A DNA stretch of 64,000 nt, taken from the NCBI GenBank assembly GCA_030603165.1, contig JAUVYH010000001.1, forward strand, positions 4,837 through 68,836. The letters are read 5' to 3'. Positions 1 to 64,000 of the stretch are shown one piece after another. The notes beneath the pieces were generated by a model, which had not been told where the DNA came from, did no database searches, and was given only the letters and a program-made list of their open reading frames with translations. The DNA is from Fidelibacterota bacterium (GTDB taxonomy: Bacteria > Fidelibacterota > UBA2242). Made by a program: the position numbers and the translations under genes. How positions within the stretch are numbered: position 1 is the stretch's first letter; each line of letters begins with the position of its first letter.

Positions 1-213
1 TTGATGATCGAATTATGATGCCAATTGATATTGTTATGAAAGAAAACATCGAATATTTTCAAATAGACATCGATAAATAGTACATTACCTAAAAATCCCA
101 AATAAGATCGAAAAAGCTATTATCACAAACAATTAGCCACCCCCTGAAAATCGGTAGTTGTGTTACTGTAACTAATTGATAAATACGGTAGTTATTTGAA
201 GAATTGATTTAAT

Positions 214-274
214 AATAACGCCTCCAATTGTTAAATTATGGTTGTTGCAAAATCATAAAAAAGGAGGCGTTATT
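214..274 (+). promoter_or_regulatory. Stem-loop sequestering the transposase ribosome-binding site
   Basis: 12-bp perfect inverted repeat aataacgcctcc (214..225) / ggaggcgttatt (263..274); the right arm contains the SD GGAGG immediately before ATG 275. An 11-bp version is conserved in copy B (31701..31770 region, minus strand). Confidence 0.6.
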
Positions 275-1555
275 ATGACAAATTTACACACCCAAAAGTT
301 ACAGACTAAATTCAACTATTACCTTAAAAAAATGTCTGAAAATATCACAAAGCCGGAAAGCCGATTCGTACATGAAACAGTATTAGGGGTCCTAAAAGGA
401 CAAACGGTAACAATGAACAAGATAGCAATTCATATTCAGGACAGTGTCCGATTAAAGAAAACGCTTGAGAGATTTCGGCGTCATTTTCAGAAACTTGGAT
501 TTTGGAGAAGACTGATAGAGTCTCATATTCAGTCGGTTAAATCCAAAATTAACAAGGATTATTATGCCATATTAGATATATCCGACATTCAGAAGAAATA
601 TTCAAGAATGATGGAAGGGCTGGCAAGGGTACACGATGGAAGTACCAATTCTATCGGATTAGGCTATTGGCTCATGAATATAATAGGGATAAACCAGACC
701 GGAGAACAAATCACACCGTTGTATAATAAATTGTACAGTTTTGAGATAGGGACACAAAGTGAGAATAGCGAAATACTGGAGGGAATCTTTACTGTAATGA
801 AGCATGTCGGCAAACAACTTACCCGGGTTATTGACAGAGGTGGAGACAGAACAAAATTGATTGTGCCATTATTAAGAAAGCGTTTAAAATTTATCATCCG
901 ATCATTAGGAAAGCGTAAATTGATATATCGGGGAAAAGTCAGAAGTATAAAATGGATTAGTAGAAAAGTAAATCTCCAATATCGATTAGAGGCGCAGAAA
1001 ATAAAGAAGAACCGCATCAGGAAGGAAATTTATTATGCCGGCGCTGTCCCTGTCCTGTTTATCAATGAGTACACCGGCTTACCATTTCCAAATGAATTGT
1101 GGCTAGTTGTTTTAAAGGGAGAAGGCAAAGGATATGGTTGGTATATTGTATCCACCGATAAAAAAACAGAGAGAGAGGTTGTAGAAGAATCCTTTCGGGG
1201 ATATGGTTATCGTTGGAAAATTGAAGAATATCACCGACATATAAAGAATCAATTCCATCTTGAAGATATTCAGATAAGGAAATTCGAAGGTCTAAGAACA
1301 ATGTTGTCAATTTTAACTATTGCTATGTATCTAATATACACAGAGATAAGTTCGCTCCATAATCAATTGTTGCTATGCAGTCCCATCAAAACTATAGAAA
1401 AGTATAGGCTACATGAGATATTAGGATTCATCTACTATAAAATAGAATTGATAGTCAAAATACTTTTGGCTGCCGTAACGGCGAAAATGTTCAGACCTGA
1501 CAAAAAGACATGTTATATCAATCAAAACCAGCTCGCTCTTGCACTAGAATTCTAA
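275..1555 (+). CDS. IS4-family DDE transposase (426 aa from ATG 275; ORF track start 242 lies inside an SD-sequestering hairpin)
   Basis: Y-x2-R-x3-E-x6-K signature 'YGYRWKIEEYHRHIK' typical of IS4 transposases. Perfect SD aaggagg 7 nt upstream of ATG 275. ~90% aa-identical frameshifted copy at 30389..31701 (-). Confidence 0.85.
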   Translation: MTNLHTQKLQTKFNYYLKKMSENITKPESRFVHETVLGVLKGQTVTMNKIAIHIQDSVRLKKTLERFRRHFQKLGFWRRLIESHIQSVKSKINKDYYAILDISDIQKKYSRMMEGLARVHDGSTNSIGLGYWLMNIIGINQTGEQITPLYNKLYSFEIGTQSENSEILEGIFTVMKHVGKQLTRVIDRGGDRTKLIVPLLRKRLKFIIRSLGKRKLIYRGKVRSIKWISRKVNLQYRLEAQKIKKNRIRKEIYYAGAVPVLFINEYTGLPFPNELWLVVLKGEGKGYGWYIVSTDKKTEREVVEESFRGYGYRWKIEEYHRHIKNQFHLEDIQIRKFEGLRTMLSILTIAMYLIYTEISSLHNQLLLCSPIKTIEKYRLHEILGFIYYKIELIVKILLAAVTAKMFRPDKKTCYINQNQLALALEF

Positions 1556-1741
1556 AAAACGGGGGGTGGCCAACAATTCCAGCAAAAAAACACTTGACAA
1601 TTACATTCTATTTAATGTAAACTAACATTGTGTACGTACACATAGTGAGGGTTAATTTTGAGATTACGTTTTTTTTTAATTTTCATTGTATAAACGCCTG
1701 CTTAGAAAATTGGCTATAACGGATATGGGGAGAATGAATAC

Positions 1742-2080
1742 GTGATAACAATAAAAGATATTGCGAAACTCTCTGACGTTTCTATTGGAACAGTTGATCG
1801 CGTAATACACAAACGTGGTTTTGTATCTTCAGATACAAAGGAAAAAGTCGAATGGGCCATTAAAGAATTAAAATATACCCCCAATATATATGCTCGCCAA
1901 CTCAAATTATCAAAAAAGTACAAATTCGGTGTTTTAATGCCTGAGCTGCATCAGGATGCATATTATTGGCAAGAAGCTGCCGAAAGAGTTAATGTGTACG
2001 ATAACGCAATTGTTTATTTTATGCTTATTTATAATTTCTACTTTGGAAAGGAGGTAACATACGGGAATATTTTTAAGTAA
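1742..2080 (+). pseudogene. LacI-family transcriptional regulator, 3'-truncated remnant (HTH plus first ~40 aa of sugar-binding domain only)
   Basis: N-terminus 'IKDIAKLSDVSIGTVDRVIHKRGFVSSDTKEKVEWAIKELKYTPNIYARQL' is a LacI-type HTH. Only 112 aa versus ~340 aa expected. The next gene's RBS follows directly. Confidence 0.6.
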
Positions 2081-2130
2081 AGGATTTATAAACAGTAAGA
2101 AAAGGGTTTAACAAATGAGAGGAGAAAGAA

Positions 2131-5100
2131 ATGGACAAAAAATTTATATTAGTTATGCTTCTTTTGCTCTGCATGGTGCAGTACGTTTTTTCCGGAATCA
2201 CCGGTAAAATTGTTGGAAAAGTTACAGATACTGAGAGTGGAGAGCCATTGGTGGGTGCTAATGTTTTTATTAAGGGCACAACCATGGGAGCAGCCACTGA
2301 CTCGAACGGAGATTACTTAATTCTTAACATTCCGCCTGGCGTCTATACATTGGCGGCATCGATGATAGGCAACACAACCGTTAATCAAACTGACGTGTCT
2401 GTGTCTGTAGACCATACTGTTACTGTCGATTTTGCCTTACCACCTACAGTTATAGAGGGTGTGGAGGTTACAGTAGTGGCTGAGAGGAAAGTCATTAAGA
2501 TGGATATGTCTGCCAGTCAAGTCAGTATTAGCGCGTCGGATGTCGTGGAACTTCCCAACGCGACCAGCATTGAAGATGTCATTAATCTTCAAGTAGGGCT
2601 GGATTTTGATCCAACTACCAGAGGATATGATGAACAGGCAGAGGTGACTATCCGAGGGGGTGGAAGAGGACAGAACTCATTTATGGTTGATGGATTAACG
2701 ATGGTGGATAACCGATCAAACAGACCGATGATGATGGTCAATCTTAGCTCTGTAAAGGAAATTAACATCATTAAGGGAGGCTTTAATGCGGAATATGGTA
2801 ATGTTCGATCTGGATTAATTAACGTTGTTACCAAAGAAGGTTCTTCGACTGCATATAATGGTTCGCTTGAACTTCGGATGACCCCTGGCCACCTAAAACA
2901 TGCGGGTGAATCAATCTTTGATCCAAACAGCTACTATTTGCGGCCATATCTTGATCCTGCTGTATGTTGGAATGGTACCGCGAGTGGAAGCTGGGATGAG
3001 GCAACCCAGGCACGATATAATTCCTTTATGGGATGGAATGAATTTGCCAACACGTTAGAAGGTGTGACTCCGCAACAAGCCAGGGATATTTTCATCTGGC
3101 AGCACCGGGCTGAAGGCTCTGATGATCTTGGTCGGGAAGCGGGAAGCTACGGCGATAAGCCGGACTGGATTGCAGAAGCAAGTTTTGGCGGTCCGGTTCC
3201 CTTTATCAGTAAAAAATTAGGCGGCTTGAATTTTTTTGCTACTCATCGGACCAATAATGAACAGTTTGCACTGCCCACTAACAGGGACTACTTTACAGAA
3301 CAGAATTCTCAGTTAAAGCTATGCACTAAAATAACTCCGTCCCTGAAAGTTACGGTCGAGGGAGTATATGGAGAGATTCATACCGTTCAATCTGCTCCGC
3401 GTGGTTCCGGAATGGATGCCTATATGACAAGTGGAATGGATATACTCTATTCCCCAATTGCTACTGGTGATGATTATGTGCTCGGTCAGAACGCTGCTTT
3501 GTATTATCCTTCTGCCCTGAATCTATTCGATATTTATAGGTCTATGGTAGGCATAGCTATTGATCATGTTTTGAGCCCACGTACATTTTATAATGTGAGA
3601 ATCTCTCGGACTCGCGTTAAAAATCTTTGCACTGGTCCGGATAGATTTCGGGACAACACGACCATTCGAACTTTTGGTGACTTTGCCGTTGATGAAACAC
3701 CATTTGGATATCAGGTTGGTATCGAAACCATGTTTGATGGTATGTCTACAACCGGAGAGGGGTCTACCCGGGATTACTCGGAAGTCAATACCGTCAATGT
3801 TAAATTTGATATCACCAGCCAGGTCAACAAATACAATCAGATTAAGTCGGGATTGGAATATAATTATGATGATCTTGATGTTCACTACGAGCACAACCAA
3901 ATAGGTGATGCAGGTAATAACTGGATAGTTAAGTGGAGGAGATATCCGTACCGTGCCAGTATGTATATACAGGACAAACTTGAATTCAAGGGCATGATTG
4001 CCAATGTAGGTTTAAGAGCAGACTTGAATAATCCAAATTCAAAGGCATTCGTAACGGATAGATATTCCATGTATTTCCGGAAAAAATTTATGGATACGTT
4101 TCAAGATTTAGCTCCTTACGAAGATGCTAAAGTGCGCCTGAAACTTAGCCCTCGTTTAGGAATTTCTCATCCAATTACCGAAGATGCCAAACTTTACTTT
4201 AATTATGGTCATTTCTATTCGGTGCCAACATCTAATGAGATGTTTCTCATTATGAAACGGGCTCAAGGGCTTAGTGATATAGGCAATCCCAATGCTGAAT
4301 TAGCAAAAACAGTAGCCTATGAGTTAGGTGTTGAGTACAGTCTCTTAGACATGTTCCTGCTTCATTTGTCCAGCTATTATAAAGACGTCAGCGAACAACT
4401 TGCCAATATCCATTATGTCGGCTATGATGGAGGTGTCAACTATTGGTCTCGTGAAAATAACAATTACGAGGATATTCGAGGATTTGAGGCTAAAATTGAA
4501 AAGCGTTTTGGGGCATGGGTTACCGGATGGGTAAATTATAACTATATGGTGACTACATCCGGATATATTGGACGGCAGACCTATTACGAGGATCAAAGAA
4601 GGCAGGCGCAAGAAGGACTAATGAATCCGGTCCAGAATCGTCCGCTCGCACGTCCTTTAGCCCGCGCTAATATCACCATCACGAGTCCCAATGATTTCGG
4701 GCCGACAGTTGCAGGATTTAATCCAGCTGCTGGTGTCCGGTTAGATTTGCTTTATATCTGGAGAGCCGGTAAGTACGAGTCAATAGGTGATTATAGAATG
4801 TGGAATAAAGTGGGTGATGTCGAATTAATTGATGATTTGCAATGGAAAGGTCGGACCACTTTTGATTTAAGATTACGAAAAAAAATATCTTATATAAAAT
4901 ATGACTTTAGCTTGTATCTGGATATCGCCAATGTGTTTAACATAAAATACCTCGAAGAATCAGGCTTTGCAGACGCTGATGATAGAACCTCTTATATGAG
5001 ATCATTGCACCTGCAGCGGTACAACGGCGACGAGTTTGCGACTAAGGCAGAATATGAGGCTATGGACTGTATTGCCGGCGACGATAAGCCGGGAGACGTA

Positions 5101-5199
5101 AAGTCCGATGATAAACCTTACATAGATATGCCAGACCGCGAATTTCTTACCTATCTGAATCCTCGAACAATTACGTTTGGATTAGGAATTAATTTTTAA
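2131..5199 (+). CDS. TonB-dependent outer-membrane receptor with N-terminal carboxypeptidase-regulatory-like domain and plug domain
   Basis: Signal peptide; 'GKIVGKVTDTESGEPLVGANVFIKGTTMGAATDSNGDYLI' (CarbopepD_reg-like); plug region '...VTIRGGG..FMVDGLTM...'; C-terminal aromatic residue (..LGINF); 1022 aa; SD gagaggag upstream. Confidence 0.85.
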   Translation: MDKKFILVMLLLLCMVQYVFSGITGKIVGKVTDTESGEPLVGANVFIKGTTMGAATDSNGDYLILNIPPGVYTLAASMIGNTTVNQTDVSVSVDHTVTVDFALPPTVIEGVEVTVVAERKVIKMDMSASQVSISASDVVELPNATSIEDVINLQVGLDFDPTTRGYDEQAEVTIRGGGRGQNSFMVDGLTMVDNRSNRPMMMVNLSSVKEINIIKGGFNAEYGNVRSGLINVVTKEGSSTAYNGSLELRMTPGHLKHAGESIFDPNSYYLRPYLDPAVCWNGTASGSWDEATQARYNSFMGWNEFANTLEGVTPQQARDIFIWQHRAEGSDDLGREAGSYGDKPDWIAEASFGGPVPFISKKLGGLNFFATHRTNNEQFALPTNRDYFTEQNSQLKLCTKITPSLKVTVEGVYGEIHTVQSAPRGSGMDAYMTSGMDILYSPIATGDDYVLGQNAALYYPSALNLFDIYRSMVGIAIDHVLSPRTFYNVRISRTRVKNLCTGPDRFRDNTTIRTFGDFAVDETPFGYQVGIETMFDGMSTTGEGSTRDYSEVNTVNVKFDITSQVNKYNQIKSGLEYNYDDLDVHYEHNQIGDAGNNWIVKWRRYPYRASMYIQDKLEFKGMIANVGLRADLNNPNSKAFVTDRYSMYFRKKFMDTFQDLAPYEDAKVRLKLSPRLGISHPITEDAKLYFNYGHFYSVPTSNEMFLIMKRAQGLSDIGNPNAELAKTVAYELGVEYSLLDMFLLHLSSYYKDVSEQLANIHYVGYDGGVNYWSRENNNYEDIRGFEAKIEKRFGAWVTGWVNYNYMVTTSGYIGRQTYYEDQRRQAQEGLMNPVQNRPLARPLARANITITSPNDFGPTVAGFNPAAGVRLDLLYIWRAGKYESIGDYRMWNKVGDVELIDDLQWKGRTTFDLRLRKKISYIKYDFSLYLDIANVFNIKYLEESGFADADDRTSYMRSLHLQRYNGDEFATKAEYEAMDCIAGDDKPGDVKSDDKPYIDMPDREFLTYLNPRTITFGLGINF

Positions 5200-5237
5200 T
5201 TAGGTGAAAACTAAATAGAGAAGGAAGGAATACAATT

Positions 5238-7445
5238 ATGAAAAGAAATTATTTAATAATAGAACTTCTGCTAACATGTTTCCTATTTTCGTATAATATT
5301 GTATACGCGGGTTTCACCAAGAATATACAAGTTGGGAGTTATCAGACATTTGTCGATGACAATACCCATCAGGGTGAAACCTCAGTAGGCGATCGTGGTG
5401 CTATGTATCAGAATGCTTTTCACTGGGGTTGGCCTGCCTGTGCGGTACAGTTTTCAGGGTGGTACCTGGGCGCCAAAAACTGGACAGCAGAAGATGGAGA
5501 CGTATGGCCTGTGAAGCTCACTGGTGCGGCACCTGTCACGGTAAATGAGTTGCAAGCCCAGATGCCGGTAGCAGATGAGGACGGATATTTTATCAGAAAA
5601 TATGTGAGATATCGACCTCCCACGGTTGTCGTCGATGGCTTCGAAACAAATGAGCCGTTTCCATTGGAAGGTGATGAAGTCGCTCCCGATAAGATCCCGG
5701 GAACGGCAGATGTCATGGTAACATCAACAATTAATACCGATATGGGAGTCACGATAACTCAAAAAGTACTTGCCTGGAGCCAAAAAAATCACGATGATTA
5801 TATCATCTATGATTGGACATTCACCAACACGGGAAATATCGATCTGGATGAGGAAATTGAACTTCCAAATCAGACATTAGAAGGCGTTTACTTTCTCCGA
5901 TCAAGCAGGCTCGAACGATGGGATTCAGAATATTGGTATAGCGGTTTCGGGGAATATACAACAGATACGCTACGGATGCGCTATGCCTATCCAGCGAGGA
6001 GAAAAGGTGCGGACCATGATAATACCGGAAATGGTTTCTGGGCGCCACAACCGGGCTGGCTTTGGAATTCGCAGTCTGTCGGTCAGGCTATACTTCATGT
6101 TGATAAATCTGTGGACGATCCAACAGATGACTTTGATCAACCGGGTATGACCGGCACAGAGAATAGCGACCTTCTCTGGATTCGAAATGATCCTACCTCC
6201 ACCGGTCCCGCGGATTGGGCTCAGGTATATAAAGTAATGACAGAAGGATGGGTATGGCGAGGCAATGTACCCCGACTCACACAAGACAATGCCCCCGCCG
6301 GGATGACAGTACGCTCCGGATACCGTTCAGTGAGAATGCAGGATCTTGCCGTGCCTGGCACGAAATTTATTTTGGATCTCGACTGGGTTACCTACGGCGC
6401 CGCATATTTTTGGGATGCCGGTCCATACACGATGAAACCCGGGGATTCGTTCCGGATCGTCTGGGCGGATGGATTTGGAGTCATCAATCCGCTGAAAATC
6501 TGGGAAATTCAGGGAGCATGGGAACAGGGAACAGCCACACCACCTGAAGGGATGACATTTGACAATGCTACTGGAGTTGGTTTGCTTGATAACATGCCGC
6601 CCCCCTATAAAAATAATCCTGACCTGTATGATAATGATTATAATAACTGGTCCAGGGATTGTTGGATTTTTACAGGTATTGATTCTCTCATTCAAAATAT
6701 GAATGCCGCCCAGTGGAACGTGAGAAACAATTATAACGTGCCAATCCCGCCGCCGCCGCCATCAGTTACCGTCAGTTCAAAACCGAACCAGATCGTGATT
6801 GAGTGGGGTAATGAATCAGAAGCAGCGTCGGATTTTGCCGGTTACAGATTATATCGATCCGAAGGTTTCTGGTATGAAGGGCATATTCCATGGACTAATG
6901 AGACAAGGCATGGTAGGTGGGAACTTATTAGGGACTTTCATGGTAGCAGTACTCACAGTTATGAGGATACGGACGTGACCCGTGGTCTTGCCTATTACTA
7001 TTACGTAACCGCCTATGATGATGGTGAGAGCAATGGACCTGATGTCAATGGACAGAATCAAGTTCTTGAGAGTGGTGCTTTTCTAAATGTAACAAAACGC
7101 GCTGCATATCTAACCAGAGATGCAGGAAGCAAACTCGAAAATATTGTTGTCGTACCCAATCCATTTAATATTAGCGCTATAGATCTGCAATATCCAGGTG
7201 AGCCAAACAAAATAATGTTTTTGGAATTGCCCCCGGTTTGTACCATCAGGATTTACACCGAGAGTGGTGATTTAGTGAGAACCATTGAACATACCAACGG
7301 TTCCGGTGATGAAGCATGGGGCGTATTGGCGAATGAACACCTCGCCTCTGAAATAGGGCAGCTGGTCGTGAGTGGTATTTATATTGCCAACATTGAAACG
7401 CCGGACGGCGATAGCATCAATCGTAAAATCGTGATCGTAAGGTAA
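5238..7445 (+). CDS. T9SS-secreted surface protein: unknown ~480-aa N-terminal region, poly-Pro linker, FN3-like domain, type-A T9SS C-terminal sorting domain
   Basis: Signal peptide; 'PPPPPS' linker; FN3-like 'IVIEWGN...GYRLYRSEG...YYYYVTAYD'. C-terminus 'VVPNPFN...IRIYTESGDLV...SGIYIANIETPDG...RKIVIVR' matches the Por secretion tail pattern. Confidence 0.65.
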   Translation: MKRNYLIIELLLTCFLFSYNIVYAGFTKNIQVGSYQTFVDDNTHQGETSVGDRGAMYQNAFHWGWPACAVQFSGWYLGAKNWTAEDGDVWPVKLTGAAPVTVNELQAQMPVADEDGYFIRKYVRYRPPTVVVDGFETNEPFPLEGDEVAPDKIPGTADVMVTSTINTDMGVTITQKVLAWSQKNHDDYIIYDWTFTNTGNIDLDEEIELPNQTLEGVYFLRSSRLERWDSEYWYSGFGEYTTDTLRMRYAYPARRKGADHDNTGNGFWAPQPGWLWNSQSVGQAILHVDKSVDDPTDDFDQPGMTGTENSDLLWIRNDPTSTGPADWAQVYKVMTEGWVWRGNVPRLTQDNAPAGMTVRSGYRSVRMQDLAVPGTKFILDLDWVTYGAAYFWDAGPYTMKPGDSFRIVWADGFGVINPLKIWEIQGAWEQGTATPPEGMTFDNATGVGLLDNMPPPYKNNPDLYDNDYNNWSRDCWIFTGIDSLIQNMNAAQWNVRNNYNVPIPPPPPSVTVSSKPNQIVIEWGNESEAASDFAGYRLYRSEGFWYEGHIPWTNETRHGRWELIRDFHGSSTHSYEDTDVTRGLAYYYYVTAYDDGESNGPDVNGQNQVLESGAFLNVTKRAAYLTRDAGSKLENIVVVPNPFNISAIDLQYPGEPNKIMFLELPPVCTIRIYTESGDLVRTIEHTNGSGDEAWGVLANEHLASEIGQLVVSGIYIANIETPDGDSINRKIVIVR

Positions 7446-7523
7446 AAGTAATAGATGAAAACTTTCCAGACTTTGTCTACCTAATGTAGATTACATTTAG
7501 GATAAATAAGGAGTAAAATTACT

Positions 7524-8510
7524 ATGAAGAAATTAATCATACTTTTGGTCGCTATTTTTACGGCGGCTATCATAACAATACCTGCCCATGCGGCATTAAA
7601 AAAAGTGTCCCAAACCGGGTTCCAATTTCTGAAAATTGATGTTGCGCCTCGAGCTGCCGCCATGGGTGGGGCGTATACATTGACAGGGAATGACGCCAGC
7701 GCCATGTTCTATAACCCTGCAGGCATGGCTATGATGCAGCACAACGTTGATTTTTTCTCAAGCAGAACACAATGGATAGCTGATATCAGTTACAGTGTAG
7801 CGGGAATAGCTAAAAATTTTGATAAGTGGGGCACTGTTGGCGCAAGTTTTATTTTTAGTGATTATGGCGACATCATTGGTACTCGAGTTGCTAAGAACGA
7901 ACAAGGTTACGAGAAAACCGGAAATATTGATGTTGGAGCGTATGCAATAGGTGTAAGCTACGCCAAATCTTTGACAGACAAATTTTCCGTCGGTGGTCAG
8001 ATTAAATATGCAGCTCAACATCTTGGCGACAACGTGTTTACGGAGGGTGGCAAATCTTATAAAAATGAAGTATCCGGATTTGCCTTTGACTTTGGCACTA
8101 TTTTTTATCCTGGTTTCGAAAGCTTGAGATTTGGAATGAGTGTTAATAATTTTTCAGGACAGTTTCAATATGAAGAGGATCCGTTCCAATTACCCCTCAC
8201 ATTTAAAATTGGTGTTGCTATGAACGTAATGGATTTATTAGGCGATTATGAAAATCCTTTACTCATCGCCATCGATGCTATTCATCCTCGTGATTACACA
8301 GAGAGAATACATATTGGAGGTGAATATTGGTATAAAAATATGATAGCATTCAGGACCGGTTATAAATTCAATTACGATGAAGAAGGTTTCTCTGTAGGAA
8401 TTGGTTTTAAGCGCACCATTGCTGGAACGAATATGAAGTTGGACTATGCCTATAGTGACTTAGGCAGATTTAACGCAGTATCCAGAGTTTCTCTTGGAAT
8501 TTCATTATAG
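7524..8510 (+). CDS. PorV (LptO)/FadL-like outer-membrane beta-barrel protein, probable T9SS cargo shuttle (alternatively PorP/SprF-like)
   Basis: Signal peptide; N-terminal 'FQFLKIDVAPRAAAMGGAYTLTGNDASAMFYNPAGMA' with NPAG hatch motif; 328 aa; C-terminal aromatic-rich beta-strand pattern. Located directly downstream of a T9SS-CTD cargo gene. Confidence 0.5.
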   Translation: MKKLIILLVAIFTAAIITIPAHAALKKVSQTGFQFLKIDVAPRAAAMGGAYTLTGNDASAMFYNPAGMAMMQHNVDFFSSRTQWIADISYSVAGIAKNFDKWGTVGASFIFSDYGDIIGTRVAKNEQGYEKTGNIDVGAYAIGVSYAKSLTDKFSVGGQIKYAAQHLGDNVFTEGGKSYKNEVSGFAFDFGTIFYPGFESLRFGMSVNNFSGQFQYEEDPFQLPLTFKIGVAMNVMDLLGDYENPLLIAIDAIHPRDYTERIHIGGEYWYKNMIAFRTGYKFNYDEEGFSVGIGFKRTIAGTNMKLDYAYSDLGRFNAVSRVSLGISL

Positions 8511-8780
8511 AGTTAAATGCTCTTTGTGTTTTCATCAAAAGTATTTGAAGATACTGTGATTTCTATAAAAGTGCTTTTGTTGGGTGAAAATTGTGATGCT
8601 TTAAAAGAACCGCACTGGAAACAGGCCTCGGTAAAATTGTAAACTTGAAAGATTTAGTTTAATTAGCCTTTTTAATTTCACTACAGTTGCCGAGGTCTGT
8701 TTGTTGTTCTCAAAGAAGATTTTTAGAATCAAATCTAGTAGAATTAAAGTTACATCAAAAATCCATATAAGGAGGAAACA

Positions 8781-10331
8781 ATGTTACGAATTATTTATTA
8801 TTTTCTTATCGCTCTTATGATAGGAATTTCGACAACGGTTCAAGCAGCGGATTTAAATGCTCGTATTAAGATTGATACTGAACGTACGATTGGTGAAATC
8901 AACAAAAACATATATGGCAATTTTGCTGAGCACTTAGGTCGTTGTATATATGGAGGCATTTACGATCCCGGTTCGAAACTCTCTAATAAAATGGGTTTTC
9001 GAAAAGATGTACTGAAAGCAGCCAAAGGTTTGAATGTACCTCTTCTGAGATGGCCGGGAGGGAATTTTGTATCCGGCTATCACTGGGAAGATGGAATTGG
9101 GCCGAAAAAGAATCGTCCGGAAAGAACGGATCTGGCGTGGCATACTCCGGAACCAAACACGTTTGGTACCGATGAGTTCATTGATTTTTGTCGTGCAGTG
9201 GGAACAGAACCGTACTTCGCAGTGAATTTAGGTACAGGTACACTGGATGAGGCCAGAAACTGGGTTGAATACTGTAATGTAAAAGAAGGCCCTTATTATG
9301 CCGAATTGCGAAAGAAGAATGGACATACCAAACCGCATAACGTTATGTACTGGTCATTGGGCAACGAAATGGATGGCTTTTGGCAAATGGGGCACAAAAA
9401 TGCCGATGACTACGGCAAATACGCCCTGGAAGCCGCAAAGCTGATGAAGTGGACTTCCCCGGAAATTAAGCTCATCGCGGCTGGCTCTTCAAATTTTTAT
9501 GGTGGAGCAGATCCGCACGGATGGAATAGAGTTGTGTTGGATTATTTGAAAGATTATGTCGACTACATTGCGCTGCACAAATATGTCGGGAACCGCGATA
9601 ACGACTATTATTCTTTCATGGCATCGACGATGGATATCGATGAACGGACGAGTATTGTTGAAGGTCAAATTAAGGAAGCATTATCCAAATCACGTCGAAA
9701 GACGCCGATCTATGTAGCCTGGGATGAGTATAATGTATGGTATCGGGCTCGTGGTGGAGCAGCGGCGAGAGGGAGAAATGCTCTGGAAGAAAAATACAAT
9801 CTGGAAGATGCGTTGGTTGTCGCGGGTTTCTTAAATGCATTTATCAGAAATGCTCACATTGTTAAAATGGCGAATATGGCTCAGTTGGTGAATGTAATTG
9901 CTCCTATCTTTACCAGTGAAACTGATATGTTCAGACAAACAATCTATTATCCACTCGCTCTTTATGCGAATAATTCGCACGGAACCGCCCTGGACGCTTT
10001 TGTGGATTCGCCAACCTATGATACAGAACAATGGAAACAGGTTCCGTATCTGGATGTATCTGTGGCGTATAACAATGATGAGGTCATTATAAATGTTGTA
10101 AACAGACATCTAGAAGAAAGTATTAATACGGAAATTATTAGCCAAACAGGCGAATTCAGTGGTACATTTTCGGTCTATGAAGTTAATGGCCCCGATGTTA
10201 AGACAGAAAACACATTTGGCAGTGAACCTGTAAAATCTGTTAAAAAACCCGGTATTAAAGTCAAAGGGAATAGTTTCTCTTATGAATTTCCTCCTCATTC
10301 ATATGTGATGATTAAAGGAAAGTTGAAATAA
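8781..10331 (+). CDS. abfA: GH51 alpha-L-arabinofuranosidase (secreted)
   Basis: 'NIYGNFAEHLGRCIYGGIYDPGS', 'LRWPGGNFVSGYHWEDGIGP', acid/base 'WSLGNEMDG', nucleophile region 'AWDEYNVWY'; signal peptide; 516 aa. Confidence 0.88.
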   Translation: MLRIIYYFLIALMIGISTTVQAADLNARIKIDTERTIGEINKNIYGNFAEHLGRCIYGGIYDPGSKLSNKMGFRKDVLKAAKGLNVPLLRWPGGNFVSGYHWEDGIGPKKNRPERTDLAWHTPEPNTFGTDEFIDFCRAVGTEPYFAVNLGTGTLDEARNWVEYCNVKEGPYYAELRKKNGHTKPHNVMYWSLGNEMDGFWQMGHKNADDYGKYALEAAKLMKWTSPEIKLIAAGSSNFYGGADPHGWNRVVLDYLKDYVDYIALHKYVGNRDNDYYSFMASTMDIDERTSIVEGQIKEALSKSRRKTPIYVAWDEYNVWYRARGGAAARGRNALEEKYNLEDALVVAGFLNAFIRNAHIVKMANMAQLVNVIAPIFTSETDMFRQTIYYPLALYANNSHGTALDAFVDSPTYDTEQWKQVPYLDVSVAYNNDEVIINVVNRHLEESINTEIISQTGEFSGTFSVYEVNGPDVKTENTFGSEPVKSVKKPGIKVKGNSFSYEFPPHSYVMIKGKLK

Positions 10332-10514
10332 CTAGATCGGAATAATTAATTTTGCATGAATTCCTGAATCATAAATGAGTGTGACGGGAACTGTATAATT
10401 TAAAAAAGGTGGTTTGCATAAAGCGAAATTCGTTATCTCTACAAAGATGGATTAGTTCTGTGTCAAATTACTTTTAAATTTGTATCAATAGTAGATCAAA
10501 TAAAAAGGAAAAAA

Positions 10515-12104
10515 ATGTATTACAACAAAATTTGGAGAAGGGTATCACTTGTAATGATGTCTAAATGTATGGTTGCTGTTTTATCGATCGTATTGTTTGT
10601 TGGCGTTGTTTCATTGACTGCCGCGGAAAATGTTAACAAATTAATCGTCAATACTGACCAGGGTAAGGAAACGATAAACCGTCACATTTATGGGCATTTT
10701 TCCGAACACCTGGGCCATTGTATTTATGGCGGGTATTGGGTTGGTGAGGATTCAGATATTCCGAATACCAGGGGGATCAGAAATGATGTGGTTGAAGCAT
10801 TGAGAAAAATTAATATTCCTAACCTTCGCTGGCCCGGCGGCTGCTTTGCTGATGAGTACCATTGGATGGATGGTATTGGACCGCGTAACAAACGTCCAAA
10901 AATGATAAATACGCATTGGGGCGGAGTCACTGAAGATAACAGCTTCGGAACCCATGAGTTTTTAGATTTATGCGAACAGTTAGGCACCGAACCTTACATA
11001 TGTGGAAATGTCGGCAGCGGTACTGTCGAAGAAATGTCGAAATGGGTTGAATATCTAAATTCTGATGGCATAAGCCCAATGTCTGATGAGCGAAGGAAAA
11101 ACGGACGGGATAAAGCCTGGGGTGTTAAATATTGGGGTGTTGGAAACGAAAACTGGGGATGTGGCGGAAATATGACCCCTGAGTTTTATGCCGATCAATA
11201 CAAACGGTTTGCCACATATTGCAGAAATTATGGCGACAACCGTTTACTAAAAATTGCCGGTGGGGCAAATACAGATGATTATAACTGGACAGAAGTTTTA
11301 ATGAAGAAAATTACTCCTCGGGGAATGTGGGGACTTTCATTGCATTATTATACAACAAATTGGTGGAATAAGGGATCAGCCACTGAATATGATAAAAAAG
11401 GATACTTTGAGGTGATGGATCGGTGTTTAAATATTTCCAAAGTGATTGACAGGCATATGACAATCATGGATAAATACGATCCTGAAAAAAGAGTAGCCCT
11501 GGTGGTTGATGAATGGGGCACCTGGTTTGATGTTGAACCTGGAACCAATCCGGGATTTTTATTCCAGCAAAACACGATTCGTGATGCGATTGTGGCGGGC
11601 ATTCATTTAAATGAATTCAATAAAAGGTGCGACCGTATTAAAATGGCCAATATTGCCCAAACTATCAATGTGCTTCAGGCATTGATTTTTACAAAAGATG
11701 AAAAAATGTTATTAACACCGACTTACCATGTTTTTGAAATGTACAAGGTTCATCAGGACGCCACTTTACTACCCACTGAGCTGCAGTGCACGGACTATAA
11801 GTTTGGGGATGAAAAACTCCCGGCATTGAATGCCTCGGCATCGAGAGACAAATCAGGGAAGATTCACATATCAATTTGTAATTTGGATCCAAATAAGTCT
11901 GCCAAACTTGATTGCGAATTGCGGGGTATCAAGGCGAAGAAGGTTTCCGGTCGTGTGTTAACCACAGCGGCTATCAATTCACACAATACTTTTGATAACC
12001 CGGATGTAGTTCATCCAACTATTTTTAAGGATGTCAAATTAAAAAGAGGTAAGTTAACCGCAACGCTCCCGGCAAAGTCAGTGGTGGTTTTTGAAATTGA
12101 GTAG
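10515..12104 (+). CDS. abfA: GH51 alpha-L-arabinofuranosidase, second paralog (secreted)
   Basis: '[24 protein letters not shown]', '[20 protein letters not shown]', 'WGVGNENWG', 'VVDEWGTW'; 529 aa. The start may be a downstream Met (MMSK..., 10551). Confidence 0.85.
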
Positions 12105-12232
12105 CATTTTGAGTTAATATTAAATTATGGGACAATTTAGTGAATGCACTCTTATGCAAACCCATACAGTAATTAAACAGTAATTTTAATGGTCATTCAT
12201 GTGAATAGTCCATCAACTGTGAAAAGGGAAAA

Positions 12233-13699
12233 ATGATGTGTAATGAGTTTAGGACAAGGTCGTCCCAGATGAAGGCTTATATAAAATTAAGCATTGTTGC
12301 ATATCTGTTATTGTTGATACTGGGTTTAAATTCGTGCGGAAAAGAAGATCCCATTCAAACGAATACAGATCTATATGATCCTGAAATAAATGACGATTAT
12401 AGCAGCATTGCGGAGATTGGCTATTCGAGCTTATGGGGCACCTATAATTTACACGATCCTTCAATTATCAAATTCGATAATATCTATTATATCTTTTCTA
12501 CCGATGTAGCCTATGGACCTAATGGTCGATGCGGTGTGATGTGGCGACAGTCGAATGATCTTGTTCACTGGAGTTTCAATGGCTGGGTATTCAACGGTGT
12601 TCCCAATAATCCTCTTGAATTTATGGAGGCTAATCAACCTGGCTATCGACAACTATCCATTTGGGCGCCTTATATCATAAAATCCGGTGAACAGTTCAGG
12701 CTTTATTATTCAGTACCAGGAAACGATTGGTTTAAGCTGGCATGTATTGGCTTAGCCACGAGTACTTCTTCTCTTGGCCCATGGAATGATGAAGGCATCG
12801 TGATCTCTTGTCTTCCCTCAGATCATTATAATGCCATTGATCCGGCCGTAATAGTTGATCAAGATAATGGCAAACACTGGTTTATATATGGTTCTTACTC
12901 ATCTGGCATATACATAGTTGAATTGGATCCTGCCACAGGCAAAATACTCAAAGCGGGCGATAAGGGGAAACGGATTGCCTACCGGGGAAAAGACCACGAT
13001 GCTATCGAGGGCGGAGAGATCATCTATAACCCGGAGTTTGATGCCTATTACCTTTTTGTTTCGTACGACTGGCTAGAAGACAATTATAATGTGCGTGTAG
13101 GTCGTTCCGACAAGCCTGAAGGTCCGTACCTTGATATCCATGGCAATAATATGGCTGACGTAGGAGATAACTATCCGATGATAACTGCCAAATACCGGTT
13201 TAAGGGACATGCCGGATGGCAGGGAGTCGGGCATTGTGGTCTCCTGAAAGATGGTGACGATTACTTTTTTGTGAGCCAAGGGCGGTTAAGCTCCAATATC
13301 TATCTGATGGTTTTACATGTTCGGCGAATGGTATGGACTCCTGACGGCTGGCCGGTTGTTTCACCAAACAGATATGCAGGAGTGCCGCAAACAGAGATCA
13401 CTACAGATGATATCGTCGGCAAATGGGAACATATCGATCTTGATGAAATTACAACAGTAAATCAGTCAATAGAAATTGAATTACTCAGTGATGGATCTGT
13501 TTCCGGAATCGAAAACTCAAGCTGGGATTATGAAGGCGAGTTGTTAACCCTTTCGTTAAATAACAGAGGAACAATTTATCAAGCCAGGGTTTTTAATGAA
13601 TGGGACTGGGTAAATAAATACCGCACGTTAGTATATACGGGATTAACATCTAATGGACAAGCCGGCTGGGGTAAAAAAATGAGTGAATTTACTCCTTAA
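12233..13699 (+). CDS. GH43 family glycoside hydrolase (arabinanase/arabinofuranosidase-type) lipoprotein
   Basis: 'YNLHDPSIIKFDNIYYIFSTD', 'WAPYIIKSGEQFRLYYS', 'DPAVIVDQDNGKHWFIYGSY' five-bladed propeller motifs; lipobox 'LNSCG'. The likely true start is Met at 12269. Confidence 0.8.
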   Translation: MMCNEFRTRSSQMKAYIKLSIVAYLLLLILGLNSCGKEDPIQTNTDLYDPEINDDYSSIAEIGYSSLWGTYNLHDPSIIKFDNIYYIFSTDVAYGPNGRCGVMWRQSNDLVHWSFNGWVFNGVPNNPLEFMEANQPGYRQLSIWAPYIIKSGEQFRLYYSVPGNDWFKLACIGLATSTSSLGPWNDEGIVISCLPSDHYNAIDPAVIVDQDNGKHWFIYGSYSSGIYIVELDPATGKILKAGDKGKRIAYRGKDHDAIEGGEIIYNPEFDAYYLFVSYDWLEDNYNVRVGRSDKPEGPYLDIHGNNMADVGDNYPMITAKYRFKGHAGWQGVGHCGLLKDGDDYFFVSQGRLSSNIYLMVLHVRRMVWTPDGWPVVSPNRYAGVPQTEITTDDIVGKWEHIDLDEITTVNQSIEIELLSDGSVSGIENSSWDYEGELLTLSLNNRGTIYQARVFNEWDWVNKYRTLVYTGLTSNGQAGWGKKMSEFTP

Positions 13700-13710
13700 A
13701 AAAGCGAAAA

Positions 13711-16317
13711 GTGAAATTGAAAAAATCAGAAAGAGATACTCGGACGAAAAGGGAAGATACCCTATCCGAATCTAAGAAACTTACCGGATGCCGCAAATGG
13801 TTTTTCTTTTTTGTGCTAACAGTGATTATACCCGCATTATTATTTTTACTTCTTGAGATCAGTCTAAGAATTATCGGGTATGGATACCCTACAGATTTTT
13901 TCATACCAAGACAGGTTGAAGGCAATCAAGTTTTCACTGACAATATGAAATTTACCTGGCGATTCTTCCGCCCGGAGCTGGCTCGTCCCTCCTGTCGTTT
14001 AGTCATACCTGCCGAGAAATCGTCCGATACTTTTCGAATATTTGTGCTTGGCGGGTCTGCTGCTATGGGAGATCCGGACTTTTCGTTTGGCTTTAGCCGG
14101 ATACTTGAGACTATGCTGCAGCATCAGTATCCCGACGTGCGATTTGAAGTAATCAATGCAGCTGTAACAGCCATTAATAGCAACGTTGTCTTGCCTATCT
14201 CCCGGGATTGCGCAAAGCTCCAACCTGATTTGTTTATCATTTACCTCGGAAATAACGAGGTGATTGGACCTTATGGACCAGGAACTGTATTTGCGCCATT
14301 TTCGTCAAATCTGGGTTTAATTCGGGCTAATATTTTTTTGAAGTCTACGAAGATTGGGCAATTACTGAATAGCTTAAGGCAGCAATTGGACACGGATGAA
14401 GATAACATGCAGACATGGGGTGGGGTGGACATGTTTGTCAAAAACCGATTGCGTTTCAATGATACGCGCATGGCGGCGGTGTATGAGCATTTTCGTGGCA
14501 ACCTTATAGATATATGCAAGACTGGACAGCGAGCCGGCGCTAAGGTCGTTGTCTGTACTGTGCCCACTAATTTAAAAAATTGCGCCCCTTTTGGTTCACT
14601 GCATCGTCGGGATTTGATTTATGCTTCAATAAGCGAGTGGAATGCGATTTACGACACCGGTATTGCTTTAGAGTCATCTGGCAAATATGAAGAGGCTATA
14701 GAGTATTATTTGAGGGCCGCCGGTATTGATGATGAATTTGCTGATTTACAGTTTCGTTTAGCCAGGTGTTACTGGAAATTAGGACAATATGGTGAAGCCC
14801 ACAAGCATTTCATTATAGCACGGGATCTGGACGCATTGAGATTTCGTGCTGATACTCAAATCAATGAAATAATCAGAAATGTTGCTGCTGACTGTAGCAG
14901 TGAAGGCGTGTCTCTTGTAGACGCGGAAAAAGTTTTTCAAGCGGACAACTCTCATGGGAGCCCGGTCGATGATCTCTTTTATGATCATGTACACATGAAT
15001 TTTAGCGGCAACTTTCTTCTTGCCCGGCTTGTTAAGGAACAGGTTGAAAATGTCTTTGGGATGGAAAGCCGGGGCAATACTCTTTCCCAGGTAGAATGTG
15101 CCGGACGTCTGGCGTTTACGCCCCGGGATAGTTACCGTATTCAAAAGGAGATCCTTGGAAGAATGAAGTCCCCGGCGTTCGCAAATCAGATTGACAATGC
15201 CGAATCAGTACGACATTTAGAAGCGAAACTGGACAGCATGAGAACATACTTAAAACAGGATGCGTTGACCCAAGCGGTTGAAAACTACCGCCGGGCTATA
15301 GAGATAAACGAGCAGGATTGGGTAGTGCGGAATAACTTTGGGTTGCTGCTTTTGGAAGCCGGCGGCGATCCTATTGGTGCGGCTGAACAGTTCCGTTCTG
15401 TCCTGCGTGTTTTCCCTGATGACTATTTGTCCCATAACAATCTGGGACTGGCATTCGAACAGCAGGGTAAAATAGATGAGGCAGTTGCCTGCTACGAGGA
15501 GGCATTACTAATCAAACCCAACTTTCCGAAAGCCAACTTTAATCTGGGAAAAGTTCTGGAACGTCAGGGTAAATATAAAGAGGCTATCAGGCATTACTAT
15601 CTGGCACATCTGCCGACACAAGGCTTGGCGGATGCGCACAATAGGTATGGCAAAAAGCTTGCGAACGATGGTAAGATGGATCAGGCCGTCAGCCAGTTTG
15701 AAGAGGCCATCAGACTTTGGCCCGACTCACCGAATGTACATCGTAATCTGGGGAATGTATTTGCACAGACGGGGAAAACAGATTTAGCGATTCAGCACTT
15801 TTCAGAAGCGGTGAGAATCATGCCTGAATTGGCAGCGGCGCATATAGACTTTGCGTCACTGCTCTTCATGCAGGGAGATTATGGAAATGCTATCGAGCAT
15901 TACAATAAAGTACTTCAGCTTAGACCTGACCTTCCTGAGGTACACAATAATCTGGGATTGGCTCTTTGCAAACAGGGAGAATTCGAGAAGGCAATTAAGC
16001 ATTTTCAAAAAGCGCTATTAGTCAGGAAGGATTTTCTCGCTGCCCGCAACAACATGGCCGGGGCGCTAAGCCAATTAGGGAGGAGTGAAGAAGCAATCAC
16101 TCAACTGAAAGAGGCACTGCGGATAAACTCAGACAATCCAGATTTCCATAACAATATTGGGGTTGAGTTGTTGAAACTTGGCAAGATCGAACAGTCCATT
16201 ACTCATTTTGAAAAGGCGTTACAGTTAAATCCCAAATTAAAAAGTGCACAGAATAACTTGGAATATGCTTTATCTCAGCTAAAAGATAGCGACAATGAGA
16301 AGCTATCTAAAGAATAG
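13711..16317 (+). CDS. Membrane-anchored SGNH/GDSL-hydrolase-like domain fused to a long TPR-repeat array (868 aa)
   Basis: GTG start; one TM helix; putative SGNH blocks 'FVLGGSAAMG', 'IIYLGNNEV', 'YDHVHMN' (DxxH); >=10 TPR units in the C-terminal half (e.g. 'AIEHYNKVLQLRPDLPEVHNNLGLAL'). Confidence 0.6.
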   Translation: MKLKKSERDTRTKREDTLSESKKLTGCRKWFFFFVLTVIIPALLFLLLEISLRIIGYGYPTDFFIPRQVEGNQVFTDNMKFTWRFFRPELARPSCRLVIPAEKSSDTFRIFVLGGSAAMGDPDFSFGFSRILETMLQHQYPDVRFEVINAAVTAINSNVVLPISRDCAKLQPDLFIIYLGNNEVIGPYGPGTVFAPFSSNLGLIRANIFLKSTKIGQLLNSLRQQLDTDEDNMQTWGGVDMFVKNRLRFNDTRMAAVYEHFRGNLIDICKTGQRAGAKVVVCTVPTNLKNCAPFGSLHRRDLIYASISEWNAIYDTGIALESSGKYEEAIEYYLRAAGIDDEFADLQFRLARCYWKLGQYGEAHKHFIIARDLDALRFRADTQINEIIRNVAADCSSEGVSLVDAEKVFQADNSHGSPVDDLFYDHVHMNFSGNFLLARLVKEQVENVFGMESRGNTLSQVECAGRLAFTPRDSYRIQKEILGRMKSPAFANQIDNAESVRHLEAKLDSMRTYLKQDALTQAVENYRRAIEINEQDWVVRNNFGLLLLEAGGDPIGAAEQFRSVLRVFPDDYLSHNNLGLAFEQQGKIDEAVACYEEALLIKPNFPKANFNLGKVLERQGKYKEAIRHYYLAHLPTQGLADAHNRYGKKLANDGKMDQAVSQFEEAIRLWPDSPNVHRNLGNVFAQTGKTDLAIQHFSEAVRIMPELAAAHIDFASLLFMQGDYGNAIEHYNKVLQLRPDLPEVHNNLGLALCKQGEFEKAIKHFQKALLVRKDFLAARNNMAGALSQLGRSEEAITQLKEALRINSDNPDFHNNIGVELLKLGKIEQSITHFEKALQLNPKLKSAQNNLEYALSQLKDSDNEKLSKE

Positions 16318-16379
16318 TATTAGACGAGAGGATTCGTGCAAATAACATTAACCTTTGGTGACCTAAATAGAATATTAAG

Positions 16380-18392
16380 GTGGATAAAATGAATCGTCAA
16401 CTTTTTAATCACATCTCGAGATTATTGTGTATATTTTTAGCGATAGTCACGATGTCTTGTAAACCAGCAGAAAATGCTAAGTTAAGAACAGGCTATCCCA
16501 TCACTCCCGTCTCATTTACCGACGTTGAATTATCAGATAATTTCTGGTCCGAGCGCATTAAAACCAACCGGGATGTCACGATTCCCTTTGGTTTTAAAAA
16601 ATGCGAAGAAGAAGGACGGATTCGAAATTTTGCCAGAGCCGGCGGATTACTCGAAGGCGAATATGAAGGGAAAATGCCATTCGATGATACAGATGTTTAT
16701 AAAATCATAGAAGGTGCTTCATATTCTTTGACGACAAATCCGGATAAAGAATTAGAAAAATATATCGATGATATTATCGAAAAAATTGCTGCAGCTCAGG
16801 AACACGACGGTTACCTGTGTACCTGGAAAACTTTAGCTCCCGATACAACTCCCGCACCTTGGGTTAAACCAGGACCACGCTGGCATCATTTGGGAGCCAG
16901 TCATGAATTATACAATGCGGGTCATATGTATGAGTCTGCTTTTGCTCATTATCGGGCAATGGGCAAGAGAAATTTTTTAAACATTGCTTTGAAGAACGCC
17001 GATTTAATTGCAGAAGTATTCGGTCCCGGGAAAAAGCTCGATCCGCCGGGGCATCAGATCATTGAAACGGGACTCGTTAAATTATACAGGATAACCCAGG
17101 ATAAAAAGTATCTCGATTTAGCGAAGTTCTTTTTGGACCAACGCGGCAATGCAGAAGGTCATAAGCTTCATGGACCTTATAGTCAGGATCATCAGCCGGT
17201 CATTGAACAGAAAGAGGCTGTTGGACACGCTGTACGTGCAGCTTATATGTATGCCGGAATGACCGATATCGCTGCTATGATGCAAGATTTATCCTATCTG
17301 AAAGCTGTTGACAACATTTGGGAAAATGTAGTATCGAAAAAAATATATATTACCGGAGGAATTGGTGCACGTCATGGTGGCGAGTCATTTGGTGATAATT
17401 ATGAGTTACCTAATCTAACTGCCTATAATGAAACCTGTGCAGCCATTGGAAATATTTATTGGAATCATCGGATGTTTTTGTTGCATGGAGATGCCAAATA
17501 TATTGACATTTTGGAACGTACGCTCTACAATGGCGTGATTTCGGGGGTGTCTCTGGAAGGGAATTCATTTTTTTATCCCAATTGTCTGGAATCTGACGGA
17601 AAATACGCATTCAATATGGGTGCCTTAACCCGTCAACCCTGGTTTGATTGTTCTTGCTGCCCTTCAAACATTATTCGTTTTATGCCGTCCGTACCGAATT
17701 ATATATATGCGCACCGAGATGATTCGATTTTTGTTAATCTTTTTATTTCCGGAAAAACCAGAATTGATATAGATAAATCAACTGTTGAAATCTGTCAAAA
17801 AACTGACTATCCTTGGGATGGAAAAGTTATTTTAAAAATTAATCCTAAGGAGGATAAGAAATTTGCAATAAATATCCGCATCCCCGGATGGGCACGGAAT
17901 CAACCGGTGCCAAGCGATCTATATAGATATCTGGTTACAAACAAGGAGAAGGTTACACTTAAAGTCAATGGTAATTACATTGATTTAAATATGGAGAAGG
18001 GTTATGCTCGCATTTGTAGAAAATGGCAAAAGGAAGATATAATTGAGCTAAATTTACCTATGCCGGTTAGACGTGTATTGGCTTGTGAGAGAGTAAAGAA
18101 TGATCTGGGAAGGGTGGCACTTGAGCGCGGTCCAATTGTTTATTGTGCTGAATGGCCTGACAACGGGGGCAAAGTTTTAGATATTCTATTGAGGGATTAT
18201 ATGCCTCTTAAGGTCGAATACCGGGGTGACATGTTGGGAGGAATTGCTGTAATTACAGGCGAGGTCATCCATTTGGATTCTACAAGAAGTGTCAGGAAGG
18301 GCACGACTAAAAGTTTTATGGCAATACCATACTATTCCTGGGCCCACCGCGGGGTGGGTGAAATGTCTGTTTGGCTAAAACATGATCAATAA
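16380..18392 (+). CDS. GH127 beta-L-arabinofuranosidase (HypBA1/DUF1680 family) lipoprotein
   Basis: 'NETCAAIGNIYWNHRMF' (E-x-C) and 'CSCCPSN' give the Cys3-Glu zinc/catalytic-Cys pattern of GH127; lipobox 'TMSC'; 670 aa. Confidence 0.8.
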   Translation: MDKMNRQLFNHISRLLCIFLAIVTMSCKPAENAKLRTGYPITPVSFTDVELSDNFWSERIKTNRDVTIPFGFKKCEEEGRIRNFARAGGLLEGEYEGKMPFDDTDVYKIIEGASYSLTTNPDKELEKYIDDIIEKIAAAQEHDGYLCTWKTLAPDTTPAPWVKPGPRWHHLGASHELYNAGHMYESAFAHYRAMGKRNFLNIALKNADLIAEVFGPGKKLDPPGHQIIETGLVKLYRITQDKKYLDLAKFFLDQRGNAEGHKLHGPYSQDHQPVIEQKEAVGHAVRAAYMYAGMTDIAAMMQDLSYLKAVDNIWENVVSKKIYITGGIGARHGGESFGDNYELPNLTAYNETCAAIGNIYWNHRMFLLHGDAKYIDILERTLYNGVISGVSLEGNSFFYPNCLESDGKYAFNMGALTRQPWFDCSCCPSNIIRFMPSVPNYIYAHRDDSIFVNLFISGKTRIDIDKSTVEICQKTDYPWDGKVILKINPKEDKKFAINIRIPGWARNQPVPSDLYRYLVTNKEKVTLKVNGNYIDLNMEKGYARICRKWQKEDIIELNLPMPVRRVLACERVKNDLGRVALERGPIVYCAEWPDNGGKVLDILLRDYMPLKVEYRGDMLGGIAVITGEVIHLDSTRSVRKGTTKSFMAIPYYSWAHRGVGEMSVWLKHDQ

Positions 18393-18518
18393 TCAAAAAT
18401 GATAATGTATGGAAAATGAAGCATAAACGGCTATATCGTTTTATGAATTGGAATAAATGTTACAAGGCAAATAATTCTGAAAGACAAATCAATTTATAGT
18501 AGGAGAAAAAGGCTAAAG

Positions 18519-20330
18519 ATGTATATACTTGGGATTTCAGCATATTACCATGATAGCGCCGCATGTTTATTAAAAAACGGAGTAATTCTAGCGGCGGCTC
18601 AAGAGGAAAGATTTACTCGCATTAAACATGATCACGCATTCCCTGACAACGCAATAAATTTTTGCCTTAGCAAGGAGAACATACATCCCGAGAATTTGGA
18701 TTTCATTGTATTTTATGATAAACCAATTTTAAAATTTGAAAGAATTTTATATACATATCTTCAGTTTGCTCCTTCCGGAATTAGGTCTTTCATTAAAGCA
18801 ATTCCATTATGGTTAAAGAAAAAAATATGGATTAAAGAGTATATAAGAGATAGCCTTAAATATTCCGGTGAAATCTTTTTTTGCGAGCATCATCAATCAC
18901 ATGCTGCATCAGCATTTTTTCCTTCTCCATTTCAAGAAGCCGCCTTTTTAACAATGGACGGGGTTGGAGAATGGGCTACCACAAGTTTTGGATATGGTCA
19001 TGATAATCAAATAGAAATTTTAGGAGACTTATATTTTCCCCATTCATTAGGCTTGCTATATTCTGCATTTACATATTTTACTGGGTTTAAAGTCAACTCA
19101 GGGGAATATAAGTTAATGGGACTTGCTCCGTACGGAGAACCTAAATATGTTGATACAATATTTAGTGAACTTATTGACTTGAAAGAAGACGGTTCCTTTA
19201 AACTAAATATGAAATATTTTGATTATTGTGCAGGCTTAACAATGACGAATAGGCGTTTTGAAAAGATATTCGATGGTCCACCTCGCAAGCCTGAAACTAA
19301 AATTACACAACGCGAGATGAATTTGGCAAATTCTATTCAAAAAGCTACAGAAGAAGTAGTTTTAAAAATGGCTGTGCATGTTCGCAAGGAAACCGGAATG
19401 AAAAATTTATGTCTTGCCGGTGGTGTTGCCCTAAATTGTGTTGCAAATGGGGAATTATTAAAAAAGCAATTGTTTGATAATATTTGGATTCAACCTGCTG
19501 CTGGCGATGCCGGAGGTGCTTTGGGAGCAGCAATGTATATATGGTATCAATATTTAAAACATAGACGGACAAGTGATGAAAAAAATGATAAAATGCAGGT
19601 GGCATATTTAGGACCAAGATATAGCGATGATGAAATTAAGAACTTTCTTGAAAAAAATAATATAGTTTATAAAAAATATTCTGATGACAGACTTTTTGAT
19701 ATTATTGCAGAGTTAATTGCGAATGAGAAAGTTATTGGGTGGTTTCAAGGGCGTATGGAATTTGGGCCAAGAGCCCTAGGCTCACGCTCAATAATAGGAG
19801 ACGCGCGCTCAGCTATGATACAGAAAAAATTGAATTTGATTAAATTTCGTGAGAGTTTTCGTCCTTTTGCAGCTTCAATTTTATTGGCTTATACATCAGA
19901 ATATTTTGATAATAATTCTGAAAGCCCTTATATGTTATTAGTATATAATCTAAAGAAAAAACATAGATTGCTTATATCAGGCAATAAACAATATACTGGT
20001 TTTAACAAATTAAATGTGGTTAGATCAGATTTGCCTGCAATTACACATGTTGACTATTCTTCCAGGATTCAGACTGTAAATGAAGAAACAAATCTTCGAT
20101 TCTACAAATTAATTGAAAAATTCAATAATAAATATAATTGTCCAGTTATTTTAAATACCTCTTTTAATGTCCGAGGAGAACCGATAGTATGCAGCCCTGT
20201 AGATGCATTTACATGTTTCGCAAATACTAATATGGATTATTTAGTGTTAGAAAATTATTTTATAGATAAAAAACAGCAGAATTATTTACCTAAATCAATA
20301 AAATATAAAAGAAAATTTGAGTTGGATTAA
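18519..20330 (+). CDS. Carbamoyltransferase (NodU/CmcH/SxtI family)
   Basis: N-terminus 'MYILGISAYYHDSAACLLKNGVILAAAQEERFTRIKHDHAFP' and 603-aa length are typical of NodU-family O-carbamoyltransferases. The stop overlaps the start of the next gene (taATGctaATG). Confidence 0.8.
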   Translation: MYILGISAYYHDSAACLLKNGVILAAAQEERFTRIKHDHAFPDNAINFCLSKENIHPENLDFIVFYDKPILKFERILYTYLQFAPSGIRSFIKAIPLWLKKKIWIKEYIRDSLKYSGEIFFCEHHQSHAASAFFPSPFQEAAFLTMDGVGEWATTSFGYGHDNQIEILGDLYFPHSLGLLYSAFTYFTGFKVNSGEYKLMGLAPYGEPKYVDTIFSELIDLKEDGSFKLNMKYFDYCAGLTMTNRRFEKIFDGPPRKPETKITQREMNLANSIQKATEEVVLKMAVHVRKETGMKNLCLAGGVALNCVANGELLKKQLFDNIWIQPAAGDAGGALGAAMYIWYQYLKHRRTSDEKNDKMQVAYLGPRYSDDEIKNFLEKNNIVYKKYSDDRLFDIIAELIANEKVIGWFQGRMEFGPRALGSRSIIGDARSAMIQKKLNLIKFRESFRPFAASILLAYTSEYFDNNSESPYMLLVYNLKKKHRLLISGNKQYTGFNKLNVVRSDLPAITHVDYSSRIQTVNEETNLRFYKLIEKFNNKYNCPVILNTSFNVRGEPIVCSPVDAFTCFANTNMDYLVLENYFIDKKQQNYLPKSIKYKRKFELD

Positions 20331-20758
20331 TGCTAATGGCTAGTTTAAAAAGTAAAACAGTAAATATTAAAAGCACCAAAAAAGAGTTAAGAAAGTTTGG
20401 CATTATTGTGGGATTTTTATTATTGTTAACAAGCGCTTTATTTTTCAAACTTCAAAAGCCGGGAAACGCATATTATTTAACCATTGGATTATTACTTATT
20501 ATTTCAGCTATTTTTTATCCAATGATTTTAAAGGTGTTTTATAAAATATGGATGACTTTTAGTAATGTTTTTGGGTGGATAATGACTCGTGTCATTCTCT
20601 TTTTATTTTATTTTATTATTTTTACGCCTATCGCAATAATCCTTCGAATATTTGGGGAAAGGTTTCTCGATTTGAATATCAATAAAGAGTGTAATACGTA
20701 TTGGAATGATAAGTTAAAAGACAGGAAAAACACTACCGATTTGAAAAAACAGTTTTAG
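20330..20758 (+). CDS. SxtJ-like small membrane protein (co-operonic with carbamoyltransferase)
   Basis: 142 aa, 3-4 predicted TM helices; start overlaps the carbamoyltransferase stop. The position and size match the sxtI-sxtJ-sxtK arrangement. Confidence 0.45.
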   Translation: MLMASLKSKTVNIKSTKKELRKFGIIVGFLLLLTSALFFKLQKPGNAYYLTIGLLLIISAIFYPMILKVFYKIWMTFSNVFGWIMTRVILFLFYFIIFTPIAIILRIFGERFLDLNINKECNTYWNDKLKDRKNTTDLKKQF

Positions 20759-20789
20759 TACTCAGATCTGTTATTTAGGAAAGGAAAAT

Positions 20790-20948
20790 ATGAGCAAATT
20801 ATCAATTTTATATGAATTTTGGGAATTTATAAAAGTCAGAAAAAAGTGGTATCTATTTCCCATTATACTTTTTTTATTGTTATTAGGTGTCGTTATTGTA
20901 TTCTTTGAGGGATCAGCCCTAGCCCCTTTTATATATTCAATTTTTTAG
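20790..20948 (+). CDS. DUF5989/SxtK-like 52-aa membrane peptide (not in ORF track)
   Basis: Translation 'MSKLSILYEFWEFIKVRKKWYLFPIILFLLLLGVVIVFFEGSALAPFIYSIF'. The pattern '(F/L)W.F..(V)RKK(F/W).L.PII..LLL.G..IV...GSA.APFIY..F' matches how I recall DUF5989 proteins. 30 nt downstream of the SxtJ-like gene. Confidence 0.5.
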   Translation: MSKLSILYEFWEFIKVRKKWYLFPIILFLLLLGVVIVFFEGSALAPFIYSIF

Positions 20949-21090
20949 AACCCGTTATAAATGTTGTTAATTTATTAAATTAGGATATTGGTTTAATGTA
21001 TGATGTATAGTACAAATTATAAATAGTGGGTTAATGAACCGTGAATTCAATTCGTAAGTACTAATCAAGAGTTTTTAAGGAAGGGGGCAA

Positions 21091-21300
21091 GCCATCAAAC
21101 ATTATCAAAAATCTTTAGAAATATTCCCAAATTGGCCAGAAGTACTTGTTCATCTTGGAATTCTCTATAATGATCTGGACAGATATGCTGAAGCCATTAC
21201 CATTTAGTAACGGTTTATTCTTATATTAAACAATACAAAAAGGCAAAAAGCAAGCTGAAATAGACCTTGCGGATTGATCCGCAATTTCAGCCCGGTTTCA
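21091..21300 (+). pseudogene. Decayed TPR-repeat gene fragment
   Basis: Open frame 'AIKHYQKSLEIFPNWPEVLVHLGILYNDLDRYAEAITI*' followed by '..IDPQFQPGFKAIKS' in another frame. TPR consensus, no start, stops. Confidence 0.4.
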
Positions 21301-21325
21301 AAGCAATAAAGAGTTCAATTAAAAA

Positions 21326-21977
21326 GTGAGAAGGAATATTATCATGGAAAAGCTGAGAACGGACAAAGATTATGACAGTTTGCTGAAGAAAGGTTTTTAT
21401 CTCAGCAATTTTGTTATTGTGATGCTTTTCGTGCTAATTGTCCAGGTTTTTAAAACATATGCCCAAGTAGGCGATATCGCAAAGGTTCACGATCCCTCTA
21501 TCATCGAACAAAATGGCACCTATTATCTCTTTGTTTCCTTTGACTACTGCTGTCGAGGAGTGGAAAGTACATACAAAATTATAGTGGGACGGTCCTCTCA
21601 ACTTAACGGGTGGTATTATGACAAGAACGGTAAATCCATGCTGTCCGGAGGAGGCGCTCTTGTGCTTATGAGCCAAGGTCGATGGCATGGTCCAAGCTCC
21701 AACGCTGTTTTTGTAGAAAACGGCTCTTGCTCAAAACTATCCCAATCCATTTAATATGAAAACGACGATAACCTATCGGTTACCCCAAGCAGCTAATGTC
21801 AATCTCTCCGTTTATAATGTAAGAGGAAGTGTAATAGCGATTCTGGCAAATGAACGGAAAAGCGAAGGTGTTCACAAAATAATATGGGATGGAAGCAACG
21901 TAAAATCAGATGTTTATTTCATAAGATTAGCGGCTGGAAGCTTCGGAGCAATTAAGAAAATTATTTTGATTAAATAG
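21326..21977 (+). pseudogene. Remnant GH43-like N-terminus plus T9SS C-terminal sorting domain, frameshifted and internally deleted
   Basis: 21326..21754 carries the GH43 N-terminal motif 'VHDPSIIEQNGTYYLFVS'. 21756..21977 (different frame) is a clean Por_Secre_tail 'LSVYNVRGSVIAIL...GVHKIIWDG...DVYFIRL..KKIILIK'. Combined length is far too short for a GH43 plus CTD protein. Confidence 0.55.
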
Positions 21978-22013
21978 ATTAGTAATCCTAAATTTAAAGA
22001 GTTAACAAAGGAG

Positions 22014-23192
22014 TTGAAAATGAAAAAAAAGACAGAATTCGTTTATTTTATAAGTGTATTTATCGCAATGTTAATTGCGATAAATTCTTGTCAGAAACAA
22101 TCGAGATCTGATAATAACAAAACTTCAGCAATGGAAGTCAAACTGGATGTTAAAAAGGAAGCTTTTTGGAAAAACCCGGAAGGTAAAAATGTAGATTTGT
22201 ATACTCTGACAAATTCCCAAGGTTTAAAAACTAAGATCATGACGTACGGAGCTACTGTGGTTTCGCTTGAGGTTCCCGATCGGAACGGCAAATTTGCTGA
22301 TGTTGCTCTCGGTTATGACACGCTTGAGGAATATGTAAAGGGAAACGCCTATTTTGGTGCGACCATAGGCAGGTATGCAAATCGTATTGCAAAGGGAAGG
22401 TTTACGCTGAATGGCGTCGAGTATAAATTAGCAACAAACGACGGAGAAAACCATTTACACGGTGGCAATAAAGGTTTTGATAAAGTAATCTGGGAAGGTG
22501 AGCCTTTTAAACGGGAAGGGGCTGTAGGTGTTAAGTTTACATATCTCAGCAAAGATGGAGAGGAAGGTTATCCTGGTAATCTTGCCTGTACTGTTATCTA
22601 TACTCTTACCGATAGCAATGAACTCAAGATTAGCTACGAGGCTGTAACTGATAAGCCCACTTCAATCAATTTTACTAACCATACTTATTTCAATCTTGCA
22701 GGACACGGGAATGGCGATATTCTGAATCATGAGCTTATGATTAATGCTGATAAGTTTACTCCTGTTGACGAAGAACTCATCCCGACAGGTGAAATTCAAA
22801 GTGTCAAAAATACACCAATGGATTTTACCCATCCGATGACCATAGGGAGTCGTATAGGAGAGGTTAAAGGTGGATACGATCACAATTACGTTATCAACAG
22901 TGGTGGTGACTTGCTAGCTCTGACAGCTCGGGTTTACGAACCTACCAGTGGGCGCATAATGGAGGTGTATACCACAGTGCCCGGAGTTCAGCTCTATAGT
23001 GGAAATTTCTTAAATGGTGCTTCTGGCAAGCAAGGTAAAATTTACTATAAACACTACGGATTTACCCTTGAGACCCAGCACTTTCCAGATTCGCCTAATA
23101 GACCCAATTTTCCATCAACTATTCTTAATCCGGGTGAGAAATATATCCACCTCGATATTTATAAATTTGGGTCATCTCCAAATAAGTTGTAA
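22014..23192 (+). CDS. galM: Aldose 1-epimerase (galactose mutarotase-like) lipoprotein
   Basis: 'GATIGRYANRIAKGRFTLNGVEYKLATNDGENHLHGG', 'FTLETQHFPDSPNRPNF'; lipobox 'INSC'; 392 aa. Confidence 0.85.
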   Translation: MKMKKKTEFVYFISVFIAMLIAINSCQKQSRSDNNKTSAMEVKLDVKKEAFWKNPEGKNVDLYTLTNSQGLKTKIMTYGATVVSLEVPDRNGKFADVALGYDTLEEYVKGNAYFGATIGRYANRIAKGRFTLNGVEYKLATNDGENHLHGGNKGFDKVIWEGEPFKREGAVGVKFTYLSKDGEEGYPGNLACTVIYTLTDSNELKISYEAVTDKPTSINFTNHTYFNLAGHGNGDILNHELMINADKFTPVDEELIPTGEIQSVKNTPMDFTHPMTIGSRIGEVKGGYDHNYVINSGGDLLALTARVYEPTSGRIMEVYTTVPGVQLYSGNFLNGASGKQGKIYYKHYGFTLETQHFPDSPNRPNFPSTILNPGEKYIHLDIYKFGSSPNKL

Positions 23193-23514
23193 GAATGAAT
23201 CGTACGAATTTCCCTTTGGCAACAGGAATAAATTGGCAAGTATCACCTATTTGGTTGCATCGTAACCATTTCTCAACTGTTCATCCTGAAAATCCCCCGG
23301 ATTATGCTTTTGAAGCCAATCAAATAGGCAGTTGCTTCTAACCTTGGATTGTTTCTCAAGTAATGCTTTAATCTTCGGTCATACGTCTTTAAGAGGGCAC
23401 TGCCGGGTTCGCCAATGCCTGTCTCGCACATTATTTAGTGTCTGTCTATAAACTTGAAAAACTGATGAATCAGTTAAAGATTATTAATGGCTACTTTCAC
23501 CTGAATAAATTCAG

Positions 23515-23805
23515 GTGTTATCTCAATATCTTGATAATATTACAGTTGAGGCAACACCATCCCGAAAAGTCGGGATTATGGTGATAAAAATATTCTTTGT
23601 ATCAAATAACCACTTCAGTGGTTTATACTTTATGGACAGACTCTATTTAGTCCAAAGTGTATCGAATATATCGGTCACCCAAATAGAAATGATAATAAAG
23701 AGTATTACGGCGCGAGAAATATTTAAAAGACATCCGGGAGTAAAGCGATTCTTAAGGGGGCGGGAACTTTTGGACAAGTGGCTATTATTCCCATACGGTT
23801 GGTAG
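23515..23805 (+). pseudogene. IS200/IS605-family TnpA (Y1 transposase) remnant
   Basis: C-terminal 'VSNISVTQIEMIIKSITAREIFKRHPGVKRFLRGRELLDKWLLFPYG' aligns to the IS200 TnpA C-terminus (..SVSEVVKRLKGISAREIFKKFP.LKKRLWGGHLWS.SYF). The HuH region is degenerate (DRLYLV). Confidence 0.5.
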
Positions 23806-24139
23806 ATATGAGATCGAGGGCAGTTAAAGTTATTCGAAGGTTTGTCATAGTTGAGGTGTACCCCTGAGGCTTGTGTCGGGGGTAGCTCATTATATCCTAA
23901 CCTGGATAAACCGGAATTTCAAATTGCAAATATCAAATTCTCTTTAGAATAGTTTGAATAATGAACAAGGAACATCGATTTTCGAATAATGAATTTTACT
24001 TCTTCCGCAAGGAATGCCTTTGGCAAAAAATCAACATTCAGCATTCCTTGTTCGATATTCAATATTCATTATGTGTCTTTTTACCGTCGAGAACTCCAGA
24101 TATTCTTTACAAAAAAACAAGAATTTGGGAATTAAGAGA

Positions 24140-25645
24140 CTAAGAATAGCTGACAGTATTCCAGCGGATTTCTTTCTTGAATTCGGACATTTTGGTTGAA
24201 TCGTCAATTTGAAGCAATTCAATGCCTGCGATTTCAGCGAAGTCCTCAATATATTCGGCAGTTAACGCCTGACTAAATCCGGAATGATGCGCTCCGCCTG
24301 CCAATATCCAGCTTTCTGCGGCGATTTCAAGATCGGGTTTAGGAATCCAGACTGCCCGTGCTACCGGTAATTTCGGTAACTCTTCATCCGGTAAAACGAC
24401 GTCAACTTCATTGAGGATCATTCTGAAGCGATTTCCCAGATCGATCAGCGATACGTTCAAAGCCGGTCCGGCAGGAACATTAAATACCAGGCGCGGCGGG
24501 TCGTCTTTTCCGCCGATTGATAACGGATGGACTTCTAATCCGGGTTTGCCGGCTGTGATGGATTCGCATACTTCAAGCATGTGTGCGCCGAGCACTTTCA
24601 TACCTGACGGATCCAGATGATATGTATAATCTTCCATAAAAGAAGCGCCGCCATTTAAGCCAACCGACATTATTTTCATTGCTCGCACCAAAGCCGCTGT
24701 TTTCCAGTCGCCTTCAGCTCCAAATCCGTAACCGTCCGCCATCAATCGCTGGACGGCTAATCCGGGCAGCTGTTTTAATCCATGCAAGTCCTCGAATGTC
24801 GTCGTGAATCCGGTAAAGTTTCCATCCTCAAGAAATTGCCTTATCCCGAGTTCAATCCGTGCCGCTTCACGCAAATCGGAATGTTTACTGCCGCCGATGG
24901 CAGCCTCAGCCGCAATAATATATCTATCTTGATATTCACTAATCAGAGTATCTATTTCTTTGTCGGTTATGGTGGTTACATATTTTACCAAATCACCGAC
25001 ACCGAACCCGTTTACCGAATAACCCAATCGTAGTTGCGCTTCGACTTTGTCGCCTTCGGTAACGGCTACTTCGCGCATGTTATCGCCAAATCGTGCAATT
25101 TTGCCGCCTTGGGCGTCCTGCCAGGCAAAGGCGGCTCGCATCCAAATCGCCAATTTATTTTGAACTTTCTCATCTTTCCAATATCCGACGATGACTTTCC
25201 GGGATTTTTTCATTCTGGTACAAATGAATCCGAACTCCCGTCCGCCGTGGGCTGACTGATTCAGGTTCATAAAATCCATATCGATCTTCGACCAGGGTAT
25301 ATCCCGGTTATATTGGGTGTGCAGATGAACAAAGGGTTTTTGAAGCACCTTTAATCCGGCAATCCACATTTTAGCCGGCGAGAAAGTATGCATCCAGGTG
25401 ATAAGACCAATGCATGTTTTCGAATTGTTTGCCTCAAGCATCAAATCATAGATGGAATCGGGTGTCGTGAGTACCGGTTTAAACACAACCTTTATTGGAA
25501 TATTCGGAGATTTGGATAGACCTTTGGCAATTTCTTTGGAATGTTCTGCTACCTCTAATAAAGTCTTTTCACCGTATAAATGCTGACTGCCGGTAATGAA
25601 CCATACTTCATAATTTTTTAATTTTTTCAATTTTTTATTCCTCAT
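24140..25645 (-). CDS. araA: L-arabinose isomerase
   Basis: '[15 protein letters not shown]...' N-terminus and 501-aa length match AraA (E. coli 'NYEVWFVIGSQHLYG'). Confidence 0.9.
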
Positions 25646-25690
25646 ATTAAAAAGATTTTTATTTTACAAATGGAACAAAAGTTTAAAAGA

Positions 25691-26380
25691 TTACTTTTGA
25701 CCGTAATAGGCATCGGGTCCGTGTTTCCTTGAGTAGTGCTTTTTCAGAATGTATTTTGGTATTTCCTCAATATCTTTATTTAGCAACAGACTGTTTAGCG
25801 CCATTTTAGCAACCCGTTCAAGGACAAGACTGTTTTTTACCGAATCCCGGGGATCTTTGCCCCAGGTAAAAGGAGCATGTCCGGCAACAAGCACTCCGGG
25901 CATGTCGTTGGGAATTAAATTGGCGAATCGTTCAATAATAACCTGACCCGTATAGTGCTCGTAATTTTTGATTGTTTCTTCTTCAGTCAAAAATCGTGTT
26001 ACCGGAATGCGACCATCAAAATGGTCTGCGTGGGTTGTACCATAACAGGGAATTTCCCTGCACGCCTGTGCAAAGGCAGTTGCATATTCGCTATGACTAT
26101 GCGCTATACCGCCGATTTTTGTAAATTTTTCATATAAAGTTAAATGAGTAGGAGTATCTGACGATGGACGCCATTTACCCTCCACCAGTTTACCATCAAT
26201 ATCGACTGTAACCATATCATTGACTGTCATTTTCTCGTAATCGATACCGCTGGGCTTAATGACGATCAGACCTTCGGCGCGGTTAATTCCACTGACATTA
26301 CCCCAGGTTAATGTAACCAGTCCGTATTTGACCAGTTCAAGATTGGCTTTAAATACTTCGGTTTTCAGAGCTTCTAACAT
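25691..26380 (-). CDS. araD: L-ribulose-5-phosphate 4-epimerase (class II aldolase fold)
   Basis: 229 aa; 'GLVTLTWGNVSGI', 'IAHSHSEYATAF', 'HADHFDGRIPV' metal-binding His pattern of AraD. Confidence 0.85.
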   Translation of the reverse strand: MLEALKTEVFKANLELVKYGLVTLTWGNVSGINRAEGLIVIKPSGIDYEKMTVNDMVTVDIDGKLVEGKWRPSSDTPTHLTLYEKFTKIGGIAHSHSEYATAFAQACREIPCYGTTHADHFDGRIPVTRFLTEEETIKNYEHYTGQVIIERFANLIPNDMPGVLVAGHAPFTWGKDPRDSVKNSLVLERVAKMALNSLLLNKDIEEIPKYILKKHYSRKHGPDAYYGQK

Positions 26381-28080
26381 TATTTATCCTTTCGAACCCT
26401 GTCTCGGATATTTAACAGAGTTTTCATAATATTATACATATTACCCGACCATCCTGCGGTACCGAATCCATCGTGCAATTGTTTATATAAATGATATAAC
26501 TCTTTATAAACTTTATGGTTTTCTGCAATCGGTTGATAAACTATATCTGAGCCGGTCATAGCTTTCTGCGCATCCGCAATACCGGAAAATCCACTAACAT
26601 CCTTACCTGCTGCAACAGCAGCAAATATCGCTGCGCCCAACGCGGGGGTCTGTTCACTCCTTGATACTTTCATAGGGCGCCCGGTGATATCGGCATAAAT
26701 CTGCATTAGTAAAGGATTCTTCGCTGCCAACCCGCCGCAATTCATTACCTCGCGAACGGGTACTCCATTATTCTCGATTCTGTCTATAATTGCAAGTGCA
26801 CCGAATGCAGTTGCCTCTACCAGAGTGCGGTATATTTCATGCGCTTGAGTATGCAGAGTCTGACCGAGCAGTAAACCGGTAAGCCTGACATCCACCAGGA
26901 TGGTTCTGTTGCCGTTATTCCAATCCAGTGCAAGCAAGCCGCTCTCACCGGGTTTTAGTTTTGCTGCTTCGATCTCCAGATTCTTAAATTTATCTTCATT
27001 GGTTTTTCCATAGGATTCTGGAACCAAATTATTTACAAACCACAAAAAGATGTCGCCGACAGCGGACTGTCCCGCTTCGATTCCAAAAAATCCACCCATT
27101 ACAGATCCGTCCACAATTCCGCAAACACCGGGAATATCTTCTAATTTTGAATCATTTGGCCAGATCATAATATCGCATGTACTGGTTCCGAGGATTTTTA
27201 CAAGCGTGCCCATTGAAATACCGGCGCCGACTGCGCCCATGTGTGCATCGAAGGCTCCTACAGCGATAGCAACATTCGTTGAAAGTCCCAATTTTGACGC
27301 CCACTTATCGGAGAGGGTTCCTATTTTTTCTTCAGCCGGATAGGCGTTACTGTATAATCGCTGATGCATCTCGGCGAGTTTGGGGGACAGCTCTTTTAGA
27401 AAAACCTCATCAGGTAAACCGCCCCACTTATCATTGAACATTGCCTTATGTCCCGCGGCGCATATACTCCGTTTTATTTGGCGAGGGTTCATTTCACCGG
27501 TTAATATGGCAGGAATCCAATCACAGATTTCAACAAAACTGTAAGTCTCGTTAAAAACTTCAGAGTCTTCTTTTTGCAGATGCCAAAGTTTACTCCAGAA
27601 CCATTCTGATGAGTACACTCCGCCAATTTTAGCCAGGTATTGCGGACGAATTTTACTTGCAAGTCCGGTGATTTTCTGTGCTTCTTCGTAACCGGTATGA
27701 TCCTTCCACAGCCAAACCATTGCGGATGGATTGGCACTAAACTTTTTATGGAAACATAAGGGACATCCATCTTTATCGACCGGTAAGGGGCTACTGCCGG
27801 TTGTATCGACACCAATACCGATTATGTTTTTGGGAGAAAAGTCCGGCTCATTCTCCGAGGCTATTTTAATTCCCTCTTTTATCGTTACTTCAATACCTTG
27901 TATGTAATCAGCAGGATTCTGTCTTGCCAGATTAGGGTTTGCCGGATCAATGATGACGCCTGCTTCACCCGATGGATAATTATAGACAGAACCGGCAAGT
28001 TCTCTTCCATTCGATATATCGACGATAAGCGACCGGCAGGAATTAGTTCCGAAATCCAATCCAATTGCGATTTTATTCAT
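26380..28080 (-). CDS. araB: Ribulokinase (FGGY carbohydrate kinase)
   Basis: 'IAIGLDFGTNSCRSLIVD' FGGY N-terminus; 566 aa typical of AraB; ATGA overlap with araD. Confidence 0.85.
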   Translation of the reverse strand: MNKIAIGLDFGTNSCRSLIVDISNGRELAGSVYNYPSGEAGVIIDPANPNLARQNPADYIQGIEVTIKEGIKIASENEPDFSPKNIIGIGVDTTGSSPLPVDKDGCPLCFHKKFSANPSAMVWLWKDHTGYEEAQKITGLASKIRPQYLAKIGGVYSSEWFWSKLWHLQKEDSEVFNETYSFVEICDWIPAILTGEMNPRQIKRSICAAGHKAMFNDKWGGLPDEVFLKELSPKLAEMHQRLYSNAYPAEEKIGTLSDKWASKLGLSTNVAIAVGAFDAHMGAVGAGISMGTLVKILGTSTCDIMIWPNDSKLEDIPGVCGIVDGSVMGGFFGIEAGQSAVGDIFLWFVNNLVPESYGKTNEDKFKNLEIEAAKLKPGESGLLALDWNNGNRTILVDVRLTGLLLGQTLHTQAHEIYRTLVEATAFGALAIIDRIENNGVPVREVMNCGGLAAKNPLLMQIYADITGRPMKVSRSEQTPALGAAIFAAVAAGKDVSGFSGIADAQKAMTGSDIVYQPIAENHKVYKELYHLYKQLHDGFGTAGWSGNMYNIMKTLLNIRDRVRKDK

Positions 28081-28114
28081 CTTTATCCTTTCGCTGGTTT
28101 ATTATTAAAATTCA

Positions 28115-29869
28115 TCAGCCGGTAAAAGAGAGGTATATCAGAACAATGATTGCCACCAATGACACTGATGTAACAACATCCCCAACAGACCAACTTGCCC
28201 GCGATTCTTTACGATGCGTATCTGTTACTGTACCGAAAGTTAAACCGCTTATTTTTTCGTATGAAGGAGCTTCAGTCATATAACTGACAACAATCATGAC
28301 TACTACCGATACAATAAAAATGACTAAACTGTAATACTGGAAAAATATATTGTTTATGATCCAAAGGAATGAACCGTGAGTATATTCAAAGTTATTAAAA
28401 AGTTTTACCGGAGTATCCACTGCCAACCTGAAGATACCGAGTGCAAAACCGGTTAATAAAGCAGATATACATCCTTTTGCATTCAAGCGTTTCCAAAATA
28501 CGCCTAAAAAGAATACCACAAATATCGGCGGAGCCAAGTAAGACTGTACGCCTTGCAGATAATCGTACAGACCTTTACTGCCCTTGATTACCGGTATCCA
28601 AATTAAACCGATTAAAACCATAACTGCTGTGGCAACCCGACCGATCCATACAAGTTTCTGCTGAGATGCTTCGGGTTTGAAGCGTGAATAAAAGTCCATT
28701 GTGAATAGGGTTGATGAAGCATTGAAAACACCGGCAAGTGAGCTCATTAATGCTGCGAGTAAACCGGCAACTACAATTCCTCTAACACCGATGGGAAGAA
28801 TGTATGCAACTAATAAAGGAAAAGCACGTTGTGCATTTTCTCTGATTAGTTCCCCATCCGGGCCGATTAATTGTTGCTGAATTTCCGGTGATATTCCGCT
28901 GCTTGCCAGTGCGAATGTAATCATACCGGGAATGATGAAAATAAATACGGGCAATAACTTCAGAAATCCGGCGGCAATCGAACCACGCCGGGCTTCTTTT
29001 TCGTTCAGAGCTCCTAATGCTCTCTGAACGATATACTGGTCGGTCGTCCAATACCACAAACCTATAATAGGAGCGCAGAAGAGCATACCCAGCCATGGAT
29101 AATTATCGTTGAAGTACCAGGCCATCCTGCTGGTTTCAAGTACCGGAGCCCAGGTACTTTCAATTCCAGCGGGTGTCAGAGGTTTCCACAAATTGAACAT
29201 TTCAGAACCGACGATTTCACGTAGTGCGCTCCAGCCGCCTAAAGCATGAAGACCAAAAATGGTAACAAGAATTGAACCGAATATTAAGATGATTGTCTGC
29301 AGCGCTTCGGTGTAAACAACAGCACGCAAACCGCCAAGAATGGTATACAAACCGGTTAACACAATCACCAGAATTGAACCGAGCCAGAAACTGTCTAATC
29401 CCCACAGACTCATATCGGGCAGAAGTACACTGAAGACGATTCCACCGGCAAAAATACCTACGGCAATTTTTGTCAACACATAAGCAACAAGGGAAATAGC
29501 CGAGAGTATTGTTCGGGCGGAAGGTGAAAAGCGTCTTTCCAGAAATTCCGGCATCGTAAATACCTTTGAGCGCATATAAAACGGAACCATTACCCATCCA
29601 AGCACGAGCAGACACCAGGCATGCAGTTCATAGTGCGCCATGGCAACACCGTCTGTTGCTCCGGAACCTGCTAAACCGACCAAGTGCTCAGAGCCAATGT
29701 TTGAAGCAAAAATGGAAGCACCTACAATGAACCATCCCAAATGTCTCCCTGCCAGAAAATAATCGGTTGATGTGTTTTGTTTTTGCTTTATTACCCACCA
29801 GGCAAGCCCGAGAATGATAACAAAATAGCCTACAACAATAATCCAGTCTAATGGTTGAAGTGTCGTCAT
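28115..29869 (-). CDS. Sodium:solute symporter (SSS/SGLT family), probable arabinose/pentose transporter
   Basis: 584 aa, ~13-14 TM helices; 'YFLAGRHLGWFIVGASIFASNIGSEHLVGLAGSG' is the SSS family signature region; first gene of the araBDA operon. Confidence 0.8.
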   Translation of the reverse strand: MTTLQPLDWIIVVGYFVIILGLAWWVIKQKQNTSTDYFLAGRHLGWFIVGASIFASNIGSEHLVGLAGSGATDGVAMAHYELHAWCLLVLGWVMVPFYMRSKVFTMPEFLERRFSPSARTILSAISLVAYVLTKIAVGIFAGGIVFSVLLPDMSLWGLDSFWLGSILVIVLTGLYTILGGLRAVVYTEALQTIILIFGSILVTIFGLHALGGWSALREIVGSEMFNLWKPLTPAGIESTWAPVLETSRMAWYFNDNYPWLGMLFCAPIIGLWYWTTDQYIVQRALGALNEKEARRGSIAAGFLKLLPVFIFIIPGMITFALASSGISPEIQQQLIGPDGELIRENAQRAFPLLVAYILPIGVRGIVVAGLLAALMSSLAGVFNASSTLFTMDFYSRFKPEASQQKLVWIGRVATAVMVLIGLIWIPVIKGSKGLYDYLQGVQSYLAPPIFVVFFLGVFWKRLNAKGCISALLTGFALGIFRLAVDTPVKLFNNFEYTHGSFLWIINNIFFQYYSLVIFIVSVVVMIVVSYMTEAPSYEKISGLTFGTVTDTHRKESRASWSVGDVVTSVSLVAIIVLIYLSFTG

Positions 29870-30225
29870 TATTCTATCCCTCTATTGGTAAAAATTATTT
29901 CCTTATCTCCGTGAAAACTGGTAAATCCTTGTTTTCTTATACTCTTCATCCGGTTTTAAAACTACCGAAGGAAAGTCTGGTTTATTTAGCAAACCGAACT
30001 ATCATTCAGTTGTTCAGCCAATCAGACCGTTTTGAAAAAAACTTTTGTCCCTTCACACGGATGGTTTTCACCGTCATTGATGATAAGATGATGTTCCTTT
30101 ACGTCTATGCTGAATTTTCCTTTGCCGATCCGGTTTCCGTATCTGCCTGCACTGGTACGCGACATCATTTAACCAATTCTTTCAATTCTAAGTAAATCAT
30201 TTCTACTTATTCTCCCCATATCCGG

Positions 30226-31812
30226 TGTAGATAATTTTCTATTATGCAAGTTTTTATACAATGAAAACTATAAAAAAACTGTAATCTTAAAATTAATCTT
30301 CACTATGTGTACGTACACATAGTTAGTTTACATTAAATAGAATGTAATTGTCAAGTGTTTTATTGCTGGAATTGACCACCCCCGTTTTTTAGAATTCTAG
30401 TGTAATAGCGAGTTGGTGCTTGTTAATGTAGCATGTCTTTTTGTCAGGTAAGAATATTTTCGCCGTTACGGTAGCCAAAAGCATTTTGACTATCAGACCT
30501 ATTTTATAGTAGATGAATCCTAATATCTCATGCAGTCTATACTTTTCTATAGTTTTGATGGGACTGCATAGCAACAATTGATTATGGAGCGAACTTATCT
30601 CGGTGTATATTAAATACATAACAATAGTTAAAATTGATAACATCGTTCTCAAGCCCTCAAATTTTCTTAACTGAATATCTTCAAGATGGAATTGATTCTT
30701 GATATGTCGATGATATTCTTCGATTTTCCAGCGATAACCATATCCCCGAAAGGATTCTTCTACAACATCTCTTTCTGTTTTTTTATCGGTGGACACAATA
30801 TACCAACTATATCCTTTGCCTTCTCCCTTTAAAACAACCAGCCACAATTCATTTGGGAAAGGTAATCCGGTGTACTCATTGATAAACAGGACAGGAACAG
30901 CGCCGGCATAATAAATTTCCTTCCTGATTCGTTCTTCTTTATTTTCTGCGTCTCTAATCGATATTGGAGATTTACTTTTCTACTAATCCATTTCATACTT
31001 CTGACTTTTCCCCGATATATCAAATTACGTTTTCCTAATGATCGGATGATAAAGTTTAAACGCTTTCTTAATAATGGAACAATCAATTTTGTTCTATCTC
31101 CACCTCTGTCAATAACCCAGGTAAGTTGTTTGCCGACATGCTTTATTACAGTAAAGATTCCCTCCAGTATTTCACTATTCTCACTTTGTGTCCCCTCATT
31201 AAAGCTGTACAACTTGTTATAGAGCGGTGTGATTTGTTCTCCGGCGTGGTTTATTCCTATTATATTCATGAGCCGGTAGCCTATTCCGATAGAATCGGTG
31301 CTCCCATCGTGTACTCTTGCCAGCCCTTCCATCATTCTTGAATATTTCTTCTGAATATCAGATAAATCTAATATTGCATAATCACTCTTATTAATTTTGG
31401 AGCTAACCGACTGAATATGAGACTCAATCAATTTTCTCCAAAATCCTATCTTTTGAAAGTGACGCCGAAACCTCTCAAGCGTTTTCTTTAGTCGAATGCT
31501 ATCCTGAATATGAATTGCTATCTGGTTCATTGTAACCGATTGCCCTTTTAGTATTCCTAATACTGTTTCATGTACGAATCGGCTTTCCGGCTTTGTGATA
31601 TTCACAGATAATTTTTTAAGGTAATAGTTGAATTTTGTCTGTAACTTCTGTGTGTGTAATTTTGTCATAGTAACGCCTCCTTTTTTATGATTCTTTAACA
31701 ACCATAATTTAACAAATGGAGGCGTTATTATTAAATCATTTCTTCAAATAACTACCGTATTTATCAATTAGTTACGATAACACTATTACCGATTTCCAGA
31801 GGGTGCCAATCA
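30226..31812 (-). mobile_element. IS4-family insertion sequence, copy B (inverted, decaying)
   Basis: Nucleotide similarity to copy A across the whole element, including the tgtgtacgtacaca palindrome (30308..30321) and the SD-sequestering stem. Confidence 0.75.
30389..31701 (-). pseudogene. IS4-family transposase disrupted by 1-bp deletion (two ORFs 30829..31701 and 30389..30847)
   Basis: Copy A 'aagaagaaccgcatcaggaagg' versus the reverse complement of copy B 'aagaagaacgaatcaggaagg' (around 30945). ~90% aa identity to copy A on both sides of the frameshift. Confidence 0.8.
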
Positions 31813-31908
31813 ATTTATAAACACTGCCGCTTTTTACCAATGGAATACCTTTGATGATTTTTTCCTCTGAAGTTACCCCAAAATTTAAGCGCTGTACCTT
31901 GGTTAATA

Positions 31909-32026
31909 GAGGAAATAAGGGAATAAGGGAAATAGGGGAAATATTGATGAGATTTCTAATATATCAGAAACCAGATAAAATCTACCAAATGAAATCTTAT
32001 ACCCCTTATATCCTTATATCCCTCCT
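31909..32026. repeat. Tandem GGAAATAAGG-type octamer array plus inverted GGGATATAAGG array (related to 56246..56342)
   Basis: 'ggaaataagggaataagggaaataggggaaata' (31911..31941) and 'cttataccccttatatccttatatccctcc' (31996..32026). The second is the reverse complement of the motif present at 56251..56283. Confidence 0.5.
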
Positions 32027-32269
32027 GCCTGCCCTCGGAAAGGGGAGGTCGATTGGAATATCCATGAAACAAGGCTTTTTCCAGCTCAACTTTCCTAAAT
32101 TACTATTCCACTTGTCAATGTGTTTTATCATCTTTAAATATAAAATATTGCGCTATAAGGGATTTCCAATTTCGGGGGAACTTTAGTTTTTCCTCTATTG
32201 AATCTTTCACAACATATATACAATCTCAGCAGTTTGATTCCTTGACATTTAAGCAAATAGAATGGAAAT

Positions 32270-33091
32270 TTGCTCATTATGAAAGATTTAAACTGGTATT
32301 TTCCCAAATCCATTGCCGAAGCTGTCGATTTAGTGCAGCAAGGTAAAATTCTTCCTCATGCAGGCGGAACAGGTCTGTTGCCAAGAGGTTTCACCGGAAT
32401 TGGCGGGCTCATTGATCTTTCCCGCCTGCCATTACATTATTCTAAAATTGAAAATGGTTCCGTTGAAATCGGCAGTATGAGTACTTATGCCGAAGTTGTC
32501 TCCGCATTAATGGCGATTAACCCGGAACATATTCTGGTGAAATCCTTGCGCAATTCCGCCAATACGCCCCTCAGAAACAGGATAACAATCGGCGGCAGCA
32601 TCGCCTTTTTTCCACCCTGGTCGGATCTTATGGGCGCACTGCTGGCGCTGGAAGCAAAGTTGGTGTTGGTCGGCAAGAACAGCGGTGAATTTTCAGTGAC
32701 CGATTATGTGACGAACAAAACCTTGCGGGAAAAATCGCTGATAACTGCGGTCAAATTCAACTTGTCGAATTTGCGCTCTTACCATTACCGTGACATTCGG
32801 ACTAAAAGCGACTATCCGGCTTTCAATATCACAATCCTGTTGAAACAAAGCATGAATAAAATCGAAAACAGCCGGGTTATTATTGTCGGAACTGTAAAAA
32901 AGTATAGCCGTCTCACAACTATTGAAGAATATCTGAAAAACCGGGATGTTGGAAAAATCAATATCGAAGAAATTGAAAAATTGGTTGAAGTTAAATTCGC
33001 CGGTAAAAGAATAGACGATCCGGAGTATTCAAGTTATTTAGCCGGTGTGGAGCTGGGCAGAGGAATCGAACAGCTATTGAGAGGACATTAA
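32270..33091 (+). CDS. Molybdenum hydroxylase FAD-binding subunit (CoxM/XdhB/YgfM-like)
   Basis: 'LPHAGGTGLLPRG', 'TIGGSIAFFPPWSDL'; 273 aa; stop overlaps the FeS subunit start. Confidence 0.8.
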   Translation: MLIMKDLNWYFPKSIAEAVDLVQQGKILPHAGGTGLLPRGFTGIGGLIDLSRLPLHYSKIENGSVEIGSMSTYAEVVSALMAINPEHILVKSLRNSANTPLRNRITIGGSIAFFPPWSDLMGALLALEAKLVLVGKNSGEFSVTDYVTNKTLREKSLITAVKFNLSNLRSYHYRDIRTKSDYPAFNITILLKQSMNKIENSRVIIVGTVKKYSRLTTIEEYLKNRDVGKINIEEIEKLVEVKFAGKRIDDPEYSSYLAGVELGRGIEQLLRGH

Positions 33092-33564
33092 TGGAAAGCG
33101 TATTTACTGTTAACGGGAAAAATATAAAATTTACCTTTACACCTGACGAAAGACTGCTTTTTACATTGCGAGAAAACGGATATACCGAGGTGAAAAACGG
33201 CTGCCAGGAAGGCGAATGCGGCGCCTGTTTAATTTTGCTTGATGATAAACCCGTAAATTCCTGCCAGGTGCTCACGGCATCCGCCATCGATAAAAATATC
33301 AAAACGGTGAAAGGAATTGGCGACTTGCATTCTCCGCATATCATTCAACGCGCTTTTGTTGAGACCGGAGCCGTGCAATGCGGTTTTTGCACACCGGGAA
33401 TGATTATTGCGACCTATGCTTTATTGCGGGATAATCCGAATCCTACGGAAGAAGAAATAAAAAACGCACTGGACGGCAATCTCTGCCGCTGCACCGGTTA
33501 TGTAAAGATTATCGAAGCGGTTCAGCTGGCTGCCGAACGGATGAAGAATAGAGAATTGGAGTGA
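33091..33564 (+). CDS. Molybdenum hydroxylase [2Fe-2S] small subunit
   Basis: 'GCQEGECGACLILLD..NSCQVL' and 'QCGFCTPGMI...LCRCTGY' give both 2Fe-2S cysteine clusters; 157 aa. Confidence 0.88.
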   Translation: MESVFTVNGKNIKFTFTPDERLLFTLRENGYTEVKNGCQEGECGACLILLDDKPVNSCQVLTASAIDKNIKTVKGIGDLHSPHIIQRAFVETGAVQCGFCTPGMIIATYALLRDNPNPTEEEIKNALDGNLCRCTGYVKIIEAVQLAAERMKNRELE

Positions 33565-33657
33565 TGGAGTGTTGAAACGTGGAGTATTGGAGTTTTGGAG
33601 TATTGTTTACAATAGTCTTTACATTACTCCTTTACTCCAGTACTCCACCACTCCAAA
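33556..33657. repeat. Long imperfect inverted repeat built from (GGAGT-N3) units / (ACTCC-N3) units
   Basis: Left arm 'ttggagtgatggagtgttgaaacgtggagtattggagttttggagtattg'; right arm 'cattactcctttactccagtactccaccactccaa'. The outer 16 nt pair 14/16. Overlaps the stop of the FeS gene. Confidence 0.6.
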
Positions 33658-33743
33658 CAAATTTTAAGCGGAGATAAATGTAAACCATGCCCGATTATTA
33701 TTAGTTAGATTATGATTAACTTTGCGTAAACAGGACTTGTATA

Positions 33744-35063
33744 TTGAAGAAAATGCATAAAATAATAAACGGTGACAGTCGACAGATGAATCTTGTCTCT
33801 GATAAGTCGGTACAATTGGTAGTAACATCCCCACCGTATTGGCAGCTGAAAGACTACGGAACAGAAAACCAAATAGGATATCATGAAGATTACGAAACGT
33901 ATATTAATAGCCTGAATTTGGTTTGGAAGGAATGTTACCGTGTGCTCGATAATGGTTGCCGTTTATGTATTAATATCGGAGACCAATTTGCTCGCGCTGT
34001 CTATTATGGACGTTATAAAGTTATCCCAATTCGAACTGAGATAATCAAATTTTGTGAAAGTATCGGATTTGATTATATGGGGGCTATCATTTGGCAAAAA
34101 CAGACCACCACTAACACGACAGGTGGTGCATCATTAATGGGAAGCTATCCTACGCCAAGAAACGGAATAATCTCTATTGATTATGAATTTATCTTATTGT
34201 TTAAAAAGTTAGGCTCACCACCTAAAGTAAGTAGGGAAATAAAGGAACAATCGAAACTTACAAAAGAAGAATGGAAAGAATATTTTTCAGGCCATTGGAC
34301 TTTTGGTGGAGCCAGGCAAGATGGTCATATTGCCATGTTTCCTGAAGAATTACCAAAGAGACTAATAAAAATGTTCGCTTTTAAGGGTGAGACAGTATTA
34401 GACCCTTTTATGGGGAGTGGAACAACATCTTTAGCTGCAAGAAACTTAAATAGAAATTCGATCGGCTATGAAATTAATCCCGACTTCATTGAGATAGCCA
34501 AAAAGAAACTGGGCGTTAACTATACAGATATTTCGGGAATAAAATATGAGTTCCCGAAAGATAGTTTCAATTTAGACATAGAAAGAAAACTTAATAATCT
34601 TCCTTACAGATTTGTTGATTTACAAAAGCTTGATAAAAAAATCGATCCCAAGAAAATGAGATTTGGGTCAAAAATAGATCAACATAATTTTCAAAGAGAA
34701 GAATATTACTCCGTAAAAGAAGTTCTCAGTCCTGAACTTATTAAATTAAACAATGACCTTGTGGTTCGCCTTATTGGTGTTAAACAAAAAGAATCTACAA
34801 ATGGACGAGCAATAAAGTTTATAATTGATAAAACAAAAGGGCAGAAGGTTTTTTTAAAATTTGATAATCAGAAATATGATAATGCAAACCATCTTTTATG
34901 CTATCTGTATTTAAAGAATAAAACTTTTATCAATGCTCACCTTATTAAAGAGGGCTTGGTTGAGCCGGCAACATCATTCGATTTTAAATACAAAGACAAA
35001 TTTTTTACTTTGAGCAATAATAAAGACACCATTAACCAGATGGAACAGATTATACAATGTTGA
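33744..35063 (+). CDS. Orphan beta-class DNA methyltransferase (N6A/N4C; motif IV SPPY before motif I) with C-terminal SNase/thermonuclease-like domain
   Basis: 'LVVTSPPYW' (motif IV), 'VLDPFMGSGTTSLAA' (motif I). C-terminal 'VVRLIGVKQKES...HLLCYLYLKNKTFINAHLIKEGLVE' resembles the SNase OB-fold (..RLLLVDTPE...[24 protein letters not shown]), but DTPE is replaced by KQKE. Appears AT-richer by eye. Confidence 0.75.
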   Translation: MKKMHKIINGDSRQMNLVSDKSVQLVVTSPPYWQLKDYGTENQIGYHEDYETYINSLNLVWKECYRVLDNGCRLCINIGDQFARAVYYGRYKVIPIRTEIIKFCESIGFDYMGAIIWQKQTTTNTTGGASLMGSYPTPRNGIISIDYEFILLFKKLGSPPKVSREIKEQSKLTKEEWKEYFSGHWTFGGARQDGHIAMFPEELPKRLIKMFAFKGETVLDPFMGSGTTSLAARNLNRNSIGYEINPDFIEIAKKKLGVNYTDISGIKYEFPKDSFNLDIERKLNNLPYRFVDLQKLDKKIDPKKMRFGSKIDQHNFQREEYYSVKEVLSPELIKLNNDLVVRLIGVKQKESTNGRAIKFIIDKTKGQKVFLKFDNQKYDNANHLLCYLYLKNKTFINAHLIKEGLVEPATSFDFKYKDKFFTLSNNKDTINQMEQIIQC

Positions 35064-35324
35064 TTTTTTTATTAAAATTCAGGACAAATTTATCGGTCTT
35101 CAAATTAAACCAGTAAATCAGGGGATACAACTATCTCAAATATTTAAAGAAAAAGGACTTCAAGAAAAAACACACCGAAAATTCGAAAAAGAATTTGGCG
35201 GGAAAGTCTTTTACATATTTTCATCAAAAGCAAATGGAAAAAAGGTAATTGTCAACACGGATATAATAGACGAGATCAGGAATGAGATAAAAAAACTCGA
35301 AACACTTCAAGAAGTTAAATAATT

Positions 35325-37649
35325 ATGAATAAATATATGATCATCGGTAAATCCGAAAAGAAAATTGATTCCCTGTCCCTGGCGACAGGCAGCAGCAGGT
35401 TTGTTGAGGATTTTGAAGTCAAAAACCCACTCTATCTTGCCTTTTTGTATTCGCCTTATGCACACGCTGAAATCCTGGACATCGACGATCGGAATGCTCG
35501 CAATATTACCGGTGTGGTTGATGTTTTTCATTATCAAAATGTCAAACCGGTTTTACATACAACTGCGGGGCAGGGATTTCCGGAGCCGTCACCCTATGAT
35601 ACGGTTTTGTTTGATAAAAAGGTGCGCTATGTCGGCGACAGAGTTGCCGTTGTCGCGGCTGAAAGTCTGGCAATCGCCACAGATGCCACGAAATTAATAA
35701 AAGTTGACTATAAAATTCTCGAACCCCTGTTTGACCCGGAAAAATCGATGCAGAAAGGTGCGCCGATCCTCCACGGTAAAGACCGCTATGCACCCATCCC
35801 GGTTAAATACGAGCCCGAGCATAATCTGGCGGCGGAAGTCGAAATCGGTTTTGGAAATATGAAGAACGGCGAAGTGGAAGCTGACTTTATTATTGACGAA
35901 ACATATCATGCCCATTATGGTTCTCACTGCGCTATTGAACCCCATGCAGCGCTATCGTTTTTCGATGAAATGGGACGGCTGGTAATTGTTTGTACAACGC
36001 AAGTGCCCTTTCATGTACGCCGAATCGTCTCCAGAGTTTTAGAATACCCGCTTGCGAAAATCCGGGTAATTAAGCCTCGTATCGGTGGAGGATTTGGCGG
36101 TAAACAGGAGGTTTTTCTGGAACCCGTCGTCGCTTTAGCCACTATTCGTCATAAACGACCAGCGAAAATCGTACTCTCCCGCAAAGAGGTTTTTCAATCC
36201 AGCCGCACCCGGCATCCTATCAGGATCAGGTTGCGCACTGGCGTAAAGAATGACGGTGAAATCACCTCCCTGGAAATGGACGCCCTGCTTAATTCCGGTG
36301 CCTATGGGACTCATGCACTTACAGTTCTGTCCAATAACGGCGCCAAAGTTTTACCGCTGTTTAATAAAATAAAGAATCTTCATTTTATCGGTAGGTCGGT
36401 CTATACCAATTTGCCGGTAGGCGGCGCGTATCGCGGCTATGGCGCAACTCAGGGATATTTTGCACTTAACCAGCAGCTGGATATCATCGCCCGCAAACTG
36501 GACATAGATCTTCTGGATTATATTAAGAAAAACCATATTAGAGAAGGCGAAACCTCACAGGTTTTTAAAGCTCTCGGTGAAGGCACGGAAGGCGTCACCC
36601 AGATTATCAATTCCTGTAAACTGGATGAATGTATTGACATTGGCGCTGAAGAAATCGGCTGGTATGAGAAGCGGGATAAACGCCTGAGCGACGGTGATAA
36701 GGTTCGCGGTGTCGGCGTTGCGGTTTCCATGCAGGGCTCCGGGATTCCACTGATCGACATGGGCAGCGCTTCCATGAAAATGAACGACGACGGCTCATTT
36801 AATCTGGATATAGGAGCTACTGATCTTGGAACCGGTTCCGATACTATCCTGGCTCAGATCGCGGCGGAAGTTCTGGGGATTGGTTTGGATAAAATAATTG
36901 TGCTTTCGTCCGATACGGATAGAACACCTTTTGACGTCGGCGCTTACGCTTCATCCACAACCTATATATCCGGCGCTGCCGTGAAAAAATGCGCCGAGAA
37001 AATCAAAGAACAGATTATTAGTGTAGCTGCAAAAATGCTGAACAGCGGTAAAAACGAATTGTATCTCGCAGAGGGTAAGGTCATTGATAAAAAGAAAAGT
37101 AAAGAACTTAGCCTTGCTGAAGTAGCCGCCCATTCTCTTTATACCAAAGATCAATTTCAAATCCAGGCTAATGCGTCACATGTCGCAGAACAATCACCAC
37201 CGCCTTTTATTGCTCAGTTTGCCGAAGCTGAAGTGGACAAGAAAACCGGGAAAGTTCGCATTATAAAATTTGTTTCGGCGGTTGATTGTGGGCAAGCAAT
37301 CAATCCCAAACTTGCCGAAGGGCAGATTGAAGGTGCAGCCGTCAACGGCATTTGTTACGCTCTGACCGAGCAGTACAAATTTTCCTCCAGTGGAAATTTG
37401 CTGAATAAAAGTTTCCGGGATTACAAAATCTGGACAGCGGCGGATTTGCCGGAGTTCAGGACTTTTGTTGTGGAATCCCATGAAGAGACTGGCCCCTTCG
37501 GCGCAAAATCGGTGGGTGAAATCGGTATAAACGGTCCTATGCCTGCCATTGCCAATGCAATATATGACGCAGTTGGTATCAGATTGTATAAAGCGCCATT
37601 TACCCCGGAAAAAGTCTATCGCGAAATGAAACGGACGGGAAAGATTTGA
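35325..37649 (+). CDS. Molybdenum hydroxylase large (molybdopterin-binding) subunit, xanthine-dehydrogenase family
   Basis: 774 aa; 'GGGFGGKQE' Mo-site motif, 'FGAKSVGEIGINGPMPAIANAI' C-terminal motif. Confidence 0.85.
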   Translation: MNKYMIIGKSEKKIDSLSLATGSSRFVEDFEVKNPLYLAFLYSPYAHAEILDIDDRNARNITGVVDVFHYQNVKPVLHTTAGQGFPEPSPYDTVLFDKKVRYVGDRVAVVAAESLAIATDATKLIKVDYKILEPLFDPEKSMQKGAPILHGKDRYAPIPVKYEPEHNLAAEVEIGFGNMKNGEVEADFIIDETYHAHYGSHCAIEPHAALSFFDEMGRLVIVCTTQVPFHVRRIVSRVLEYPLAKIRVIKPRIGGGFGGKQEVFLEPVVALATIRHKRPAKIVLSRKEVFQSSRTRHPIRIRLRTGVKNDGEITSLEMDALLNSGAYGTHALTVLSNNGAKVLPLFNKIKNLHFIGRSVYTNLPVGGAYRGYGATQGYFALNQQLDIIARKLDIDLLDYIKKNHIREGETSQVFKALGEGTEGVTQIINSCKLDECIDIGAEEIGWYEKRDKRLSDGDKVRGVGVAVSMQGSGIPLIDMGSASMKMNDDGSFNLDIGATDLGTGSDTILAQIAAEVLGIGLDKIIVLSSDTDRTPFDVGAYASSTTYISGAAVKKCAEKIKEQIISVAAKMLNSGKNELYLAEGKVIDKKKSKELSLAEVAAHSLYTKDQFQIQANASHVAEQSPPPFIAQFAEAEVDKKTGKVRIIKFVSAVDCGQAINPKLAEGQIEGAAVNGICYALTEQYKFSSSGNLLNKSFRDYKIWTAADLPEFRTFVVESHEETGPFGAKSVGEIGINGPMPAIANAIYDAVGIRLYKAPFTPEKVYREMKRTGKI

Positions 37650-37736
37650 TCTTAAAGAATGGTAAAATATCATTATCAGGTAAAAGAACTTTTCAACATC
37701 TTGACCTGTCGGAATTCAAGATAGGACATATACTAT

Positions 37737-39020
37737 ATGGCTGAAAAATATATTATCGGAAACGGAATCATAACCGACGGCTTTTCGTTTCTGATTGAAG
37801 ACGGCGCTATAGAAATTGAAAACGGTATAATCAAGCAAATTGGCAAAACCGATGAATTGAAAAGTAAAAACGTGGAATTCTTTAATTTGCAGGGTCGGCT
37901 GGTTCTTCCCGGTTTGCTCAATCCCCATCATCACCTCTATTCGGCTTTGGCAACTGGAATTTCTCCAATCGGTGAAACCGATAATTTTACCCAAATTCTT
38001 GAAAATCTCTGGTGGCATTTAGACAAAAGTCTTGATGAAGAATCTATCTATTATTCGGCTCTTTACGGACTTATTAAATCGGTAAAATACGGTGTGACGA
38101 CCATATTTGATCACCACGCTTCCATGAATTACATTTCCGGGAGTCTTCGGCTAATTGAAAAGGCATTCAAGGAAATTGGCGTTAAAGGATTGCTATGTTA
38201 TGAAATCTCCGATAGAATGGGCGAGAAAGCGATACCTCAGCAACTGGACGAAAATATTACTTTCCGGGAAGATCATATTGATGATAAAAACGTTCATGGT
38301 TTGCTTGGATTGCACGCCAATTTTACACTAAGTGAAGAAACGTTAGCGTTGATCAAACAACGGAAACCGGCGGACCTGCCCATTCACATTCATTGCGGCG
38401 AAGACAAGGCGGATATGCAGTATTGTGTTGATCACGGCTATGACGGACCGGTGCATCGCCTGCATGAATTTGGACTTTTATCGCCTAACTCTCTGCTTGC
38501 CCATTGCATTCATCTATCGCCCAAGGATTATGACATTATTCGTGAAATTCAGCCGATTATCATTTCCAACCCGGAATCCAACGCCAATAATAACGTTGGT
38601 GAAATGGACCTGTCTAAAATTGAAAAATACTGCCTCGGCACCGATGGCATGACGGGCAATATACTCGGCACTATGCGTTCACATTTTCTTCGGCACAATG
38701 GAAAGATTAGCCAGCCGCTGGATATTCTATTTCAATATTCCGGAAACATTGTGAAACGGTTTTTCCCTGATTCCGGTGCGCTGGAGATCGGAAAAAACGC
38801 CGACCTGGCTGTCACAGATTATATCCCCGTGACGGGGATTAATCTTGATAACCTGTTTTATCATCTTATCTTTGGGGTCGAAGGACAAAAAATGTATATG
38901 ACGATCTCCGATGGAAAAATCCTATATAAAGATGGGGAAATTCAAACTATTGGCGAAGAAGAAATTATTGCAAAAGTAAAAAAAGCGGCTCAGAAACTAC
39001 ATAAAAAATACTATGAGTGA
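37737..39020 (+). CDS. ssnA: SsnA-like amidohydrolase (chlorohydrolase/aminohydrolase superfamily)
   Basis: 'LPGLLNPHHHLYSALATG' metal-binding HxH; 427 aa; position between the xdh large subunit and the ygfK-like gene, as in E. coli ygfK-ssnA. Confidence 0.65.
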   Translation: MAEKYIIGNGIITDGFSFLIEDGAIEIENGIIKQIGKTDELKSKNVEFFNLQGRLVLPGLLNPHHHLYSALATGISPIGETDNFTQILENLWWHLDKSLDEESIYYSALYGLIKSVKYGVTTIFDHHASMNYISGSLRLIEKAFKEIGVKGLLCYEISDRMGEKAIPQQLDENITFREDHIDDKNVHGLLGLHANFTLSEETLALIKQRKPADLPIHIHCGEDKADMQYCVDHGYDGPVHRLHEFGLLSPNSLLAHCIHLSPKDYDIIREIQPIIISNPESNANNNVGEMDLSKIEKYCLGTDGMTGNILGTMRSHFLRHNGKISQPLDILFQYSGNIVKRFFPDSGALEIGKNADLAVTDYIPVTGINLDNLFYHLIFGVEGQKMYMTISDGKILYKDGEIQTIGEEEIIAKVKKAAQKLHKKYYE

Positions 39021-42000
39021 AAATTTTTCAATTATCCCGATCCGACAACTTCTTTCCCAAATATTGAAATCAGGGGCAAAAGGTTCCATTTTCGGGATTT
39101 ACCAAAGTCAATTTTTTACACCAAATAAAAAAGATGTTTATCGAACATCTATGTTTGATCAGATGCTGGAAACTCCGTTAGGCGTTGCGGCGGGTCCGCA
39201 TACCCAATTGGCGCAGAACATCATTTCCGCCTGGCTCTGCGGCGCCCGGTATATTGAATTGAAAACCGTTCAGACACTTGACGAAATAGAGGTTTCCAAA
39301 CCGTGTATTGATATTCAGGACGAGGGCTACAATTGCGAATGGTCGCAGGAACTCAAAATCGAAGAATCCTTCGATGAATATCTGAAAGCCTGGATCATCA
39401 TCCATCTTTTGCGGCACAAGTTCGGCTGGATCGGCGACATCGGTACGATTTTCAACATGAGCGTCGGCTATGATATGACGGGAATTCTGAAAGACAATGT
39501 GCAGTGGTTTTTGGCTAAAATGACGAATTGCCGCGAAGAAAAGGATGCTTTTATAGATGAAATAAAAGAACTATATCCTGCCGTAAATGACATTGAAATT
39601 ACCGACTGTATTTCAAATAACGTTACTCTCTCAACGATGCACGGCTGCCCTTCCGAGGAGATTGAAAAAATCGGGCAATATCTTATCGAAGAAAAGAAAC
39701 TGCATACATTTATCAAATTAAATCCGACGCTTCTGGGAAAAGAGAAAATTCACAAAATACTGACGGAAAAATTGGGCTACGAAACTATCGTACCGGATAT
39801 TGCTTTCGAACATGACATAAGCTACCCCGCTGCCGTAAAGGTGATTCAATCATTGCAACAATCCGCTCAAAAACAGGGCGTTTTCTTCGGTGTGAAACTG
39901 ACTAATACACTGGAAGCAATCAACCATAAAAACATTTTCAGTGACGAATCCATGTATATGAGCGGCAAAGCGCTGCATCCGATCAGCATCAACGTTGCGC
40001 GAAAATTAAAGAATACTAATAAAATCAAAGATTTGCACATATCCTTTTGCGGAGGTGTGAATGCCTTCAATGTGGCTGATGTCCTGACTTGCGGTTTATA
40101 TCCGGTGACGGTTTGCTCGGATTTATTGAAGCCCGGTGGATATGCCCGGCTGCCGCAATACCTGGAGGAAATCGAAAAAACCTTTATCAGCTATCAAGCA
40201 ACCGATTTACAGGATCTTATTGTCAAGAAAAGTAAGCAAACGGACCTTACCGCCGGAGTGCTGGCGAACTTAAATGAATACGCCGACAACGTCGTCAACG
40301 AACCGGTCTATAAATCAGTCTTTACCGATATTAAAACTCAGCGAGAATTAACCGAATTTGACTGTATTGTTGCTCCCTGTGTGAATACCTGTCCGTCGAA
40401 TCAAAATATTCCCGAATACATGTACCGGACGGCTAAAGGTGAATTTTCCAATGCCTTTGATACAATTATGCTCACTAATCCATTTCCGTCGGTTACGGGA
40501 ATGGTATGCGATCACCCCTGTCAAAGCAAATGTACCCGGATTAATTATGACAATTCGCTGCTGATTCGCGAGATTAAGCGCTTTATCACCGAGAATGCAG
40601 TAAAAATGGACAGCATTGTTCCTAAACAAAAGATTAGTAAAAAAGTCGCTATTATTGGCGCGGGACCATCCGGATTATCTTGCGCCTGGTTCCTTGCTTT
40701 AGCTGGTTTTGATGTAGAGATATTTGAGACGAAAGAATTTCCCGGAGGGATGCTGGCGGACGCTATACCCTTATTCCGGTTGTCGGAAAAAGCTCTGAGC
40801 GATGACATAAACCGTATCCGGCGTCTCGGCGTTAATATCCATACGTCAACGCGAATCGATGTATCGGCATTTAATAAAATTAAAGACAAATCCGACTTTA
40901 TATATATTGCGGTCGGCGCTCAACAGTCGATGAAAGTTTCCATCGAAGGAGACGATGTCGAACGGGGCTTGCTGGACCCCTTAAAATTTTTATCGGCAGT
41001 GCGAAGATGCGAATCCATTGAATTGGGAAAAAAGGTCATCGTTCTCGGCGGAGGAAATACCGCCATTGACGCCGCCAGAACCGCTAAGCGATTTGTTGGA
41101 AAAAACGGTTCCGTAACCATTGCTTACCGCCGAACACGCAGAGAAATGCCCGCCGATCAGGATGAAATCCGGGCGGCGCTGGATGAAGGCATCGAACTCA
41201 TCGAACTGGCTGCTCCCGCTAAAATCAATTCAGTAAACGGTAGCGTCAGGTCACTGGCTTGTTACCGGATGAAATTAGGCGGCGTCGATGAATCTGGTCG
41301 TCCCCGACCGGTGAAAATCGATGGCAGTGAGTTTGAAATCGCGACTGATACGATCATACCGGCATTCGGGCAAACTGCGGATATTGATTTTATTGATCAG
41401 GAGCTACTGGAAGTCACTGATCTGGAAACCAGGGAAATCAAACCCCAAAATATATTTATCGGCGGCGATGCTTTCCGGGGCGCTTCAACGGTAATTAAAG
41501 CCATTGCCGATGGACGTAAAACCGCCGGGACGATTATCCAAAAAGCGGGAATTGATCTTGATGGAACGGTTCTGAGATCAACCAATAAAGAGCTAACCCG
41601 GGAACAGCATCACGAAAAAAGAGCGCAAATCGTACATGGAATCAAATCGGAAGAAACACCGCTGGCGGAGCGGGATTACTTTAGCTTGGTCGATCTGACG
41701 CTGACTGAAGAAGAAGCGCAGCGGGAAGCGTCGCGTTGTCTTTTCTGTGATGAAGTCTGCGATATTTGCGTGACCGTCTGCCCCAACCGGGCAAATTATG
41801 GTTACACCGTCGAGCCCTTTGAAGTCAAGCTGCAAAAGGCTGTCAATGATAACGGCAAAATCAAAATAGTGGATGATGGAATATTTAAGATCGAGCAGCC
41901 ATACCAGGTGTTAAATATCGACGAATTTTGCAACGAGTGCGGCAATTGTGCGACCTTTTGCCCGACCAGCGGCGCGCCTTACAAAGACAAACCCAGGGTG

Positions 42001-42267
42001 TTTTTGACTGAAAAAATCTTCCGAAATGCAGAAAGCGGCTATTATCTCAAATCGGGTAAATTGCTATATAAAATGCAAAATGAGATAAACTCCCTGGAAA
42101 TAAAAGAAGATCAATACTATTTCGAATCCGAAGCCATTACCGCGACATTAAATCGGGATGATTTTTCAATTATTGATATTAAATTTAAAGATGATATTTT
42201 AAAGGAAGCGTCACTGGTAAACGCCGTGAAGATGAGTGTGATTTTTTTTGCATTAAAGGATTTGTAA
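39013..42267 (+). CDS. ygfK: YgfK-like Fe-S/FAD oxidoreductase (putative selenate-reductase-type subunit; DPD-like TIM barrel, NAD(P)/FAD-binding and 4Fe-4S domains)
   Basis: 1084 aa. N-terminal DHOD/DPD-like 'PLGVAAGPHTQLAQNI'; 'CVNTCPSNQNIPEYM'; Rossmann 'VAIIGAGPSGLSCAW'; C-terminal ferredoxin 'CNECGNCATFCP'. Confidence 0.7.
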   Translation: MSENFSIIPIRQLLSQILKSGAKGSIFGIYQSQFFTPNKKDVYRTSMFDQMLETPLGVAAGPHTQLAQNIISAWLCGARYIELKTVQTLDEIEVSKPCIDIQDEGYNCEWSQELKIEESFDEYLKAWIIIHLLRHKFGWIGDIGTIFNMSVGYDMTGILKDNVQWFLAKMTNCREEKDAFIDEIKELYPAVNDIEITDCISNNVTLSTMHGCPSEEIEKIGQYLIEEKKLHTFIKLNPTLLGKEKIHKILTEKLGYETIVPDIAFEHDISYPAAVKVIQSLQQSAQKQGVFFGVKLTNTLEAINHKNIFSDESMYMSGKALHPISINVARKLKNTNKIKDLHISFCGGVNAFNVADVLTCGLYPVTVCSDLLKPGGYARLPQYLEEIEKTFISYQATDLQDLIVKKSKQTDLTAGVLANLNEYADNVVNEPVYKSVFTDIKTQRELTEFDCIVAPCVNTCPSNQNIPEYMYRTAKGEFSNAFDTIMLTNPFPSVTGMVCDHPCQSKCTRINYDNSLLIREIKRFITENAVKMDSIVPKQKISKKVAIIGAGPSGLSCAWFLALAGFDVEIFETKEFPGGMLADAIPLFRLSEKALSDDINRIRRLGVNIHTSTRIDVSAFNKIKDKSDFIYIAVGAQQSMKVSIEGDDVERGLLDPLKFLSAVRRCESIELGKKVIVLGGGNTAIDAARTAKRFVGKNGSVTIAYRRTRREMPADQDEIRAALDEGIELIELAAPAKINSVNGSVRSLACYRMKLGGVDESGRPRPVKIDGSEFEIATDTIIPAFGQTADIDFIDQELLEVTDLETREIKPQNIFIGGDAFRGASTVIKAIADGRKTAGTIIQKAGIDLDGTVLRSTNKELTREQHHEKRAQIVHGIKSEETPLAERDYFSLVDLTLTEEEAQREASRCLFCDEVCDICVTVCPNRANYGYTVEPFEVKLQKAVNDNGKIKIVDDGIFKIEQPYQVLNIDEFCNECGNCATFCPTSGAPYKDKPRVFLTEKIFRNAESGYYLKSGKLLYKMQNEINSLEIKEDQYYFESEAITATLNRDDFSIIDIKFKDDILKEASLVNAVKMSVIFFALKDL

Positions 42268-42315
42268 TTTTAACCTGATTAATTTACAAACCGCAGAGAA
42301 CGCAAAAAACATAGA

Positions 42316-42856
42316 GATATGATAAATAAAAAAGAATTTTTATTGATATTAGGAGAAGGTGATTGGAAAAATGGATTTCTCTAAACTGCGTAATATTACA
42401 ATCGGCAGAATCTTTTCCGAATTAAAGATTATCGAGCAGTGGGGACGAGGATTTTCTAATATTATTAAATCTTGTAAACAGTGTGAGAATATTGTTCCAG
42501 AATTTAAAGAAGAATTGTTGCAGTTTAAGATTATTTTTTGGAATAAGAAAATAGATAAAAGAGTCGGTGATAAGTTCGGAGAAAAGGTGGGTATAAAGGT
42601 CGGTGATAAGGTCGGTGATAAGGTGGGTAGAAAGGGTGGTCAGAAAGGGTGGTCAGAATTAACTGAACGACAGGAAGAAATATTAAATTTAATTGAACAA
42701 AATAACAAAATATCAAGAAAGCAATTATCGGAAATATTAAATATAAACCCTTCCGCTATCCAAAAACACATAAATAAACTAAAACAGAAAGGTCTTCTTA
42801 AAAGAATCGGTCCGGCAAAAGGTGGATATTGGGAGATTGTTTCCGATGCCCAGTAA
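42316..42856 (+). pseudogene. Internally deleted copy of AlbA_2/HATPase_c_4 HTH protein (N-terminal 16 aa fused out of frame to C-terminal ~165 aa)
   Basis: 42316 'MINKKEFLLILGEGDW' matches 'MNKKELSLILQEGEGY' of 43339. ORF 42359..42856 matches the C-terminal third of 43339..44712 (..KLKQKGLLKRIGPAKGGYWEI vs ..KLKQEGKLKRVGSAKGGYWKV). Confidence 0.65.
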
Positions 42857-43338
42857 ATACCCAGAAACTACCCGGAAAAAATTACAATGAATGGTTTTAG
42901 TTCGGAGAAATGTTGGTCAGAAAAGGTAGGCAGAAATGGTGGGTAGAAAAAGTGGTCAGTAAATACCCAGTAAATATTTACACCGAATGAGTATTCACAA
43001 TTTGTTCGGAGAAAGTTCGGAGAAAAGGTGGGCAGATAATAAACAGAAATCTAAAATATCACTGGAATGTCACCACTTGTCACCAGATGTCACTACGATT
43101 TAAAAAATGTAGATTAATATCAAATATGGAAAGAAAGATTGCACTAGAGGATTTGATGAGTCAAACTTAAGAAATATGAGAATGTTTTATCTAACATTTC
43201 CAAAATGTAACGCACTGCGTCACGAATTGAGTTGGACCCATTACTGCTGTTTTAATAAAGTTGAAAATTAGGAATTAGATAGAGAATTAACCAGAGAAAG
43301 ACAAATGATTGAATTGGAAAGAAGATTGGGGAAAAAAG

Positions 43339-44712
43339 ATGAATAAGAAAGAACTATCTTTGATATTACAAGAAGGTGAAGGATACTTCACAGAATTCAA
43401 AGAAGGACTTTCGGGTGTTGATAAAGATTTTGTTGCATTTGCAAATTCTTCTGGAGGTAAAGTATTAATCGGTGTTACTGATGACGGAAAAGTTAAAGGC
43501 ATAACAATAACAAATAGAATAAAATCTGAAATCCAAAATATTTCAAGAAATTGTGATCCAGAAATAAAACTTTTCGTTAAATCCTTTGAAAACATTCTTA
43601 TTGTAGAAGTAAGAGAAGGTAAGGATAAACCATATAAATGTTCATCAGGATTTTACAAACGGATAGGTGCAACATCTCAAAAAATGACAAGAAATGAAAT
43701 CTTAAGTTTCTTTAAATCTGAAGGTAAAGTAAGATTTGATGAACTTATAAATACAGAATTTAAATATCCCAAAGATTTTAACAGAGATAGGCTAAATATC
43801 TTTTTGGAATTAGCAGGACTTTCTAAAACATTATCAATTGATAAAATTCTCACAAGTTTAGGAGTGGTAGAGCATCAAAACGGAAATTTATATTTTAATA
43901 ATGCAGGTGTTCTCCTATTTGCAAAAGAACCTCAGAATATTATATCCTGGTCTGTGTTTACAGTAGTATTATTTAAGGACAAAGAAGGAGTTGATGTAAT
44001 TGATAGAAAAGAAATAACAGGATCATTATTTGAGATCATTGAGCAAGTAATGGGATTTGTGAAATTATATACAAAAGTTGCCTATAGAATTACTGGAAAA
44101 CCTCAAAGAGAAAATATATATGAATATCCATTTGAAGCAATTCGGGAAGCTGTCATAAATTCTGTTATGCATAAAGATTATTTTGAACGTGGACATAATA
44201 ATATACTGAAATTTTTCCCGGATAGAATTCAAATAGAAAATATCTGGGTCAAGCCACAGAACTTTATTCTGGGTAAAACTGTTTTTAGAAGAAATCACCT
44301 TATTGCTGATCTATTCTCTCGTATAAATTTTGGTGAGAAACTGGGTTCAGGTGTGAAAAGAATGAGGGATGTCTGCCAGAAAGAAAATTCTCCCTATCCT
44401 GAAATAGAATATACTAACACTCATTTTTATATTGTATTCAAGCAAAGTAAAGAATATTTGAAATTAGAGAGTATTACCCCAAAAACTACCCAAAAAACTG
44501 GGGTTAAAACTGGGGTTAAAACTAGGGTGAAAACTAGGGGGGAAATAATAAACCTTATTAACGAGAACTCTAAGGTAACCATTCGAGAACTTGCTGAAAG
44601 AACGAGTTTGACTGTTAAAGGAATTGAATGGAATATTAAGAAACTTAAGCAAGAGGGCAAATTAAAAAGAGTAGGATCTGCTAAAGGCGGATATTGGAAA
44701 GTGATAAAATGA
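43339..44712 (+). CDS. AlbA_2 (divergent AAA/Schlafen-like) + HATPase_c_4 + C-terminal wHTH protein, 'RecG-like' putative transcriptional regulator
   Basis: 'YFTEFKEGLSG...FANSSGGKVLIGVTDDGKVKGI' AlbA_2 N-domain; C-terminal wHTH; internal (TGVK)n tandem peptide repeat 'TTQKTGVKTGVKTRVKTRGE'. The ORF track starts at 43309, but the homologous remnant supports 43339. Confidence 0.65.
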   Translation: MNKKELSLILQEGEGYFTEFKEGLSGVDKDFVAFANSSGGKVLIGVTDDGKVKGITITNRIKSEIQNISRNCDPEIKLFVKSFENILIVEVREGKDKPYKCSSGFYKRIGATSQKMTRNEILSFFKSEGKVRFDELINTEFKYPKDFNRDRLNIFLELAGLSKTLSIDKILTSLGVVEHQNGNLYFNNAGVLLFAKEPQNIISWSVFTVVLFKDKEGVDVIDRKEITGSLFEIIEQVMGFVKLYTKVAYRITGKPQRENIYEYPFEAIREAVINSVMHKDYFERGHNNILKFFPDRIQIENIWVKPQNFILGKTVFRRNHLIADLFSRINFGEKLGSGVKRMRDVCQKENSPYPEIEYTNTHFYIVFKQSKEYLKLESITPKTTQKTGVKTGVKTRVKTRGEIINLINENSKVTIRELAERTSLTVKGIEWNIKKLKQEGKLKRVGSAKGGYWKVIK

Positions 44713-44828
44713 AATTTTTGTGTGAAAAGAAAGAAGAAATATGAATAAAAAATTATACGAAGAAAAAAAAGAAAAAGTAAAAGCTGGCTTGGAAGAATAT
44801 TTCTCTAATGGTGTAAGAAAGGAAAAAA

Positions 44829-45149
44829 ATGATTATCAAAGAATCAGTGAAAATTGAAATAAAAGAGATTATTGAAAAATTCAATAGAGAAAAATTTGCA
44901 AGTAAAGATGTTTTTTATTTCCCGAAATTTAAGAAGAATTATTTATATCTATTTATAAATAGATACGGGGATATCGATCCTATGTGCCGATTAAAATATA
45001 ATGGCAAAATGACAAACTGGGATTTCGAGATCTTCAAATATTCATCGGAAACTTATACTGATGATATTTTCCTTATGCCGGGAGCAGAAGAAGTTGATGG
45101 TACAATCAAGGGAGCAATGCTCGCAGGTTTAGAACTTTATCCTGTTTGA
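44829..45149 (+). CDS. Hypothetical protein (106 aa), no recognizable domain
   Basis: ORF with reasonable codon usage following the AlbA_2 gene; weak RBS. Confidence 0.35.
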   Translation: MIIKESVKIEIKEIIEKFNREKFASKDVFYFPKFKKNYLYLFINRYGDIDPMCRLKYNGKMTNWDFEIFKYSSETYTDDIFLMPGAEEVDGTIKGAMLAGLELYPV

Positions 45150-45225
45150 AAATAAATCAAAATAATAATCTGTGCGTATCTGTGAAAATCCGTGGAGAAA
45201 AAAAAAGAAAAGGAGATATATAAAG

Positions 45226-46247
45226 TGAACTACACAAAATCACTAAAAGGTAAACACCTTATCACAACACAGGATTGGGGAAAAGAAGAACTGGATATTG
45301 TTCTTAAGCTTGCAAAGGAAATGAAGGAAAACCGCTTTCATCATCCGTTATGTAAATCACTGGAGAATAAAAGTTTCTTTATGTTTTTCTACAATCCCTC
45401 GGTAAGGACCCGGCAATCTTTTGAGATAGCGGCTACCGAGTTAGGCGGACACGCCCTGTTTTTAGAGCCAAAATCCATGCGGCTTAAAACGGCAACATCA
45501 GCGGGAGAAACAATTGAAGACGCCGCCAAAGTAATGTCAAGATATGCCTGTGGTCTGGGCATCAGAATACTCGAGGATAAAATTCCGCATTATGGCGCCG
45601 GCGAAGACCTGATTCGGGAATATGCGCAGTATTCAACTATTCCAATCGTGTCCATGGCGCATGATAAATATCATCCATGTCAGGGGCTGGCTGATATAAT
45701 GGGAATTCAAGGGCATTTGGGCGAGCTTAAAGGTAAAAAGACGTTACTGACATGGGGACATGGCGCTCTTGCCCGGTCGTGGTGTTCGGTTCAGGAATAC
45801 CTGCTAATGGCTTCGAGATATGGGATGTCCATTAATCTTGCGCATCCTGAAGGTTATGATTTGGATCCGCAAGTAATCGAGCAGACAAAAAAGAATTGTG
45901 AACAGAATTCAGAAGAATTTAATATCACAAATGACGTGCAAGAGGGATATAAGGACGTCGATGTTGTCTATTCAAGAAACTGGATGAGTCCCCAGGCTTA
46001 TAGGGATGGTCAATTGCATAAAGAGCCGGAGATTGAAAAAGCATTACAGTTCAATGAATGGATATGTGATGCGGAAAAAATGAGATTAACAAATGACGCT
46101 TTATACATTCATCCGATGCCTGTTGACCGGGGCAATGAAGTTACGGATGAGGTCGCGTCAAGCCCTCATTCGATTATATACGATGTTGCCGAAAACAGAC
46201 TGCATGTTCAGAAAGCGGTGATGGCGTTGACAATGGGTGAATATTAA
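45226..46247 (+). CDS. ygeW: YgeW-like knotted carbamoyltransferase (OTCase/ATCase fold), paralog 1
   Basis: 'SVRTRQSFE' (STRTR-type carbamoyl-phosphate motif), 'KYHPCQGLAD' (HPxQ), 'INLAHPEGYDLDP'. GTG 45226 has SD aaggag; the ORF track start is 45192. Confidence 0.75.
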
Positions 46248-46276
46248 AAACATTAGCAAGATTCAGGGAGATTAAT

Positions 46277-47359
46277 ATGACAGTTAAAAGAATAAGAATA
46301 TTTGCGTTAGGCGGGAATGAAATATCCCCGGTTGACATTAAAGATAAAGATGGGAACTCTGTAAGCGCCGATATACCGATGCAGTGGCAAAGGACAGCGG
46401 ATACATGTAAGGAAATAGCCAATATTATCGAGGAGTTTCCGGAAGATTCTTTTATAATCATACATGGCAACGGTCCGCAGGTGGGAAATATTTTATTAAG
46501 AGCCGAACACTCTTTGGATATTTTACCACCGCTGCCTTTAGATATATGTGGGGCTGACAGCCAGGGCGCAATAGGTTATATGATAGGACAGCTTTTAAAT
46601 AATGAGCTGAGAGCGAGGAATATCAAGAGAGGCGTTGATACTATTGTAACGCAAGTAGTCGTTGATAAAAACGATCCCAATTTTAAAGACCCGAACAAGT
46701 TCATCGGACCTGCATTTACGAAAGAAGAAGCCTTCGAGCGTAAAGAAAAAGCCGGCTGGATTGTGAAACTTTATAAAAAAGATTCACACGGAAATGATAT
46801 ATGGCGGAGAGTTGTACCCTCTCCTCAACCCATAGATGTTGTTGAACTTGATCTGGTTCAATCGGCATTAGAAAAGGGAATTATTCCTATTACTGTCGGC
46901 GGCGGCGGCATTCCGGTAGTAGAAGTTGAAGCAAATAAAGAAGGTGTTTATAAGTGTAATTATAACATCGACTATAAAAACAATAATAATCCGAAAATAT
47001 TTATGGGTGTTGAAGCTGTCATTGATAAAGACCTTGCATCGGCGCTTATTGGAACATTATTGAGACAGAGATATAAACAATGCGGCGAGGATATTGAGGT
47101 AATAATGACAATTTTTACGGCAGAAGACGGAGCAAAGTTGAATTATCAAATGCCCGATGAAAAAAATCTGAGATTGGCTACTGTTGAAGAATTAAAAAGA
47201 TACTATAAAGAAGGTCATTTCCCGCCCGGCAGTATGGGACCCAAAATCAAAGCCATTATTAATTTTATGGAAAACGGCGGTGAGAAAGCCTATATCTCGC
47301 TGACTACGAAATATAAACAAACCATCAAGGGTGAAGCCGGAACAACTGTTGTTAAATAG
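46277..47359 (+). CDS. arcC: Carbamate kinase
   Basis: 'IFALGGNEI', 'IIIHGNGPQVGNILL', 'DSQGAIGYMIGQ', 'VVPSPQP', 'ITVGGGGIPVV', 'VIDKDLASAL', 'GSMGPKI' all align to E. coli ArcC/YqeA; carries a low-complexity insertion (KNNNNPK). Confidence 0.85.
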   Translation: MTVKRIRIFALGGNEISPVDIKDKDGNSVSADIPMQWQRTADTCKEIANIIEEFPEDSFIIIHGNGPQVGNILLRAEHSLDILPPLPLDICGADSQGAIGYMIGQLLNNELRARNIKRGVDTIVTQVVVDKNDPNFKDPNKFIGPAFTKEEAFERKEKAGWIVKLYKKDSHGNDIWRRVVPSPQPIDVVELDLVQSALEKGIIPITVGGGGIPVVEVEANKEGVYKCNYNIDYKNNNNPKIFMGVEAVIDKDLASALIGTLLRQRYKQCGEDIEVIMTIFTAEDGAKLNYQMPDEKNLRLATVEELKRYYKEGHFPPGSMGPKIKAIINFMENGGEKAYISLTTKYKQTIKGEAGTTVVK

Positions 47360-47479
47360 TAAAAAGGAACGAAGCCGTAAGTAATTTTGCTTTTAAGAGA
47401 ACGTAAAAATTCTATCTTATGAAAAAATATTATAAATAGCAGATTAGAGTTAGTAAATGATAAAATAGTAGGAGAACAC

Positions 47480-48556
47480 ATGAAGACAAACAAATTTTTA
47501 GGAAGAGACTGGATTGACGCCGAATTGGATTACACCAAAGAGGAATGGGAAACATTAATTGATATGGCGCTTTATTTGAAACGCCGTCATGCCATGAATG
47601 ATGATCAAAGCAATATTCTAAAGGGCAAAACTTTATTCTCTATGTTTTTCAATCAATCGCTGAGAACTCGCAGCACTTTTGCGGCGGGAATTCAGCAGTT
47701 GGGTGGAATTTATGTAGATCTGGAGCCAGGGAAGACATATACTCCGGCAAGAAAAGGTTTTGATATTCCGTATAAAACCGAGAGAATTTCTGATGTAGCC
47801 GGAATGTTGAGCCGGGTTGGGGACGCCATCGCCATACGCATGTACGGTCCCCCGGCTTATTGGATATATGGATTTGCTAATGCTTTAATAAAAGAATTTG
47901 CCGAATATGCCGACATTCCTATAATCAATATGGAATGTGATAAATACCATCCGACCCAGGCTCTGGCGGACCTCATTACTATCAAAGAAAAATTTGGAAC
48001 GTTTAAGGATGTGAACCTCACAATGTCCTGGGCATATTCCGGTTCTATCGAAAAACCGCGAGCCGTGCCTCAAAGCGTCATCCTGGCGGCGACTAAAATG
48101 GGTATGAACGTGACGCTGGCTCATCCGAAAGGATTTGATTTGGATCCTGAAATCATTAAAGCAAGTCAGCAATTTTCTGAGCAGACAAACGGTTCACTCC
48201 GGATAACCAATGACTTCGAAGAAGGCTTTAAGGGCGCGGACATTGTCTATCCTAAATCCTGGGGTGCCGTACCCTGCTTCAATTACACAGATGAAAGTGG
48301 TAATACCATTAAAGAGCAAAACCATGATGAAGCAGAAAGATTGAACAGTGCCAGCAAAAACTGGAAGACTACCGAGAAGGAAATGCGATTAATTAATAAG
48401 AATGGCATTTATATGCACTGTTTGCCGGCAGATAGAGGACAGGAAGTGACTGACGAAGTGATTGACGGACCCAGTTCGGTCGTTATTGATGAAGCGGAAA
48501 ACAGGCTGCACGCTCATAAAGCGATCATGGCCATGATTATGGGGGGACGACTGTAG
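47480..48556 (+). CDS. ygeW: YgeW-like knotted carbamoyltransferase, paralog 2 (closest to E. coli YgeW)
   Basis: 'SLRTRSTF', 'DKYHPTQALADL', 'VTLAHPKGFDLDPE', 'ADIVYPKSW', 'YMHCLPAD', 'AIMAMIMG' are near-identical to E. coli YgeW blocks. Confidence 0.8.
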   Translation: MKTNKFLGRDWIDAELDYTKEEWETLIDMALYLKRRHAMNDDQSNILKGKTLFSMFFNQSLRTRSTFAAGIQQLGGIYVDLEPGKTYTPARKGFDIPYKTERISDVAGMLSRVGDAIAIRMYGPPAYWIYGFANALIKEFAEYADIPIINMECDKYHPTQALADLITIKEKFGTFKDVNLTMSWAYSGSIEKPRAVPQSVILAATKMGMNVTLAHPKGFDLDPEIIKASQQFSEQTNGSLRITNDFEEGFKGADIVYPKSWGAVPCFNYTDESGNTIKEQNHDEAERLNSASKNWKTTEKEMRLINKNGIYMHCLPADRGQEVTDEVIDGPSSVVIDEAENRLHAHKAIMAMIMGGRL

Positions 48557-48579
48557 GATTGTAGATTGATGATTTATGA

Positions 48580-48850
48580 TTTTTAGTAAGAAAAGTTTAT
48601 GAATTTTAATTACCAATGCTCCGAATGCGGCCGGGAATATGACATTACCGCCGAATTGATGCTTTGTCCGGAATGTAGTAAATTACAGTAACCGGATAAA
48701 CCGCTGCGAGGTATTCTGGAAGTTGCTTTTGACGGTTATTTTCATCATCAACCCAAGATGTCCGACCTGCTGCCGGTTGAGACATTATAACTGCCAATGT
48801 GTAGCGGTTTCCGATTAGGCGATTATGGCTATGATTATGGGAAAACGTCT
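48580..48850 (+). repeat. Diverged duplicate of the ygeW2-3'end / thrC-like-5'end junction (in swapped order)
   Basis: 48597..48790 is ~85% identical to 50395..50600 and encodes 'MNFNYQCSECGREYDITAELMLCPECSKLQ*PDKPLRGILEVAFDGYFHHQPK' with an in-frame TAA. 48800..48850 'gcgattatggctatgattatgggaaaacgtctttaa' copies the ygeW2 3' end 'gcgatcatggccatgattatggggggacgactgtag'. Confidence 0.7.
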
Positions 48851-49032
48851 TTAATAAAAGAATTGGGTCTGACTTTGATTAGGTTGTTGACAAATATCCC
48901 TGACTATTCTGCAATATGATACTTGAATAACCCTGACAATTATGCAGGAATATTAAAATATATCCTTTACAATTCGACATGTATCCTGTATATTCTGATG
49001 AAGTGAAAACTTAGGACGAAAAATATTTTTAC

Positions 49033-50397
49033 ATGATTGATCGAACGATTCTAAAAGATTTGCGTAAGTGGGCAATTTCAAATCCCCGGAAACCGCTGAT
49101 TTTGCGAGGCGCCCGTCAAGTTGGTAAAACAACTGTGGTTGATATATTTTCAAAGGAATTTGATCAATATATCTATTTAAATCTGGAAAAGGATTTTGAT
49201 ACAGAGTTTTTTAAAAGAAAACTCCCGGCAAGAGAGGTTCTTCAGGCAATTGCGATTGACAAAGGGGTAAATATCACAGCAGGTCGGACACTTATCTTTC
49301 TGGATGAAATCCAAAATTCGGCTGAAGCAGTGACAATGCTGCGTTATTTTTTTGAAGATACTCCGGAATATTTTTTCATTGCCGCCGGTAGTTTGTTAGA
49401 AATAATGCTGGAAAATAAAAAGATAAGTTTTCCGGTAGGCAGAGTAACATACTTGTATATGTATCCGTTAACATTTAATGAATTTACAAAGGCAGTTGGG
49501 GAAAAACAGGCTCTGAAATATCTATTTCAGATACCCTGTCCGGAATTTGCGAATTTCAAATTATATAAACTGTTTCATCTCTATACATTAGTTGGTGGAA
49601 TGCCGGAAGTTGTGAGTAAATATATCGAGACACAGGATATCGTATCGTTAGGGTCGGTCTATAAAGATTTGATAACCGCTTACATCAATGATGCCGGTAA
49701 ATATGCTCGTACGAAGCAATTTGCGCATATATTGCGTTATGCAATTGAATCAGTTCCTTTTGAAGCCGGTCGTCGAATCAAATTCGAGGGATTTCATCAG
49801 TCAAATTATCGATACCGGGAAATGGCGGAGTCAATGCGGAGCCTCGAACGGGCGATGTTGATCCGGATTATATATCCCACAACATCTGTTAAACCGCCAT
49901 TAATACCCGATTATCGAAAATCACCGCGTTTACAATATCTGGATACGGGGTTATTGAATTTTCAGGTCCAATTGCAGAAATATTTTTACCAGTATAATGA
50001 TCTACATGCCTTCTATCAGGGAATTCTCGCGGAACACATTGCTTATCAAGAGATTATCGGTACAGATAATAGTGCAGATTCAAAACCGGCTTTTTGGGTG
50101 AGGGAAAAGCGCCAGTCCAATGCGGAAGTGGATTATTTGCTTCAATATAAAAATTTACTGATCCCGGTTGAAATTAAAGCCGGGAAAAGCGGAACACTTC
50201 GGTCGCTGCATCAATTCGTCGACGCTGCCGACCACAATTATGCTATTCGTCTTTACGCCGGGTCATTGAAAATTGAAAAGACAAAGACTTTATCCGGAAA
50301 ATCTTTTATACTATTAAATTTACCATATTTTTTAGCAGGTCAGTTAAACAATTACGCTGATTGGTTTGTCAAACAAAATAACAAAAAAGAAAGTTGA
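49033..50397 (+). CDS. AAA-family ATPase with DUF4143 C-terminal domain (AAA_14/DUF4143 'orphan ATPase')
   Basis: Walker A 'LRGARQVGKTT', Walker B 'LIFLDEIQ'; 454 aa; stop overlaps the TTG/ATG start region of the next gene. Confidence 0.75.
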   Translation: MIDRTILKDLRKWAISNPRKPLILRGARQVGKTTVVDIFSKEFDQYIYLNLEKDFDTEFFKRKLPAREVLQAIAIDKGVNITAGRTLIFLDEIQNSAEAVTMLRYFFEDTPEYFFIAAGSLLEIMLENKKISFPVGRVTYLYMYPLTFNEFTKAVGEKQALKYLFQIPCPEFANFKLYKLFHLYTLVGGMPEVVSKYIETQDIVSLGSVYKDLITAYINDAGKYARTKQFAHILRYAIESVPFEAGRRIKFEGFHQSNYRYREMAESMRSLERAMLIRIIYPTTSVKPPLIPDYRKSPRLQYLDTGLLNFQVQLQKYFYQYNDLHAFYQGILAEHIAYQEIIGTDNSADSKPAFWVREKRQSNAEVDYLLQYKNLLIPVEIKAGKSGTLRSLHQFVDAADHNYAIRLYAGSLKIEKTKTLSGKSFILLNLPYFLAGQLNNYADWFVKQNNKKES

Positions 50398-50408
50398 TTT
50401 TTAGTCAA

Positions 50409-51587
50409 ATGATCGAATTTACCTACCAATGTTCCGAATGTGGTCTTGAATACAATATCACAGCGGATATAATGGTCTGTCCGGTATGCAGCAAACTGCA
50501 GGAACCGGATAAACCGCTGCGAGGTATTCTGGAAGTTATTTTTGACGGTCACTTTCATCATCAACCCAAGACGTCCGATCTGCTGCCGGTTGAGGCAGAA
50601 TACTTTCCAAAAATTCCCGTCGGCAGGACACCGCTTTGGATACCGGCAAATATTGCCGACGAACTGGGTTTTCCGAATCTCTATATCAAGGATGATACTC
50701 ACAATTTGACCGGCTCTTTAAAAGACCGCGCTTCCTATCTTGTGGCAGCTTTTGCGAAAAGAGAAGGAATCAGGGAAATTGTCGTGGCGTCCACCGGAAA
50801 TGCCGCTTCCTCTATGGCGGGGGTTGGCGCTGCCGCGGGATTAAATATTACGATTTTCTTACCTGAATCCGCGCCCAGGGCTAAAATGGTTCAGTCGCTG
50901 CAATACGGCGCTAATGTGATTTTGGTTGCCGGAAATTATGACAGGGCTTTTGATCTTTCCCTTGAATTTTCGAGAAAATCAAAAAATGTTCTCAGCCGCA
51001 ACACCGCTTACAATCCCTTGACAATTGAAGGGAAAAAGACCGTTTCCCTGGAAATCTATCAAACCTTGAAACGGTCGCCGGATTTTGTTTTTGTTCCTAC
51101 CGGAGACGGCGTCATCCTTGGCGGCGTTTATAAAGGGTTCCGGGATTTTCAAAAGCTGGGATTTCTCGATAAAATTCCAACGATTGTAGCAGTACAAGCC
51201 GAAGGCAGCAACGCTATTGCAAAAGCGTTTAAAAAAGGTGACTTTACCGAAATCGACGCGCATACGGTTGCCGATTCGATTTCTGTGGGCATTCCCCGCA
51301 ACGGCTATTACGCTTTGAAGCAACTCAAACAATATAATGGTAAATGTGTGACGGTTTCGGACGAAGAAATACTTATTGCCCAAAAAGAATTGTCCTCAAA
51401 AGCCGGACTGTTCACCGAACCGGCGGCGGCGGCGTCCTACGCAGGATTTCTGAATATGAAGGCTAAAATCCCCAATGACGCTACAATCATACTGCTGGCT
51501 ACGGGCAACGGCTTGAAGGATATTGATTCTGCTATAAAAAGCGTTGAATTTCCTAAAAAAGCCATCTCCTCTCTGGAGGAGCTGTGA
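50409..51587 (+). CDS. Threonine synthase family (archaeal/short type, fold-type II PLP) with N-terminal Cys4 zinc ribbon
   Basis: 'YQCSECGLEYNITADIMVCPVCSKL...GILEVIFD' zinc ribbon as in archaeal-type ThrC; 'NLTGSLKDRAS' (PLP-Lys), 'ASTGNAASS', 'NPLTIEGKKT'. The ORF track start 50394 is TTG; ATG 50409 is supported by the duplicate copy. Confidence 0.7.
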   Translation: MIEFTYQCSECGLEYNITADIMVCPVCSKLQEPDKPLRGILEVIFDGHFHHQPKTSDLLPVEAEYFPKIPVGRTPLWIPANIADELGFPNLYIKDDTHNLTGSLKDRASYLVAAFAKREGIREIVVASTGNAASSMAGVGAAAGLNITIFLPESAPRAKMVQSLQYGANVILVAGNYDRAFDLSLEFSRKSKNVLSRNTAYNPLTIEGKKTVSLEIYQTLKRSPDFVFVPTGDGVILGGVYKGFRDFQKLGFLDKIPTIVAVQAEGSNAIAKAFKKGDFTEIDAHTVADSISVGIPRNGYYALKQLKQYNGKCVTVSDEEILIAQKELSSKAGLFTEPAAAASYAGFLNMKAKIPNDATIILLATGNGLKDIDSAIKSVEFPKKAISSLEEL

Positions 51588-52165
51588 GCGGAACGGAAGG
51601 CGTTATTCTTGCGGCGGGATTTTCCGAACGAGCCGGGCAATTCAAAATGACATTGCCGATAGGCGATAAGACGATACTTGAAAAGTGTATAGAAGGAATG
51701 ACCTCAGTTTGTGACCGCATAATAGTGGTTGGCGGTTACAATTACGATAAAATCAAAAAAATTGTCGCTGATATTCCAAACGTTGAATTCTGCTATAATA
51801 AAAACTACGAAGCGGGAATGTTCACGTCTGTAAAAAGGGGAATCCGTGAGATAAAGGCAGAGCGCTTTTTCATCATTCCGGGCGATCAGCCGCTGGTAAA
51901 ACCGGAAACCTATCGAAAACTTTTGAGCATTGACGCCGATATCGTCATCCCCCGCTTCAATGGCAAAAAGGGTCACCCGGTCTTATTCGCCAGCCATCAC
52001 ATTCCGGAAATCCTGGCGATGCCGGATACAGCGATTTTACGGGATTTTATTCATAGTAAAGAAGCAACAATAGTGGATGTCGATGATCCGGGCGTCGGTC
52101 TGGATGTGGACAGTCCTGAAGATTATGAAAAAATCAAAGTTTATTTTCAAGAGGAAATGCTGTGA
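51584..52165 (+). CDS. mocA: MobA-like NTP transferase, probable molybdenum cofactor cytidylyltransferase
   Basis: 'GVILAAGFSERAG' and 'IIPGDQPLV' MobA/MocA motifs; 193 aa; GTG start overlapping the upstream stop. Confidence 0.7.
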   Translation: MSGTEGVILAAGFSERAGQFKMTLPIGDKTILEKCIEGMTSVCDRIIVVGGYNYDKIKKIVADIPNVEFCYNKNYEAGMFTSVKRGIREIKAERFFIIPGDQPLVKPETYRKLLSIDADIVIPRFNGKKGHPVLFASHHIPEILAMPDTAILRDFIHSKEATIVDVDDPGVGLDVDSPEDYEKIKVYFQEEML

Positions 52166-54261
52166 AAGATTCTATCAGCAAACCCATTACCCGTGTCGAT
52201 GCGCCGGCTAAAATAAGCGGCGCTGCGAAATATATCGGCGATATACATTTTGAAAACCAGCTATTTGCAAAAACGGTAAGAAGCGACAAACCCAAGGCTA
52301 AAATAGTATCAATAAAAACACCGTCACTCCCCGATGGCTATTATATCATCGATAAAAATGACATTCCCGGCATAAACCGGATGCGCACGGTGGTTTCGGA
52401 CCATCCCATTTTTGCCGATGACGAAGTTAATTATATCGGGCAGCCGATTCTGTTGGTTGTCGGTCCCGAGCGGGAAAAGATTTATGAGATTGTTTCCCAA
52501 ATAAAAATCGAATACAAAGACGAATCAGCGGTTTTCAGCATCGAGGAAGCGGAAGAAAAGGGAACCGTTTTTACAGAATACAGTTATTCCAAGGGTGAAC
52601 CGGAAGCAGCATTTCACGATGCGGTAAAGATTATCGAAGACGAATACCATACCGGGTTGCAGGAGCATGTCTATCTGGAACCCCAGGGAATTACCGGCGA
52701 GTATAAAGACGAAACGATGTTTATTTACGGCTCCATGCAATGTCCGTTTTACGTGAAAGGCGCCATTCAGGACGTTCTTGGATGGGATTCAGACCGTATC
52801 CGCATTATTCAATCAATCACCGGCGGCGCATTCGGCGGCAAGGAGGAATTTCCATCATTAATGGCTTGCCAGGTAGCAGTGGCTTCGTTAAAAACGAAAC
52901 GTCCCGTTCAAATGATCTACGACCGGGATGAAGATATTATCTGCTCAACCAAACGCCACCCGTCAATTGTTCATTATAAAGCAGGTCTTGGTAAAAGCAA
53001 CCAAGTTATTGTCCTGAACATTGATATAATATTCGACGCCGGCGCCTATTCGGAATTATCTCCGGTGGTGCTTCAACGAGGAATGTTTTCGGCAACCGGG
53101 GTGTATAATTTTCCCCATCTCAGCGTGCGGGGCAGAAATTTCATGACCAATAACGTGCCTTCAGGCGCTTACCGGGGATTCGGCGCACCCCAGACCATTT
53201 TCGGCACGGAAATGCTCATGCACAATATCGCTGTAAAATTGGGCGTCGATCCATTGAAATATAAAATTAATCATTTGATAAAACGAGGCGATCCGACCTG
53301 TACCGGCGGAAAGATTCGGGATGAAGTGAAACTCCTGGAAATCATAGAAAAGGTTGAGAAAATGTCCGGGTACCGCCGAAAAATTGAACGGCGCAAAAAA
53401 TTCAAAGGTATCGGCGTATCGCTGTTCCTCCACGGCTGCGGCTTCACCGGGAAGGGCGAAGCGACCATTAAGGGAAAAATTATCCTTAAGAAAAACGGTG
53501 ATACTGTGATCCTGAAAGTGTCCAGTGTGGAAATGGGTCAGGGTGCTGAAACCTGTCTCAGAAAGATCGTCGCTCATACGCTTTCACTGCCGATGGAAAA
53601 GGTTATCTGCGAAACCATTGACACCGGGTTGATTCCCGATTCCGGTCCCACCGTCGCTTCCCGAACGACCATGATCGTCGGTGGATTGCTACGCCAAGCC
53701 AGCCTGGAGTTGAAAGATTGTTGGAACGAGGCGAATGAAATCGAAATCTCTAAGACCTATAAACATCCTGATTTTCTTAGTTGGGATGATGATAAATTCG
53801 TAGGCGACGCCTACCCAACTTACTCGTGGGGCGCCAATGTGGCGGAAGTGGAAATCGATTCGCTCACCTATGAAATCAATGTAAAAAAGATATCAGCGGT
53901 GTATGATGTAGGCGTTCCAATCGATGAAAAAATGCTCAGGGGGCAGATGCAGGGCGGCATTGTCCAGAGCATCGGCTGGGCGACCATTGAGGTAATGAAT
54001 TCATCAAAGGGCAAACTGGCGCAGCACAACCTGACGGATTACAAAATCCCCACATCCATGGACGTACCGGAAATTGCGTGTAAATTTATCGAAAACCCCT
54101 ATGAATTCGGTCCTTTCGGAGCTAAATGCGCCGGTGAATTACCTTCTGCGGGTGCGCCACCGGCAGTAGCCGCAGCCGTCTCCAATGCGTTAGGTATTCC
54201 AATTAAATCAATACCGCTGACGCCTGAATATCTCATGGAGATAGATAAACATGAAGATTGA
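52162..54261 (+). CDS. Molybdenum hydroxylase large subunit, second paralog (XdhD-like)
   Basis: 699 aa; 'TGGAFGGKEE' Mo-site motif, 'FGAKCAGELPSAGAPPAVAAAVSNAL' C-terminal motif; GTG start overlapping the mocA stop. Confidence 0.85.
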   Translation: MKDSISKPITRVDAPAKISGAAKYIGDIHFENQLFAKTVRSDKPKAKIVSIKTPSLPDGYYIIDKNDIPGINRMRTVVSDHPIFADDEVNYIGQPILLVVGPEREKIYEIVSQIKIEYKDESAVFSIEEAEEKGTVFTEYSYSKGEPEAAFHDAVKIIEDEYHTGLQEHVYLEPQGITGEYKDETMFIYGSMQCPFYVKGAIQDVLGWDSDRIRIIQSITGGAFGGKEEFPSLMACQVAVASLKTKRPVQMIYDRDEDIICSTKRHPSIVHYKAGLGKSNQVIVLNIDIIFDAGAYSELSPVVLQRGMFSATGVYNFPHLSVRGRNFMTNNVPSGAYRGFGAPQTIFGTEMLMHNIAVKLGVDPLKYKINHLIKRGDPTCTGGKIRDEVKLLEIIEKVEKMSGYRRKIERRKKFKGIGVSLFLHGCGFTGKGEATIKGKIILKKNGDTVILKVSSVEMGQGAETCLRKIVAHTLSLPMEKVICETIDTGLIPDSGPTVASRTTMIVGGLLRQASLELKDCWNEANEIEISKTYKHPDFLSWDDDKFVGDAYPTYSWGANVAEVEIDSLTYEINVKKISAVYDVGVPIDEKMLRGQMQGGIVQSIGWATIEVMNSSKGKLAQHNLTDYKIPTSMDVPEIACKFIENPYEFGPFGAKCAGELPSAGAPPAVAAAVSNALGIPIKSIPLTPEYLMEIDKHED

Positions 54262-54721
54262 GTTTATATTGAATGATAAAAAGCGGGTAATTCAGGTTGA
54301 TCCGGCGAGTCGCTTACTGGATATTCTGCGGGACGATTTTGAATTGACCAGCGTTAAAGAGGGCTGCGGCGAGGGCGAATGCGGCGCCTGTGTCGTTCTG
54401 ATGGACGGTAAAGCGGTGAATTCCTGCCTGATTCCCGCCGGTCTAATTGAAGGTCGTCATATTGTGACGATGGAAGGTTTTCGAAAGACGGAAAGATATA
54501 AAGTCATTGAAGAATCTTTTCTAAAAGCCGGCTCCGTGCAATGCGGATTCTGCACGCCGGGAATCGTGATGTCAACGGAATCGCTTTTACGGGAGAATCC
54601 CCTGCCTAGTGAAGAGGAAATTAAAGAGGCGCTTTCCGGAAATCTATGCCGTTGCACCGGCTACAATATGATTTTCGAGGGAATCAAATTAGCTGCCGAG
54701 AGAGGAAAAGGCTTATGGTAG
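54251..54721 (+). CDS. Molybdenum hydroxylase [2Fe-2S] subunit, second paralog
   Basis: 'GCGEGECGACVVLMDGKAVNSC', 'QCGFCTPGIV..LCRCTGY'; 156 aa. Confidence 0.88.
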   Translation: MKIEFILNDKKRVIQVDPASRLLDILRDDFELTSVKEGCGEGECGACVVLMDGKAVNSCLIPAGLIEGRHIVTMEGFRKTERYKVIEESFLKAGSVQCGFCTPGIVMSTESLLRENPLPSEEEIKEALSGNLCRCTGYNMIFEGIKLAAERGKGLW

Positions 54722-55557
54722 AGGGATTCAGACCAGCAGATCTTCAAGAGGCGCTGGAATTCATGGCAAAACATCCATCTATTCCCATAGCCGGCGGAAC
54801 GGACCTGATGATCCAAAAAGCCCGGGGGTTCGGACTGAAACCGGATTTTAATAAACCGCTGCTGTTCATCGGTCATTTGCGGGAACTCCGGCAGATTTCT
54901 GTCAGGAATGGAAACATCCACATCGGCGCCAGCGTGCTTTTAAATGAATTAATCAAAAATGATAAAATTCCCGAAGCTTTAAAAATGGCGGTTCGCCAAA
55001 TGGCTTCCCCGCCCTCCAGAAATCTGGCAACTATTGGCGGCAATATTTGCAATGCTTCGCCCGCCGGTGATACGCTGCCTTATTTATATGCGGCGGATGC
55101 GTTTTTGGTCCTGAAAAGTAGCCAAGCCGAACGAAAAATTCCAGTGGGGAAATTTATCACCGGTCCGGGAAAAACAACTTTGAAATCGGACGAACTGTTG
55201 ACCGAGATTATCATCCCCGACAAAGTGTTCAGTGCTAATTATTATAAAAAAGTGGGCACGCGCAAAGGCATGAGCCTTTCCAAAGCTTCGTTCACCGGAT
55301 TGGCTGATATTGAAAGTGAAAAAATTACCGACATCAGAATTGCATTTGGATCGGTAGCGCCGACGATTGTCCGGTCGCGGGAAATCGAAGCGAGTATCAT
55401 CGGAAAACCGGTTTCGGAGATCAAAAATGCTGTTCCGGAAATAGTGAAAAAGTTTGCGCCGCTGATCCGACCGATTGACGATGCGCGATCTTCGGCAGAG
55501 TATCGCAAGCAGGTCAGTTTGCGGCTGTTGGAGAATTTTCTAATGAAATTGACTTAG
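54715..55557 (+). CDS. ygfM: Molybdenum hydroxylase FAD-binding subunit, second paralog (YgfM-like)
   Basis: ATG 54715 overlaps the FeS stop (ATGGTAG). 'IPIAGGTDLMI', 'TIGGNICNASPAGD'; 280 aa from this start. The ORF track's upstream extension (54646) lacks homology. Confidence 0.8.
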   Translation: MVEGFRPADLQEALEFMAKHPSIPIAGGTDLMIQKARGFGLKPDFNKPLLFIGHLRELRQISVRNGNIHIGASVLLNELIKNDKIPEALKMAVRQMASPPSRNLATIGGNICNASPAGDTLPYLYAADAFLVLKSSQAERKIPVGKFITGPGKTTLKSDELLTEIIIPDKVFSANYYKKVGTRKGMSLSKASFTGLADIESEKITDIRIAFGSVAPTIVRSREIEASIIGKPVSEIKNAVPEIVKKFAPLIRPIDDARSSAEYRKQVSLRLLENFLMKLT

Positions 55558-55585
55558 AAATAGAGAATAACTAAGGAGAAATAAA

Positions 55586-56212
55586 ATGGACGATAGTAAA
55601 AAGTTATTACGAATTGTGCTATTTTACGGCGGTTTGTGGGGAATTACAGAAGCCACGTTAGGTTACCTGCTGCATTTTCTGCCTAACGGTTTTTCCGGTA
55701 TGTTCATGTTCCCGATCGGGTTTTATTTTATGTTCAACGCGTTTAAAATGACCGGCAGCCAACGCACAATATTTTATACGGCACTCATCGCCGCGGCAAT
55801 AAAACTCACCGACCTGTTTGTTCCTTTAAGAACGCCTATGACCGCTATTAATCCTGCGATATCCATCATTCTCGAATCCCTGGTCGTCTTCGCTTTTGTG
55901 AAGGTTTATAAAGAGAACAGACACTATGCCGGCGCGGCGGTAATCAGCCTGAGCTGGATGGTGATTTTGGTGTTGGCGCAGCAGTTCATTTTTAAACCTG
56001 TCGAAGGGTTGTACCTGATGCCGCTACCCAGGCTGGCCGGTTTCCTGGTTTTATCTACTGCTGTCAGCGGATTGATCATCGGAACGTATTTAAAGAAACC
56101 CGCCGTTTTGGCTTTGCAATTCAATTTCCGGAAACTGTCATATTTGCAGCCGGTGGCTGTTGTATTAATTGCTATTATATGTGAGATTGGGAATTCGCTG
56201 ATCGCTATATAG
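55586..56212 (+). CDS. Small polytopic membrane protein (5-6 TM; possibly ECF-transporter S-component-like)
   Basis: 208 aa, hydrophobic segments throughout; sits between the xdh set and the TA/xdhC genes. Confidence 0.4.
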   Translation: MDDSKKLLRIVLFYGGLWGITEATLGYLLHFLPNGFSGMFMFPIGFYFMFNAFKMTGSQRTIFYTALIAAAIKLTDLFVPLRTPMTAINPAISIILESLVVFAFVKVYKENRHYAGAAVISLSWMVILVLAQQFIFKPVEGLYLMPLPRLAGFLVLSTAVSGLIIGTYLKKPAVLALQFNFRKLSYLQPVAVVLIAIICEIGNSLIAI

Positions 56213-56245
56213 CCTAAATTACTCATCGCCACTAAGATACTACAA

Positions 56246-56342
56246 GGGTATAGGGATATAAGGTATAAGGTATAAGTTATAAGCGTTCGGGATATAGAGG
56301 TATTCCCTGTATTGCCCATATTTCCATATTTCCACTATTTCT
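56246..56342. repeat. Tandem GGTATAAGG / inverted GGAAATATGG octamer arrays (related to 31909..32026)
   Basis: 'gggtatagggatataaggtataaggtataagttataag' then 'cccatatttccatatttccactatttc'. The same two motif classes occur in opposite order and orientation at 31909..32026. Confidence 0.5.
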
Positions 56343-56503
56343 CTTGTTCCATTCACTAAGTCTTAATGTCTTTCCCCGAAGGGATTCGGAAGTGGCAAGA
56401 TTTATGAATTAAACAGGATAGAGAGTTCCATTTCCGGTTATAAGATTATTGCATGAGTCAATATCCTGATGTATATTCTTACTGGTAAGATAAAAGGTGC
56501 AAT

Positions 56504-56767
56504 ATGAAAACAATCTCAACAACTAAAATGTCATCTAAAGGACAGGTCGTTATTCCAGAGAAAATCCGCAAACAATTGGGGTTGAAGTCCGGGGTGCAAT
56601 TTGTCGTGTTAGGTAAAGACGATGTAGTTATTTTAAAAGCCATCGAATCGCCGTCCATTAGCGAATTTGATAAATTAATTCTTCGGGCAAGAGAACAAGC
56701 TGTGCAATATGGCTTAAAACAGACAGATATTGAGGAAGCAATTTCGGAAGTCAGGAACGCTCATTGA
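56504..56767 (+). CDS. AbrB/MazE/SpoVT-type antitoxin
   Basis: 'MSSKGQVVIPEKIRKQLGLKSGVQFVV' swapped-hairpin AbrB-type motif; 87 aa; TTGA overlap with the downstream toxin. Confidence 0.75.
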   Translation: MKTISTTKMSSKGQVVIPEKIRKQLGLKSGVQFVVLGKDDVVILKAIESPSISEFDKLILRAREQAVQYGLKQTDIEEAISEVRNAH

Positions 56768-57177
56768 AAATTGTTCTTGATACCAATGTGTTGATGTCCG
56801 GTATGTTTTTTAGCGGTCCGCCACATGAAATTTTAAAACTGTGGAGGGATGGACAAATTGAACTTTTAATATCAGATGCAATTTTCGAAGAATATCAGCG
56901 TGTTGGTTTGGTATTGGCAAAAAAATACCCTGGAATTGATATCAGTAGTTTTCTTAATTTGATCCAACGGAGAGCAATTTTGATCGATACACTGGTTGAA
57001 ATCTGTAATATTTGCGCCGATTCCGATGATGATAAATTCCTCGAATGCGCTGTTAATGCAAAGTGTAACATGATTGTCAGTGGCGATAAGCATTTGCTGG
57101 CAGTTTCCGGATTTCAGAGTATTCAGGTACTTAGTCCAAGAGAATTTACCACCCTTTTCCGGGAGGATTATCGATGA
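56764..57177 (+). CDS. PIN-domain toxin (VapC-like, PIN_3 type)
   Basis: 'IVLDTNVLMSGMFF' N-terminal acidic motif, 'ISDAIFEEYQRV', 'VSGDKHLL'; 137 aa; TTG start. Confidence 0.7.
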   Translation: MKIVLDTNVLMSGMFFSGPPHEILKLWRDGQIELLISDAIFEEYQRVGLVLAKKYPGIDISSFLNLIQRRAILIDTLVEICNICADSDDDKFLECAVNAKCNMIVSGDKHLLAVSGFQSIQVLSPREFTTLFREDYR

Positions 57178-57977
57178 AGAATATTTATAACGAAATTTTA
57201 GAACTCAGTCACGGAAAAGGCGCCGGCGTTCTGGTTACGGTCGTGCAAAAAACCGGTTCGGGACCGGCGGATTCCGGCGCCAGAATGCTGGTCTATCCCG
57301 ACGGATCGATTTTGGGAACAGTCGGCGGCGGCACGATTGAGAAACTGGCGATTGAAAAAGCGACGGCGATGTTTAAGACCCATGAAAACTGTCTCGAAGA
57401 GTTCACCATGAACGAATCCGCAAGCGATGGCACTCCGACAGGGATGCTTTGTGGTGGAACAGCAACGCTTTTTTTTGAATATTTCGCTCCGAAGAACCAC
57501 ATCTACATTTTTGGCGCCGGGCACGTGGGTAAGGCGCTGGTGTACCACTTGAGAAATCTGGATTATTTCGTGACGGTAGTTGACGACCGCAAGGAAGTTC
57601 TTGATAAAATATCCGGCGCCGACGAAAAAATATCAGGCAGTTTTGAAACAGCACTGGAGAATCATGATGTCGCTGTAAACGCCTACTTTGTTATCGCAAC
57701 GTATCAACATAAATACGATGGTTTGGTACTGAACCGCATTTACAAATCCGGCTGGAGTCCGAAATATGTCGGGATGGTTTCGTCACGGAGTAAGCAGAAA
57801 ATCCTGTTGGATAAACTCAAGGCTGAAGTTCCGGATGCGAACCTTGAAAATTGTTTTATTCCGGTCGGGCTGGATATCGGCGGCGGTTCACCGGATGAAA
57901 TCGCGCTGTCTGTCATCGCTGAAATCCAGGCGGTCAGGTATGGCAAAAGCGGCGGGTATTTGCGAGATAAAAATTAG
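57174..57977 (+). CDS. xdhC: XdhC/CoxI-family molybdenum hydroxylase maturation protein (YqeB-like)
   Basis: 'VLVTVVQKTGSGPADSGARMLVYPDGSILGTVGGGTIE' XdhC_CoxI N-domain; 'IYIFGAGHVGKAL' Rossmann domain; 267 aa. Confidence 0.8.
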   Translation: MKNIYNEILELSHGKGAGVLVTVVQKTGSGPADSGARMLVYPDGSILGTVGGGTIEKLAIEKATAMFKTHENCLEEFTMNESASDGTPTGMLCGGTATLFFEYFAPKNHIYIFGAGHVGKALVYHLRNLDYFVTVVDDRKEVLDKISGADEKISGSFETALENHDVAVNAYFVIATYQHKYDGLVLNRIYKSGWSPKYVGMVSSRSKQKILLDKLKAEVPDANLENCFIPVGLDIGGGSPDEIALSVIAEIQAVRYGKSGGYLRDKN

Positions 57978-57986
57978 AGCAGAATT

Positions 57987-58544
57987 TTGGTAAATATAAT
58001 TACGGGAAATGTCAACCAGGGTAAAACCCGCTATATGCGTTCGCTGTATGAAAAAATAGGCGGCGACGGATTTATCTGCGTTAAAGTTTTTGATAAGAAT
58101 AATTTTCAGGGGTATGATCTCGTCCGGTTAACAACTGGTGAAAGTACGCCTTTCGCGCGGAAGAACGATGCAATACCTGGTAATTGGGATGAAATGTATC
58201 GGGTTGGGATATTTTCTTTTTCCGGTCATGCTTTCACTATCGCCGATATAATCATTGCAGAAATTATTAAAGGTGGAACAGTACCGATATTTATTGACGA
58301 AATTGGCCCATTAGAAATAGTTAAACAAAAGGGGTTTTACGAACTACTTAAACGGGTTTTGAAATTAAAACAAGAAGTGTATATTTCGATCCGGAATGAA
58401 TTAGTCAACGAATTGATAAAAGATTTTAAGATAAATGAACCACGAATTATCCGTCAGCTGTCCGTCAGTAGCCGGATTCTCAAACCGGATGTCTTTGACA
58501 CACCAATTACACGAAGTAAAATTAAAAATGAAAATAAATTATAA
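57987..58544 (+). CDS. P-loop NTPase (THEP1/NTPase_1-like; possible YqeC-type accessory protein)
   Basis: N-terminal Walker A 'IITGNVNQGKT', 'FIDEIGPLEI' Walker B-like; 185 aa; TTG start directly after xdhC. Confidence 0.45.
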   Translation: MVNIITGNVNQGKTRYMRSLYEKIGGDGFICVKVFDKNNFQGYDLVRLTTGESTPFARKNDAIPGNWDEMYRVGIFSFSGHAFTIADIIIAEIIKGGTVPIFIDEIGPLEIVKQKGFYELLKRVLKLKQEVYISIRNELVNELIKDFKINEPRIIRQLSVSSRILKPDVFDTPITRSKIKNENKL

Positions 58545-58678
58545 TGACGACGGAACTGCTTTTTAAAGATGAAGTATTAGAGACAGGGGTATATGTATTC
58601 ATAAAGATATTAATGAGAGTGCAATAATAAATTAAATTAGTGTAATTAGTGTAATTAGTAGTTAAAAAAGAGGAAACT

Positions 58679-60139
58679 ATGATCGACTTAACAGTAAATG
58701 AGAAGCAACTGGCAAACACAGTAAAACGGTGTAAAGAACGGAATATTATCATTCCCACCTTTGAACAGATGAAAACCCCCGGGTTAATTCCCGATTCAAT
58801 AATAGAAGAATTAAAAGATATCGGGCTTTGGGACGTGCATTCCCGGAATCTGTTCCGGGTGAGCTGGAAGAATGAACCGGTCGCCACAGGCGGAGGATTT
58901 GGTGGTCTTAATTATATGATTCTTCCGCCGGAATTAACGGACGTTAAAGCAAAAATAATCGCTTTGGTTGGAAAATGGTTTCCGACCGGATCACATAAAG
59001 TCGGCGCTACTTTTGGTTGCCTCGTTCCCCGGTTAGTTACAGGGCAATTTGATCCGGTTGTTCAGAAAGCGGTCTGGCCATCGACGGGAAATTATTGTCG
59101 GGGGGGCGCTTATAATTCTGCTTTACTGGCTTGTGAATCCATCGCGATTCTGCCGGAAGAGATGTCAAAGGAACGCTTCGAATGGCTGTCAAATGTTGCC
59201 GGCGAAGTCATTCCCACGCCCGGTTGCGAGAGCAATGTGAAAGAGATTTTTGACAAGTGCTGGGAATTGAAGGAAACACGGGATGATATTGTAATTTTCA
59301 ACCAGTTCGATGAATTCGGAAATCATCTCTGGCATTATGAAGTTACGGGAAATGCGATGGCGGAAGTATTGAAAGAGGTCATGGGAGATAATGACCGCTA
59401 TTCCGGCGTGGTGCTGACTTCCGGTTCGGCGGGAACCCTGGGAAGCGGTGATTTTCTTAAGGAGCTGTTCCCCACTTCAAAAATCGCCGTTGCCGAGGCG
59501 CTGCAATGTCCGACATTACTTTTGAATGGTTTTGGCGGTCACCGGATCGAAGGCATCGGAGACAAACATGTACCCTGGATTCATAATGTCAGGAACACCG
59601 ACATGGTAGTCGCCGTGGATGATGAGCATACCATTCGCCTGATGCGCCTGTTCAACGAACCGATTGGACGAGAATATCTCGAACAGCATGGCGTTGATCA
59701 GAATATCGCCGAGAATCTTGATCTGCTCGGTATTTCGTCCATCGGAAACATGGTGGCGGCGATCAAATATGCCAAATATTATGAACTGACCGAACAGGAT
59801 ATTGTCCTGACGGTGTTCACCGATTCCATGGAACTTTACGGCTCCCGCATTCGCGAACTTAATGAAGAAAAAGGGAGTTATACCCACGATGATGCTGTCC
59901 GGGATTATGAACTTCTCAATAATATCAATGTCGAATATGCTCTGGAACTGGATTTCTACGAGAAAAAACGCATCCACAACCTGAAATACTACACCTGGAT
60001 CGAGCAGCAGGCAAAAGAATTAGATGAGTTGAATGCCCAATGGTACGATCACCGTGAATATTGGGGATCGATTCACAGCATGATGCCTAAGATCGATGCG
60101 TTGATTGAAGAGTTTAATGAAAGAGTATTGCAAAAATAA
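58679..60139 (+). CDS. Fold-type II PLP-dependent enzyme (TrpB-like) with ~100-aa N-terminal extension
   Basis: 'FPTGSHKVGATFG' (compare TrpB 'HTGAHKINNALG') and 'PSTGNYCRGGAYNS'; 486 aa. Confidence 0.5.
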   Translation: MIDLTVNEKQLANTVKRCKERNIIIPTFEQMKTPGLIPDSIIEELKDIGLWDVHSRNLFRVSWKNEPVATGGGFGGLNYMILPPELTDVKAKIIALVGKWFPTGSHKVGATFGCLVPRLVTGQFDPVVQKAVWPSTGNYCRGGAYNSALLACESIAILPEEMSKERFEWLSNVAGEVIPTPGCESNVKEIFDKCWELKETRDDIVIFNQFDEFGNHLWHYEVTGNAMAEVLKEVMGDNDRYSGVVLTSGSAGTLGSGDFLKELFPTSKIAVAEALQCPTLLLNGFGGHRIEGIGDKHVPWIHNVRNTDMVVAVDDEHTIRLMRLFNEPIGREYLEQHGVDQNIAENLDLLGISSIGNMVAAIKYAKYYELTEQDIVLTVFTDSMELYGSRIRELNEEKGSYTHDDAVRDYELLNNINVEYALELDFYEKKRIHNLKYYTWIEQQAKELDELNAQWYDHREYWGSIHSMMPKIDALIEEFNERVLQK

Positions 60140-60145
60140 AATCCT

Positions 60146-61573
60146 TTGAGAAAAATAATGGACAGATCTATCCTCATAAAAAACCCCCTCCTTTGCTGCC
60201 GAATGGATATCGATGTTCATTCCAATGATGTGTTGAACACTTTTTCCGGCGGACATATCTATATTGAAGATAATAAGATCATTTCTGCCGGACCGGAGGA
60301 ATTTTCCGGCGCTGCCGACCGGATCATTGACGCCAGCCGGATGGTGGCGCTGCCGGGCTTCGTGAACACACATCATCACTTTTACCAGACTCTGACCCGC
60401 AATATTTTCGCGACGCAAAAGTCAGAACTGTTTGACTGGCTAATCACCAACTATGAAATCTGGCGCGGAATCAGCGGCGAAGCAATTTACATTAGCGCCA
60501 AACTGGCAATAGCCGAACTCTTGAAATCAGGTTGCACGACTACTTCCGATCATCTGTATCTTTTTCCGAATAAAGCCGAACCGACGCTGATCGACCGGGA
60601 GATCAAAGCCGCCCGGGAATTGGGAATTCGCTTTCAGCCGACCCGCGGTTCCATGTCCAGGGGTAAATCCGACGGCGGACTGCCCCCGGACGATGTCATC
60701 CAGACCGAAGCGCAGATCGTTGAAGATACATACCGGTTGATCAATGAATATCACGATGATTCCTTCGGAGCAATGACCCGCATTTCACTGGCGCCCTGTT
60801 CGCCCTTTTCGGTGACACCGGAGTTAATGAAAGAAACCGCCCGAATTGCCCGTGAGAATAAGTTGCAGATCCACACCCATCTCGCTGAAACAGCCGATGA
60901 AGTAAATTTCTGCCTGGAAAAATTTAAGATGCGTCCGTTTGAATTCATGAGGTCGCTTGATTGGATCGGTTCCAATGCCTGGTTTGCCCATTCCATCTAT
61001 CTCAATGACGATGAAATCCGGCAGGGCGGTGACGCCGGGATTGGTGTGGCTCACTGTCCGTCGTCGAATATGCGGCTCGGTTCTGGAATCGCCCGGATCA
61101 GGGAAATGCTCGATGCAGGTATAAAGGTTGGGATCGGCGTCGATGGTTCGGCGTCCAACGATTCATCCAATATGTTGATGGAGATGAGAAATGCGTTGCT
61201 GCTATCCAGGTTAAGAGGACCGGAATACTGGCTCGGTACTGAAGAAGTCCTCTGGATGGCGACGGTGGGTGGTGCAAAAGCGTTGGGACGGGATGATATC
61301 GGGCAAATCGCTCCGGGAAAATGCGCCGACCTGACTCTGATTTCAATGGACAGGCTGGAATATTCCGGCGCTCAACACGATCCGGCGGCGGCAATCCTGT
61401 TTTGTGTTGCCATGAGTCCGGTGGATTGGGTGATTGTGAATGGGAAGATTATTGTGGAAGATGGCAGGATTAAAGATTTGGATGAGCCTGCATTGATTAG
61501 GAAACAGCAACAAATATCCGACGAATTAGTTGCCCGGGCGGAAACTGAAACCGGGGAAAAATTGAGACGCTAA
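60146..61573 (+). CDS. Amidohydrolase of the TRZ/ATZ/guanine-deaminase group (8-oxoguanine/cytosine-deaminase-like)
   Basis: 'LPGFVNTHHHFYQTLTRN' metal-binding HxH, 'HTHLAET', 'VGIGVDGSASND'; 475 aa. Confidence 0.7.
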   Translation: MRKIMDRSILIKNPLLCCRMDIDVHSNDVLNTFSGGHIYIEDNKIISAGPEEFSGAADRIIDASRMVALPGFVNTHHHFYQTLTRNIFATQKSELFDWLITNYEIWRGISGEAIYISAKLAIAELLKSGCTTTSDHLYLFPNKAEPTLIDREIKAARELGIRFQPTRGSMSRGKSDGGLPPDDVIQTEAQIVEDTYRLINEYHDDSFGAMTRISLAPCSPFSVTPELMKETARIARENKLQIHTHLAETADEVNFCLEKFKMRPFEFMRSLDWIGSNAWFAHSIYLNDDEIRQGGDAGIGVAHCPSSNMRLGSGIARIREMLDAGIKVGIGVDGSASNDSSNMLMEMRNALLLSRLRGPEYWLGTEEVLWMATVGGAKALGRDDIGQIAPGKCADLTLISMDRLEYSGAQHDPAAAILFCVAMSPVDWVIVNGKIIVEDGRIKDLDEPALIRKQQQISDELVARAETETGEKLRR

Positions 61574-61603
61574 AAATTAAAACGTGTTTAATAGTAAAGT
61601 GAT

Positions 61604-62506
61604 TTACCGGCGACGCCAAAACGCCCCAAACAGTGCTACAATATAAAGTAAGCCCAGAAACAGCAACAATTTCGTGCCCCTGACTTCCGCCACTTCGATG
61701 ATGCTGTCGTAGTACATTCCGCCGGGGTTGATAATGATGTTATGAGCATCAATCCGTTGTGGCTGTTTCATACTGATATGATAATATTTATCATTGACGC
61801 GCAGGTTGAATTGCCGGGTCTGATGATTAAAATCCTCTAGGACGAAGTAACCGTTTGTCAGCGAAACCGAATCACCAAAACTCATGCTGTGAATCTGATC
61901 GTCGATACTGACTGCAAAGGTGAATTTCTGATCGTAGGCGCTTTGATAGAGGCGATAGCGGTCGATGGCGTAGGGTTTATTTACCGCCAGTCTAACTGTG
62001 TCCATGTTGTTGATCAGTAGATGACTGATAAAGGCTTTAGGTGTGCGCTGATCGGAATGATGCCGGATCTCGAAACGAATTAACTTTACCCGGACATTGT
62101 GTTTCTCCGAAATAGCGCCGGTATAATCCGAAAACAGAATTTCTTCGCCCTCACTGATCGTTATATTAAAGCGCCGATTGCTGCTTTTTTCAACAGCGAT
62201 AATGATAAAGCACAGCGCCAGCAGAAGATGAACGACTTTCTGAATCGGTGTGCGGAATACCTTAAACAAAATACCGCCGATAATGATCAATGACAGCAAA
62301 CCCCAAAGCGCAATATTGATTGGTGATCCGTAAAATCGGTCAAGATGCAAAACACGGATCAAACTATTTGCGGCTCCGGGATATTCGCCGGGGGGGAATT
62401 CATTTACTTGAGGGATAAATGTACTGATTGTCAGGAATAACAGTATCAGAATGCTGATAATTTGAAAGGCTTTGATCCAGGTTTTTCGCATTGTTTGTGA
62501 TCTCAA
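61604..62506 (-). CDS. Membrane protein (N- and C-terminal TM helices with ~200-aa extracytoplasmic domain; weak ResB-like topology)
   Basis: 300 aa; hydrophobic segments at residues ~15-35, ~60-80, ~85-105 and the C-terminus; no confident family assignment. Confidence 0.4.
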   Translation of the reverse strand: MRSQTMRKTWIKAFQIISILILLFLTISTFIPQVNEFPPGEYPGAANSLIRVLHLDRFYGSPINIALWGLLSLIIIGGILFKVFRTPIQKVVHLLLALCFIIIAVEKSSNRRFNITISEGEEILFSDYTGAISEKHNVRVKLIRFEIRHHSDQRTPKAFISHLLINNMDTVRLAVNKPYAIDRYRLYQSAYDQKFTFAVSIDDQIHSMSFGDSVSLTNGYFVLEDFNHQTRQFNLRVNDKYYHISMKQPQRIDAHNIIINPGGMYYDSIIEVAEVRGTKLLLFLGLLYIVALFGAFWRRR

Positions 62507-62804
62507 TAGTTACGATTAATTTAGTATAAAATCGGGAGATTGCAACATTGACAGGACTTAAATCATTAGGCTTGAGTTATGTCTGATGGTTATTAACGAC
62601 TTAACTCATCCCGCAAAGCGGGGTAAGCCAAGTCTTTTAGAACTTGGTTGACGACGGATCTTCATCTATACGATAATAGTCAGTAATAGTTAATTCTTGA
62701 CATTACTGAATATCTCAAGTAAAATTACAGCGAATAGTAAAAAGGCGAAGATGCCCGAGTTTAGTTTTTGTAGTAAGCCTAATAGCAATAATGCCAGATG
62801 CCCA

Positions 62805-62921
62805 ACACCTGTCAGGTTTAATCAGTTAATCTTATCTGGGTCGGAAGAACCTAATAAACCTGACAGGTGTAATAGCTTAATCTTATCCGGGTTGGAAGAA
62901 TCTAATAAACCTGACAGGTGT
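62805..62921. repeat. REP-like palindromic elements (one complete 16-bp-stem hairpin plus a partial tandem unit)
   Basis: acacctgtcaggttta (62805..62820) / taaacctgacaggtgt (62855..62870) perfect 16-bp stem with 34-nt loop. The loop plus right arm is repeated at 62871..62921. A third copy is at 63286..63351. Confidence 0.7.
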
Positions 62922-62924
62922 AAT

Positions 62925-63281
62925 AGCTTAATTACCCAGGCTTTTTCTAATTTATTCAACTGCTACGCTAAATCCATCAACCGACAAGAGAACCGCTCGG
63001 GCAGTCTGTTTGAAAGACCATTCAAGCGAAAACTCATTGATACCGAAGAATATTTGAGAATGATTATCATCTATATTCACTTGAATCCCGTTCATCATCA
63101 AATAACCCAATCTTTCGAAAATTATCGCTGGAGTTCCTATAAAACTCTGCTTGGTAACCAGCCAACTAAATTGCCTCGCAAAACCGTGTTTGATATTTTC
63201 AAAGGGAGAGACCGGTTTATAGAAGATCATCGAAACGCAAAAATAAATTATCTGGAGATAGCGAAATATGCATTGGAATAA
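62925..63281 (+). pseudogene. RAYT / IS200-like Y1 transposase remnant lacking the HuH N-terminal half
   Basis: 'AFSNLFNCYAKSINRQENRSGSLFERPFKRKLIDTEEYLRMIIIYIHLNPVHH...YRWSSY' aligns to the C-terminal half of RayT/PF01797. The upstream part of ORF 62697..63281 is translation of the REP-like hairpins. Confidence 0.6.
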
Positions 63282-63285
63282 CCTT

Positions 63286-63351
63286 ACACCTGTCAGGTTT
63301 AATCAGTTAATCTTATCTGGGTTGGAAGGATCTAATAAACCTGACAGGTGT
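63286..63351. repeat. REP-like hairpin, third copy
   Basis: acacctgtcaggttt...taaacctgacaggtgt with the same loop sequence as 62805..62870. Confidence 0.7.
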
Positions 63352-63536
63352 ATTCCCCGACGGTCTCTGTCGCAGCATAAAACAATTCTTGACTTTAAAA
63401 GGATTGTCGAGTATCTTCAAGCGAAATAAAAGCGCAGTCTGGAATGATGAAAAGAACGGCAAAAATATTATACTTATTAGATTCAAAACTGCAAATAAGA
63501 AAAATCCTTCTTATAGAAAATTTTTAAAAGGTATCT

Positions 63537-64000
63537 ATGATTACAACCAAACCAATTATCATTCAGAATATCATGACCCAAGATATTCTTTATTATGATT
63601 CTGAATTTAAAAATCAATGTTATGAGTTTTGTGTTAAGAGAAATATCGATTGTTTACTATCAATTATAAAACTGGATCAATTTTACCTAAGGCAGGATAA
63701 ATTTAAAAATTTTAAAAGACAGAAAATAAGTGAAGATCGCATTATCGCCCAGTCAGAATATATATTCAATCCAATATTATCCAACAGATTTGAAAAACAA
63801 AATATTTTATTTGTCTATGACAAAAACAGATTAACCGGAATTGTACATTTTTCGGATTACAATAAAGGAAATGTAAGAGTATATCTGTATTCGCTGCTGA
63901 ATGAGTATGAGAGACTGCTGAGAAAATTATTAATAGTTAACGATTTAAAAAATGACGATATGTTAAAACATTTTGAAATGCAGTCTATGAAGGATAAACA
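63537..64000 (+). CDS. Partial (5' part) gene, AT-rich, CBS-domain-like N-terminus; runs off the window
   Basis: ATG 63537; 'PIIIQNIMTQDILYYDSEF...' and 'RLTGIVHFSDY' resemble a CBS pair; open to the window end; very AT-rich relative to neighbours. Confidence 0.4.
   Translation, partial: MITTKPIIIQNIMTQDILYYDSEFKNQCYEFCVKRNIDCLLSIIKLDQFYLRQDKFKNFKRQKISEDRIIAQSEYIFNPILSNRFEKQNILFVYDKNRLTGIVHFSDYNKGNVRVYLYSLLNEYERLLRKLLIVNDLKNDDMLKHFEMQSMKDK

Follow-up and report, generated by a model that had tools for sequence, protein, structure and literature searches.

Polysaccharide utilisation loci are currently recognised by their SusC/SusD pairs, which confines their prediction to the Bacteroidota. 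The other phyla of the FCB group, most of whose members are uncultured, occur in abundance in sediments and the interior of the ocean. The SusC/SusD (RagA/RagB) pair of the Bacteroidota is the closest functional analogue of the genes described here, and two known kinds of arrangement are involved: in the first, a TonB-dependent transporter has its own surface partner; in the second, a cargo of type IX secretion (T9SS) has a cognate barrel. BtuB-BtuG and TbpA-TbpB belong to the first kind; in both, a TonB-dependent transporter has a dedicated, beta-rich surface protein that is not SusD and that captures the ligand. PorZ and PorU belong to the second; they are T9SS cargos whose C-terminal domains (CTDs) are not removed and which stay bound to PorQ and PorV (review, PMC10202324). 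Cognate PorV-like barrels have been proposed to protect the CTD from cleavage and to anchor the cargo (review, PMC10202324), and the genes of type B cargos are clustered with the genes of their PorP/SprF barrels (PMC10202324).

The window (the whole stretch of DNA that was analysed, 64 kb long) holds a cassette of three genes, which encode a TonB-dependent receptor, a protein of 735 amino acids that is called protein X here, and an outer-membrane beta-barrel of the PorV/PorQ family. The features of the locus are as follows.

2131..5199, plus strand: TonB-dependent receptor, 1022 aa, first gene of the cassette (Pfam PF13715, PF07715, PF00593)
5238..7445, plus strand: open reading frame of protein X, 735 aa, the gene that contains the region under study
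7524..8510, plus strand: PorV/PorQ-family outer-membrane beta-barrel, 328 aa, third gene of the cassette (NF033709)
8781..18392, plus strand: arabinan-degrading enzymes, whole block
8781-10331, plus strand: GH51
10515-12104, plus strand: second GH51
12233-13699, plus strand: GH43 endo-arabinanase
13711-16317, plus strand: TPR/GDSL protein
16380-18392, plus strand: GH127
24140..29869, minus strand: araA, araD-like aldolase, FGGY kinase and SSF symporter, for L-arabinose catabolism and uptake

An earlier note on this DNA had put the region under study after the receptor of an arabinan locus, and the two GH51 genes, the GH43 and GH127 genes and araABD bear this out. None of the enzymes of the locus has a T9SS CTD; their signal peptides are of type I or of the lipoprotein type. 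An aldose epimerase gene lies farther along, beyond the block of arabinan enzymes. An Rfam scan of the 64-kb window returned nothing.

The receptor is composed of a CarboxypepD_reg N-domain, a Plug and a barrel of the 22-strand type. Its stop codon and the start of protein X are 38 nt apart, and 78 nt separate protein X from the barrel gene. The product of the barrel gene scores 216 bits with the broad family model NF033709 (PorV_fam), whose cutoff is 90. With the equivalog models of PorQ and PorV it gets about 91 bits each, short of their cutoffs of 220 and 250.

Protein X is divided into the following segments.

5238..5309, plus strand: signal peptide, type I, aa 1-24, ending ...NIVYA|G, from the sequence and a modelled helix at aa 2-22
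5310..6746, plus strand: N-terminal region (N-region), aa 25-503, about 480 residues, the subject of this analysis; conserved core aa 119-310, variable parts aa 25-118 and 311-503
6747..7037, plus strand: PPPPPS linker, aa 504-509, with an FN3 domain, aa ~504-600
7038..7145, plus strand: linker, aa 601-636, with a conserved LESG...N.T...A.LTR motif
7146..7442, plus strand: CTD, aa 637-735, a divergent domain of T9SS type-A-like character that resembles the CTDs of PorZ and PorU

Cleavage of the signal peptide is predicted at VYA|G. There is no conserved lipobox cysteine in protein X; Cys14 belongs to the hydrophobic core of the signal peptide and is not kept in the family consensus. The earlier note had read the domain order correctly, with the N-region ahead of the PPPPPS linker, the FN3 domain and a T9SS-type CTD, to which a signal peptide in front can be added. 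Its extent for the N-region, 5238-6700, needs revision. A region of about 480 residues is real, but position 6700 falls inside the last helix. The PPPPPS linker starts at residue 504 (nt 6747), and the N-region therefore comprises residues 25-503 (nt 5310-6746). It had also been described as beta-rich and as rich in Trp, Tyr, Asp and Gly. The models agree with the former, and the composition of residues 1-503 with the latter (W 4.8%, Y 5.2%, D 8.7%, G 8.5%).

Sequence searches place the N-region in no known family, as the earlier note had supposed. No Pfam family matches it at E≤0.01, and none of the carbohydrate-binding module (CBM) models in Pfam does so even at E≤10. The sole Pfam match at E≤10 is a fragment of DUF7507 (14 bits, aa 173-205); membership of that family was discarded, the match being a short strand motif of the NTGN type. 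NCBIfam has nothing for the N-region and matches protein X only by a sub-threshold T9SS tail. Searches of the PDB with the single sequence and with a profile found nothing for the N-region and a faint similarity to the FN3 domain only. In these searches no GH, PL, CE or CBM sequence family matches the N-region, in keeping with the earlier statement that GH, PL and CBM motifs are absent.

The predicted structure is more informative. AlphaFold2 models full-length protein X with a pLDDT of 91.9 and a pTM of 0.89. The model consists of a signal helix, a large N-region that is beta for the most part and has helices near 313-336 and 418-496, the FN3 domain at about 510-594, and a beta-sandwich at about 637-733; the pLDDT drops to 60-70 near aa 641-660, early in the CTD. 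Modelled alone, with full-length database homologues as the alignment rows, the N-region is a single compact unit (pLDDT 95.2, pTM 0.94). Structural matches of this model are dextran dextrinase, a bacterial glucoamylase (218 residues at 2.6 Å) and glucodextranase, followed by the GH94 cellobiose, chitobiose and cellodextrin phosphorylases, GH65 phosphorylases and GH116. Sequence identity to these proteins is 5-12%, and 200-265 of the 479 residues are aligned. Foldseek agreement is at the level of the domain only (E ~1e-4, TMq 0.26-0.36). We take the element common to the matches to be a galactose-mutarotase-like beta-supersandwich, which is their non-catalytic N-terminal domain. In the model, the core of the N-region is such a supersandwich, superimposable on known members at the level of the fold. 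Structural matches without sequence matches mean that the N-region belongs to no sequence family, yet has a recognisable carbohydrate-associated fold. Its predicted place is thus among the galactose-mutarotase-like domains and outside every GH or CBM family. Neither an (alpha/alpha)6 barrel nor any further catalytic module is seen in the models of protein X, and a GH15/GH94-like enzyme was ruled out because that barrel is missing.

Homologs of protein X are numerous. A database search returned 368 of them, and the best 120 of the 368 are full length, 42-81% identical, and named "hypothetical", "FN3 domain-containing" or "T9SS type A sorting domain-containing". These 120 come from metagenome-assembled genomes of KSB1, Calditrichota and Marinimicrobia. 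A profile of the N-region retrieves, at E≤1e-3, at least 500 uncharacterised proteins that each represent a cluster at 50% identity (172 at E≤1e-30). Distant relatives combine the N-domain with beta-helix, BNR-propeller, LRR or CHB_HEX_C modules and terminate in bona fide Por_Secre_tail domains. At least 539 loci of protein X were confirmed by a scan in which each species was represented by a single genome. They are found in KSB1, Calditrichota, Neomarinimicrobiota, Latescibacterota, WOR-3, Kryptoniota and Fidelibacterota, and in Ignavibacteriales/Melioribacteraceae. Several genomes have two or more such loci. No description of protein X or of the cassette was found in the openly accessible full-text literature, the Caldithrix abyssi genome paper included.

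The arrangement of the genes is conserved. Of the 92 non-redundant protein X homologs from the fetched loci, 62 have room for a gene upstream, and 60 of these directly follow a homologous receptor; the two exceptions are a tandem duplication of protein X and an atypical, longer ORF. In 54 of 76 loci, the next gene downstream encodes a homolog of the PorV/Q-like barrel. In a more distant subfamily the barrel gene sometimes precedes the receptor gene or does not adjoin the pair, and 10 of the 43 loci with room on both sides have the receptor and protein X pair without an adjoining PorV/Q-like gene. Tandem cassettes are common, and a single genome can have multiple copies. This gene order suggests that protein X may contact the transporter or the barrel.

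The loci headed by the cassette differ in substrate. Arabinan enzymes (GH51, GH43) accompany it in the window and in one other locus (L001), four sulfatases in a second (L003), GH109 and tagatose-pathway genes in two loci of the GalNAc type (L083, L085), and a reprolysin-type protease that bears a Por_Secre_tail in another (L084). Because the cassette heads arabinan, sulfatase, GH109/GalNAc and protease loci, the family is a general module and is not specific to arabinan. GH51 genes adjoin the genes of all orthologs that are at least 58% identical (L001, L004, L005, L006), the sources of which are annotated as Marinimicrobia, KSB1, "uncultured bacterium" and Calditrichaeota. None of the homologs below 50% identity has a GH51 neighbour. 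Judged from these sequences, orthologue groups of protein X appear to track the substrate class of the locus, a pattern that can also be explained by inheritance of the locus as a whole. Orthologue groups of SusC/SusD pairs likewise track substrate class. The earlier proposal that the N-region is a novel arabinan-related surface domain therefore fits the group of orthologs that are at least 58% identical, all in GH51 loci, but it is too narrow for the family, whose other loci are of the sulfatase, GH109/GalNAc and protease kinds. For the arabinan locus, a surface domain related to carbohydrates is plausible. The earlier note overlooked the fold, the pairing with a transporter and a PorV/Q-like barrel, and the PorZ-like CTD.

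Conservation along protein X is uneven. Mean identity to protein X, measured over 92 non-redundant homologs from the fetched loci, is highest among the domains in the CTD (aa 637-735), at 56%. It is 42% in aa 119-310 and 40% in the FN3 domain, and falls to 26% in aa 311-503 and 24% in aa 25-118. Near-invariant residues of the N-region are D133, D146, D158, N197, R246, D261, Q301, Y331 and D482, and H185/D186 are near-invariant in the set of closer homologs. A total of 71 positions are kept in the arabinan orthologue group and are rare elsewhere. All of these are in the N-region or the FN3 domain and none is in the linker or the CTD. The group-specific positions of the N-region include 12 aromatics: W65, Y76, W228, Y234, W276, F299, W327, W338, W340, Y386, Y390 and W392. 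From this pattern we infer that protein X probably combines a variable head, the bearer of specificity, with an attachment module that stays constant.

The CTD may point to type IX secretion. TIGR04183 matches protein X at aa 659-733 with 18.5 bits, below the NCBIfam threshold of 23. The PorZ and PorU models hit the protein X family at their CTD positions, weakly (E 5e-7 to 0.03). The PorZ model NF052228 includes two beta-propellers at full length, and the family matches only about profile positions 663-757 of 757, with 12-28 bits against a cutoff of 260. Among the predicted products of the locus, protein X is the only one with a T9SS-type CTD. A degraded GH43 with a remnant of a canonical Por_Secre_tail (27.6 bits) is present at 21326-21977, the tail at 21756-21977. 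The remnant shows that T9SS signals of the ordinary type exist in this genome, and the Por_Secre_tail ends of the distant N-domain relatives likewise fit secretion by T9SS. The 64-kb window contains no T9SS core genes. The use of T9SS in this genome receives indirect support from the Por_Secre_tail remnant and the PorV/PorQ-family gene. The PorV/PorQ-family barrel of the cassette is the obvious candidate partner for the CTD of protein X.

These features suggest how the cassette could work. Protein X would be exported by Sec and then by type IX secretion. Its PorZ/PorU-like CTD would stay uncleaved and be held by the PorV/Q-like barrel of the cassette, and protein X would in this way be tethered at the surface beside the transporter. 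The FN3 domain and the linkers would form a stalk. The N-region would be a head whose variable, Trp/Tyr-rich surfaces catch substrate and pass it to the TonB-dependent transporter. In the locus of the window, the substrate would be arabinan or arabino-oligosaccharides. Protein X would play toward its transporter the role that SusD and the surface glycan-binding lipoproteins play toward SusC. The whole chain, in which a barrel-held surface protein exported by T9SS captures substrate for the adjacent transporter, has in our judgement slightly less than an even chance of being correct.

Other readings of protein X have to be weighed against it. Protein X could be a surface enzyme, with an N-region that is a novel kind of catalytic domain and cleaves or alters the polymer extracellularly, ahead of its import. 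The near-invariant acidic and polar residues listed above, H185/D186 among them, speak for such an enzyme, as does the fact that protein X alone in the locus is predicted to reach the surface via T9SS; the degraded GH43 with its CTD further suggests that a surface enzyme was lost in the past. The same conserved residues, however, are found in loci for chemically unrelated substrates, the protease locus included. The models lack an (alpha/alpha)6 barrel or another catalytic module, there is no match to GH, PL or CE sequences, and the strict partner of protein X is a transporter and not any class of enzyme. We consider a surface enzyme improbable.

Unlikely too, though slightly less so, is a role of protein X as an accessory in the structure or biogenesis of the transporter, with no substrate specificity of its own. 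It might then be a lid of the barrel, its stabiliser, or an element of T9SS-type surface attachment peculiar to the cassette. Adjacency of the genes is nearly universal, and the core at aa 119-310, the FN3 domain and especially the CTD are conserved across loci of different substrates. FadL/PorV-like barrels hold surface partners in large outer-membrane complexes, as in BamG-BamH of the Bacteroidota (PMC12578637). Against this stand the variability of aa 25-118 and 311-503, with their conserved Trp and Tyr residues specific to orthologue groups, and the way in which these groups seem to follow the substrate class of the locus, as is expected of a component that bears specificity. It is highly improbable that protein X is a T9SS cargo of the adhesin or surface-layer type that has nothing to do with transport and only happens to be encoded beside the receptor. 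A beta-sandwich with FN3 and CTD is a common layout among T9SS adhesins, and distant relatives have LRR and beta-helix fusions, but the adjacency to the receptor in many phyla, with the short gaps noted above, is far beyond chance co-location.

Should capture of substrate for the adjacent transporter be the function of protein X, the cassette would be a simple genomic marker for the utilisation loci of other FCB phyla, as SusC/SusD is for those of the Bacteroidota. It would also provide a role for at least 500 clusters (50% identity) of "hypothetical protein" sequences. The uses of T9SS and of PorV/PorQ-type barrels would widen from the attachment of proteases and adhesins to the assembly of transport complexes. 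The N-region represents an unmodelled domain family that merits a Pfam or NCBIfam entry. More tentatively still, the cassette could be a second, SusD-independent design for nutrient capture at the outer membrane, in which T9SS and a dedicated PorV/Q-type barrel replace lipoprotein export. In KSB1, Calditrichota, Marinimicrobia, Latescibacterota, Ignavibacteria and related phyla, it would then have the place of the standard "PUL tandem".

Compared with known systems, the cassette is most like SusC/SusD. Both consist of a large TonB-dependent transporter with a CarboxypepD_reg-type N-domain and a partner gene immediately downstream. Both head loci for many substrates and are present in multiple copies per genome, with orthologs that appear to track the substrate. 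The components are nevertheless different. The transporter of the cassette fails the SusC/RagA model (TIGR04056), with 59 bits against a cutoff of 368. Unlike SusD, protein X has no SusD match in Pfam, is beta-rich and not helical in the manner of TPR proteins, and has no lipobox. Homology to SusD or SusE/F was dismissed, neither sequence nor fold being a match, as was a lipoprotein identity of protein X, a conserved lipobox being absent. The cassette also has a third gene, that of the PorV/Q-like barrel, and the proposed route to the surface is T9SS and not lipoprotein export. Partners of the BtuG/TbpB type are lipoproteins of other folds and involve neither T9SS nor a PorV-like barrel.

The PorZ-PorQ and PorU-PorV pairs resemble the cassette in that a putative T9SS cargo with a PorZ/PorU-like CTD is paired with a barrel of the PorV/PorQ family. 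The similarity to PorZ and PorU is limited to the CTD, as protein X has neither the beta-propellers of PorZ nor the peptidase of PorU, and the barrel, unlike PorQ and PorV, passes the broad family model only and not the equivalogs. The pair of the cassette shares a gene cluster with a transporter and occurs in many copies, and the CTD of protein X would be retained as those of PorZ and PorU are. As with type B cargos (SprB-SprF), the gene of the cargo clusters with that of its own PorV-like barrel, the proposed anchor (PMC10202324). The CTD of protein X, however, is type-A-like and not type B, and the barrel is of the PorV/PorQ family, scoring 22 bits with the PorP/SprF model against a cutoff of 90.55. 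With the N-terminal domains of GH15, GH65, GH94 and GH116 and with the aldose 1-epimerases, the N-region of the model shares the galactose-mutarotase-like supersandwich fold at the low identity given above. It differs from the GH15, GH65, GH94 and GH116 enzymes in having no (alpha/alpha)6 barrel and in about 210 extra residues, the helices at aa 418-496 included, that have no counterpart in them. Protein X may fill the role of SusD among those relatives of the Bacteroidota that lack SusD.

The arrangement in which receptor and PorV/PorQ-like barrel genes flank X, the 735-aa protein with the mutarotase-like N-terminal domain, varies in two loci from other genomes:

L046, 5451-9914, strand not given: tandem duplication of X, from gene order
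L033, 6942-10106, strand not given: X homologue within a longer ORF, ~1055 codons from stop to stop

The gene order in L046 is receptor, X, X, PorV/Q-like. Neither a receptor nor a PorV/Q-like gene was found near the X homologue in L033; no other locus departs clearly from the cassette rule. Distant relatives of the N-domain also occur in eight database proteins of 1000-1600 aa (P0211, P0228, P0194, P0202, P0148, P0204, P0213 and P0260), fused to right-handed beta-helix/pectin-lyase-like, BNR propeller, LRR or CHB_HEX_C modules. All eight have a C-terminal match to the T9SS sorting domain Por_Secre_tail, above the Pfam cutoff in five.

Further features lie in and beside the arabinan locus of the window:

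242-1555, +: IS4-like transposase gene, adjoining the next ORF
1742-2080, +: LacI-family HTH ORF, 112 aa (Pfam, 60.7 bits)
18519-20758, +: carbamoyltransferase (PF02543/PF16861) and overlapping SxtJ-like small membrane protein
21326-21977, +: GH43-fragment ORF, then Por_Secre_tail ORF (Pfam)
30389-31701, -: second transposase remnant, with a C-terminal fragment of DDE_Tnp_1

The HTH is the sole content of the ORF immediately 5' of the receptor gene, and the LacI regulators encoded in the homologous loci L001 (arabinan) and L003 (four sulfatases) are full-length, at 346 and 362 aa, respectively. Because the transposase gene adjoins this HTH-only ORF, the regulator may be truncated in the window. 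The GH43 fragment (26.6 bits), in an ORF of 142 aa, covers profile positions 185-244 of 288, and the 73-aa ORF directly after it is a canonical Por_Secre_tail (27.6 bits versus a cutoff of 27); together they look as if this locus once encoded a T9SS-secreted GH43 arabinanase that has since decayed. The carbamoyltransferase/SxtJ-like pair separates the arabinan enzyme genes from that of the epimerase and lies within an AT-rich segment (GC 0.32-0.36); it has no obvious connection to arabinan use. The second transposase remnant, comprising a 152-aa ORF with the DDE_Tnp_1 fragment and a 290-aa ORF without a Pfam match, sits where the arabinose genes meet a cluster at 32-62 kb encoding molybdopterin dehydrogenase, amidohydrolase, carbamoyltransferase and amino-acid (carbamate-type) kinase proteins.

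A TPR/GDSL protein is shared by arabinan loci of different phyla (window, L001 and L006) at 54-55% identity:

window 13711-16317, +: GDSL-like lipase/acylhydrolase match, TPR repeats
L001 17305-19860, strand not given: homologue in this identity class

It is ~850-870 aa long, with a hydrophobic N-terminal segment, the GDSL-like match and numerous TPR repeats. Candidate roles are esterase, sensor or scaffold. A TPR protein likewise lies 3' of the cassette in L083, a GH109/tagatose-pathway locus.

Both GH51 enzymes of the window have type I signals. The N-termini of GH43 (12233), GH127 (16380) and the aldose 1-epimerase (22014) carry lipoprotein-type signal peptides, ending in ...LNSC, ...TMSC and ...INSC, respectively; to our knowledge, a lipid anchor is unusual for an aldose epimerase.

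Follow-up and report, generated by a model that had tools for sequence, protein, structure and literature searches.

The segment studied here carries an O-carbamoyltransferase gene followed by genes for an SxtJ-family and a DUF5989 (SxtK-like) membrane protein (Table 1). On balance, we favour the view that it is an accessory, foreign copy of a widespread cassette for membrane-tethered carbamoylation, whose acceptor is most likely an envelope glycan intermediate. The copy is an ordinary member of an already known, uncharacterised cassette type. The window referred to below is the whole stretch of DNA that was analysed (64,000 nucleotides from a Fidelibacterota bacterium). An earlier note on this DNA had placed three ORFs in the segment, and they are present where it put them.

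Table 1. Features of the triad and its surroundings (positions in the window)
Feature	Position	Strand	Description
SGNH hydrolase/transferase domain then TPR repeats	13711..16317	+	868 aa, membrane-anchored; Lipase_GDSL and TPR matches
Left end of the DNA missing from the closest relative	18450..18518	+	Spacer upstream of the enzyme gene; blastn and alignment against L082
O-carbamoyltransferase gene	18519..20330	+	603 aa; class III, TobZ/NodU/CmcH-type; ATP- and carbamoyl-phosphate-dependent by family
SxtJ-family membrane protein gene	20330..20758	+	142 aa; PF19588; three hydrophobic helices
DUF5989 (SxtK-like) gene	20790..20948	+	52 aa; single-pass membrane protein; PF19451
TPR-protein gene fragment	21079..21204	+	42 codons, ending in stop codons; inside window-specific DNA
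Second, weaker TPR-like 3' remnant	21225..21329	+	Common to the relative (~90% identical); right border of the extra DNA

The carbamoyltransferase

In the Pfam search, the enzyme matched PF02543 (N-terminal Kae1/ASKHA-like domain; residues 3-339, full profile length, E=6.4e-104) and PF16861 (C-terminal YrdC-like adenylation domain; residues 397-584, E=5.9e-68), which bears out its previous assignment as a NodU/CmcH-type carbamoyltransferase. It scored 127.2 bits with the NodU equivalog model (NCBIfam NF041651) against a curated cut-off of 1000, and is therefore not NodU proper. A search of PDB sequences matched the NovN, GdmN and TobZ structures over its full length (E 5e-88 to 5e-71). None of its homologs exceeds 68% identity, and the enzyme is ~60-68% identical between phyla. 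The key residues of GdmN are the general base H27 and the iron ligands H133, H137, D156 and D333 (PMC9633730); in the alignment they correspond to H11, H124, H128, D147 and D330 of the window enzyme, so that all five catalytic residues are kept, and these positions are invariant throughout the enzyme alignment. An alignment of 80 sequences has 195 columns with ≥95% conservation; the window enzyme keeps 187 of these, which gives 8 deviations versus a median of 2. No transmembrane segment was found in it. Like SxtI, it contains the GPRALG motif, which is regarded as the SxtI catalytic site.

TobZ, GdmN and NovN share with the window enzyme the two-domain architecture, the iron ligands and the general-base His, and this, together with the full-length homology, leads us to expect the same two-step carbamoyl-AMP mechanism. 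Judging from its domains and catalytic residues, the cytoplasmic enzyme would make carbamoyl-AMP from carbamoyl phosphate and ATP in its C-terminal YrdC-like domain, and the N-terminal Kae1-like iron centre would transfer the carbamoyl group to an acceptor hydroxyl, as in TobZ and GdmN. As points of difference, those three proteins are soluble, use antibiotic acceptors and lack partners of the SxtJ or DUF5989 type. A C-terminal dimerisation domain of ~100 aa in GdmN and NovN is missing in the window enzyme, whose subfamily carries additional segments, one following the acceptor-binding helix (residues 86-108) and one at 475-505. An amphipathic membrane-binding helix at residues 86-108 was also considered and set aside as a weak lead, the hydrophobic-moment peak lying at 72-92 instead.

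Translational coupling and the two membrane proteins

The TAA stop of the enzyme gene overlaps the first SxtJ ATG by one base (...gat TAATG cta ATG...), as the earlier note had read it (taATGctaATG), and by this overlap the two genes are judged to be translationally coupled. An SD-like AGGAG lies at 18502-18506 in the spacer upstream of the enzyme gene (18450-18518, GC 0.278), and an SD-like GGAAAGGA lies 6 nt upstream of the DUF5989 gene. A promoter and terminator scan of 18300-21400 gave no signal above the shuffled expectation.

The identification of the two downstream products as an SxtJ-like polytopic membrane protein and a DUF5989 peptide stands. The 142-aa protein matched PF19588 in the Pfam search with 38.8 bits (gathering score 24.4), and its three hydrophobic helices appear as hydropathy peaks at 23-41, 52-70 and 89-107; the helices of the AF2 model, at 17-40, 46-62 and 64-113, have moderate confidence only (pLDDT 75). 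In an alignment with 39 homologs it keeps the 24 family-invariant residues, and its closest homolog other than itself shares 47% identity. Three helices would place the basic C-terminus of SxtJ on the outside. The 52-aa protein scored 72.7 bits with PF19451 (gathering 27, E=2.4e-20), has many homologs, and consists of a basic N-terminus, a transmembrane segment at 21-39 and a short conserved C-terminal tail; the invariant residues of its family are likewise kept. Foldseek comparison of the AF2 SxtJ model with the PDB gave no match with E<1, only generic helical hairpins.

Comparison with saxitoxin clusters

The cassette was first met in saxitoxin clusters, in which sxtI, sxtJ and sxtK measure 1839, 405 and 165 bp (PMC2679770, PMC2684587). 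The window triad matches them in its three Pfam families and their order, and its genes are nearly identical in size, as expected from the parallel drawn previously. In those clusters, sxtK is followed by sxtL, a GDSL lipase gene of 1281 bp (PMC2684587, PMC2679770). SxtJ and SxtK are still without known function (PMC2885083, PMC12300590), a question standing since the description of the sxt cluster in 2008, and a literature search on DUF5989, PF19588 and PF19451 returned nothing outside saxitoxin papers.

The shared families and order (PMC2679770), as well as the fact that every homolog with a solved structure is a natural-product enzyme, would fit a tailoring step in the synthesis of a saxitoxin-like compound or another secondary metabolite, but the surroundings of the triad make this scarcely credible. 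Among the 37 large ORFs scanned in the 64-kb window, none encodes an sxt core function (sxtA-like polyketide synthase, the amidinotransferase sxtG, dioxygenases), and Pfam detected no polyketide-synthase-like, amidinotransferase, dioxygenase, sulfotransferase or MATE gene among them. The sxt clusters also differ in that no other sxt gene lies in the window and that the host here is uncultured and non-cyanobacterial; its best named hits, to candidate division KSB1 and Marinimicrobia, make a member of the Fibrobacteres-Chlorobi-Bacteroidetes (FCB) group probable. Moreover, the carriers of the cassette, which come from >15 phyla, include candidate-phyla-radiation bacteria (Parcubacteria) and Rickettsiaceae, and have it mostly amid housekeeping or glycan genes. 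A saxitoxin-like pathway was rejected on gene context.

Distribution and neighbourhood of the cassette

The order enzyme-SxtJ-DUF5989 was found in 53 of 81 independent loci in our neighbourhood survey, with a median gap of 3.5 nt from the enzyme stop to the onset of SxtJ homology, and the SxtJ gene directly follows that of the carbamoyltransferase in 71 of the 81. This recurring gene order is far beyond chance. In addition, the SxtJ profile matched 13,409 cluster representatives. The idea that the triad is a widespread stand-alone module, which the earlier note had put forward, is borne out by its recurrence, and few bacterial gene modules without a known substrate are as conserved and as widespread.

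In-frame fusions of enzyme and SxtJ occur at two loci (L064, 739 aa, and L036), and these natural fusions support a physical complex. Genes of glycan biosynthesis (counted as GT2, GT4, GT9, Wzy_C, Bac_transf, UDP-glucose dehydrogenase, DegT and AsnB-like) neighbour the cassette in 31/81 loci, a raw count taken without a matched background control, and at least two kinds of them are present in 13 loci. The fusions, the tendency to sit among surface-glycan genes and a frequent SGNH/TPR partner (see below) are new from this survey, and together they sharpen a testable hypothesis for the roles of SxtJ and SxtK.

Proposed role in envelope glycan carbamoylation

Based on the fusions and the neighbouring genes, the most likely function of the cassette would be carbamoylation of a membrane-bound envelope glycan. 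From the tight coupling, the enzyme-SxtJ fusions and the glycan-biosynthesis neighbours, we infer that SxtJ and DUF5989 may be the membrane subunits of the enzyme. They would keep it on the inside of the cytoplasmic membrane and probably offer it an acceptor that is embedded in the membrane or linked to a lipid, an envelope glycan intermediate being the most likely candidate. The exported product might then, in many genomes, be acted on by an SGNH enzyme that is anchored in the membrane outside the cytoplasm and often bears TPR repeats; in the window copy, a TPR fragment alone would be left of such a downstream gene. That a glycan or another envelope component is carbamoylated had been proposed before, and the neighbour census (31 of the 81 loci) suggests as much.

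To our knowledge, no acceptor is known for members of the cassette outside saxitoxin clusters. The nearest precedent for sugar carbamoylation is offered by NodU and NolO, which belong to the same enzyme family and carry out Nod-factor O-carbamoylation, their acceptor being a glycan hydroxyl (chitin oligosaccharide); the window enzyme differs in having no nod-gene context.

A frequent SGNH/TPR partner

The earlier note had recognized the triad and overlooked both a fourth partner of SGNH/TPR type and the TPR fragment after DUF5989. Within 1.5 kb of the module, 35 SGNH-family genes were found (33 of the 81 loci), versus only 9 in 550 kb of distal flank, and seven lie between SxtJ and DUF5989. 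In the closest relatives of the enzyme, an SGNH-type gene lies downstream. Members of this SGNH family have a conserved catalytic Ser and His, and 46 of 53 have an N-terminal anchor. About 60% of the loci have no adjoining SGNH gene, and the partner is therefore not obligatory. The position of sxtL after sxtK parallels that of the SGNH gene after DUF5989 elsewhere (the two are likened by their annotation as GDSL lipase), and, given how frequent the partner is, sxtI-J-K-L resembles a unit of four genes that was co-opted.

In the window, the DUF5989 gene is followed by a TPR fragment, and no intact SxtL-like gene adjoins the triad. The fragment at 21079-21204 (TPR_1, E=6.4e-8, 32.5 bits, cut-off 27.8; GC 0.337) is missing from L082 and is probably left over from a gene that stood behind DUF5989 in the cassette of origin. 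The remnant at 21225-21329 gave only a TPR_2 match with E=0.054, and its stop overlaps the GTG start of a GH43 pseudogene. A resemblance of the TPR remnant to the C-termini of module-linked SGNH-TPR proteins was weak (E 3e-4 to 8e-3) and was discounted because TPR repeats are too generic. The 868-aa SGNH-TPR protein, encoded 2.2 kb upstream of the triad, has an N-terminal transmembrane segment at 30-48 and the Ser116 and His428 conserved in the family, and is a possible partner of the triad. Its SGNH part, compared with PDB sequences, matched only TPR designs and, weakly, one GDSL protein.

Such genes raise the question of a carbamoyl relay across the membrane, in which the enzyme would load the group on the cytoplasmic side, SxtJ and DUF5989 would carry it through, and its transfer to an exported polymer would fall to an SGNH-TPR protein, here perhaps the one of 868 aa. 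The arrangement would parallel the acetyl relays AlgI/AlgJ/AlgX, PatA/PatB and OatA, in which a membrane component likewise stands beside a membrane-anchored extracytoplasmic SGNH enzyme, often with polysaccharide genes near. The membrane parts are non-homologous and the donor is acetyl-CoA rather than carbamoyl-AMP, which makes this an analogy and not family membership. The enrichment of SGNH genes beside the module and between its membrane genes, the conserved Ser and His and the anchoring of the members outside the cell argue for a relay, as does the TPR content, TPR domains being typical of periplasmic polysaccharide-export scaffolds. Nevertheless, we regard the relay as distinctly unlikely. 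SxtJ and DUF5989 have only three plus one helices, and Pfam and fold searches showed no similarity to acyl-translocating proteins of the MBOAT or AT3 type; some 60% of loci lack a nearby SGNH gene; an 836-aa ortholog of the window SGNH-TPR gene is present in relatives without the triad (L081-L086); and SxtL was proposed as a hydrolase in saxitoxin work (PMC2885083). The broader proposal, that triad and membrane-anchored SGNH-TPR protein form an unrecognised trans-envelope carbamoylation system of which sxtI-J-K-L is a co-opted copy, is a long shot of the same order. If true, it would do with carbamoyl groups what the acetyl relays do on alginate, cellulose and peptidoglycan, and its target would be a surface polymer of bacteria from thousands of lineages.

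An accessory segment in an arabinan locus

As described previously, the triad is embedded among arabinan genes; the flanks encode two GH51, GH43, GH127, an aldose epimerase, araA/araD/araB and a sodium:solute symporter, and the neighbouring GH43 gene is a pseudogene with an internal deletion. The closest relative (GH127 93% identical) shares this arabinan locus but not the triad. All 18 contigs that were read with a 93%-identical GH127 lack the triad at this site, and it is also absent from three more distant GH127 loci. Compared with L082, the window has 2.8 kb of extra DNA from ~18450 to ~21225, and blastn aligned window 21226-21531 with L082 12043-12349.

The composition of the segment is also deviant. 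GC is 0.328 in the enzyme gene, 0.277 in SxtJ and 0.270 in DUF5989, versus 0.40-0.45 in the flanks, in line with the previous remark that the module is AT-richer than the flanking GH genes; GC3 of the enzyme gene is 0.238 versus 0.42 for the window (z = -2.5 against 41 other window ORFs). Thus, neither uniform synteny with GH127 nor native composition was seen. We call the segment accessory and compositionally foreign because of its absence in the relative, its low GC3 and its distant homologs (≤68% identity for the enzyme, ≤47% for SxtJ). Of the features of a genomic island, absence in relatives and deviant composition are present, and the hallmarks of mobile elements are not: no tRNA, integrase or transposase, inverted repeats or target duplication marks the borders, and no convincing terminal repeats were found. 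Consequently, although the segment was probably acquired, gain here and loss in the relative both fit. The horizontally inserted unit proposed in the earlier note agrees with the absence in the relative and the foreign composition, with deletion in the relative as the alternative to insertion. For the source genome itself, the copy carries little weight, as an accessory island in a sugar-utilisation locus.

Its position, flanked by GH127 and GH43 that share its strand, with a 126-nt spacer without a predicted terminator and an SGNH-TPR homolog 2.2 kb upstream, could be taken as functional, with the triad serving arabinan or pectin use, for example by modifying arabino-oligosaccharides or by working with the SGNH-TPR protein of the locus. 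This is highly improbable, given that the relative keeps the locus without the triad, as do the three other GH127 loci, that no glycoside-hydrolase family is frequent near the 81 triad loci, that the triad is foreign in composition and that carbamoylation in the cytoplasm at the cost of ATP would have no evident purpose in a catabolic pathway. An arabinan-related function was rejected on gene context, and the position of the cassette in this locus is an accident of genome history, with no part in arabinan use.

Possible relaxed selection

The window copy may be under relaxed selection, because the downstream gene is lost and because deviations were counted in the enzyme (8/195) and in SxtJ (16 of 54 conserved columns, the most deviant member of its alignment). 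A degenerating SxtJ was nonetheless rejected, since the excess stems from an alignment of mutually close homologs; the phylum-wide SxtJ alignment has too few conserved columns for judging degeneration.

The same observations could mean that the cassette, acquired or ancestral, is a decaying passenger that ceased to function and is now without its downstream partner, its ORFs being not yet disrupted. The 42-codon TPR fragment is all that is left after DUF5989, the adjoining GH43 is a pseudogene, the triad is absent from the relative population, and the enzyme and SxtJ show the deviations given above. We consider such decay unlikely, in view of three intact ORFs across 2.4 kb of AT-rich DNA, where stops arise easily, of an enzyme that keeps its five catalytic residues and all but 8 of the 195 conserved columns, of the invariant residues kept in SxtJ and DUF5989, and of the many loci in which no SGNH gene adjoins. 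At the borders of the extra DNA, 18448-18486 is an imperfect direct copy (~65%, ~39 nt) of 21226-21264.

Structure and conservation of the triad

The triad encodes an intact class III carbamoyltransferase that is translationally coupled to two small membrane proteins, SxtJ and DUF5989. All three ORFs were present exactly where an earlier note on this DNA had placed them. The enzyme could be aligned over its full length with NovN, GdmN and TobZ, whose structures have been solved. GdmN binds its iron through H133, H137, D156 and D333 and uses H27 as general base (PMC9633730); the HMMER alignment places these residues at H124, H128, D147, D330 and H11 of the window enzyme, all of which are invariant across 18 homologs. 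The last A of the enzyme's TAA stop is also the first base of the SxtJ gene's first ATG. Simple hydropathy analysis predicted three membrane segments for SxtJ, one for DUF5989 and none for the enzyme, and the AlphaFold model of SxtJ (pLDDT 75) has helices at residues 17-40, 46-62 and 64-113. It is worth noting that the window enzyme deviates at 8 of 195 conserved columns, compared to a median of 2, and is thus somewhat more divergent than its peers, which would fit a triad carried as a decaying passenger; we consider this reading unlikely, though not negligible.

Features of the triad and of the surrounding locus (window coordinates)
Feature	Position	Size	Remarks
TonB-dependent receptor			arabinan locus, before triad
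Two GH51 genes and one GH43 gene			arabinan locus, before triad
SGNH-plus-TPR protein, N-terminally membrane-anchored	13711-16317	868 aa	arabinan locus, before GH127
GH127			last listed gene before triad
TobZ/NodU/CmcH-type carbamoyltransferase	18519-20330	603 aa	PF02543 (6.4e-104) and PF16861 (5.9e-68), both halves of the architecture
SxtJ-family gene	20330-20758	142 aa	above Pfam SxtJ threshold
DUF5989 gene	20790-20948	52 aa	clear Pfam DUF5989 match
Broken GH43	21326-21977		after triad
Orphan type-IX-secretion tail			after triad
Aldose epimerase			after triad
araA/araD/araB and symporter			opposite strand, after triad

An accessory module in an arabinan locus

The genes around the triad make up an arabinan-utilisation locus. 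Eighteen contigs with the GH127 homolog of the closest relative (93% identical), originating from several samples, were read, and each keeps the order GH51, GH43, TPR protein, GH127, GH43 and lacks the triad. The triad is also absent near GH127 homologs of 72-74% identity, which lie in unrelated contexts. The relative's sequence matches window positions 15822-18471 and then 21226-21531 (blastn), so that 2.8 kb (~18450-21225) are extra in the window, reflecting either an insertion here or a deletion in the relative. No enzyme homolog above 68% identity was found among 5.8 billion proteins, and no SxtJ homolog above 47% was detected.

The triad is markedly AT-rich: the GC contents of the enzyme, SxtJ and DUF5989 genes are 0.33, 0.28 and 0.27, compared to 0.40-0.45 in the flanks, and the enzyme's GC3 (0.238) is the second lowest among 43 window ORFs (z = -2.5). 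The earlier note had named two observations that would speak against its reading, a DUF5989 ORF without homologs or a GH127-syntenic module of native composition. DUF5989 does have homologs, and the module is neither GH127-syntenic nor native in composition; it is therefore accessory and compositionally foreign. An arabinan-related role for a triad in such a locus is considered very improbable.

The extra DNA ends in a genuine TPR-gene fragment (21079-21204; TPR_1, 6.4e-8), which abuts a weaker TPR-like 3' remnant common to window and relative. An imperfect direct repeat of ~39 nt (~65% identity; 18448-18486 and 21226-21264) brackets the DNA absent from the relative, whose single copy is nearest to the right-hand window copy. 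This repeat may have been left by recombination or integration, or may be a chance similarity in AT-rich DNA; no integrase, tRNA or convincing terminal repeat was found at the borders of the extra segment.

Compared to its intact 361-aa ortholog in the relative, the GH43 arabinanase gene is a pseudogene in which ~180 codons are deleted and residues 1-~68 are joined in frame to ~250-317 (ortholog numbering); a separate 73-aa ORF after it encodes no more than a type-IX-secretion sorting tail. The araA/araD/araB-symporter block is inverted compared to the locus of the relative. A second low-GC island (42359-44712; GC ~0.30; GC3 0.21, the window minimum) encodes a winged-helix protein together with a Schlafen/AlbA_2-HATPase_c_4-wHTH protein, a pair that resembles defence or mobile-element genes. 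DDE transposase genes, one of them split into two ORFs, and an N6/N4 DNA methylase (242-1555, 30389-31701 and 33744-35063) are further signs of many acquired or rearranged segments on the contig.

Distribution of the module

An enzyme-alignment scan with one genome per species yielded 80 loci in more than 15 phyla, including Ignavibacteria, KSB1, Marinimicrobia, Planctomycetes, Nitrospirae, Acidobacteria, Gemmatimonadetes, Omnitrophica, Parcubacteria, Bdellovibrionota and Rickettsiaceae. Profiles derived from the window proteins placed SxtJ beside the enzyme in 74 of these loci and DUF5989 in 55. When the two loci of the closest enzyme homologs were added and only loci with a recovered enzyme gene were kept (81 loci), the order enzyme, SxtJ, DUF5989 held in 53, and the median distance from enzyme stop to SxtJ homology was 3.5 nt. 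Enzyme and SxtJ are fused in frame in one Pyrinomonadaceae and one Aegiribacteria genome (L064, 10001-12220; L036, 1888-3912), with a linker in place of the enzyme's last ~15 residues. Among the evidence available, these natural fusions speak most strongly for the two acting as one unit and for a cytoplasmic SxtJ N-terminus. In a database clustered at 50% identity, 13,409 cluster representatives match an SxtJ profile.

As a gene neighbourhood, the triad has already been catalogued, both in Pfam (SxtJ and DUF5989) and, from 2008 onwards, in work on saxitoxin; no non-toxin function was found for it in the literature (PMC2885083, PMC12300590). Natural-product tailoring by the window copy is hardly credible. 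The earlier account of the triad was essentially right, and the window locus is a further member of this known, uncharacterised kind. The copy itself is of modest interest; the family-level question outweighs it.

A probable fourth partner of the SGNH family

An iterated profile seeded with the SGNH portion of the 868-aa window protein detected relatives in 40 of 82 loci. Thirty-five such genes, in 33 loci, are found no more than 1.5 kb from the module, compared to only 9 in 550 kb of distal flank. Beside the modules of other phyla, the family is enriched approximately nine-fold. On the same strand, 11 of these genes directly follow the module, 9 directly precede it and 7 lie between SxtJ and DUF5989. 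The Ser of block I and the His of block V are retained in the family, whose members are mostly anchored at the N-terminus (46 of 53). Such a gene also follows the two closest enzyme homologs, encoding a 387-aa Lipase_GDSL_2 protein (L090) or a 431-436-aa protein that matches the SGNH profile and has no Pfam match (L087). By order and annotation, this arrangement mirrors saxitoxin sxtI-J-K-L, in which sxtL is a GDSL lipase (PMC2684587, PMC2679770). In several loci (L038, L046 and L055) SxtJ and DUF5989 are separated by an inserted SGNH-family gene (~405-427 aa); the small DUF5989 gene thus accompanies both SxtJ and the SGNH gene.

In the window, DUF5989 is followed by no more than a TPR fragment, and the intact SGNH-TPR gene lies 2.2 kb upstream of the triad. 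Its link to the triad is uncertain, since the arabinan locus of the triad-less relative carries this gene too (836 aa, with one TPR fewer).

Possible target and mechanism

Apart from the SGNH gene, no common neighbour of the module was found among the 81 loci. Neighbours that recur are genes for surface glycans, namely GT2, GT4, GT9, Wzy_C, an initiating sugar transferase, UDP-glucose dehydrogenase, DegT and AsnB-like proteins. At least one surface-glycan neighbour occurs in 31 of the 81 loci and at least two kinds in 13; as raw counts with no background control, these are only suggestive of the carbamoylation target. We propose that enzyme, SxtJ and DUF5989 may form a membrane-tethered complex, which would convert carbamoyl phosphate and ATP to carbamoyl-AMP and use this to carbamoylate, at the cytoplasmic face, an envelope glycan that is bound to the membrane or linked to a lipid. 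The external SGNH/TPR protein, where present, would then process the exported product. That the carbamoyl group is instead relayed across the membrane seems quite unlikely.

Two OTCase-family carbamoyltransferase genes were also observed either side of a carbamate-kinase-like gene (45192-48556), in a cluster (32-61 kb) with xanthine-dehydrogenase-type molybdoenzymes, amidohydrolases and PLP enzymes. The cluster resembles a pathway of purine or ureide fermentation making or using carbamoyl phosphate, which the triad enzyme takes as donor substrate.

Follow-up and report, generated by a model that had tools for sequence, protein, structure and literature searches.

Inverted arrays of short tandem repeats in a Mo-hydroxylase cluster as probable arms of small mobile modules

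The role of the S23p open reading frame (ORF) and the movement of the intervening sequences (IVSs) that carry it have been a puzzle since the early 1990s, and so has the nature of the cyanobacterial STRR repeats, which were described around 1990. In Coxiella, the IVS carries an S23p ORF and has a 28-bp terminal stem that is cut by RNase III, and GACAGAT tandem heptamers of variable copy number are found just upstream of the ORF (PMC4990558). The distribution of S23p-bearing IVSs is sporadic, which suggested horizontal transfer, and the Xanthomonas S23p structure was described as a homopentamer (PMC4990558). The cyanobacterial STRR heptamers form intergenic hairpins of unknown function, for example between hupS and hupL (PMC2670836). 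A further kind of element, the REPINs, are small gene-less inverted hairpin doublets that are multi-copy and non-autonomous (PMC3116915). STRR hairpins between subunit genes, S23p IVS elements, REPINs, and MITEs are thus the known kinds of element with which inverted arrays of short repeats can be compared.

The window analyzed here is a stretch of 64,000 nucleotides. According to its Pfam annotation, it contains an arabinan-utilization segment at 1-30 kb, flanked by two inverted IS copies (138-1735 and 30209-31805, 90.4% identical), and a purine/Mo-hydroxylase cluster at 32-62 kb. The closest relatives of the FAD subunit gene beside the first array locus were in Candidatus Neomarinimicrobiota (SAR406) MAGs (94% for L001 and 85% for L002; L numbers designate related loci), while an exact-protein look-up of the window's 2Fe-2S subunit gave no match. 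The cluster carries an N6/N4 DNA methyltransferase insertion (33744..35063, + strand; Pfam PF01555, E 8e-45) and is also interrupted by an AlbA_2/Schlafen segment at 42.3-45.1 kb and a MazE-PIN toxin-antitoxin (TA) pair at 56504-57177. A truncated gene for a REP-associated tyrosine transposase (RAYT) is located at 62806-63352, with a fragment at 62940-63281 that matches NF047646 (E 6e-9), and is flanked by its own palindromes (ACCTGACAGGTGT), which are unrelated to the arrays. No Rfam 15 family at the gathering threshold, no tRNA gene, and no rRNA were found in the window; below the gathering threshold, only eukaryotic miRNA-precursor and snoRNA-like matches appeared, which represent generic hairpins.

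Three loci in the cluster, S1, S2, and S3, each have two arrays of short tandem units (7-9 nt) that face in opposite directions. Tandem Repeats Finder (TRF) and a repeat finder recovered all three at the places given by a first-pass annotation of this DNA, which had described them as octamer arrays; that description holds for S3 (8 nt), and the units of S1 (8-9 nt) and S2 (7-9 nt) are not uniform. With a period of 7-9, at least three copies, and a score of at least 40, TRF called six arrays in the real window, of which five are those of S1, S2, and S3 and the sixth is an A/T run at 25611. The same thresholds gave no array in 40 dinucleotide-preserving shuffles of the window, and the arrays of the three loci are non-random. 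Their units, in 3-6 copies, are intergenic as in STRRs, with the single exception of the first S3 unit, which encodes the end of the 2Fe-2S gene. All three arrays adjoin inserted genes, as had been claimed. S3 had also been called related to S1 and S2, which is correct for its architecture but not for its sequence. The RNA-fold analysis proposed at the time set S3 further apart as an outstanding hairpin (z about -7), whereas S1 and S2 are inverted but weakly paired (z -0.3 to -1.7). A terminator scan gave no intrinsic-terminator call and no U tract at any of the three loci.

Comparison with related loci explains S3 best as the arm at the 5' boundary of a cassette that carried a gene, now destroyed in the window. 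S3 is composed of a 5' arm of five to six units, (TGGAGTNN), at 33556..33605, a loop at 33606..33623, and a 3' arm of four units, (NNACTCCA), at 33624..33656, which pairs with the 5' arm (all + strand); the predicted hairpin (33556-33656) has an energy of -47.8 kcal/mol and a z of -7.0. The 2Fe-2S subunit gene (33091-33564) takes its final codons and its TGA stop from the first unit of the 5' arm. At the same site, between the 2Fe-2S and Mo-subunit genes, L001, L002, L005, L012, and L013 have a 151-aa ORF, with TGGAGT-type units before it and ACTCCA-type units after it. Its product in L002 is a four-helix-bundle (4HB) protein by its matches to PF05635 (E 9.5e-22) and TIGR02436 (E 4e-23); PF05635 is the family of the "23S rRNA-intervening sequence protein", S23p.

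In the window, alignment with L001/L002 and L003 revealed a remnant of the 4HB gene of four codons, ATG CCC GAT TAT (33687..33698, + strand), followed by the sequence of the methyltransferase insertion. This disruption is common to L003 and the window, and the remnant in L003 is longer. Other states of the site were also found: L006 retains only the 3' end of the ORF and the ACTCCA array, and L004 has an empty site at which the 2Fe-2S stop overlaps the start of the next gene. There is no ACTCC array in 35064-35324, downstream of the methyltransferase gene, and a tblastn search with 4HB proteins found no second or hidden 4HB gene in the window. In the window, the methyltransferase has thus replaced the 4HB gene and the distal 3' arm, and the hairpin that is left between the genes for the 2Fe-2S and Mo subunits is a relic. 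Arm length varies among close relatives, as L002 differs from the window and L001 by an indel of 15 nt in the 5' arm and of one 8-nt unit in the 3' arm. The 4HB proteins of L005 and L002 are 84% identical despite diverged flanking FAD subunits (58% and 85% identical, respectively, to that of the window), which points to either horizontal movement of the cassette or unusual conservation.

The architecture found at S3 recurs widely. In a sample of the best 80 of more than 443 metagenomic 4HB relatives, about 92% of the loci have (TGGAGTNN)n upstream and (NNACTCCA)n downstream of the 4HB gene. At least three GGAGT cores were present within 150 nt upstream in 70 of the 76 loci with enough flank, and at least three ACTCC cores downstream in 71 of 77, compared to a background of 0.16 per 150 nt; successive cores were 8 nt apart in 408 pairs. 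The arms typically consist of 3-5 units (mode 4, range 2-13); repeats in MAG and metagenome assemblies may be mis-assembled. The solved PF05635 relatives 2GSC and 2RLD were both deposited with five chains, and a correspondence of five repeats to a pentameric protein was considered; it was dropped as unsupported by this distribution of unit numbers.

About half of the 5' units read GGAGT(G/A)ATGG and so combine GGAG, a stop codon, and an overlapping ATG. In 47 of 59 loci, a co-directional upstream ORF reaches to within 40 nt of the 5' array (34 loci) or terminates in the array itself (13 loci), and in the latter 13 loci an array unit supplies the stop of that ORF (GGAGTGATGG or GGAGTAATGG). Downstream, a co-directional ORF follows in 53 of 60 loci, and these ORFs belong to 17 unrelated gene families. 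Such tight, co-directional embedding between diverse neighbors indicates that the 4HB cassette is a mobile, operon-embedded unit. The upstream and downstream arms form a duplex with an energy of -68.8 compared to -43.8 for shuffled sequence, values that are inflated by long loops; arms of the same locus pair no better than arms taken from different loci (-68.8 vs -64.8, p = 0.06), so that no significant covariation specific to a locus was detected. No adjacent transposase was seen at the 80 loci inspected, and neither reverse transcriptases nor template/variable repeats were seen near the cassettes. This 4HB sub-lineage alone comprises more than 4,400 clusters at 90% identity.

Short inverted tandem arrays flank the 4HB genes in every lineage inspected, i.e., in Marinimicrobia, Cyanobacteria, Bacteroidota, and unassigned metagenomic contigs, with motifs that differ from one 4HB lineage to another. 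Two distant 4HB paralogues in the same loci carry different flanking repeats; the 4HB gene of L082 lies between (GAGGATCG)n and (ATCCTCNA)n, and that of L085 between (GGTTCAGA)n and (TCTGAACC)n. On cyanobacterial plasmids, the flanks are (GGGTGTA)n/(TACACCC)n in Nostoc punctiforme and Calothrix, (GGGAACA)4/(TGTTCCC)6 in Nostoc edaphicum and Nostoc C052, and (GGCAGAR)n/(YTCTGCC)n in PCC 7120, HK-01, and Stanieria; a Riemerella plasmid has (AACCTTGA)n downstream of its 4HB gene. The 4HB proteins share at least 73% identity if their motif class is the same and no more than 64% if it differs, and these sequence comparisons indicate that the repeat motif tracks the lineage of the 4HB protein. The 4HB cassette seems always to travel between repeat arms. 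As a separate observation, the cyanobacterial heptamer arrays at 4HB genes bear a general likeness to STRR sequences.

S1 shows the same paired architecture in a gene-less form. The S1 element is a 318-bp insertion relative to L002 (31869..32186, + strand) and has the form of a MITE-like frame that encloses one hairpin module. The left TIR, GAAGTTACCCCAAAATT (31869..31885, + strand), coincides exactly with the insertion boundary, and the right TIR is AATTTCGGGGGAACTTTAG (32168..32186, + strand); AAGTTACCCCAAAATT and the reverse complement AAGTTCCCCCGAAATT match at 14 of 16 positions. The frame is bordered by an exact 10-bp direct repeat, TTTTTCCTCT, at 31859..31868 and 32187..32196, a putative target-site duplication; in L002, where the site is uninterrupted, TTTTTCCCTTT occurs once. 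Inside the frame, the A-array of four units, GGAAATAAG / GGAATAAG / GGAAATAGG / GGAAATA (31911..31943, + strand), is followed by a core of 53 nt, TTGATGAGATTTCTAATATATCAGAAACCAGATAAAATCTACCAAATGAAATC (31944..31996, + strand), which is nearly invariant in six copies from three sources, and by the B'-array of three units, CTTATACC / CCTTATATC / CTTATATCC (31997..32025, + strand). The B'-array complements the A-array imperfectly, each unit having one systematic mismatch, and S1-family modules pair weakly because the A and B' units differ at this one consistent position. Their folds have z scores of -0.3 to -1.9, and the functional form of the family may not be a stem.

Further copies of S1 were found by a protein search with a spurious ORF translated across the element, which matched two other spurious ORFs. 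One source, L242, comes from the same MAG as L001, the window's closest relative, and has three tandem modules at another locus beside a PGI gene. The other, a short contig (L243), has three tandem S1-type modules with a period of 159 nt inside a copy of the S1 frame. The S1 module is 90-92% identical to three copies in L243 and two in L242. The frames of S1 and L243 are 83.5% identical over 188 nt on opposite strands, while the modules are on the same strand, which implies that the module is a separate unit that can occur in either orientation within the frame. The L243 frame is likewise flanked by an imperfect direct repeat of about 10 bp (9 of 11 positions match). Only eight S1-family module copies were recovered, from three sources, and only two frame copies, those of the window and L243. 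Scans of viral contigs for the A and B motifs mostly returned AT-rich low-complexity sequence of giant viruses, and only 1 of 145 loci (L116) had an inverted array pair; these scans are uninformative about the S1 family. No 4HB or other gene was found between arms of the GGAAATAAG type, and the link of S1 and S2 to the 4HB cassettes is architectural.

S2 is an insertion of about 209 bp (56213..56421, - strand) between the stop codon of a 208-aa gene and the mazE promoter region, and its module is reversed relative to that of S1. The B-array (56246..56283, + strand) reads GGGTATA / GGGATATAA / GGTATAA twice / GTTATAA, that is, five units of the GGTATAA/GGATATAAG type, and the A'-array (56315..56343, + strand) has two copies of CCATATTT and one of CCACTATTT, which are units of the GGAAATAT type in reverse complement. 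S2 has two matches on the minus strand, one to the middle module of L242 with its short loop (72% over 104 nt, E 4e-8) and one to the S1 A-array. The first match explains the swapped order and orientation of S2 relative to S1, which the first-pass annotation had correctly reported; S2 is a variant copy, in reverse complement, of a module of the S1 family. The ends of S2 carry an ATAG repeat of 4-5 bp and termini that match at about 9-10 of 14 positions. A candidate terminus common to S1 (32093) and S2 (56213), CCTAAATTACT, scored within the range of shuffled sequence and was dropped. S2 is absent from L092 and L093, which have the flanking gene (93% identity) and the MazE-PIN pair, and from L094 and L095, each of which has yet another arrangement.

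Taken together, the alignments identify S1 and S2 as gene-less modules of one Marinimicrobia-specific repeat family, with arms of the GGAAATAAG and GGATATAAG types around a conserved core of about 53 nt, and this family is multi-copy and occurs elsewhere in tandem amplification. The arrays of S1, S2, and S3 represent independent insertions, as the same TA pair occurs without S2 in L092 and L093, and comparison with relatives marks all three sites as insertion polymorphisms. We consider it probable that the paired arrays form the arms of small mobile modules whose cargo may be either a 4HB gene or a short core. The earlier suggestion that they are the ends of a small non-autonomous mobile element was essentially right for S1 and S2; S3 is instead the arm of a gene cassette.

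A module of this kind would comprise a G-rich array of 3-6 tandem units of 7-9 nt, the cargo, and a complementary inverted C-rich array. When paired, arms 24-40 nt in length would create an extended double-stranded stem. Insertion into an operon could be tolerated because the G-rich arm would bring its own stop codons, Shine-Dalgarno sequence (GGAG), and overlaps of stop and start (TAATG/TGATG). By analogy with the terminal stem of S23p-bearing 23S rRNA IVSs, which is cleaved by RNase III (PMC4990558), the arms may tentatively be pictured as a stem of nucleic acid on either side of the cargo within the transcript, a role that we regard as possible but less than an even prospect. That the 4HB protein recognizes its own flanking repeats is more doubtful. 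Gene-less modules such as S1 and S2 would then be non-autonomous derivatives. A broader and still more speculative proposal, which we hold to be unlikely as it stands, is that PF05635 is the protein of a very widespread, as yet undescribed class of selfish operon cassettes, in which a multimeric Avd-like protein recognizes the repeats around its own gene and promotes excision, spread, or both; the repeats (7-8 nt, lineage-specific, and inverted) would be recognized as RNA or single-stranded DNA, IVSs would be a special case in rRNA, and STRRs and S1/S2 would be derivatives or footprints.

Several other explanations of the arrays can be weighed against mobile modules. The first-pass annotation had named iteron- or operator-like sites as one candidate, and control of the Mo-hydroxylase/purine cluster by a ModE/XdhR-type regulator through such arrays would suit their intergenic position in the cluster, the location of S1 about 40 nt upstream of a promoter-like site (32234-32263), and the formal fit of direct tandem repeats in inverted pairs to multimeric binding. 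However, relatives that keep the same operons lack the arrays in the corresponding intergenic regions (S1 in L002, S2 in L092-L096, and S3 in L004, where the site is empty), and the module families also occur at unrelated loci (the PGI locus of L242, L243; at least 17 contexts). No regulator gene adjoins the arrays in the Pfam annotation of the window, and the S1 element does not include the promoter block (CTTGACATTTAA...) that is conserved among relatives. Regulatory sites are, on this evidence, highly improbable, and the window shows the Mo-hydroxylase cluster to be a hotspot for small insertions, not a locus under special regulation. A better, if still small, chance can be given to immobile repeats that arose by local slippage and are kept by the host as RNA hairpins (mRNA stabilizers, processing sites, translational couplers, or terminators), with the 4HB gene merely tending to sit there. 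Indels of one to two units do change the length of the arms, the hairpin at S3 is highly stable, the G-rich units carry GGAG and TAATG/TGATG, and STRR hairpins have been proposed to stabilize transcripts or couple translation (PMC2670836). Slippage in place is difficult to reconcile with a motif that follows the 4HB lineage and not the host across at least 17 contexts and several phyla, or with an S1 core and flanks that recur with 83-92% identity at unrelated loci and are accompanied by a 10-bp direct repeat and TIRs; moreover, the terminator-like U tract is missing and the S1 and S2 hairpins are weak.

It is about equally improbable that S1 and S2 are structured small-RNA genes in which the core of about 53 nt is functional and the arrays form an extendable basal stem. 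The core is almost invariant (six copies, three sources) while the number of arm units varies, and its predicted fold holds two small internal stem-loops. On the other hand, nothing in Rfam matched beyond the sub-threshold generic miRNA-precursor hairpins, the fold z scores are non-significant, the loops of S2 and L242b are unrelated or shorter, and tandem amplification together with both orientations in a MITE frame fits selfish DNA better; the S1-family core copies are too similar to one another for a covariation test. Somewhat less unlikely than either of these, and a live rival, is a role at the DNA level only, in which the arrays serve as repeated transposase or recombinase sites (as in Tn7/Mu-type ends) or as hairpins recognized by a tyrosine HUH transposase in the manner of REPINs and are mobilized in trans, candidate enzymes being the DDE IS of the window or a RAYT. 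In favor of such a role are the opposite orientation of the units at either end, the TIRs and 10-bp duplication of the S1 frame, and a loose resemblance of the S1 TIR to the left end of the IS in the window; the window also contains the truncated RAYT gene with its own palindromic repeats. Yet these palindromes differ from the arrays, protein sites repeated along duplex DNA would be expected to have a longer period than 7-8 bp, the 4HB cassettes had no transposase beside them in the 80 loci inspected, and the module occurs in either orientation within the same frame, so that frame ends and arms are separate things.

Mobile modules therefore remain the reading that we prefer, and it has consequences beyond this locus. 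S3 is a relic and S1 and S2 are lineage-specific selfish repeats; it is the general cassette architecture that is of real interest. The PF05635 protein family is large, and the cassette class is very widespread and little understood; a defined cassette architecture makes the question experimentally tractable. For genome annotation, such cassettes explain recurrent "low-complexity" intergenic arrays, spurious ORFs (P0209 and P0210), and altered C-termini of upstream proteins. In the full texts searched, which leave most of the subscription literature outside, no link of PF05635, S23p, or 4HB genes to flanking inverted tandem arrays was found outside the Coxiella IVS, nor was there a link between STRRs and PF05635 in the literature searched; strings of the GGAGT array matched only unrelated primers. 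To our knowledge, STRRs have not been tied to PF05635 genes.

Compared to the known systems, the modules share features with several of them. Avd, the accessory protein of diversity-generating retroelements, also belongs to the PF05635 four-helix-bundle family, a likeness at the level of the protein family; unlike in those retroelements, the cassettes are seen without reverse transcriptase or template/variable repeats nearby. As in REPIN/RAYT systems, S1 and S2 are gene-less inverted hairpin doublets that are multi-copy and non-autonomous. However, the arms of REPINs are single palindromic units of 20-30 nt, whereas those described here are arrays of tandem 8-mers, not REP units, and no RAYT is linked to them. 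The S1 frame has much in common with a MITE, as it is non-coding, measures 318 bp, has TIRs (14/16) that coincide exactly with the insertion boundaries, and is flanked by a direct repeat of 10 bp. It differs in that the arrays belong to an internal module and not to the ends; this module occurs in either orientation, in one to three tandem copies, and also outside the S1 frame (S2 and L242).

The closest likeness in cargo is to the S23p-bearing 23S IVSs of Leptospira and Coxiella burnetii, which carry a member of the same PF05635 family between complementary ends that form a long stem. These IVSs are inserted in helix 25/45 of 23S rRNA, whereas the 4HB cassette is located between protein-coding genes of operons (at least 17 contexts, and a window that contains no rRNA); the arms of the cassette are composed wholly of tandem 8-mers, and in the window the ORF has been destroyed. 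STRRs, in turn, are alike in their intergenic tandem units of about 7 nt, often in inverted, hairpin-capable pairs, for example between subunit genes, and arrays of such heptamers flank the 4HB genes of Nostoc, Calothrix, and Stanieria. The original definition of STRRs concerned heterocyst-forming cyanobacteria, whereas the arrays described here are from Marinimicrobia (FCB group), have units of 8-9 nt, and, in the S1 family, combine a conserved core with non-identical arms. 4HB genes between inverted arrays tie the puzzle of S23p and its IVSs and that of the STRRs together.

The Mo-hydroxylase cluster is an insertion hotspot for defence and TA genes. In the window, the gene for the four-helix-bundle protein (4HB) is interrupted at 33744-35063 by an N6/N4 methyltransferase gene, and the same methyltransferase gene interrupts the 4HB gene in the related locus L003 (~11380-12760), despite the FAD subunits of the two clusters being just 61% identical. 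The methyltransferase has a weak C-terminal SNase-like match, and the junction in the window looks like the result of an additional deletion via CGATTAT microhomology. Different insertions are present in the same cluster of two close relatives, L092 (3260-9853 and 11380-13088) and L093. Among these, RadC, MTase, DUF1016 and ResIII helicase genes are inserted between the 208-aa gene and the FAD subunit gene, and the 5′ end of xdhC seems to be split or duplicated by an inserted Fic gene, with a 52-aa ORF that starts MKNIYNEILEL.

A segment of ~2.9 kb in the window (42268-45191) is missing in the relative L002, in which the carbamoyltransferase gene directly follows the 1084-aa oxidoreductase gene. 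This segment contains a truncated HATPase_c_4-wHTH ORF (42359-42856) with 12-13-nt tandem arrays (AAGGTCGGTGAT / AGAAAAGGTGGGC) at 42557-42660, 42906-42963 and 43004-43045, as well as a full AlbA_2/Schlafen-HATPase_c_4-wHTH gene (43309-44712) within which lies an (AAAACTAGGGTT) x3.8 array (44494-44539).

A DDE_Tnp_1 IS of ~1.6 kb occurs twice, at 138-1735 (+) and 30209-31805 (-); the copies share 90.4% identity in inverted orientation and wholly enclose the 28-kb arabinan-utilisation segment, giving a composite-transposon-like layout. In the second copy, the transposase is broken into two ORFs (30389-30847 and 30829-31701). The corresponding site in L002 lacks both this IS copy and the gene-less repeat module S1.

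Short-repeat arrays are also found at the XDH operon of a relative and near 4HB cassettes elsewhere. In L006, a Marinimicrobia relative with 57% FAD subunit identity, a (CAAAGTT/TAAAGTT) x7 array (154-201) adjoining a duplicated ~120-nt block lies directly upstream of the XDH operon promoter region, the same region that S1 occupies in the window. In the comparison locus L073, a second array type, (GAGTTACAT) x6 at 453-508 (within 431-575), is enclosed by a 19-nt inverted repeat (GTGCCGTGACAGGCTAAGT / ATTTAGCCTGTCACGGTAC) and sits inside the cassette, after the stop codon of the 4HB gene and before its ACTCCA arm, which is evidence of modules inserting into each other. Additional heptamer arrays were observed close to GGAGT-type cassettes on three metagenomic contigs. 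These are (GAAACTG)4(AGCAACS)5 on L035 (1610-1686), which appears to be in-frame in the linker of a histidine-kinase-like ORF; three arrays side by side on L043 (5891-6021); and a solo inverted pair, (GAAACTT/TGGAAAC)x5 and (AAGTTTC)x5 with a 90-nt spacer, on L044 (1468-1635). Public gene calls that read through tandem S1-type modules as repetitive "hypothetical proteins", P0209 (L243 373-837) and P0210 (L242 1-294), are almost certainly annotation artefacts.

A long imperfect hairpin (23947-24067; -32.4 kcal/mol, z -3.3) with GAATAATGAA / TTCATTATTC-type repeats in its arms lies between araA and a convergent 96-aa ORF, and may be either a further element of the module kind or a structure that stabilises RNA in both directions. 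Elsewhere in the window, copies of a ~66-nt palindromic repeat (ACACCTGTCAGGTTTAATCAG...TAAACCTGACAGGTGT) at 62806-62935 and 63285-63352 flank an ORF remnant (62940-63281) that matches NF047646 (REP-associated tyrosine transposase; E 6e-9) over its C-terminal portion, model positions 90-146 of 146. The repeats and the remnant look like a decayed RAYT/REPIN system of this Marinimicrobia genome. Compared to the window modules, the near-perfect hairpin (GGAAATAC)3 - 55 nt - (GTATTTCC)3 of a phage-like IMG/VR contig (3300028025_005037; L116 9596-9715; -52.4 kcal/mol, z -10.9) is alike in architecture but unrelated in sequence to the S1 core.

Follow-up and report, generated by a model that had tools for sequence, protein, structure and literature searches.

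The anaerobic degradation of urate to pyruvate via 2,8-dioxopurine was solved biochemically in 2025 and needs two molybdenum (Mo) enzymes, a xanthine dehydrogenase (XDH) and a 2,8-dioxopurine dehydrogenase (bioRxiv 10.1101/2025.05.19.654654, 10.1101/2025.04.24.650524). The reactions of XdhD, YgfK, SsnA, YgeW and YqeA have been published for homologues only. Here, we analysed a stretch of 64,000 nucleotides (the window) from an uncultured marine Marinimicrobia (Neomarinimicrobiota) bacterium, which most likely encodes this recently solved oxygen-free route for the breakdown of uric acid and purines.

Layout and gene content of the cluster

Based on ORF, NCBIfam and Pfam calls, positions 32270-61573 form a tightly packed, co-directional purine-catabolic cluster (Table 1). 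One set of Mo, FeS and FAD subunits is XdhD-like and adjoins the overlapping genes ssnA and ygfK; the other is xanthine-dehydrogenase-like and accompanied by mocA and xdhC. The carbamate kinase gene is flanked by two carbamoyltransferase genes, and the cluster also includes two PLP enzymes and one 8-oxoguanine-deaminase-type hydrolase. All genes named in an earlier, sequence-only reading of this DNA were found at their positions and on the plus strand, and our family assignments agree with its description of a gene neighbourhood of the ygfK/ssnA/xdhD type for the anaerobic catabolism of purines or urate. As stops and starts of cluster genes abut or overlap (for instance, the end of ssnA and the start of ygfK by 8 nt), we suggest that the genes are co-translated. 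Furthermore, purifying selection acts on every gene of the cluster (dN/dS 0.05-0.27 compared to the nearest MAGs).

Table 1. Features of the purine-catabolic cluster, with positions in the window.
Feature	Position	Strand	Evidence
FAD subunit, Mo enzyme 1	32270..33091	+	Pfam FAD_binding_5, 82 bits; divergent
2Fe-2S subunit, Mo enzyme 1	33091..33564	+	161 bits with XdhC_XDHase (NCBIfam); related FeS-subunit models also match
Type II N6/N4 DNA methyltransferase, SNase-like C-terminus	33744..35063	+	Pfam N6_N4_Mtase 154 bits, SNase 23 bits
Mo-binding subunit 1 (Mo1), XdhD-like	35325..37649	+	E. coli XdhD 38%, 524 bits
SsnA-type amidohydrolase	37737..39020	+	NF005540 417 bits (cut-off 444)
YgfK-type Fe-S flavoenzyme	39013..42267	+	TIGR03315 905 bits (cut-off 835)
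HATPase_c_4/HTH fragment and AlbA_2(Schlafen)-HATPase_c_4-HTH protein	42359..44712	+	Pfam; inserted
106-aa protein (u106), immediately 5' of CT1	44829..45149	+	94% identical copy, same position, in L008
Carbamoyltransferase CT1	45192..46247	+	AOTCase model 259 bits (cut-off 288)
Carbamate kinase (CK), 360-aa long form	46277..47359	+	TIGR00746 289 bits (cut-off 358)
Carbamoyltransferase CT2	47480..48556	+	AOTCase model 268 bits (cut-off 288)
AAA_14/DUF4143 ATPase	49033..50397	+	Pfam; PADLOC PDC-S01 (candidate defence gene) 564 bits
ThrC-family PLP enzyme, N-terminal Zn ribbon	50394..51587	+	Top PDB match threonine synthase 2zsj, 179 bits
MocA-type molybdenum cofactor cytidylyltransferase	51584..52165	+	TIGR03310 156 bits (cut-off 186)
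Mo-binding subunit 2 (Mo2)	52162..54261	+	Top models all xanthine dehydrogenases, 350-365 bits
2Fe-2S subunit, Mo enzyme 2	54251..54721	+	XdhC_XDHase model 175 bits
FAD subunit, Mo enzyme 2	54646..55557	+	XdhB model 183 bits; Pfam FAD_binding_5 and CO_deh_flav_C
Membrane protein, ~six transmembrane helices	55586..56212	+	Hydrophobic sequence; directly after Mo set 2
XdhC-family Mo-cofactor insertion chaperone	57174..57977	+	Pfam XdhC_CoxI and XdhC_C; NF045664 195 bits
NTPase_1 (THEP1-like) P-loop protein	57987..58544	+	Pfam NTPase_1 48 bits
PALP486, CysK/CBS-fold PLP enzyme, 486 aa	58679..60139	+	PDB sequence matches CBS, CysK, E 1e-15
8-oxoguanine-deaminase-type amidohydrolase	60146..61573	+	NF006055 599 bits (cut-off 532)

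With tblastn, the identity between E. coli cluster proteins and their counterparts in the window is 29-38% (XdhD 38%, YgfK 35% across its full length, SsnA 33%, YqeA 36% to CK, YgeW 34%, MocA 31%, and the N-terminal half of YqeB 29% to the window's XdhC). YgfK exceeds its curated NCBIfam cut-off; SsnA, CK, MocA and XdhC are slightly under theirs, with E-values of 1e-40 to 1e-125. The curated equivalog cut-offs are not reached by SsnA, CK, either Mo subunit or either transferase. Neither hyuA, ygeX, ygeY nor yqeC was found in the whole 64 kb by tblastn with the E. coli proteins, and the first three had also gone unseen in the sequence-only reading. NCBIfam scans of the window's other ORFs yielded no selD, thrB or hom. 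The window is without selD, yqeC and a full-length yqeB, and the label 'selenium-dependent' is not supported for the cluster.

Some genes lie outside the pathway. The DNA methyltransferase (PADLOC MTase_II, 564 bits) is an insertion; in sister clusters, the FeS gene is directly followed by Mo1. The HATPase and Schlafen-type genes are likewise an insertion, and the nearest MAG (L006) has just 56 bp where the window has positions 42243-45203. The AAA_14/DUF4143 ATPase, which close relatives carry at this site too (57% identity in some, 99% in another), is probably not part of the pathway either.

Two different molybdenum enzymes

The FAD subunit of Mo enzyme 1 is YgfM-like, with FAD_binding_5 as its sole domain (26% identity to E. 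coli YgfM, E 6e-9), and sister clusters carry the same 271-aa gene at the same position. Mo1 is less similar to E. coli XdhA (33% identity, 420 bits) than to XdhD. It retains the XdhD-only loop with Glu606 ('ALGEGTEG'), which was singled out for XdhD by Li et al., has equivalents of Arg880 and Glu1261, and adjoins ssnA and ygfK. Mo1 is a candidate for the urate-to-2,8-dioxopurine reductase (DOPDH). The neighbouring YgfK combines Fer4_20, Pyr_redox_2 and a C-terminal Fer4 domain (Pfam), and ssnA has a dN/dS of 0.13. The XdhD loop is absent from Mo2, which carries xanthine-type Glu/Arg/Glu motifs, with equivalents of bovine Glu802 ('GGAFGGKEE'), Arg880 and Glu1261, and is a candidate xanthine/hypoxanthine dehydrogenase. 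Its FAD subunit probably starts near 54715; relatives have it called as a 280-aa product.

The two sets had previously been read as duplicated core sets. Since the identity between the two Mo subunits, measured in relatives, is ~25%, we conclude that the sets are different enzymes and not duplicates, and they fit the XDH and the 2,8-dioxopurine dehydrogenase of the published pathway. A classification as CO dehydrogenases, which would have spoken against purine catabolism, does not agree with the model scores: Mo1 and Mo2 score highest with xanthine-dehydrogenase models (668 and 365 bits) and clearly lower with CO-dehydrogenase models (349 and 236 bits).

Directly after set 2, the membrane protein has no match in Pfam, NCBIfam or PDB; it is found at the same position in other lineages (34-91% identity) and its dN/dS is 0.10. 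The order xdhC, NTPase_1, PALP486 recurs in L087 and L089-L095, and the 8-oxoguanine-deaminase-type gene lies directly 3' of PALP486 in eight other loci. This last gene had been described as guanine-deaminase-like; the guanine deaminase model gives only 158 bits (cut-off 351), so that the 8-oxoguanine deaminase model, which exceeds its cut-off, describes it better.

The carbamoyl module

CT1 and CT2, formerly called ygeW-like, are far under the YgeW cut-off of 453 (125 and 182 bits, respectively) and score higher with the AOTCase model; they are thus not YgeW orthologues. They represent two distinct, highly conserved families that are closest to N-acetylornithine carbamoyltransferase (AOTCase). 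The CT1 family (53 members) retains SxRTR and HPxQ and has 'HPMP' replacing 'HCLP'; the top PDB match of CT1 is AOTCase (199 bits) and its dN/dS is 0.14. CT2 is the paralogue nearer to YgeW and is very strongly conserved (62-97% identity across phyla, dN/dS 0.05), and its AF2 model (pLDDT 89) superimposes on AOTCase 3kzk with TM 0.86/0.92 and an rmsd of 1.9 A. Searches of NCBIfam, Pfam and PADLOC gave no match for u106.

The two PLP enzymes

In the ThrC-like family, K61, S84, T85, G86 and N87 are retained, and the four Zn-ribbon ligands are present in 67 of 68 relatives. A comparison of four solved threonine synthases shows T88, N154, S155, R160 and N188 in all of them, and we take these residues to be the substrate phosphate pocket of threonine synthase. 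Among the 68 cluster-linked relatives, 67 have replaced them (T88A, N154T, S155A/G, R160T/M/L, N188D). This suggests a ThrC-derived enzyme with a remodelled substrate pocket. That the gene might simply be the housekeeping thrC had been raised as an objection to a variant pathway; the replacement of threonine synthase residues and the linkage to purine genes, which it accompanies in dozens of loci, argue that it is not. It is found in 34 of the 54 PALP486-anchored loci, and within the E. coli cluster it matches only YgeX, partially and at 22% identity. A possible role of the protein is that of a lyase acting on 2,3-diaminopropionate or on a mono-ureido derivative.

PALP486 had been described as TrpB-like, but both its sequence and its predicted fold are of the CysK/CBS type (AF2 model, pLDDT 79.5; TM 0.72-0.77 to CBS/CysK). 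It has no match in the E. coli cluster, and its family shows at least 71% identity within the top 120 matches. Uricolytic-type genes occur in 44 of the 54 well-flanked PALP486-anchored metagenome loci. We propose PALP486 as a candidate for a beta-eliminating lyase in the lower pathway. A role in maturation also fits, and in Marinimicrobia-type loci PALP486 adjoins xdhC and the NTPase.

Distribution of the variant

CT2-CT1-CK, the ThrC-like gene and PALP486 recur together with ssnA, ygfK or xdh genes among ~165 related loci from Marinimicrobia, Cloacimonadota, Elusimicrobiota and other lineages. Considering the 36 CT2-anchored loci that are flanked by 5 kb or more on each side, CT1 and CK are present in 27, with CK adjoining the CT pair; of these 27, 17 contain ssnA, ygfK or xdh and 21 contain either PLP gene. 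CT2 occurs alone, without purine genes nearby, in 9 of the 36. One locus (L105) combines E. coli-like YgfK (54%), SsnA (61%) and XdhD (55%) with the ThrC-like enzyme, PALP486, CT2, CT1 and CK. No ygeX orthologue is found in any of the ~165 loci; ygeX and the variant enzymes have a complementary distribution. In sister clusters, YgeY-CT338 occupies the exact position of the window's u106-CT1-CK-CT2. The comparison strongly supports the earlier proposal of a variant pathway with a non-canonical lower half.

Proposed pathway and comparison with the known route

We consider it likely that the cluster is a functional, operon-like set for anaerobic reductive purine degradation via urate and 2,8-dioxopurine. 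Mo enzyme 2, matured by MocA and XdhC, would convert hypoxanthine and xanthine to urate, and the 8-oxoguanine-type deaminase would provide an entry route for oxidised guanine. Mo enzyme 1 would reduce urate to 2,8-dioxopurine, which YgfK would reductively dearomatise and SsnA would then ring-open, as the E. coli enzymes do. The AOTCase-like CT2 and CT1 would remove ureido groups by phosphorolysis, and carbamate kinase would use the carbamoyl phosphate to form ATP. Finally, the ThrC-derived enzyme and PALP486 may convert a diaminopropionate-type compound to pyruvate and ammonia. The step of each Mo enzyme is inferred here, as is what CT1, CT2 and the two PLP enzymes act on.

Assigning one transferase to each ureido group may be wrong, since in Cloacimonadota and Elusimicrobiota CT2 and CT1 occur alongside YgeY and, in some cases, a third YgeW-like transferase; two ureido groups would not require so many enzymes for their cleavage. 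Furthermore, as no HyuA-type hydantoinase is found in the window (tblastn) or in 81 CT2-anchored loci, the canonical hydantoin-opening step is without a candidate.

We found no description of the lower-half enzymes in the literature, and the cluster apparently represents a real, conserved and undescribed variant of the known pathway. Its lower half is built from non-orthologous parts with presumed roles: whereas the E. coli pathway uses YgeX, we propose that the ThrC-like enzyme and PALP486 act instead. Oxygen-free breakdown of uric acid and purines is known, and the differing enzymes proposed for its second half recur in many uncultured phyla.

Gene order of the cluster

The gene cluster at 32270-61573 is best explained as a functional variant of the reductive urate pathway with a canonical upper half. 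In its lower half, two carbamoyltransferases (CT2 and CT1) would remove the ureido groups together with a carbamate kinase (CK), and two PLP enzymes, a ThrC-family protein (ThrC-like) and a 486-aa CysK/CBS-like protein (PALP486), would stand in for YgeX. The anaerobic urate pathway was worked out only in 2025, in gut bacteria. Urate is supplied by a separate xanthine dehydrogenase and converted to 2,8-dioxopurine by XdhD-YgfM, the 2,8-dioxopurine dehydrogenase (DOPDH); 2,8-dioxopurine is reduced by YgfK and opened by SsnA to ureidomethylhydantoin, and the product of HyuA is 2,3-diureidopropionate. One ureido group is removed by YgeW through phosphorolysis, with the carbamoyl phosphate converted to ATP by YqeA, the second is hydrolysed by YgeY, and YgeX turns 2,3-diaminopropionate into pyruvate and ammonia (bioRxiv 10.1101/2025.05.19.654654; 10.1101/2025.04.24.650524).

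ORF order and HMM scans confirmed that the region is a purine-catabolic neighbourhood, as the sequence-only reading had proposed. Every substantial ORF lies on the forward strand, and neighbouring starts and stops abut or overlap at 33091, 39013/39020, 50394/50397, 51584/51587, 52162/52165, 54251/54261 and 57174/57177. All pathway ORFs are intact, and each of the 16 cluster genes tested is under purifying selection relative to its relatives (dN/dS 0.05-0.27). We thus conclude that the layout is maintained and not decaying.

Features of the cluster, with window positions and the basis of each assignment
Feature	Position	Strand	Basis
FAD subunit	32270-33091	+	HMM scans
2Fe-2S subunit	33091-33564	+	HMM scans
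Inserted type II DNA methyltransferase, SNase-like tail	33744-35063	+	HMM scans
Mo subunit 1 (Mo1)	35325-37649	+	HMM scans
SsnA	37737-39020	+	HMM scans
YgfK	39013-42267	+	HMM scans
Inserted HTH fragment and Schlafen/AlbA_2 protein	42359-44712	+	
u106, 106-aa unknown	44829-45149	+	
Carbamoyltransferase CT1	45192-46247	+	HMM scans
Carbamate kinase CK	46277-47359	+	HMM scans
Carbamoyltransferase CT2	47480-48556	+	HMM scans
AAA_14/DUF4143 ATPase	49033-50397	+	HMM scans
ThrC-family PLP enzyme	50394-51587	+	HMM scans
MocA	51584-52165	+	HMM scans
Mo subunit 2 (Mo2), 2Fe-2S, FAD	52162-55557	+	HMM scans
u208, 208-aa membrane protein	55586-56212	+	
PIN toxin	56764-57177	+	HMM scans
XdhC	57174-57977	+	HMM scans
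NTPase_1	57987-58544	+	HMM scans
PALP486, 486-aa PLP enzyme	58679-60139	+	HMM scans
Amidohydrolase, 8-oxoguanine deaminase type	60146-61573	+	NF006055, 599 bits vs cut-off 532

The CT2 protein is 96-97% identical to genes of Candidatus Neomarinimicrobiota (Marinimicrobia) MAGs, such as the Black Sea 750 m bin JADHWC010000026 (locus L006); the sequence of this contig runs collinear with that of the window (82-93% nucleotide identity). Sister clusters of the Marinimicrobia/Bacteroidales type (L171 and L089 on one contig, L172, L173 and L174) have the order FAD-FeS-Mo1-[DHOase-like]-SsnA-YgfK-YgeY-CT338-ThrC-like-MocA-Mo2-FeS-FAD-u208-DUF364/XdhC-NTPase-PALP486, where CT338 is a short YgeW-like transferase and the DHOase/hydantoinase-like gene between Mo1 and ssnA is 30% identical to HyuA. 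In contrast to these clusters, the window has no DHOase-like gene, with ssnA beginning 88 bp after Mo1, and u106-CT1-CK-CT2 fills the slot that YgeY-CT338 occupies in the sisters. The same hydantoinase-less layout is kept in the MAG loci L006, L008, L009 and L016 and, as a module, in other phyla. In L174 (JAXHMX010000003.1, a 504-kb contig), the hydantoinase-like gene, ygfK, ygeY, mocA and Mo2 are each split into two called genes, and no gene is called at the expected place of Mo1; this looks like either assembly frameshift errors or real cluster decay in that genome.

Four insertions break up the cluster: a methyltransferase, a Schlafen-like, a PDC-S01-like and a PIN gene. The first encodes a type II N6/N4 DNA methyltransferase joined to a C-terminal domain resembling staphylococcal nuclease and lies between the FeS and Mo genes of Mo enzyme 1; the G+C content around it is 0.365 (34-36 kb), below that of the flanks, and no restriction partner is evident nearby. 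The second comprises a Schlafen/AlbA_2-HATPase_c_4-HTH protein and a fragment of a second copy, where the nearest MAGs have 56 bp. The AAA_14/DUF4143 ATPase matches the PADLOC candidate system PDC-S01 at 564 bits and has a 57%-identical counterpart in the nearest MAGs, which carry a Fic protein at the site of the PIN toxin. All four insertions are of a selfish or defence type. Beyond the cluster, a REP-associated tyrosine transposase-like gene (62697-63281) follows a ResB-like gene and is missing from the corresponding place in the near-identical locus L087. The other half of the window (1-30000) is an arabinan/arabinose utilisation locus bordered by IS4-family transposase genes or fragments (242-1555 and 30389-31701). 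It encodes a TonB-dependent receptor, a PorV-family protein, two ArfA-like arabinofuranosidases, an endo-arabinanase, an aceric-acid-hydrolase-like protein, a mutarotase, araA, araD, a ribulokinase and a sodium:solute symporter. Its ORFs include neither selD nor hom nor thrB. Scans for Rfam families and tRNA genes gave no hits in the window.

Two different molybdenum enzymes and a probable canonical upper half

The two molybdenum enzyme sets had been read as duplicated core sets. The pathway needs both DOPDH and a separate xanthine dehydrogenase; therefore, two different enzymes are expected rather than a duplication. Mo1 is 38% identical to E. coli XdhD (524 bits) and 33% to XdhA (420 bits), and a YgfM-like FAD subunit is encoded upstream of it. 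It contains the XdhD-only Glu606 loop ('ALGEGTEG'), which is missing in Mo2, in XdhA and in other Mo2-type proteins, and which was singled out in XdhD by Li et al. (bioRxiv 10.1101/2025.05.19.654654). Both Mo subunits fall short of all curated cut-offs for xanthine dehydrogenase (the best model for Mo2 gives 365 bits, cut-off 850). With either subunit, the models for CO dehydrogenase and PaoC give much lower scores than those for xanthine dehydrogenase, so that the large subunits do not classify as CO dehydrogenase or aldehyde oxidoreductase, an outcome that would have spoken against the sequence-only reading. Mo2 carries the motifs 'GGAFGGKEE', 'AYRGFG' and 'GAKCAGE', which we take to hold the equivalents of bovine Glu802, Arg880 and Glu1261; the first of these positions is Gln in Mo1, as in the E. 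coli enzymes. Sequence and adjacency suggest that Mo1 would carry out the urate/2,8-dioxopurine step and Mo2 the oxidation of xanthine.

The selenium-dependent molybdenum hydroxylase trait of Haft and Self, as judged by YqeB, YqeC and SelD, does not appear within the window. The only candidate for YqeB there is a protein of XdhC size that matches its N-terminal half (29%), YqeC has no match in the window or any related locus, and no selD is present among the window ORFs. A (DUF4213/DUF364)-XdhC-NTPase_1 submodule recurs just upstream of PALP486 (window 57174-58544; L089-L095) and might be an alternative set for maturation of the Mo cofactor (with sulfur or selenium) that replaces YqeB/YqeC. 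The u208 protein, with about six predicted transmembrane helices, directly follows Mo2-FeS-FAD in several lineages (34-91% identity, dN/dS 0.10) and has no match in Pfam, NCBIfam or PDB. A role in a transporter, or as a partner of Mo enzyme 2 in the membrane, is possible.

Of the candidates for ring reduction and ring opening, YgfK passes its curated cut-off (TIGR03315, 905 bits, cut-off 835), whereas SsnA stays below the cut-offs of two models (417 vs 444 and 382 vs 455.5 bits). SsnA is 33% identical to its E. coli counterpart, its gene overlaps ygfK by 8 nt, and its close homologues are named SsnA by JGI. The absence of hyuA, ygeY and ygeX noted in the sequence-only reading holds, as tblastn with the E. 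coli proteins found none of them in the 64 kb.

Several candidates for the missing ring-opening hydrolase were considered. The DHOase-like protein of the sister clusters has matches in 19 PALP486-anchored loci and in none of the 81 CT2-anchored loci. The amidohydrolase at the end of the cluster occurs together with a DHOase-like gene in L097 and scores above the equivalog cut-off for 8-oxoguanine deaminase; it was therefore kept as a deaminase and rejected as a substitute for HyuA. Loci with such a deaminase-like gene and loci with a strong HyuA do not overlap. In L087 (positions 13955-17015 of that locus), just beyond the right end of the window, the ResB-like gene is followed by genes for an Fe-S protein anchored in the membrane (458 aa) and an Amidohydro_3 protein with a signal peptide (557 aa). 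The latter was set aside as the missing hydrolase because of its Tat/lipoprotein-type signal sequence and its position outside the window; Amidohydro_3 homologues (37-38% identity) directly follow PALP486 in L158, L163 and L167. Unannotated conserved ORFs of Elusimicrobiota loci were examined for another reductase or hydantoinase, but they encode HEAT-repeat proteins, lipoproteins and a deacetylase-like protein.

Two carbamoyltransferases around a carbamate kinase

The two transferases that flank the kinase had been described as YgeW-like. On the YgeW models TIGR03316 and NF005538, CT1 reaches 116 and 125 bits and CT2 166 and 182 bits (cut-offs 500 and 453), and both are 31-34% identical to YgeW. 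On the model of N-acetylornithine carbamoyltransferase (AOTCase; NF003384, cut-off 288), they reach 259 and 268 bits. Since both fall far below the YgeW cut-offs and lie nearer to the N-acetylornithine enzyme, CT1 and CT2 are, judged by these profile scores, not YgeW orthologues. Their best PDB matches are of the 3kzk type (195-199 bits), and both have the long 240s-loop insertion. The predicted model of CT2 (pLDDT 89) superposes on knotted AOTCase (3kzk) with an rmsd of 1.9 A over about 353 columns (TM 0.86/0.92). Like AOTCase (Xanthomonas campestris ArgF', PDB 3kzk) and YgeW (PDB 3q98), CT1 and CT2 contain the SxRTR and HPxQ motifs. They differ from these enzymes in scoring under the curated cut-offs of both families, in having no arginine-biosynthesis context, in the unique invariant loop 'PGKTYTPARKG..PYKTER' of CT2 and in the replacement of HCLP by HPMP in CT1.

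Four groups of carbamoyltransferases occur in the 81 CT2-anchored genome loci, namely the CT2 family (n=73, 62-97% identity across phyla), the CT1 family (n=53), the short YgeW-like enzymes CT327/CT338 and true ornithine carbamoyltransferases; the carbamoyl-phosphate motifs are kept in all four. The kinase CK is 36% identical to YqeA and scores 289 bits against a cut-off of 358. When we considered the 36 CT2-anchored loci with at least 5 kb on both sides, CT1 and CK accompanied CT2 in 27, of which 17 had ssnA, ygfK or xdh within 10 kb and 21 had ThrC-like or PALP486. The overall architecture of the window is found in Cloacimonadota loci such as L066 and L080, and in some phyla YgeY and a YgeW-like enzyme are present alongside CT2 and CT1. 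Near none of 83 loci did we find argB, argC, argH or an arginine deiminase gene; a housekeeping function of CT2 in the arginine pathway was therefore rejected as its main reading.

Two PLP enzymes of the proposed lower half

The ThrC-like family, comprising 68 cluster-linked relatives including the window protein, was aligned to four solved threonine synthases (T. thermophilus numbering). The enzyme resembles short-class threonine synthases (PDB 2zsj, 1uim) in its fold, and its N-terminal zinc ribbon, whose ligands are conserved in the family, is as in PRK08197-type models. It retains the PLP lysine Lys61 and the S84-T85-G86-N87 loop. Five residues that are invariant in the four threonine synthases are replaced in 67 of the 68 relatives, the window protein among them: T88 by A, N154 by T, S155 by A or G, R160 by T, M or L, and N188 by D. 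We presume from the T. thermophilus structures that these residues bind the substrate phosphate in threonine synthase, so that the ThrC-like enzyme would differ in its phosphate-binding residues; it differs also in its context of purine catabolism in place of hom/thrB. The exchange of Arg and Asn for Thr and Asp would fit a substrate with an amino or ureido group rather than a phosphate. Neither hom nor thrB was found beside the gene among the window ORFs or in the related loci, which removes the reading of a gene sitting with either of them. To judge from the pocket residues, the ThrC-like enzyme is not a threonine synthase, and the suggestion to check it as a housekeeping thrC thus received a negative answer.

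The enzyme previously called TrpB-like, PALP486, has instead a CysK/CBS core in its predicted model (TM 0.72-0.77, about 23% identity), with extra helical extensions at the N-terminus (about 80 aa) and the C-terminus (about 90 aa). It belongs to a very large and very conserved family and shares core fold and PLP motifs with the cysteine synthase/CBS family, which includes the O-ureido-L-serine synthase DcsD (PDB 3x44); DcsD shows that this fold can handle ureido-bearing beta-substituents. Among 54 well-flanked PALP486-anchored metagenome loci, uricolytic-type genes are present in 44 and ThrC-like in 34. No ygeX orthologue was found in any of the 54 or in the approximately 165 loci overall. Conversely, PALP486 has no match in the E. 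coli cluster, and ThrC-like has only a weak one, to YgeX (22% over 180 residues in blastp; no tblastn match). The distribution of the two PLP enzymes is thus complementary to that of YgeX. In L105, E. coli-like YgfK, SsnA, YgfM and XdhD (54-61% identity) are joined to ThrC-like, PALP486, CT2, CT1 and CK.

Alternative explanations

In its most specific form, our explanation is that CT1-CK-CT2 replaces YgeY, the YgeW-like enzyme and the hydantoinase, with both ureido groups yielding carbamoyl phosphate and thus two ATP per urate instead of one, and that a ThrC derivative with an Asp-lined pocket and PALP486 replace YgeX. We put this forward tentatively, as a possibility that is less than probable. 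The carbamoyltransferases, kinase and PLP genes could instead belong to an independent module, fermentative or biosynthetic, that acts on a different carbamoylated compound (citrulline-like or N-acyl-ornithine-like) and simply lies next to purine genes. CT1 and CT2 do score highest on the model and structure of N-acetylornithine carbamoyltransferase, and CT2 stands alone in 9 of the 36 well-flanked loci (L002, L021, L030, L031, L033, L036-L038, L053), which come from MAGs resembling Myxococcota, Aminicenantes and Aerophobetes; their CT2 is 70-79% identical to that of the window, and genes for the kinase, CT1 and purine or arginine metabolism are absent within 10 kb of it. Moreover, the module in L001 has no xdh, ssnA or ygfK within 10 kb, and a true ornithine carbamoyltransferase (408 bits, cut-off 306) lies beside the module in some Elusimicrobiota loci. 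However, both transferases remain below the AOTCase cut-off, the arginine genes are absent, purine genes accompany most of the CT1-CK loci, the module takes the YgeY-CT338 slot of the sister clusters, and a true YgeY orthologue (541 bits, cut-off 321) is encoded directly upstream of CT2 in 17 CT2-anchored loci. We consider a separate module unlikely. Slightly harder to accept is a non-catabolic PALP486 that delivers sulfur or selenium to the Mo cofactor with XdhC, the NTPase and DUF364, as a counterpart of YqeB/YqeC. The order u208-(DUF364)-XdhC-NTPase_1-PALP486 recurs in Marinimicrobia-type loci, the NTPase or XdhC lies immediately upstream in 12 loci, CysK-type enzymes handle sulfide chemistry, and the window XdhC resembles half of YqeB. 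Yet the known cofactor sulfuration systems use fold-type I cysteine desulfurases, the commonest immediate neighbour of PALP486 is ThrC-like (10 loci), and in other phyla it adjoins catabolic genes, namely those for CK (Cloacimonadota), SsnA and YgeY (L049), a divergent CT2 (L020, L024 and L026) and HyuA (five loci).

That the cluster is a decaying remnant, which lost the hydantoinase-like gene and ygeY, was invaded by mobile genes and no longer encodes a complete pathway, would agree with the presence of both genes in the sister clusters and with the four insertions. The intact ORFs, the purifying selection and the recurrence of the same layout in four other MAG loci and in other phyla make it very improbable. 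Least credible, and close to dismissed, is the combination of a plain threonine synthase with CO dehydrogenases or aldehyde oxidoreductases. The ThrC-like protein exceeds the thrC cut-off by a small margin (TIGR00260, 174.7 vs 167.1), and the Mo subunits miss those for xanthine dehydrogenase; but the former has lost the invariant threonine synthase residues and is linked to purine genes, with no hom or thrB nearby, in dozens of loci, and the latter have xanthine-type active-site motifs and score far lower on the competing models.

Implications

A description of this variant did not turn up in our literature searches. In the published surveys, a PF00185 protein near ssnA was always taken as 'YgeW' and a PF00291 protein as 'YgeX' (Li et al., bioRxiv 10.1101/2025.05.19.654654), and such a Pfam-domain survey would count the carbamoyltransferase and PLP genes of this variant under these names. 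The approximately 165 related loci and the window suggest that a large part of the natural diversity of the pathway uses different lower-half enzymes, namely two conserved carbamoyltransferases, a pocket-altered ThrC derivative and the very abundant PALP486, whose present annotation is no more than 'cysteine synthase' or 'PLP-dependent enzyme'. Functions for these families would set right many wrong annotations in wide use, among them 'threonine synthase' and 'ornithine carbamoyltransferase', would bear on the question of which ureido group leaves first, could reveal a higher-yield version of the urate pathway and would bring major uncultured lineages from sulfidic oceans and sediments into the range of purine fermentation. 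If the two-ATP cassette and the new PLP enzymes are real, four uncharacterised and very widespread enzyme families would gain a function, and Marinimicrobia, Cloacimonadota and Elusimicrobiota living in anoxic waters and sediments would be predicted to gain energy from purine fermentation.

Comparison with known systems

The closest known systems are the clusters of E. coli (xdhD-ygfM, ygfK, ssnA, hyuA, ygeW, yqeA, ygeY, ygeX) and C. sporogenes. Common to them and the window are an XdhD-like Mo enzyme with the Glu606 loop, a YgfK above the curated cut-off with an adjacent, overlapping SsnA-like gene, a putative carbamate kinase beside a carbamoyltransferase, MocA, a second enzyme of xanthine dehydrogenase type and a purine deaminase. 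The proposed logic is also alike: reduction, ring opening, removal of ureido groups with a gain of ATP, and release of a C3 unit. In contrast to the E. coli cluster, the window has no HyuA, YgeY or YgeX and no yqeB, yqeC or selD; two AOTCase-like paralogues surround the kinase instead of YgeW, two unrelated PLP enzymes (ThrC-derived and CysK-like) would take the place of YgeX, and the FeS and Mo parts of XdhD are encoded by genes of their own. Nor is the host a gut organism, as it belongs to the marine members of the FCB group. A precedent for single steps being swapped for non-orthologous enzymes, and for energy conservation at the ureido step being optional, is the variant of C. difficile, in which UacX replaces YgfK and the D-aminoacylase UacY replaces YgeW/YqeA (Li et al. 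2025, bioRxiv 10.1101/2025.05.19.654654). The direction of that swap is opposite, however, as phosphorolysis gave way to hydrolysis in C. difficile, whereas in the window the putative phosphorolytic enzymes are doubled and no hydrolase is present.
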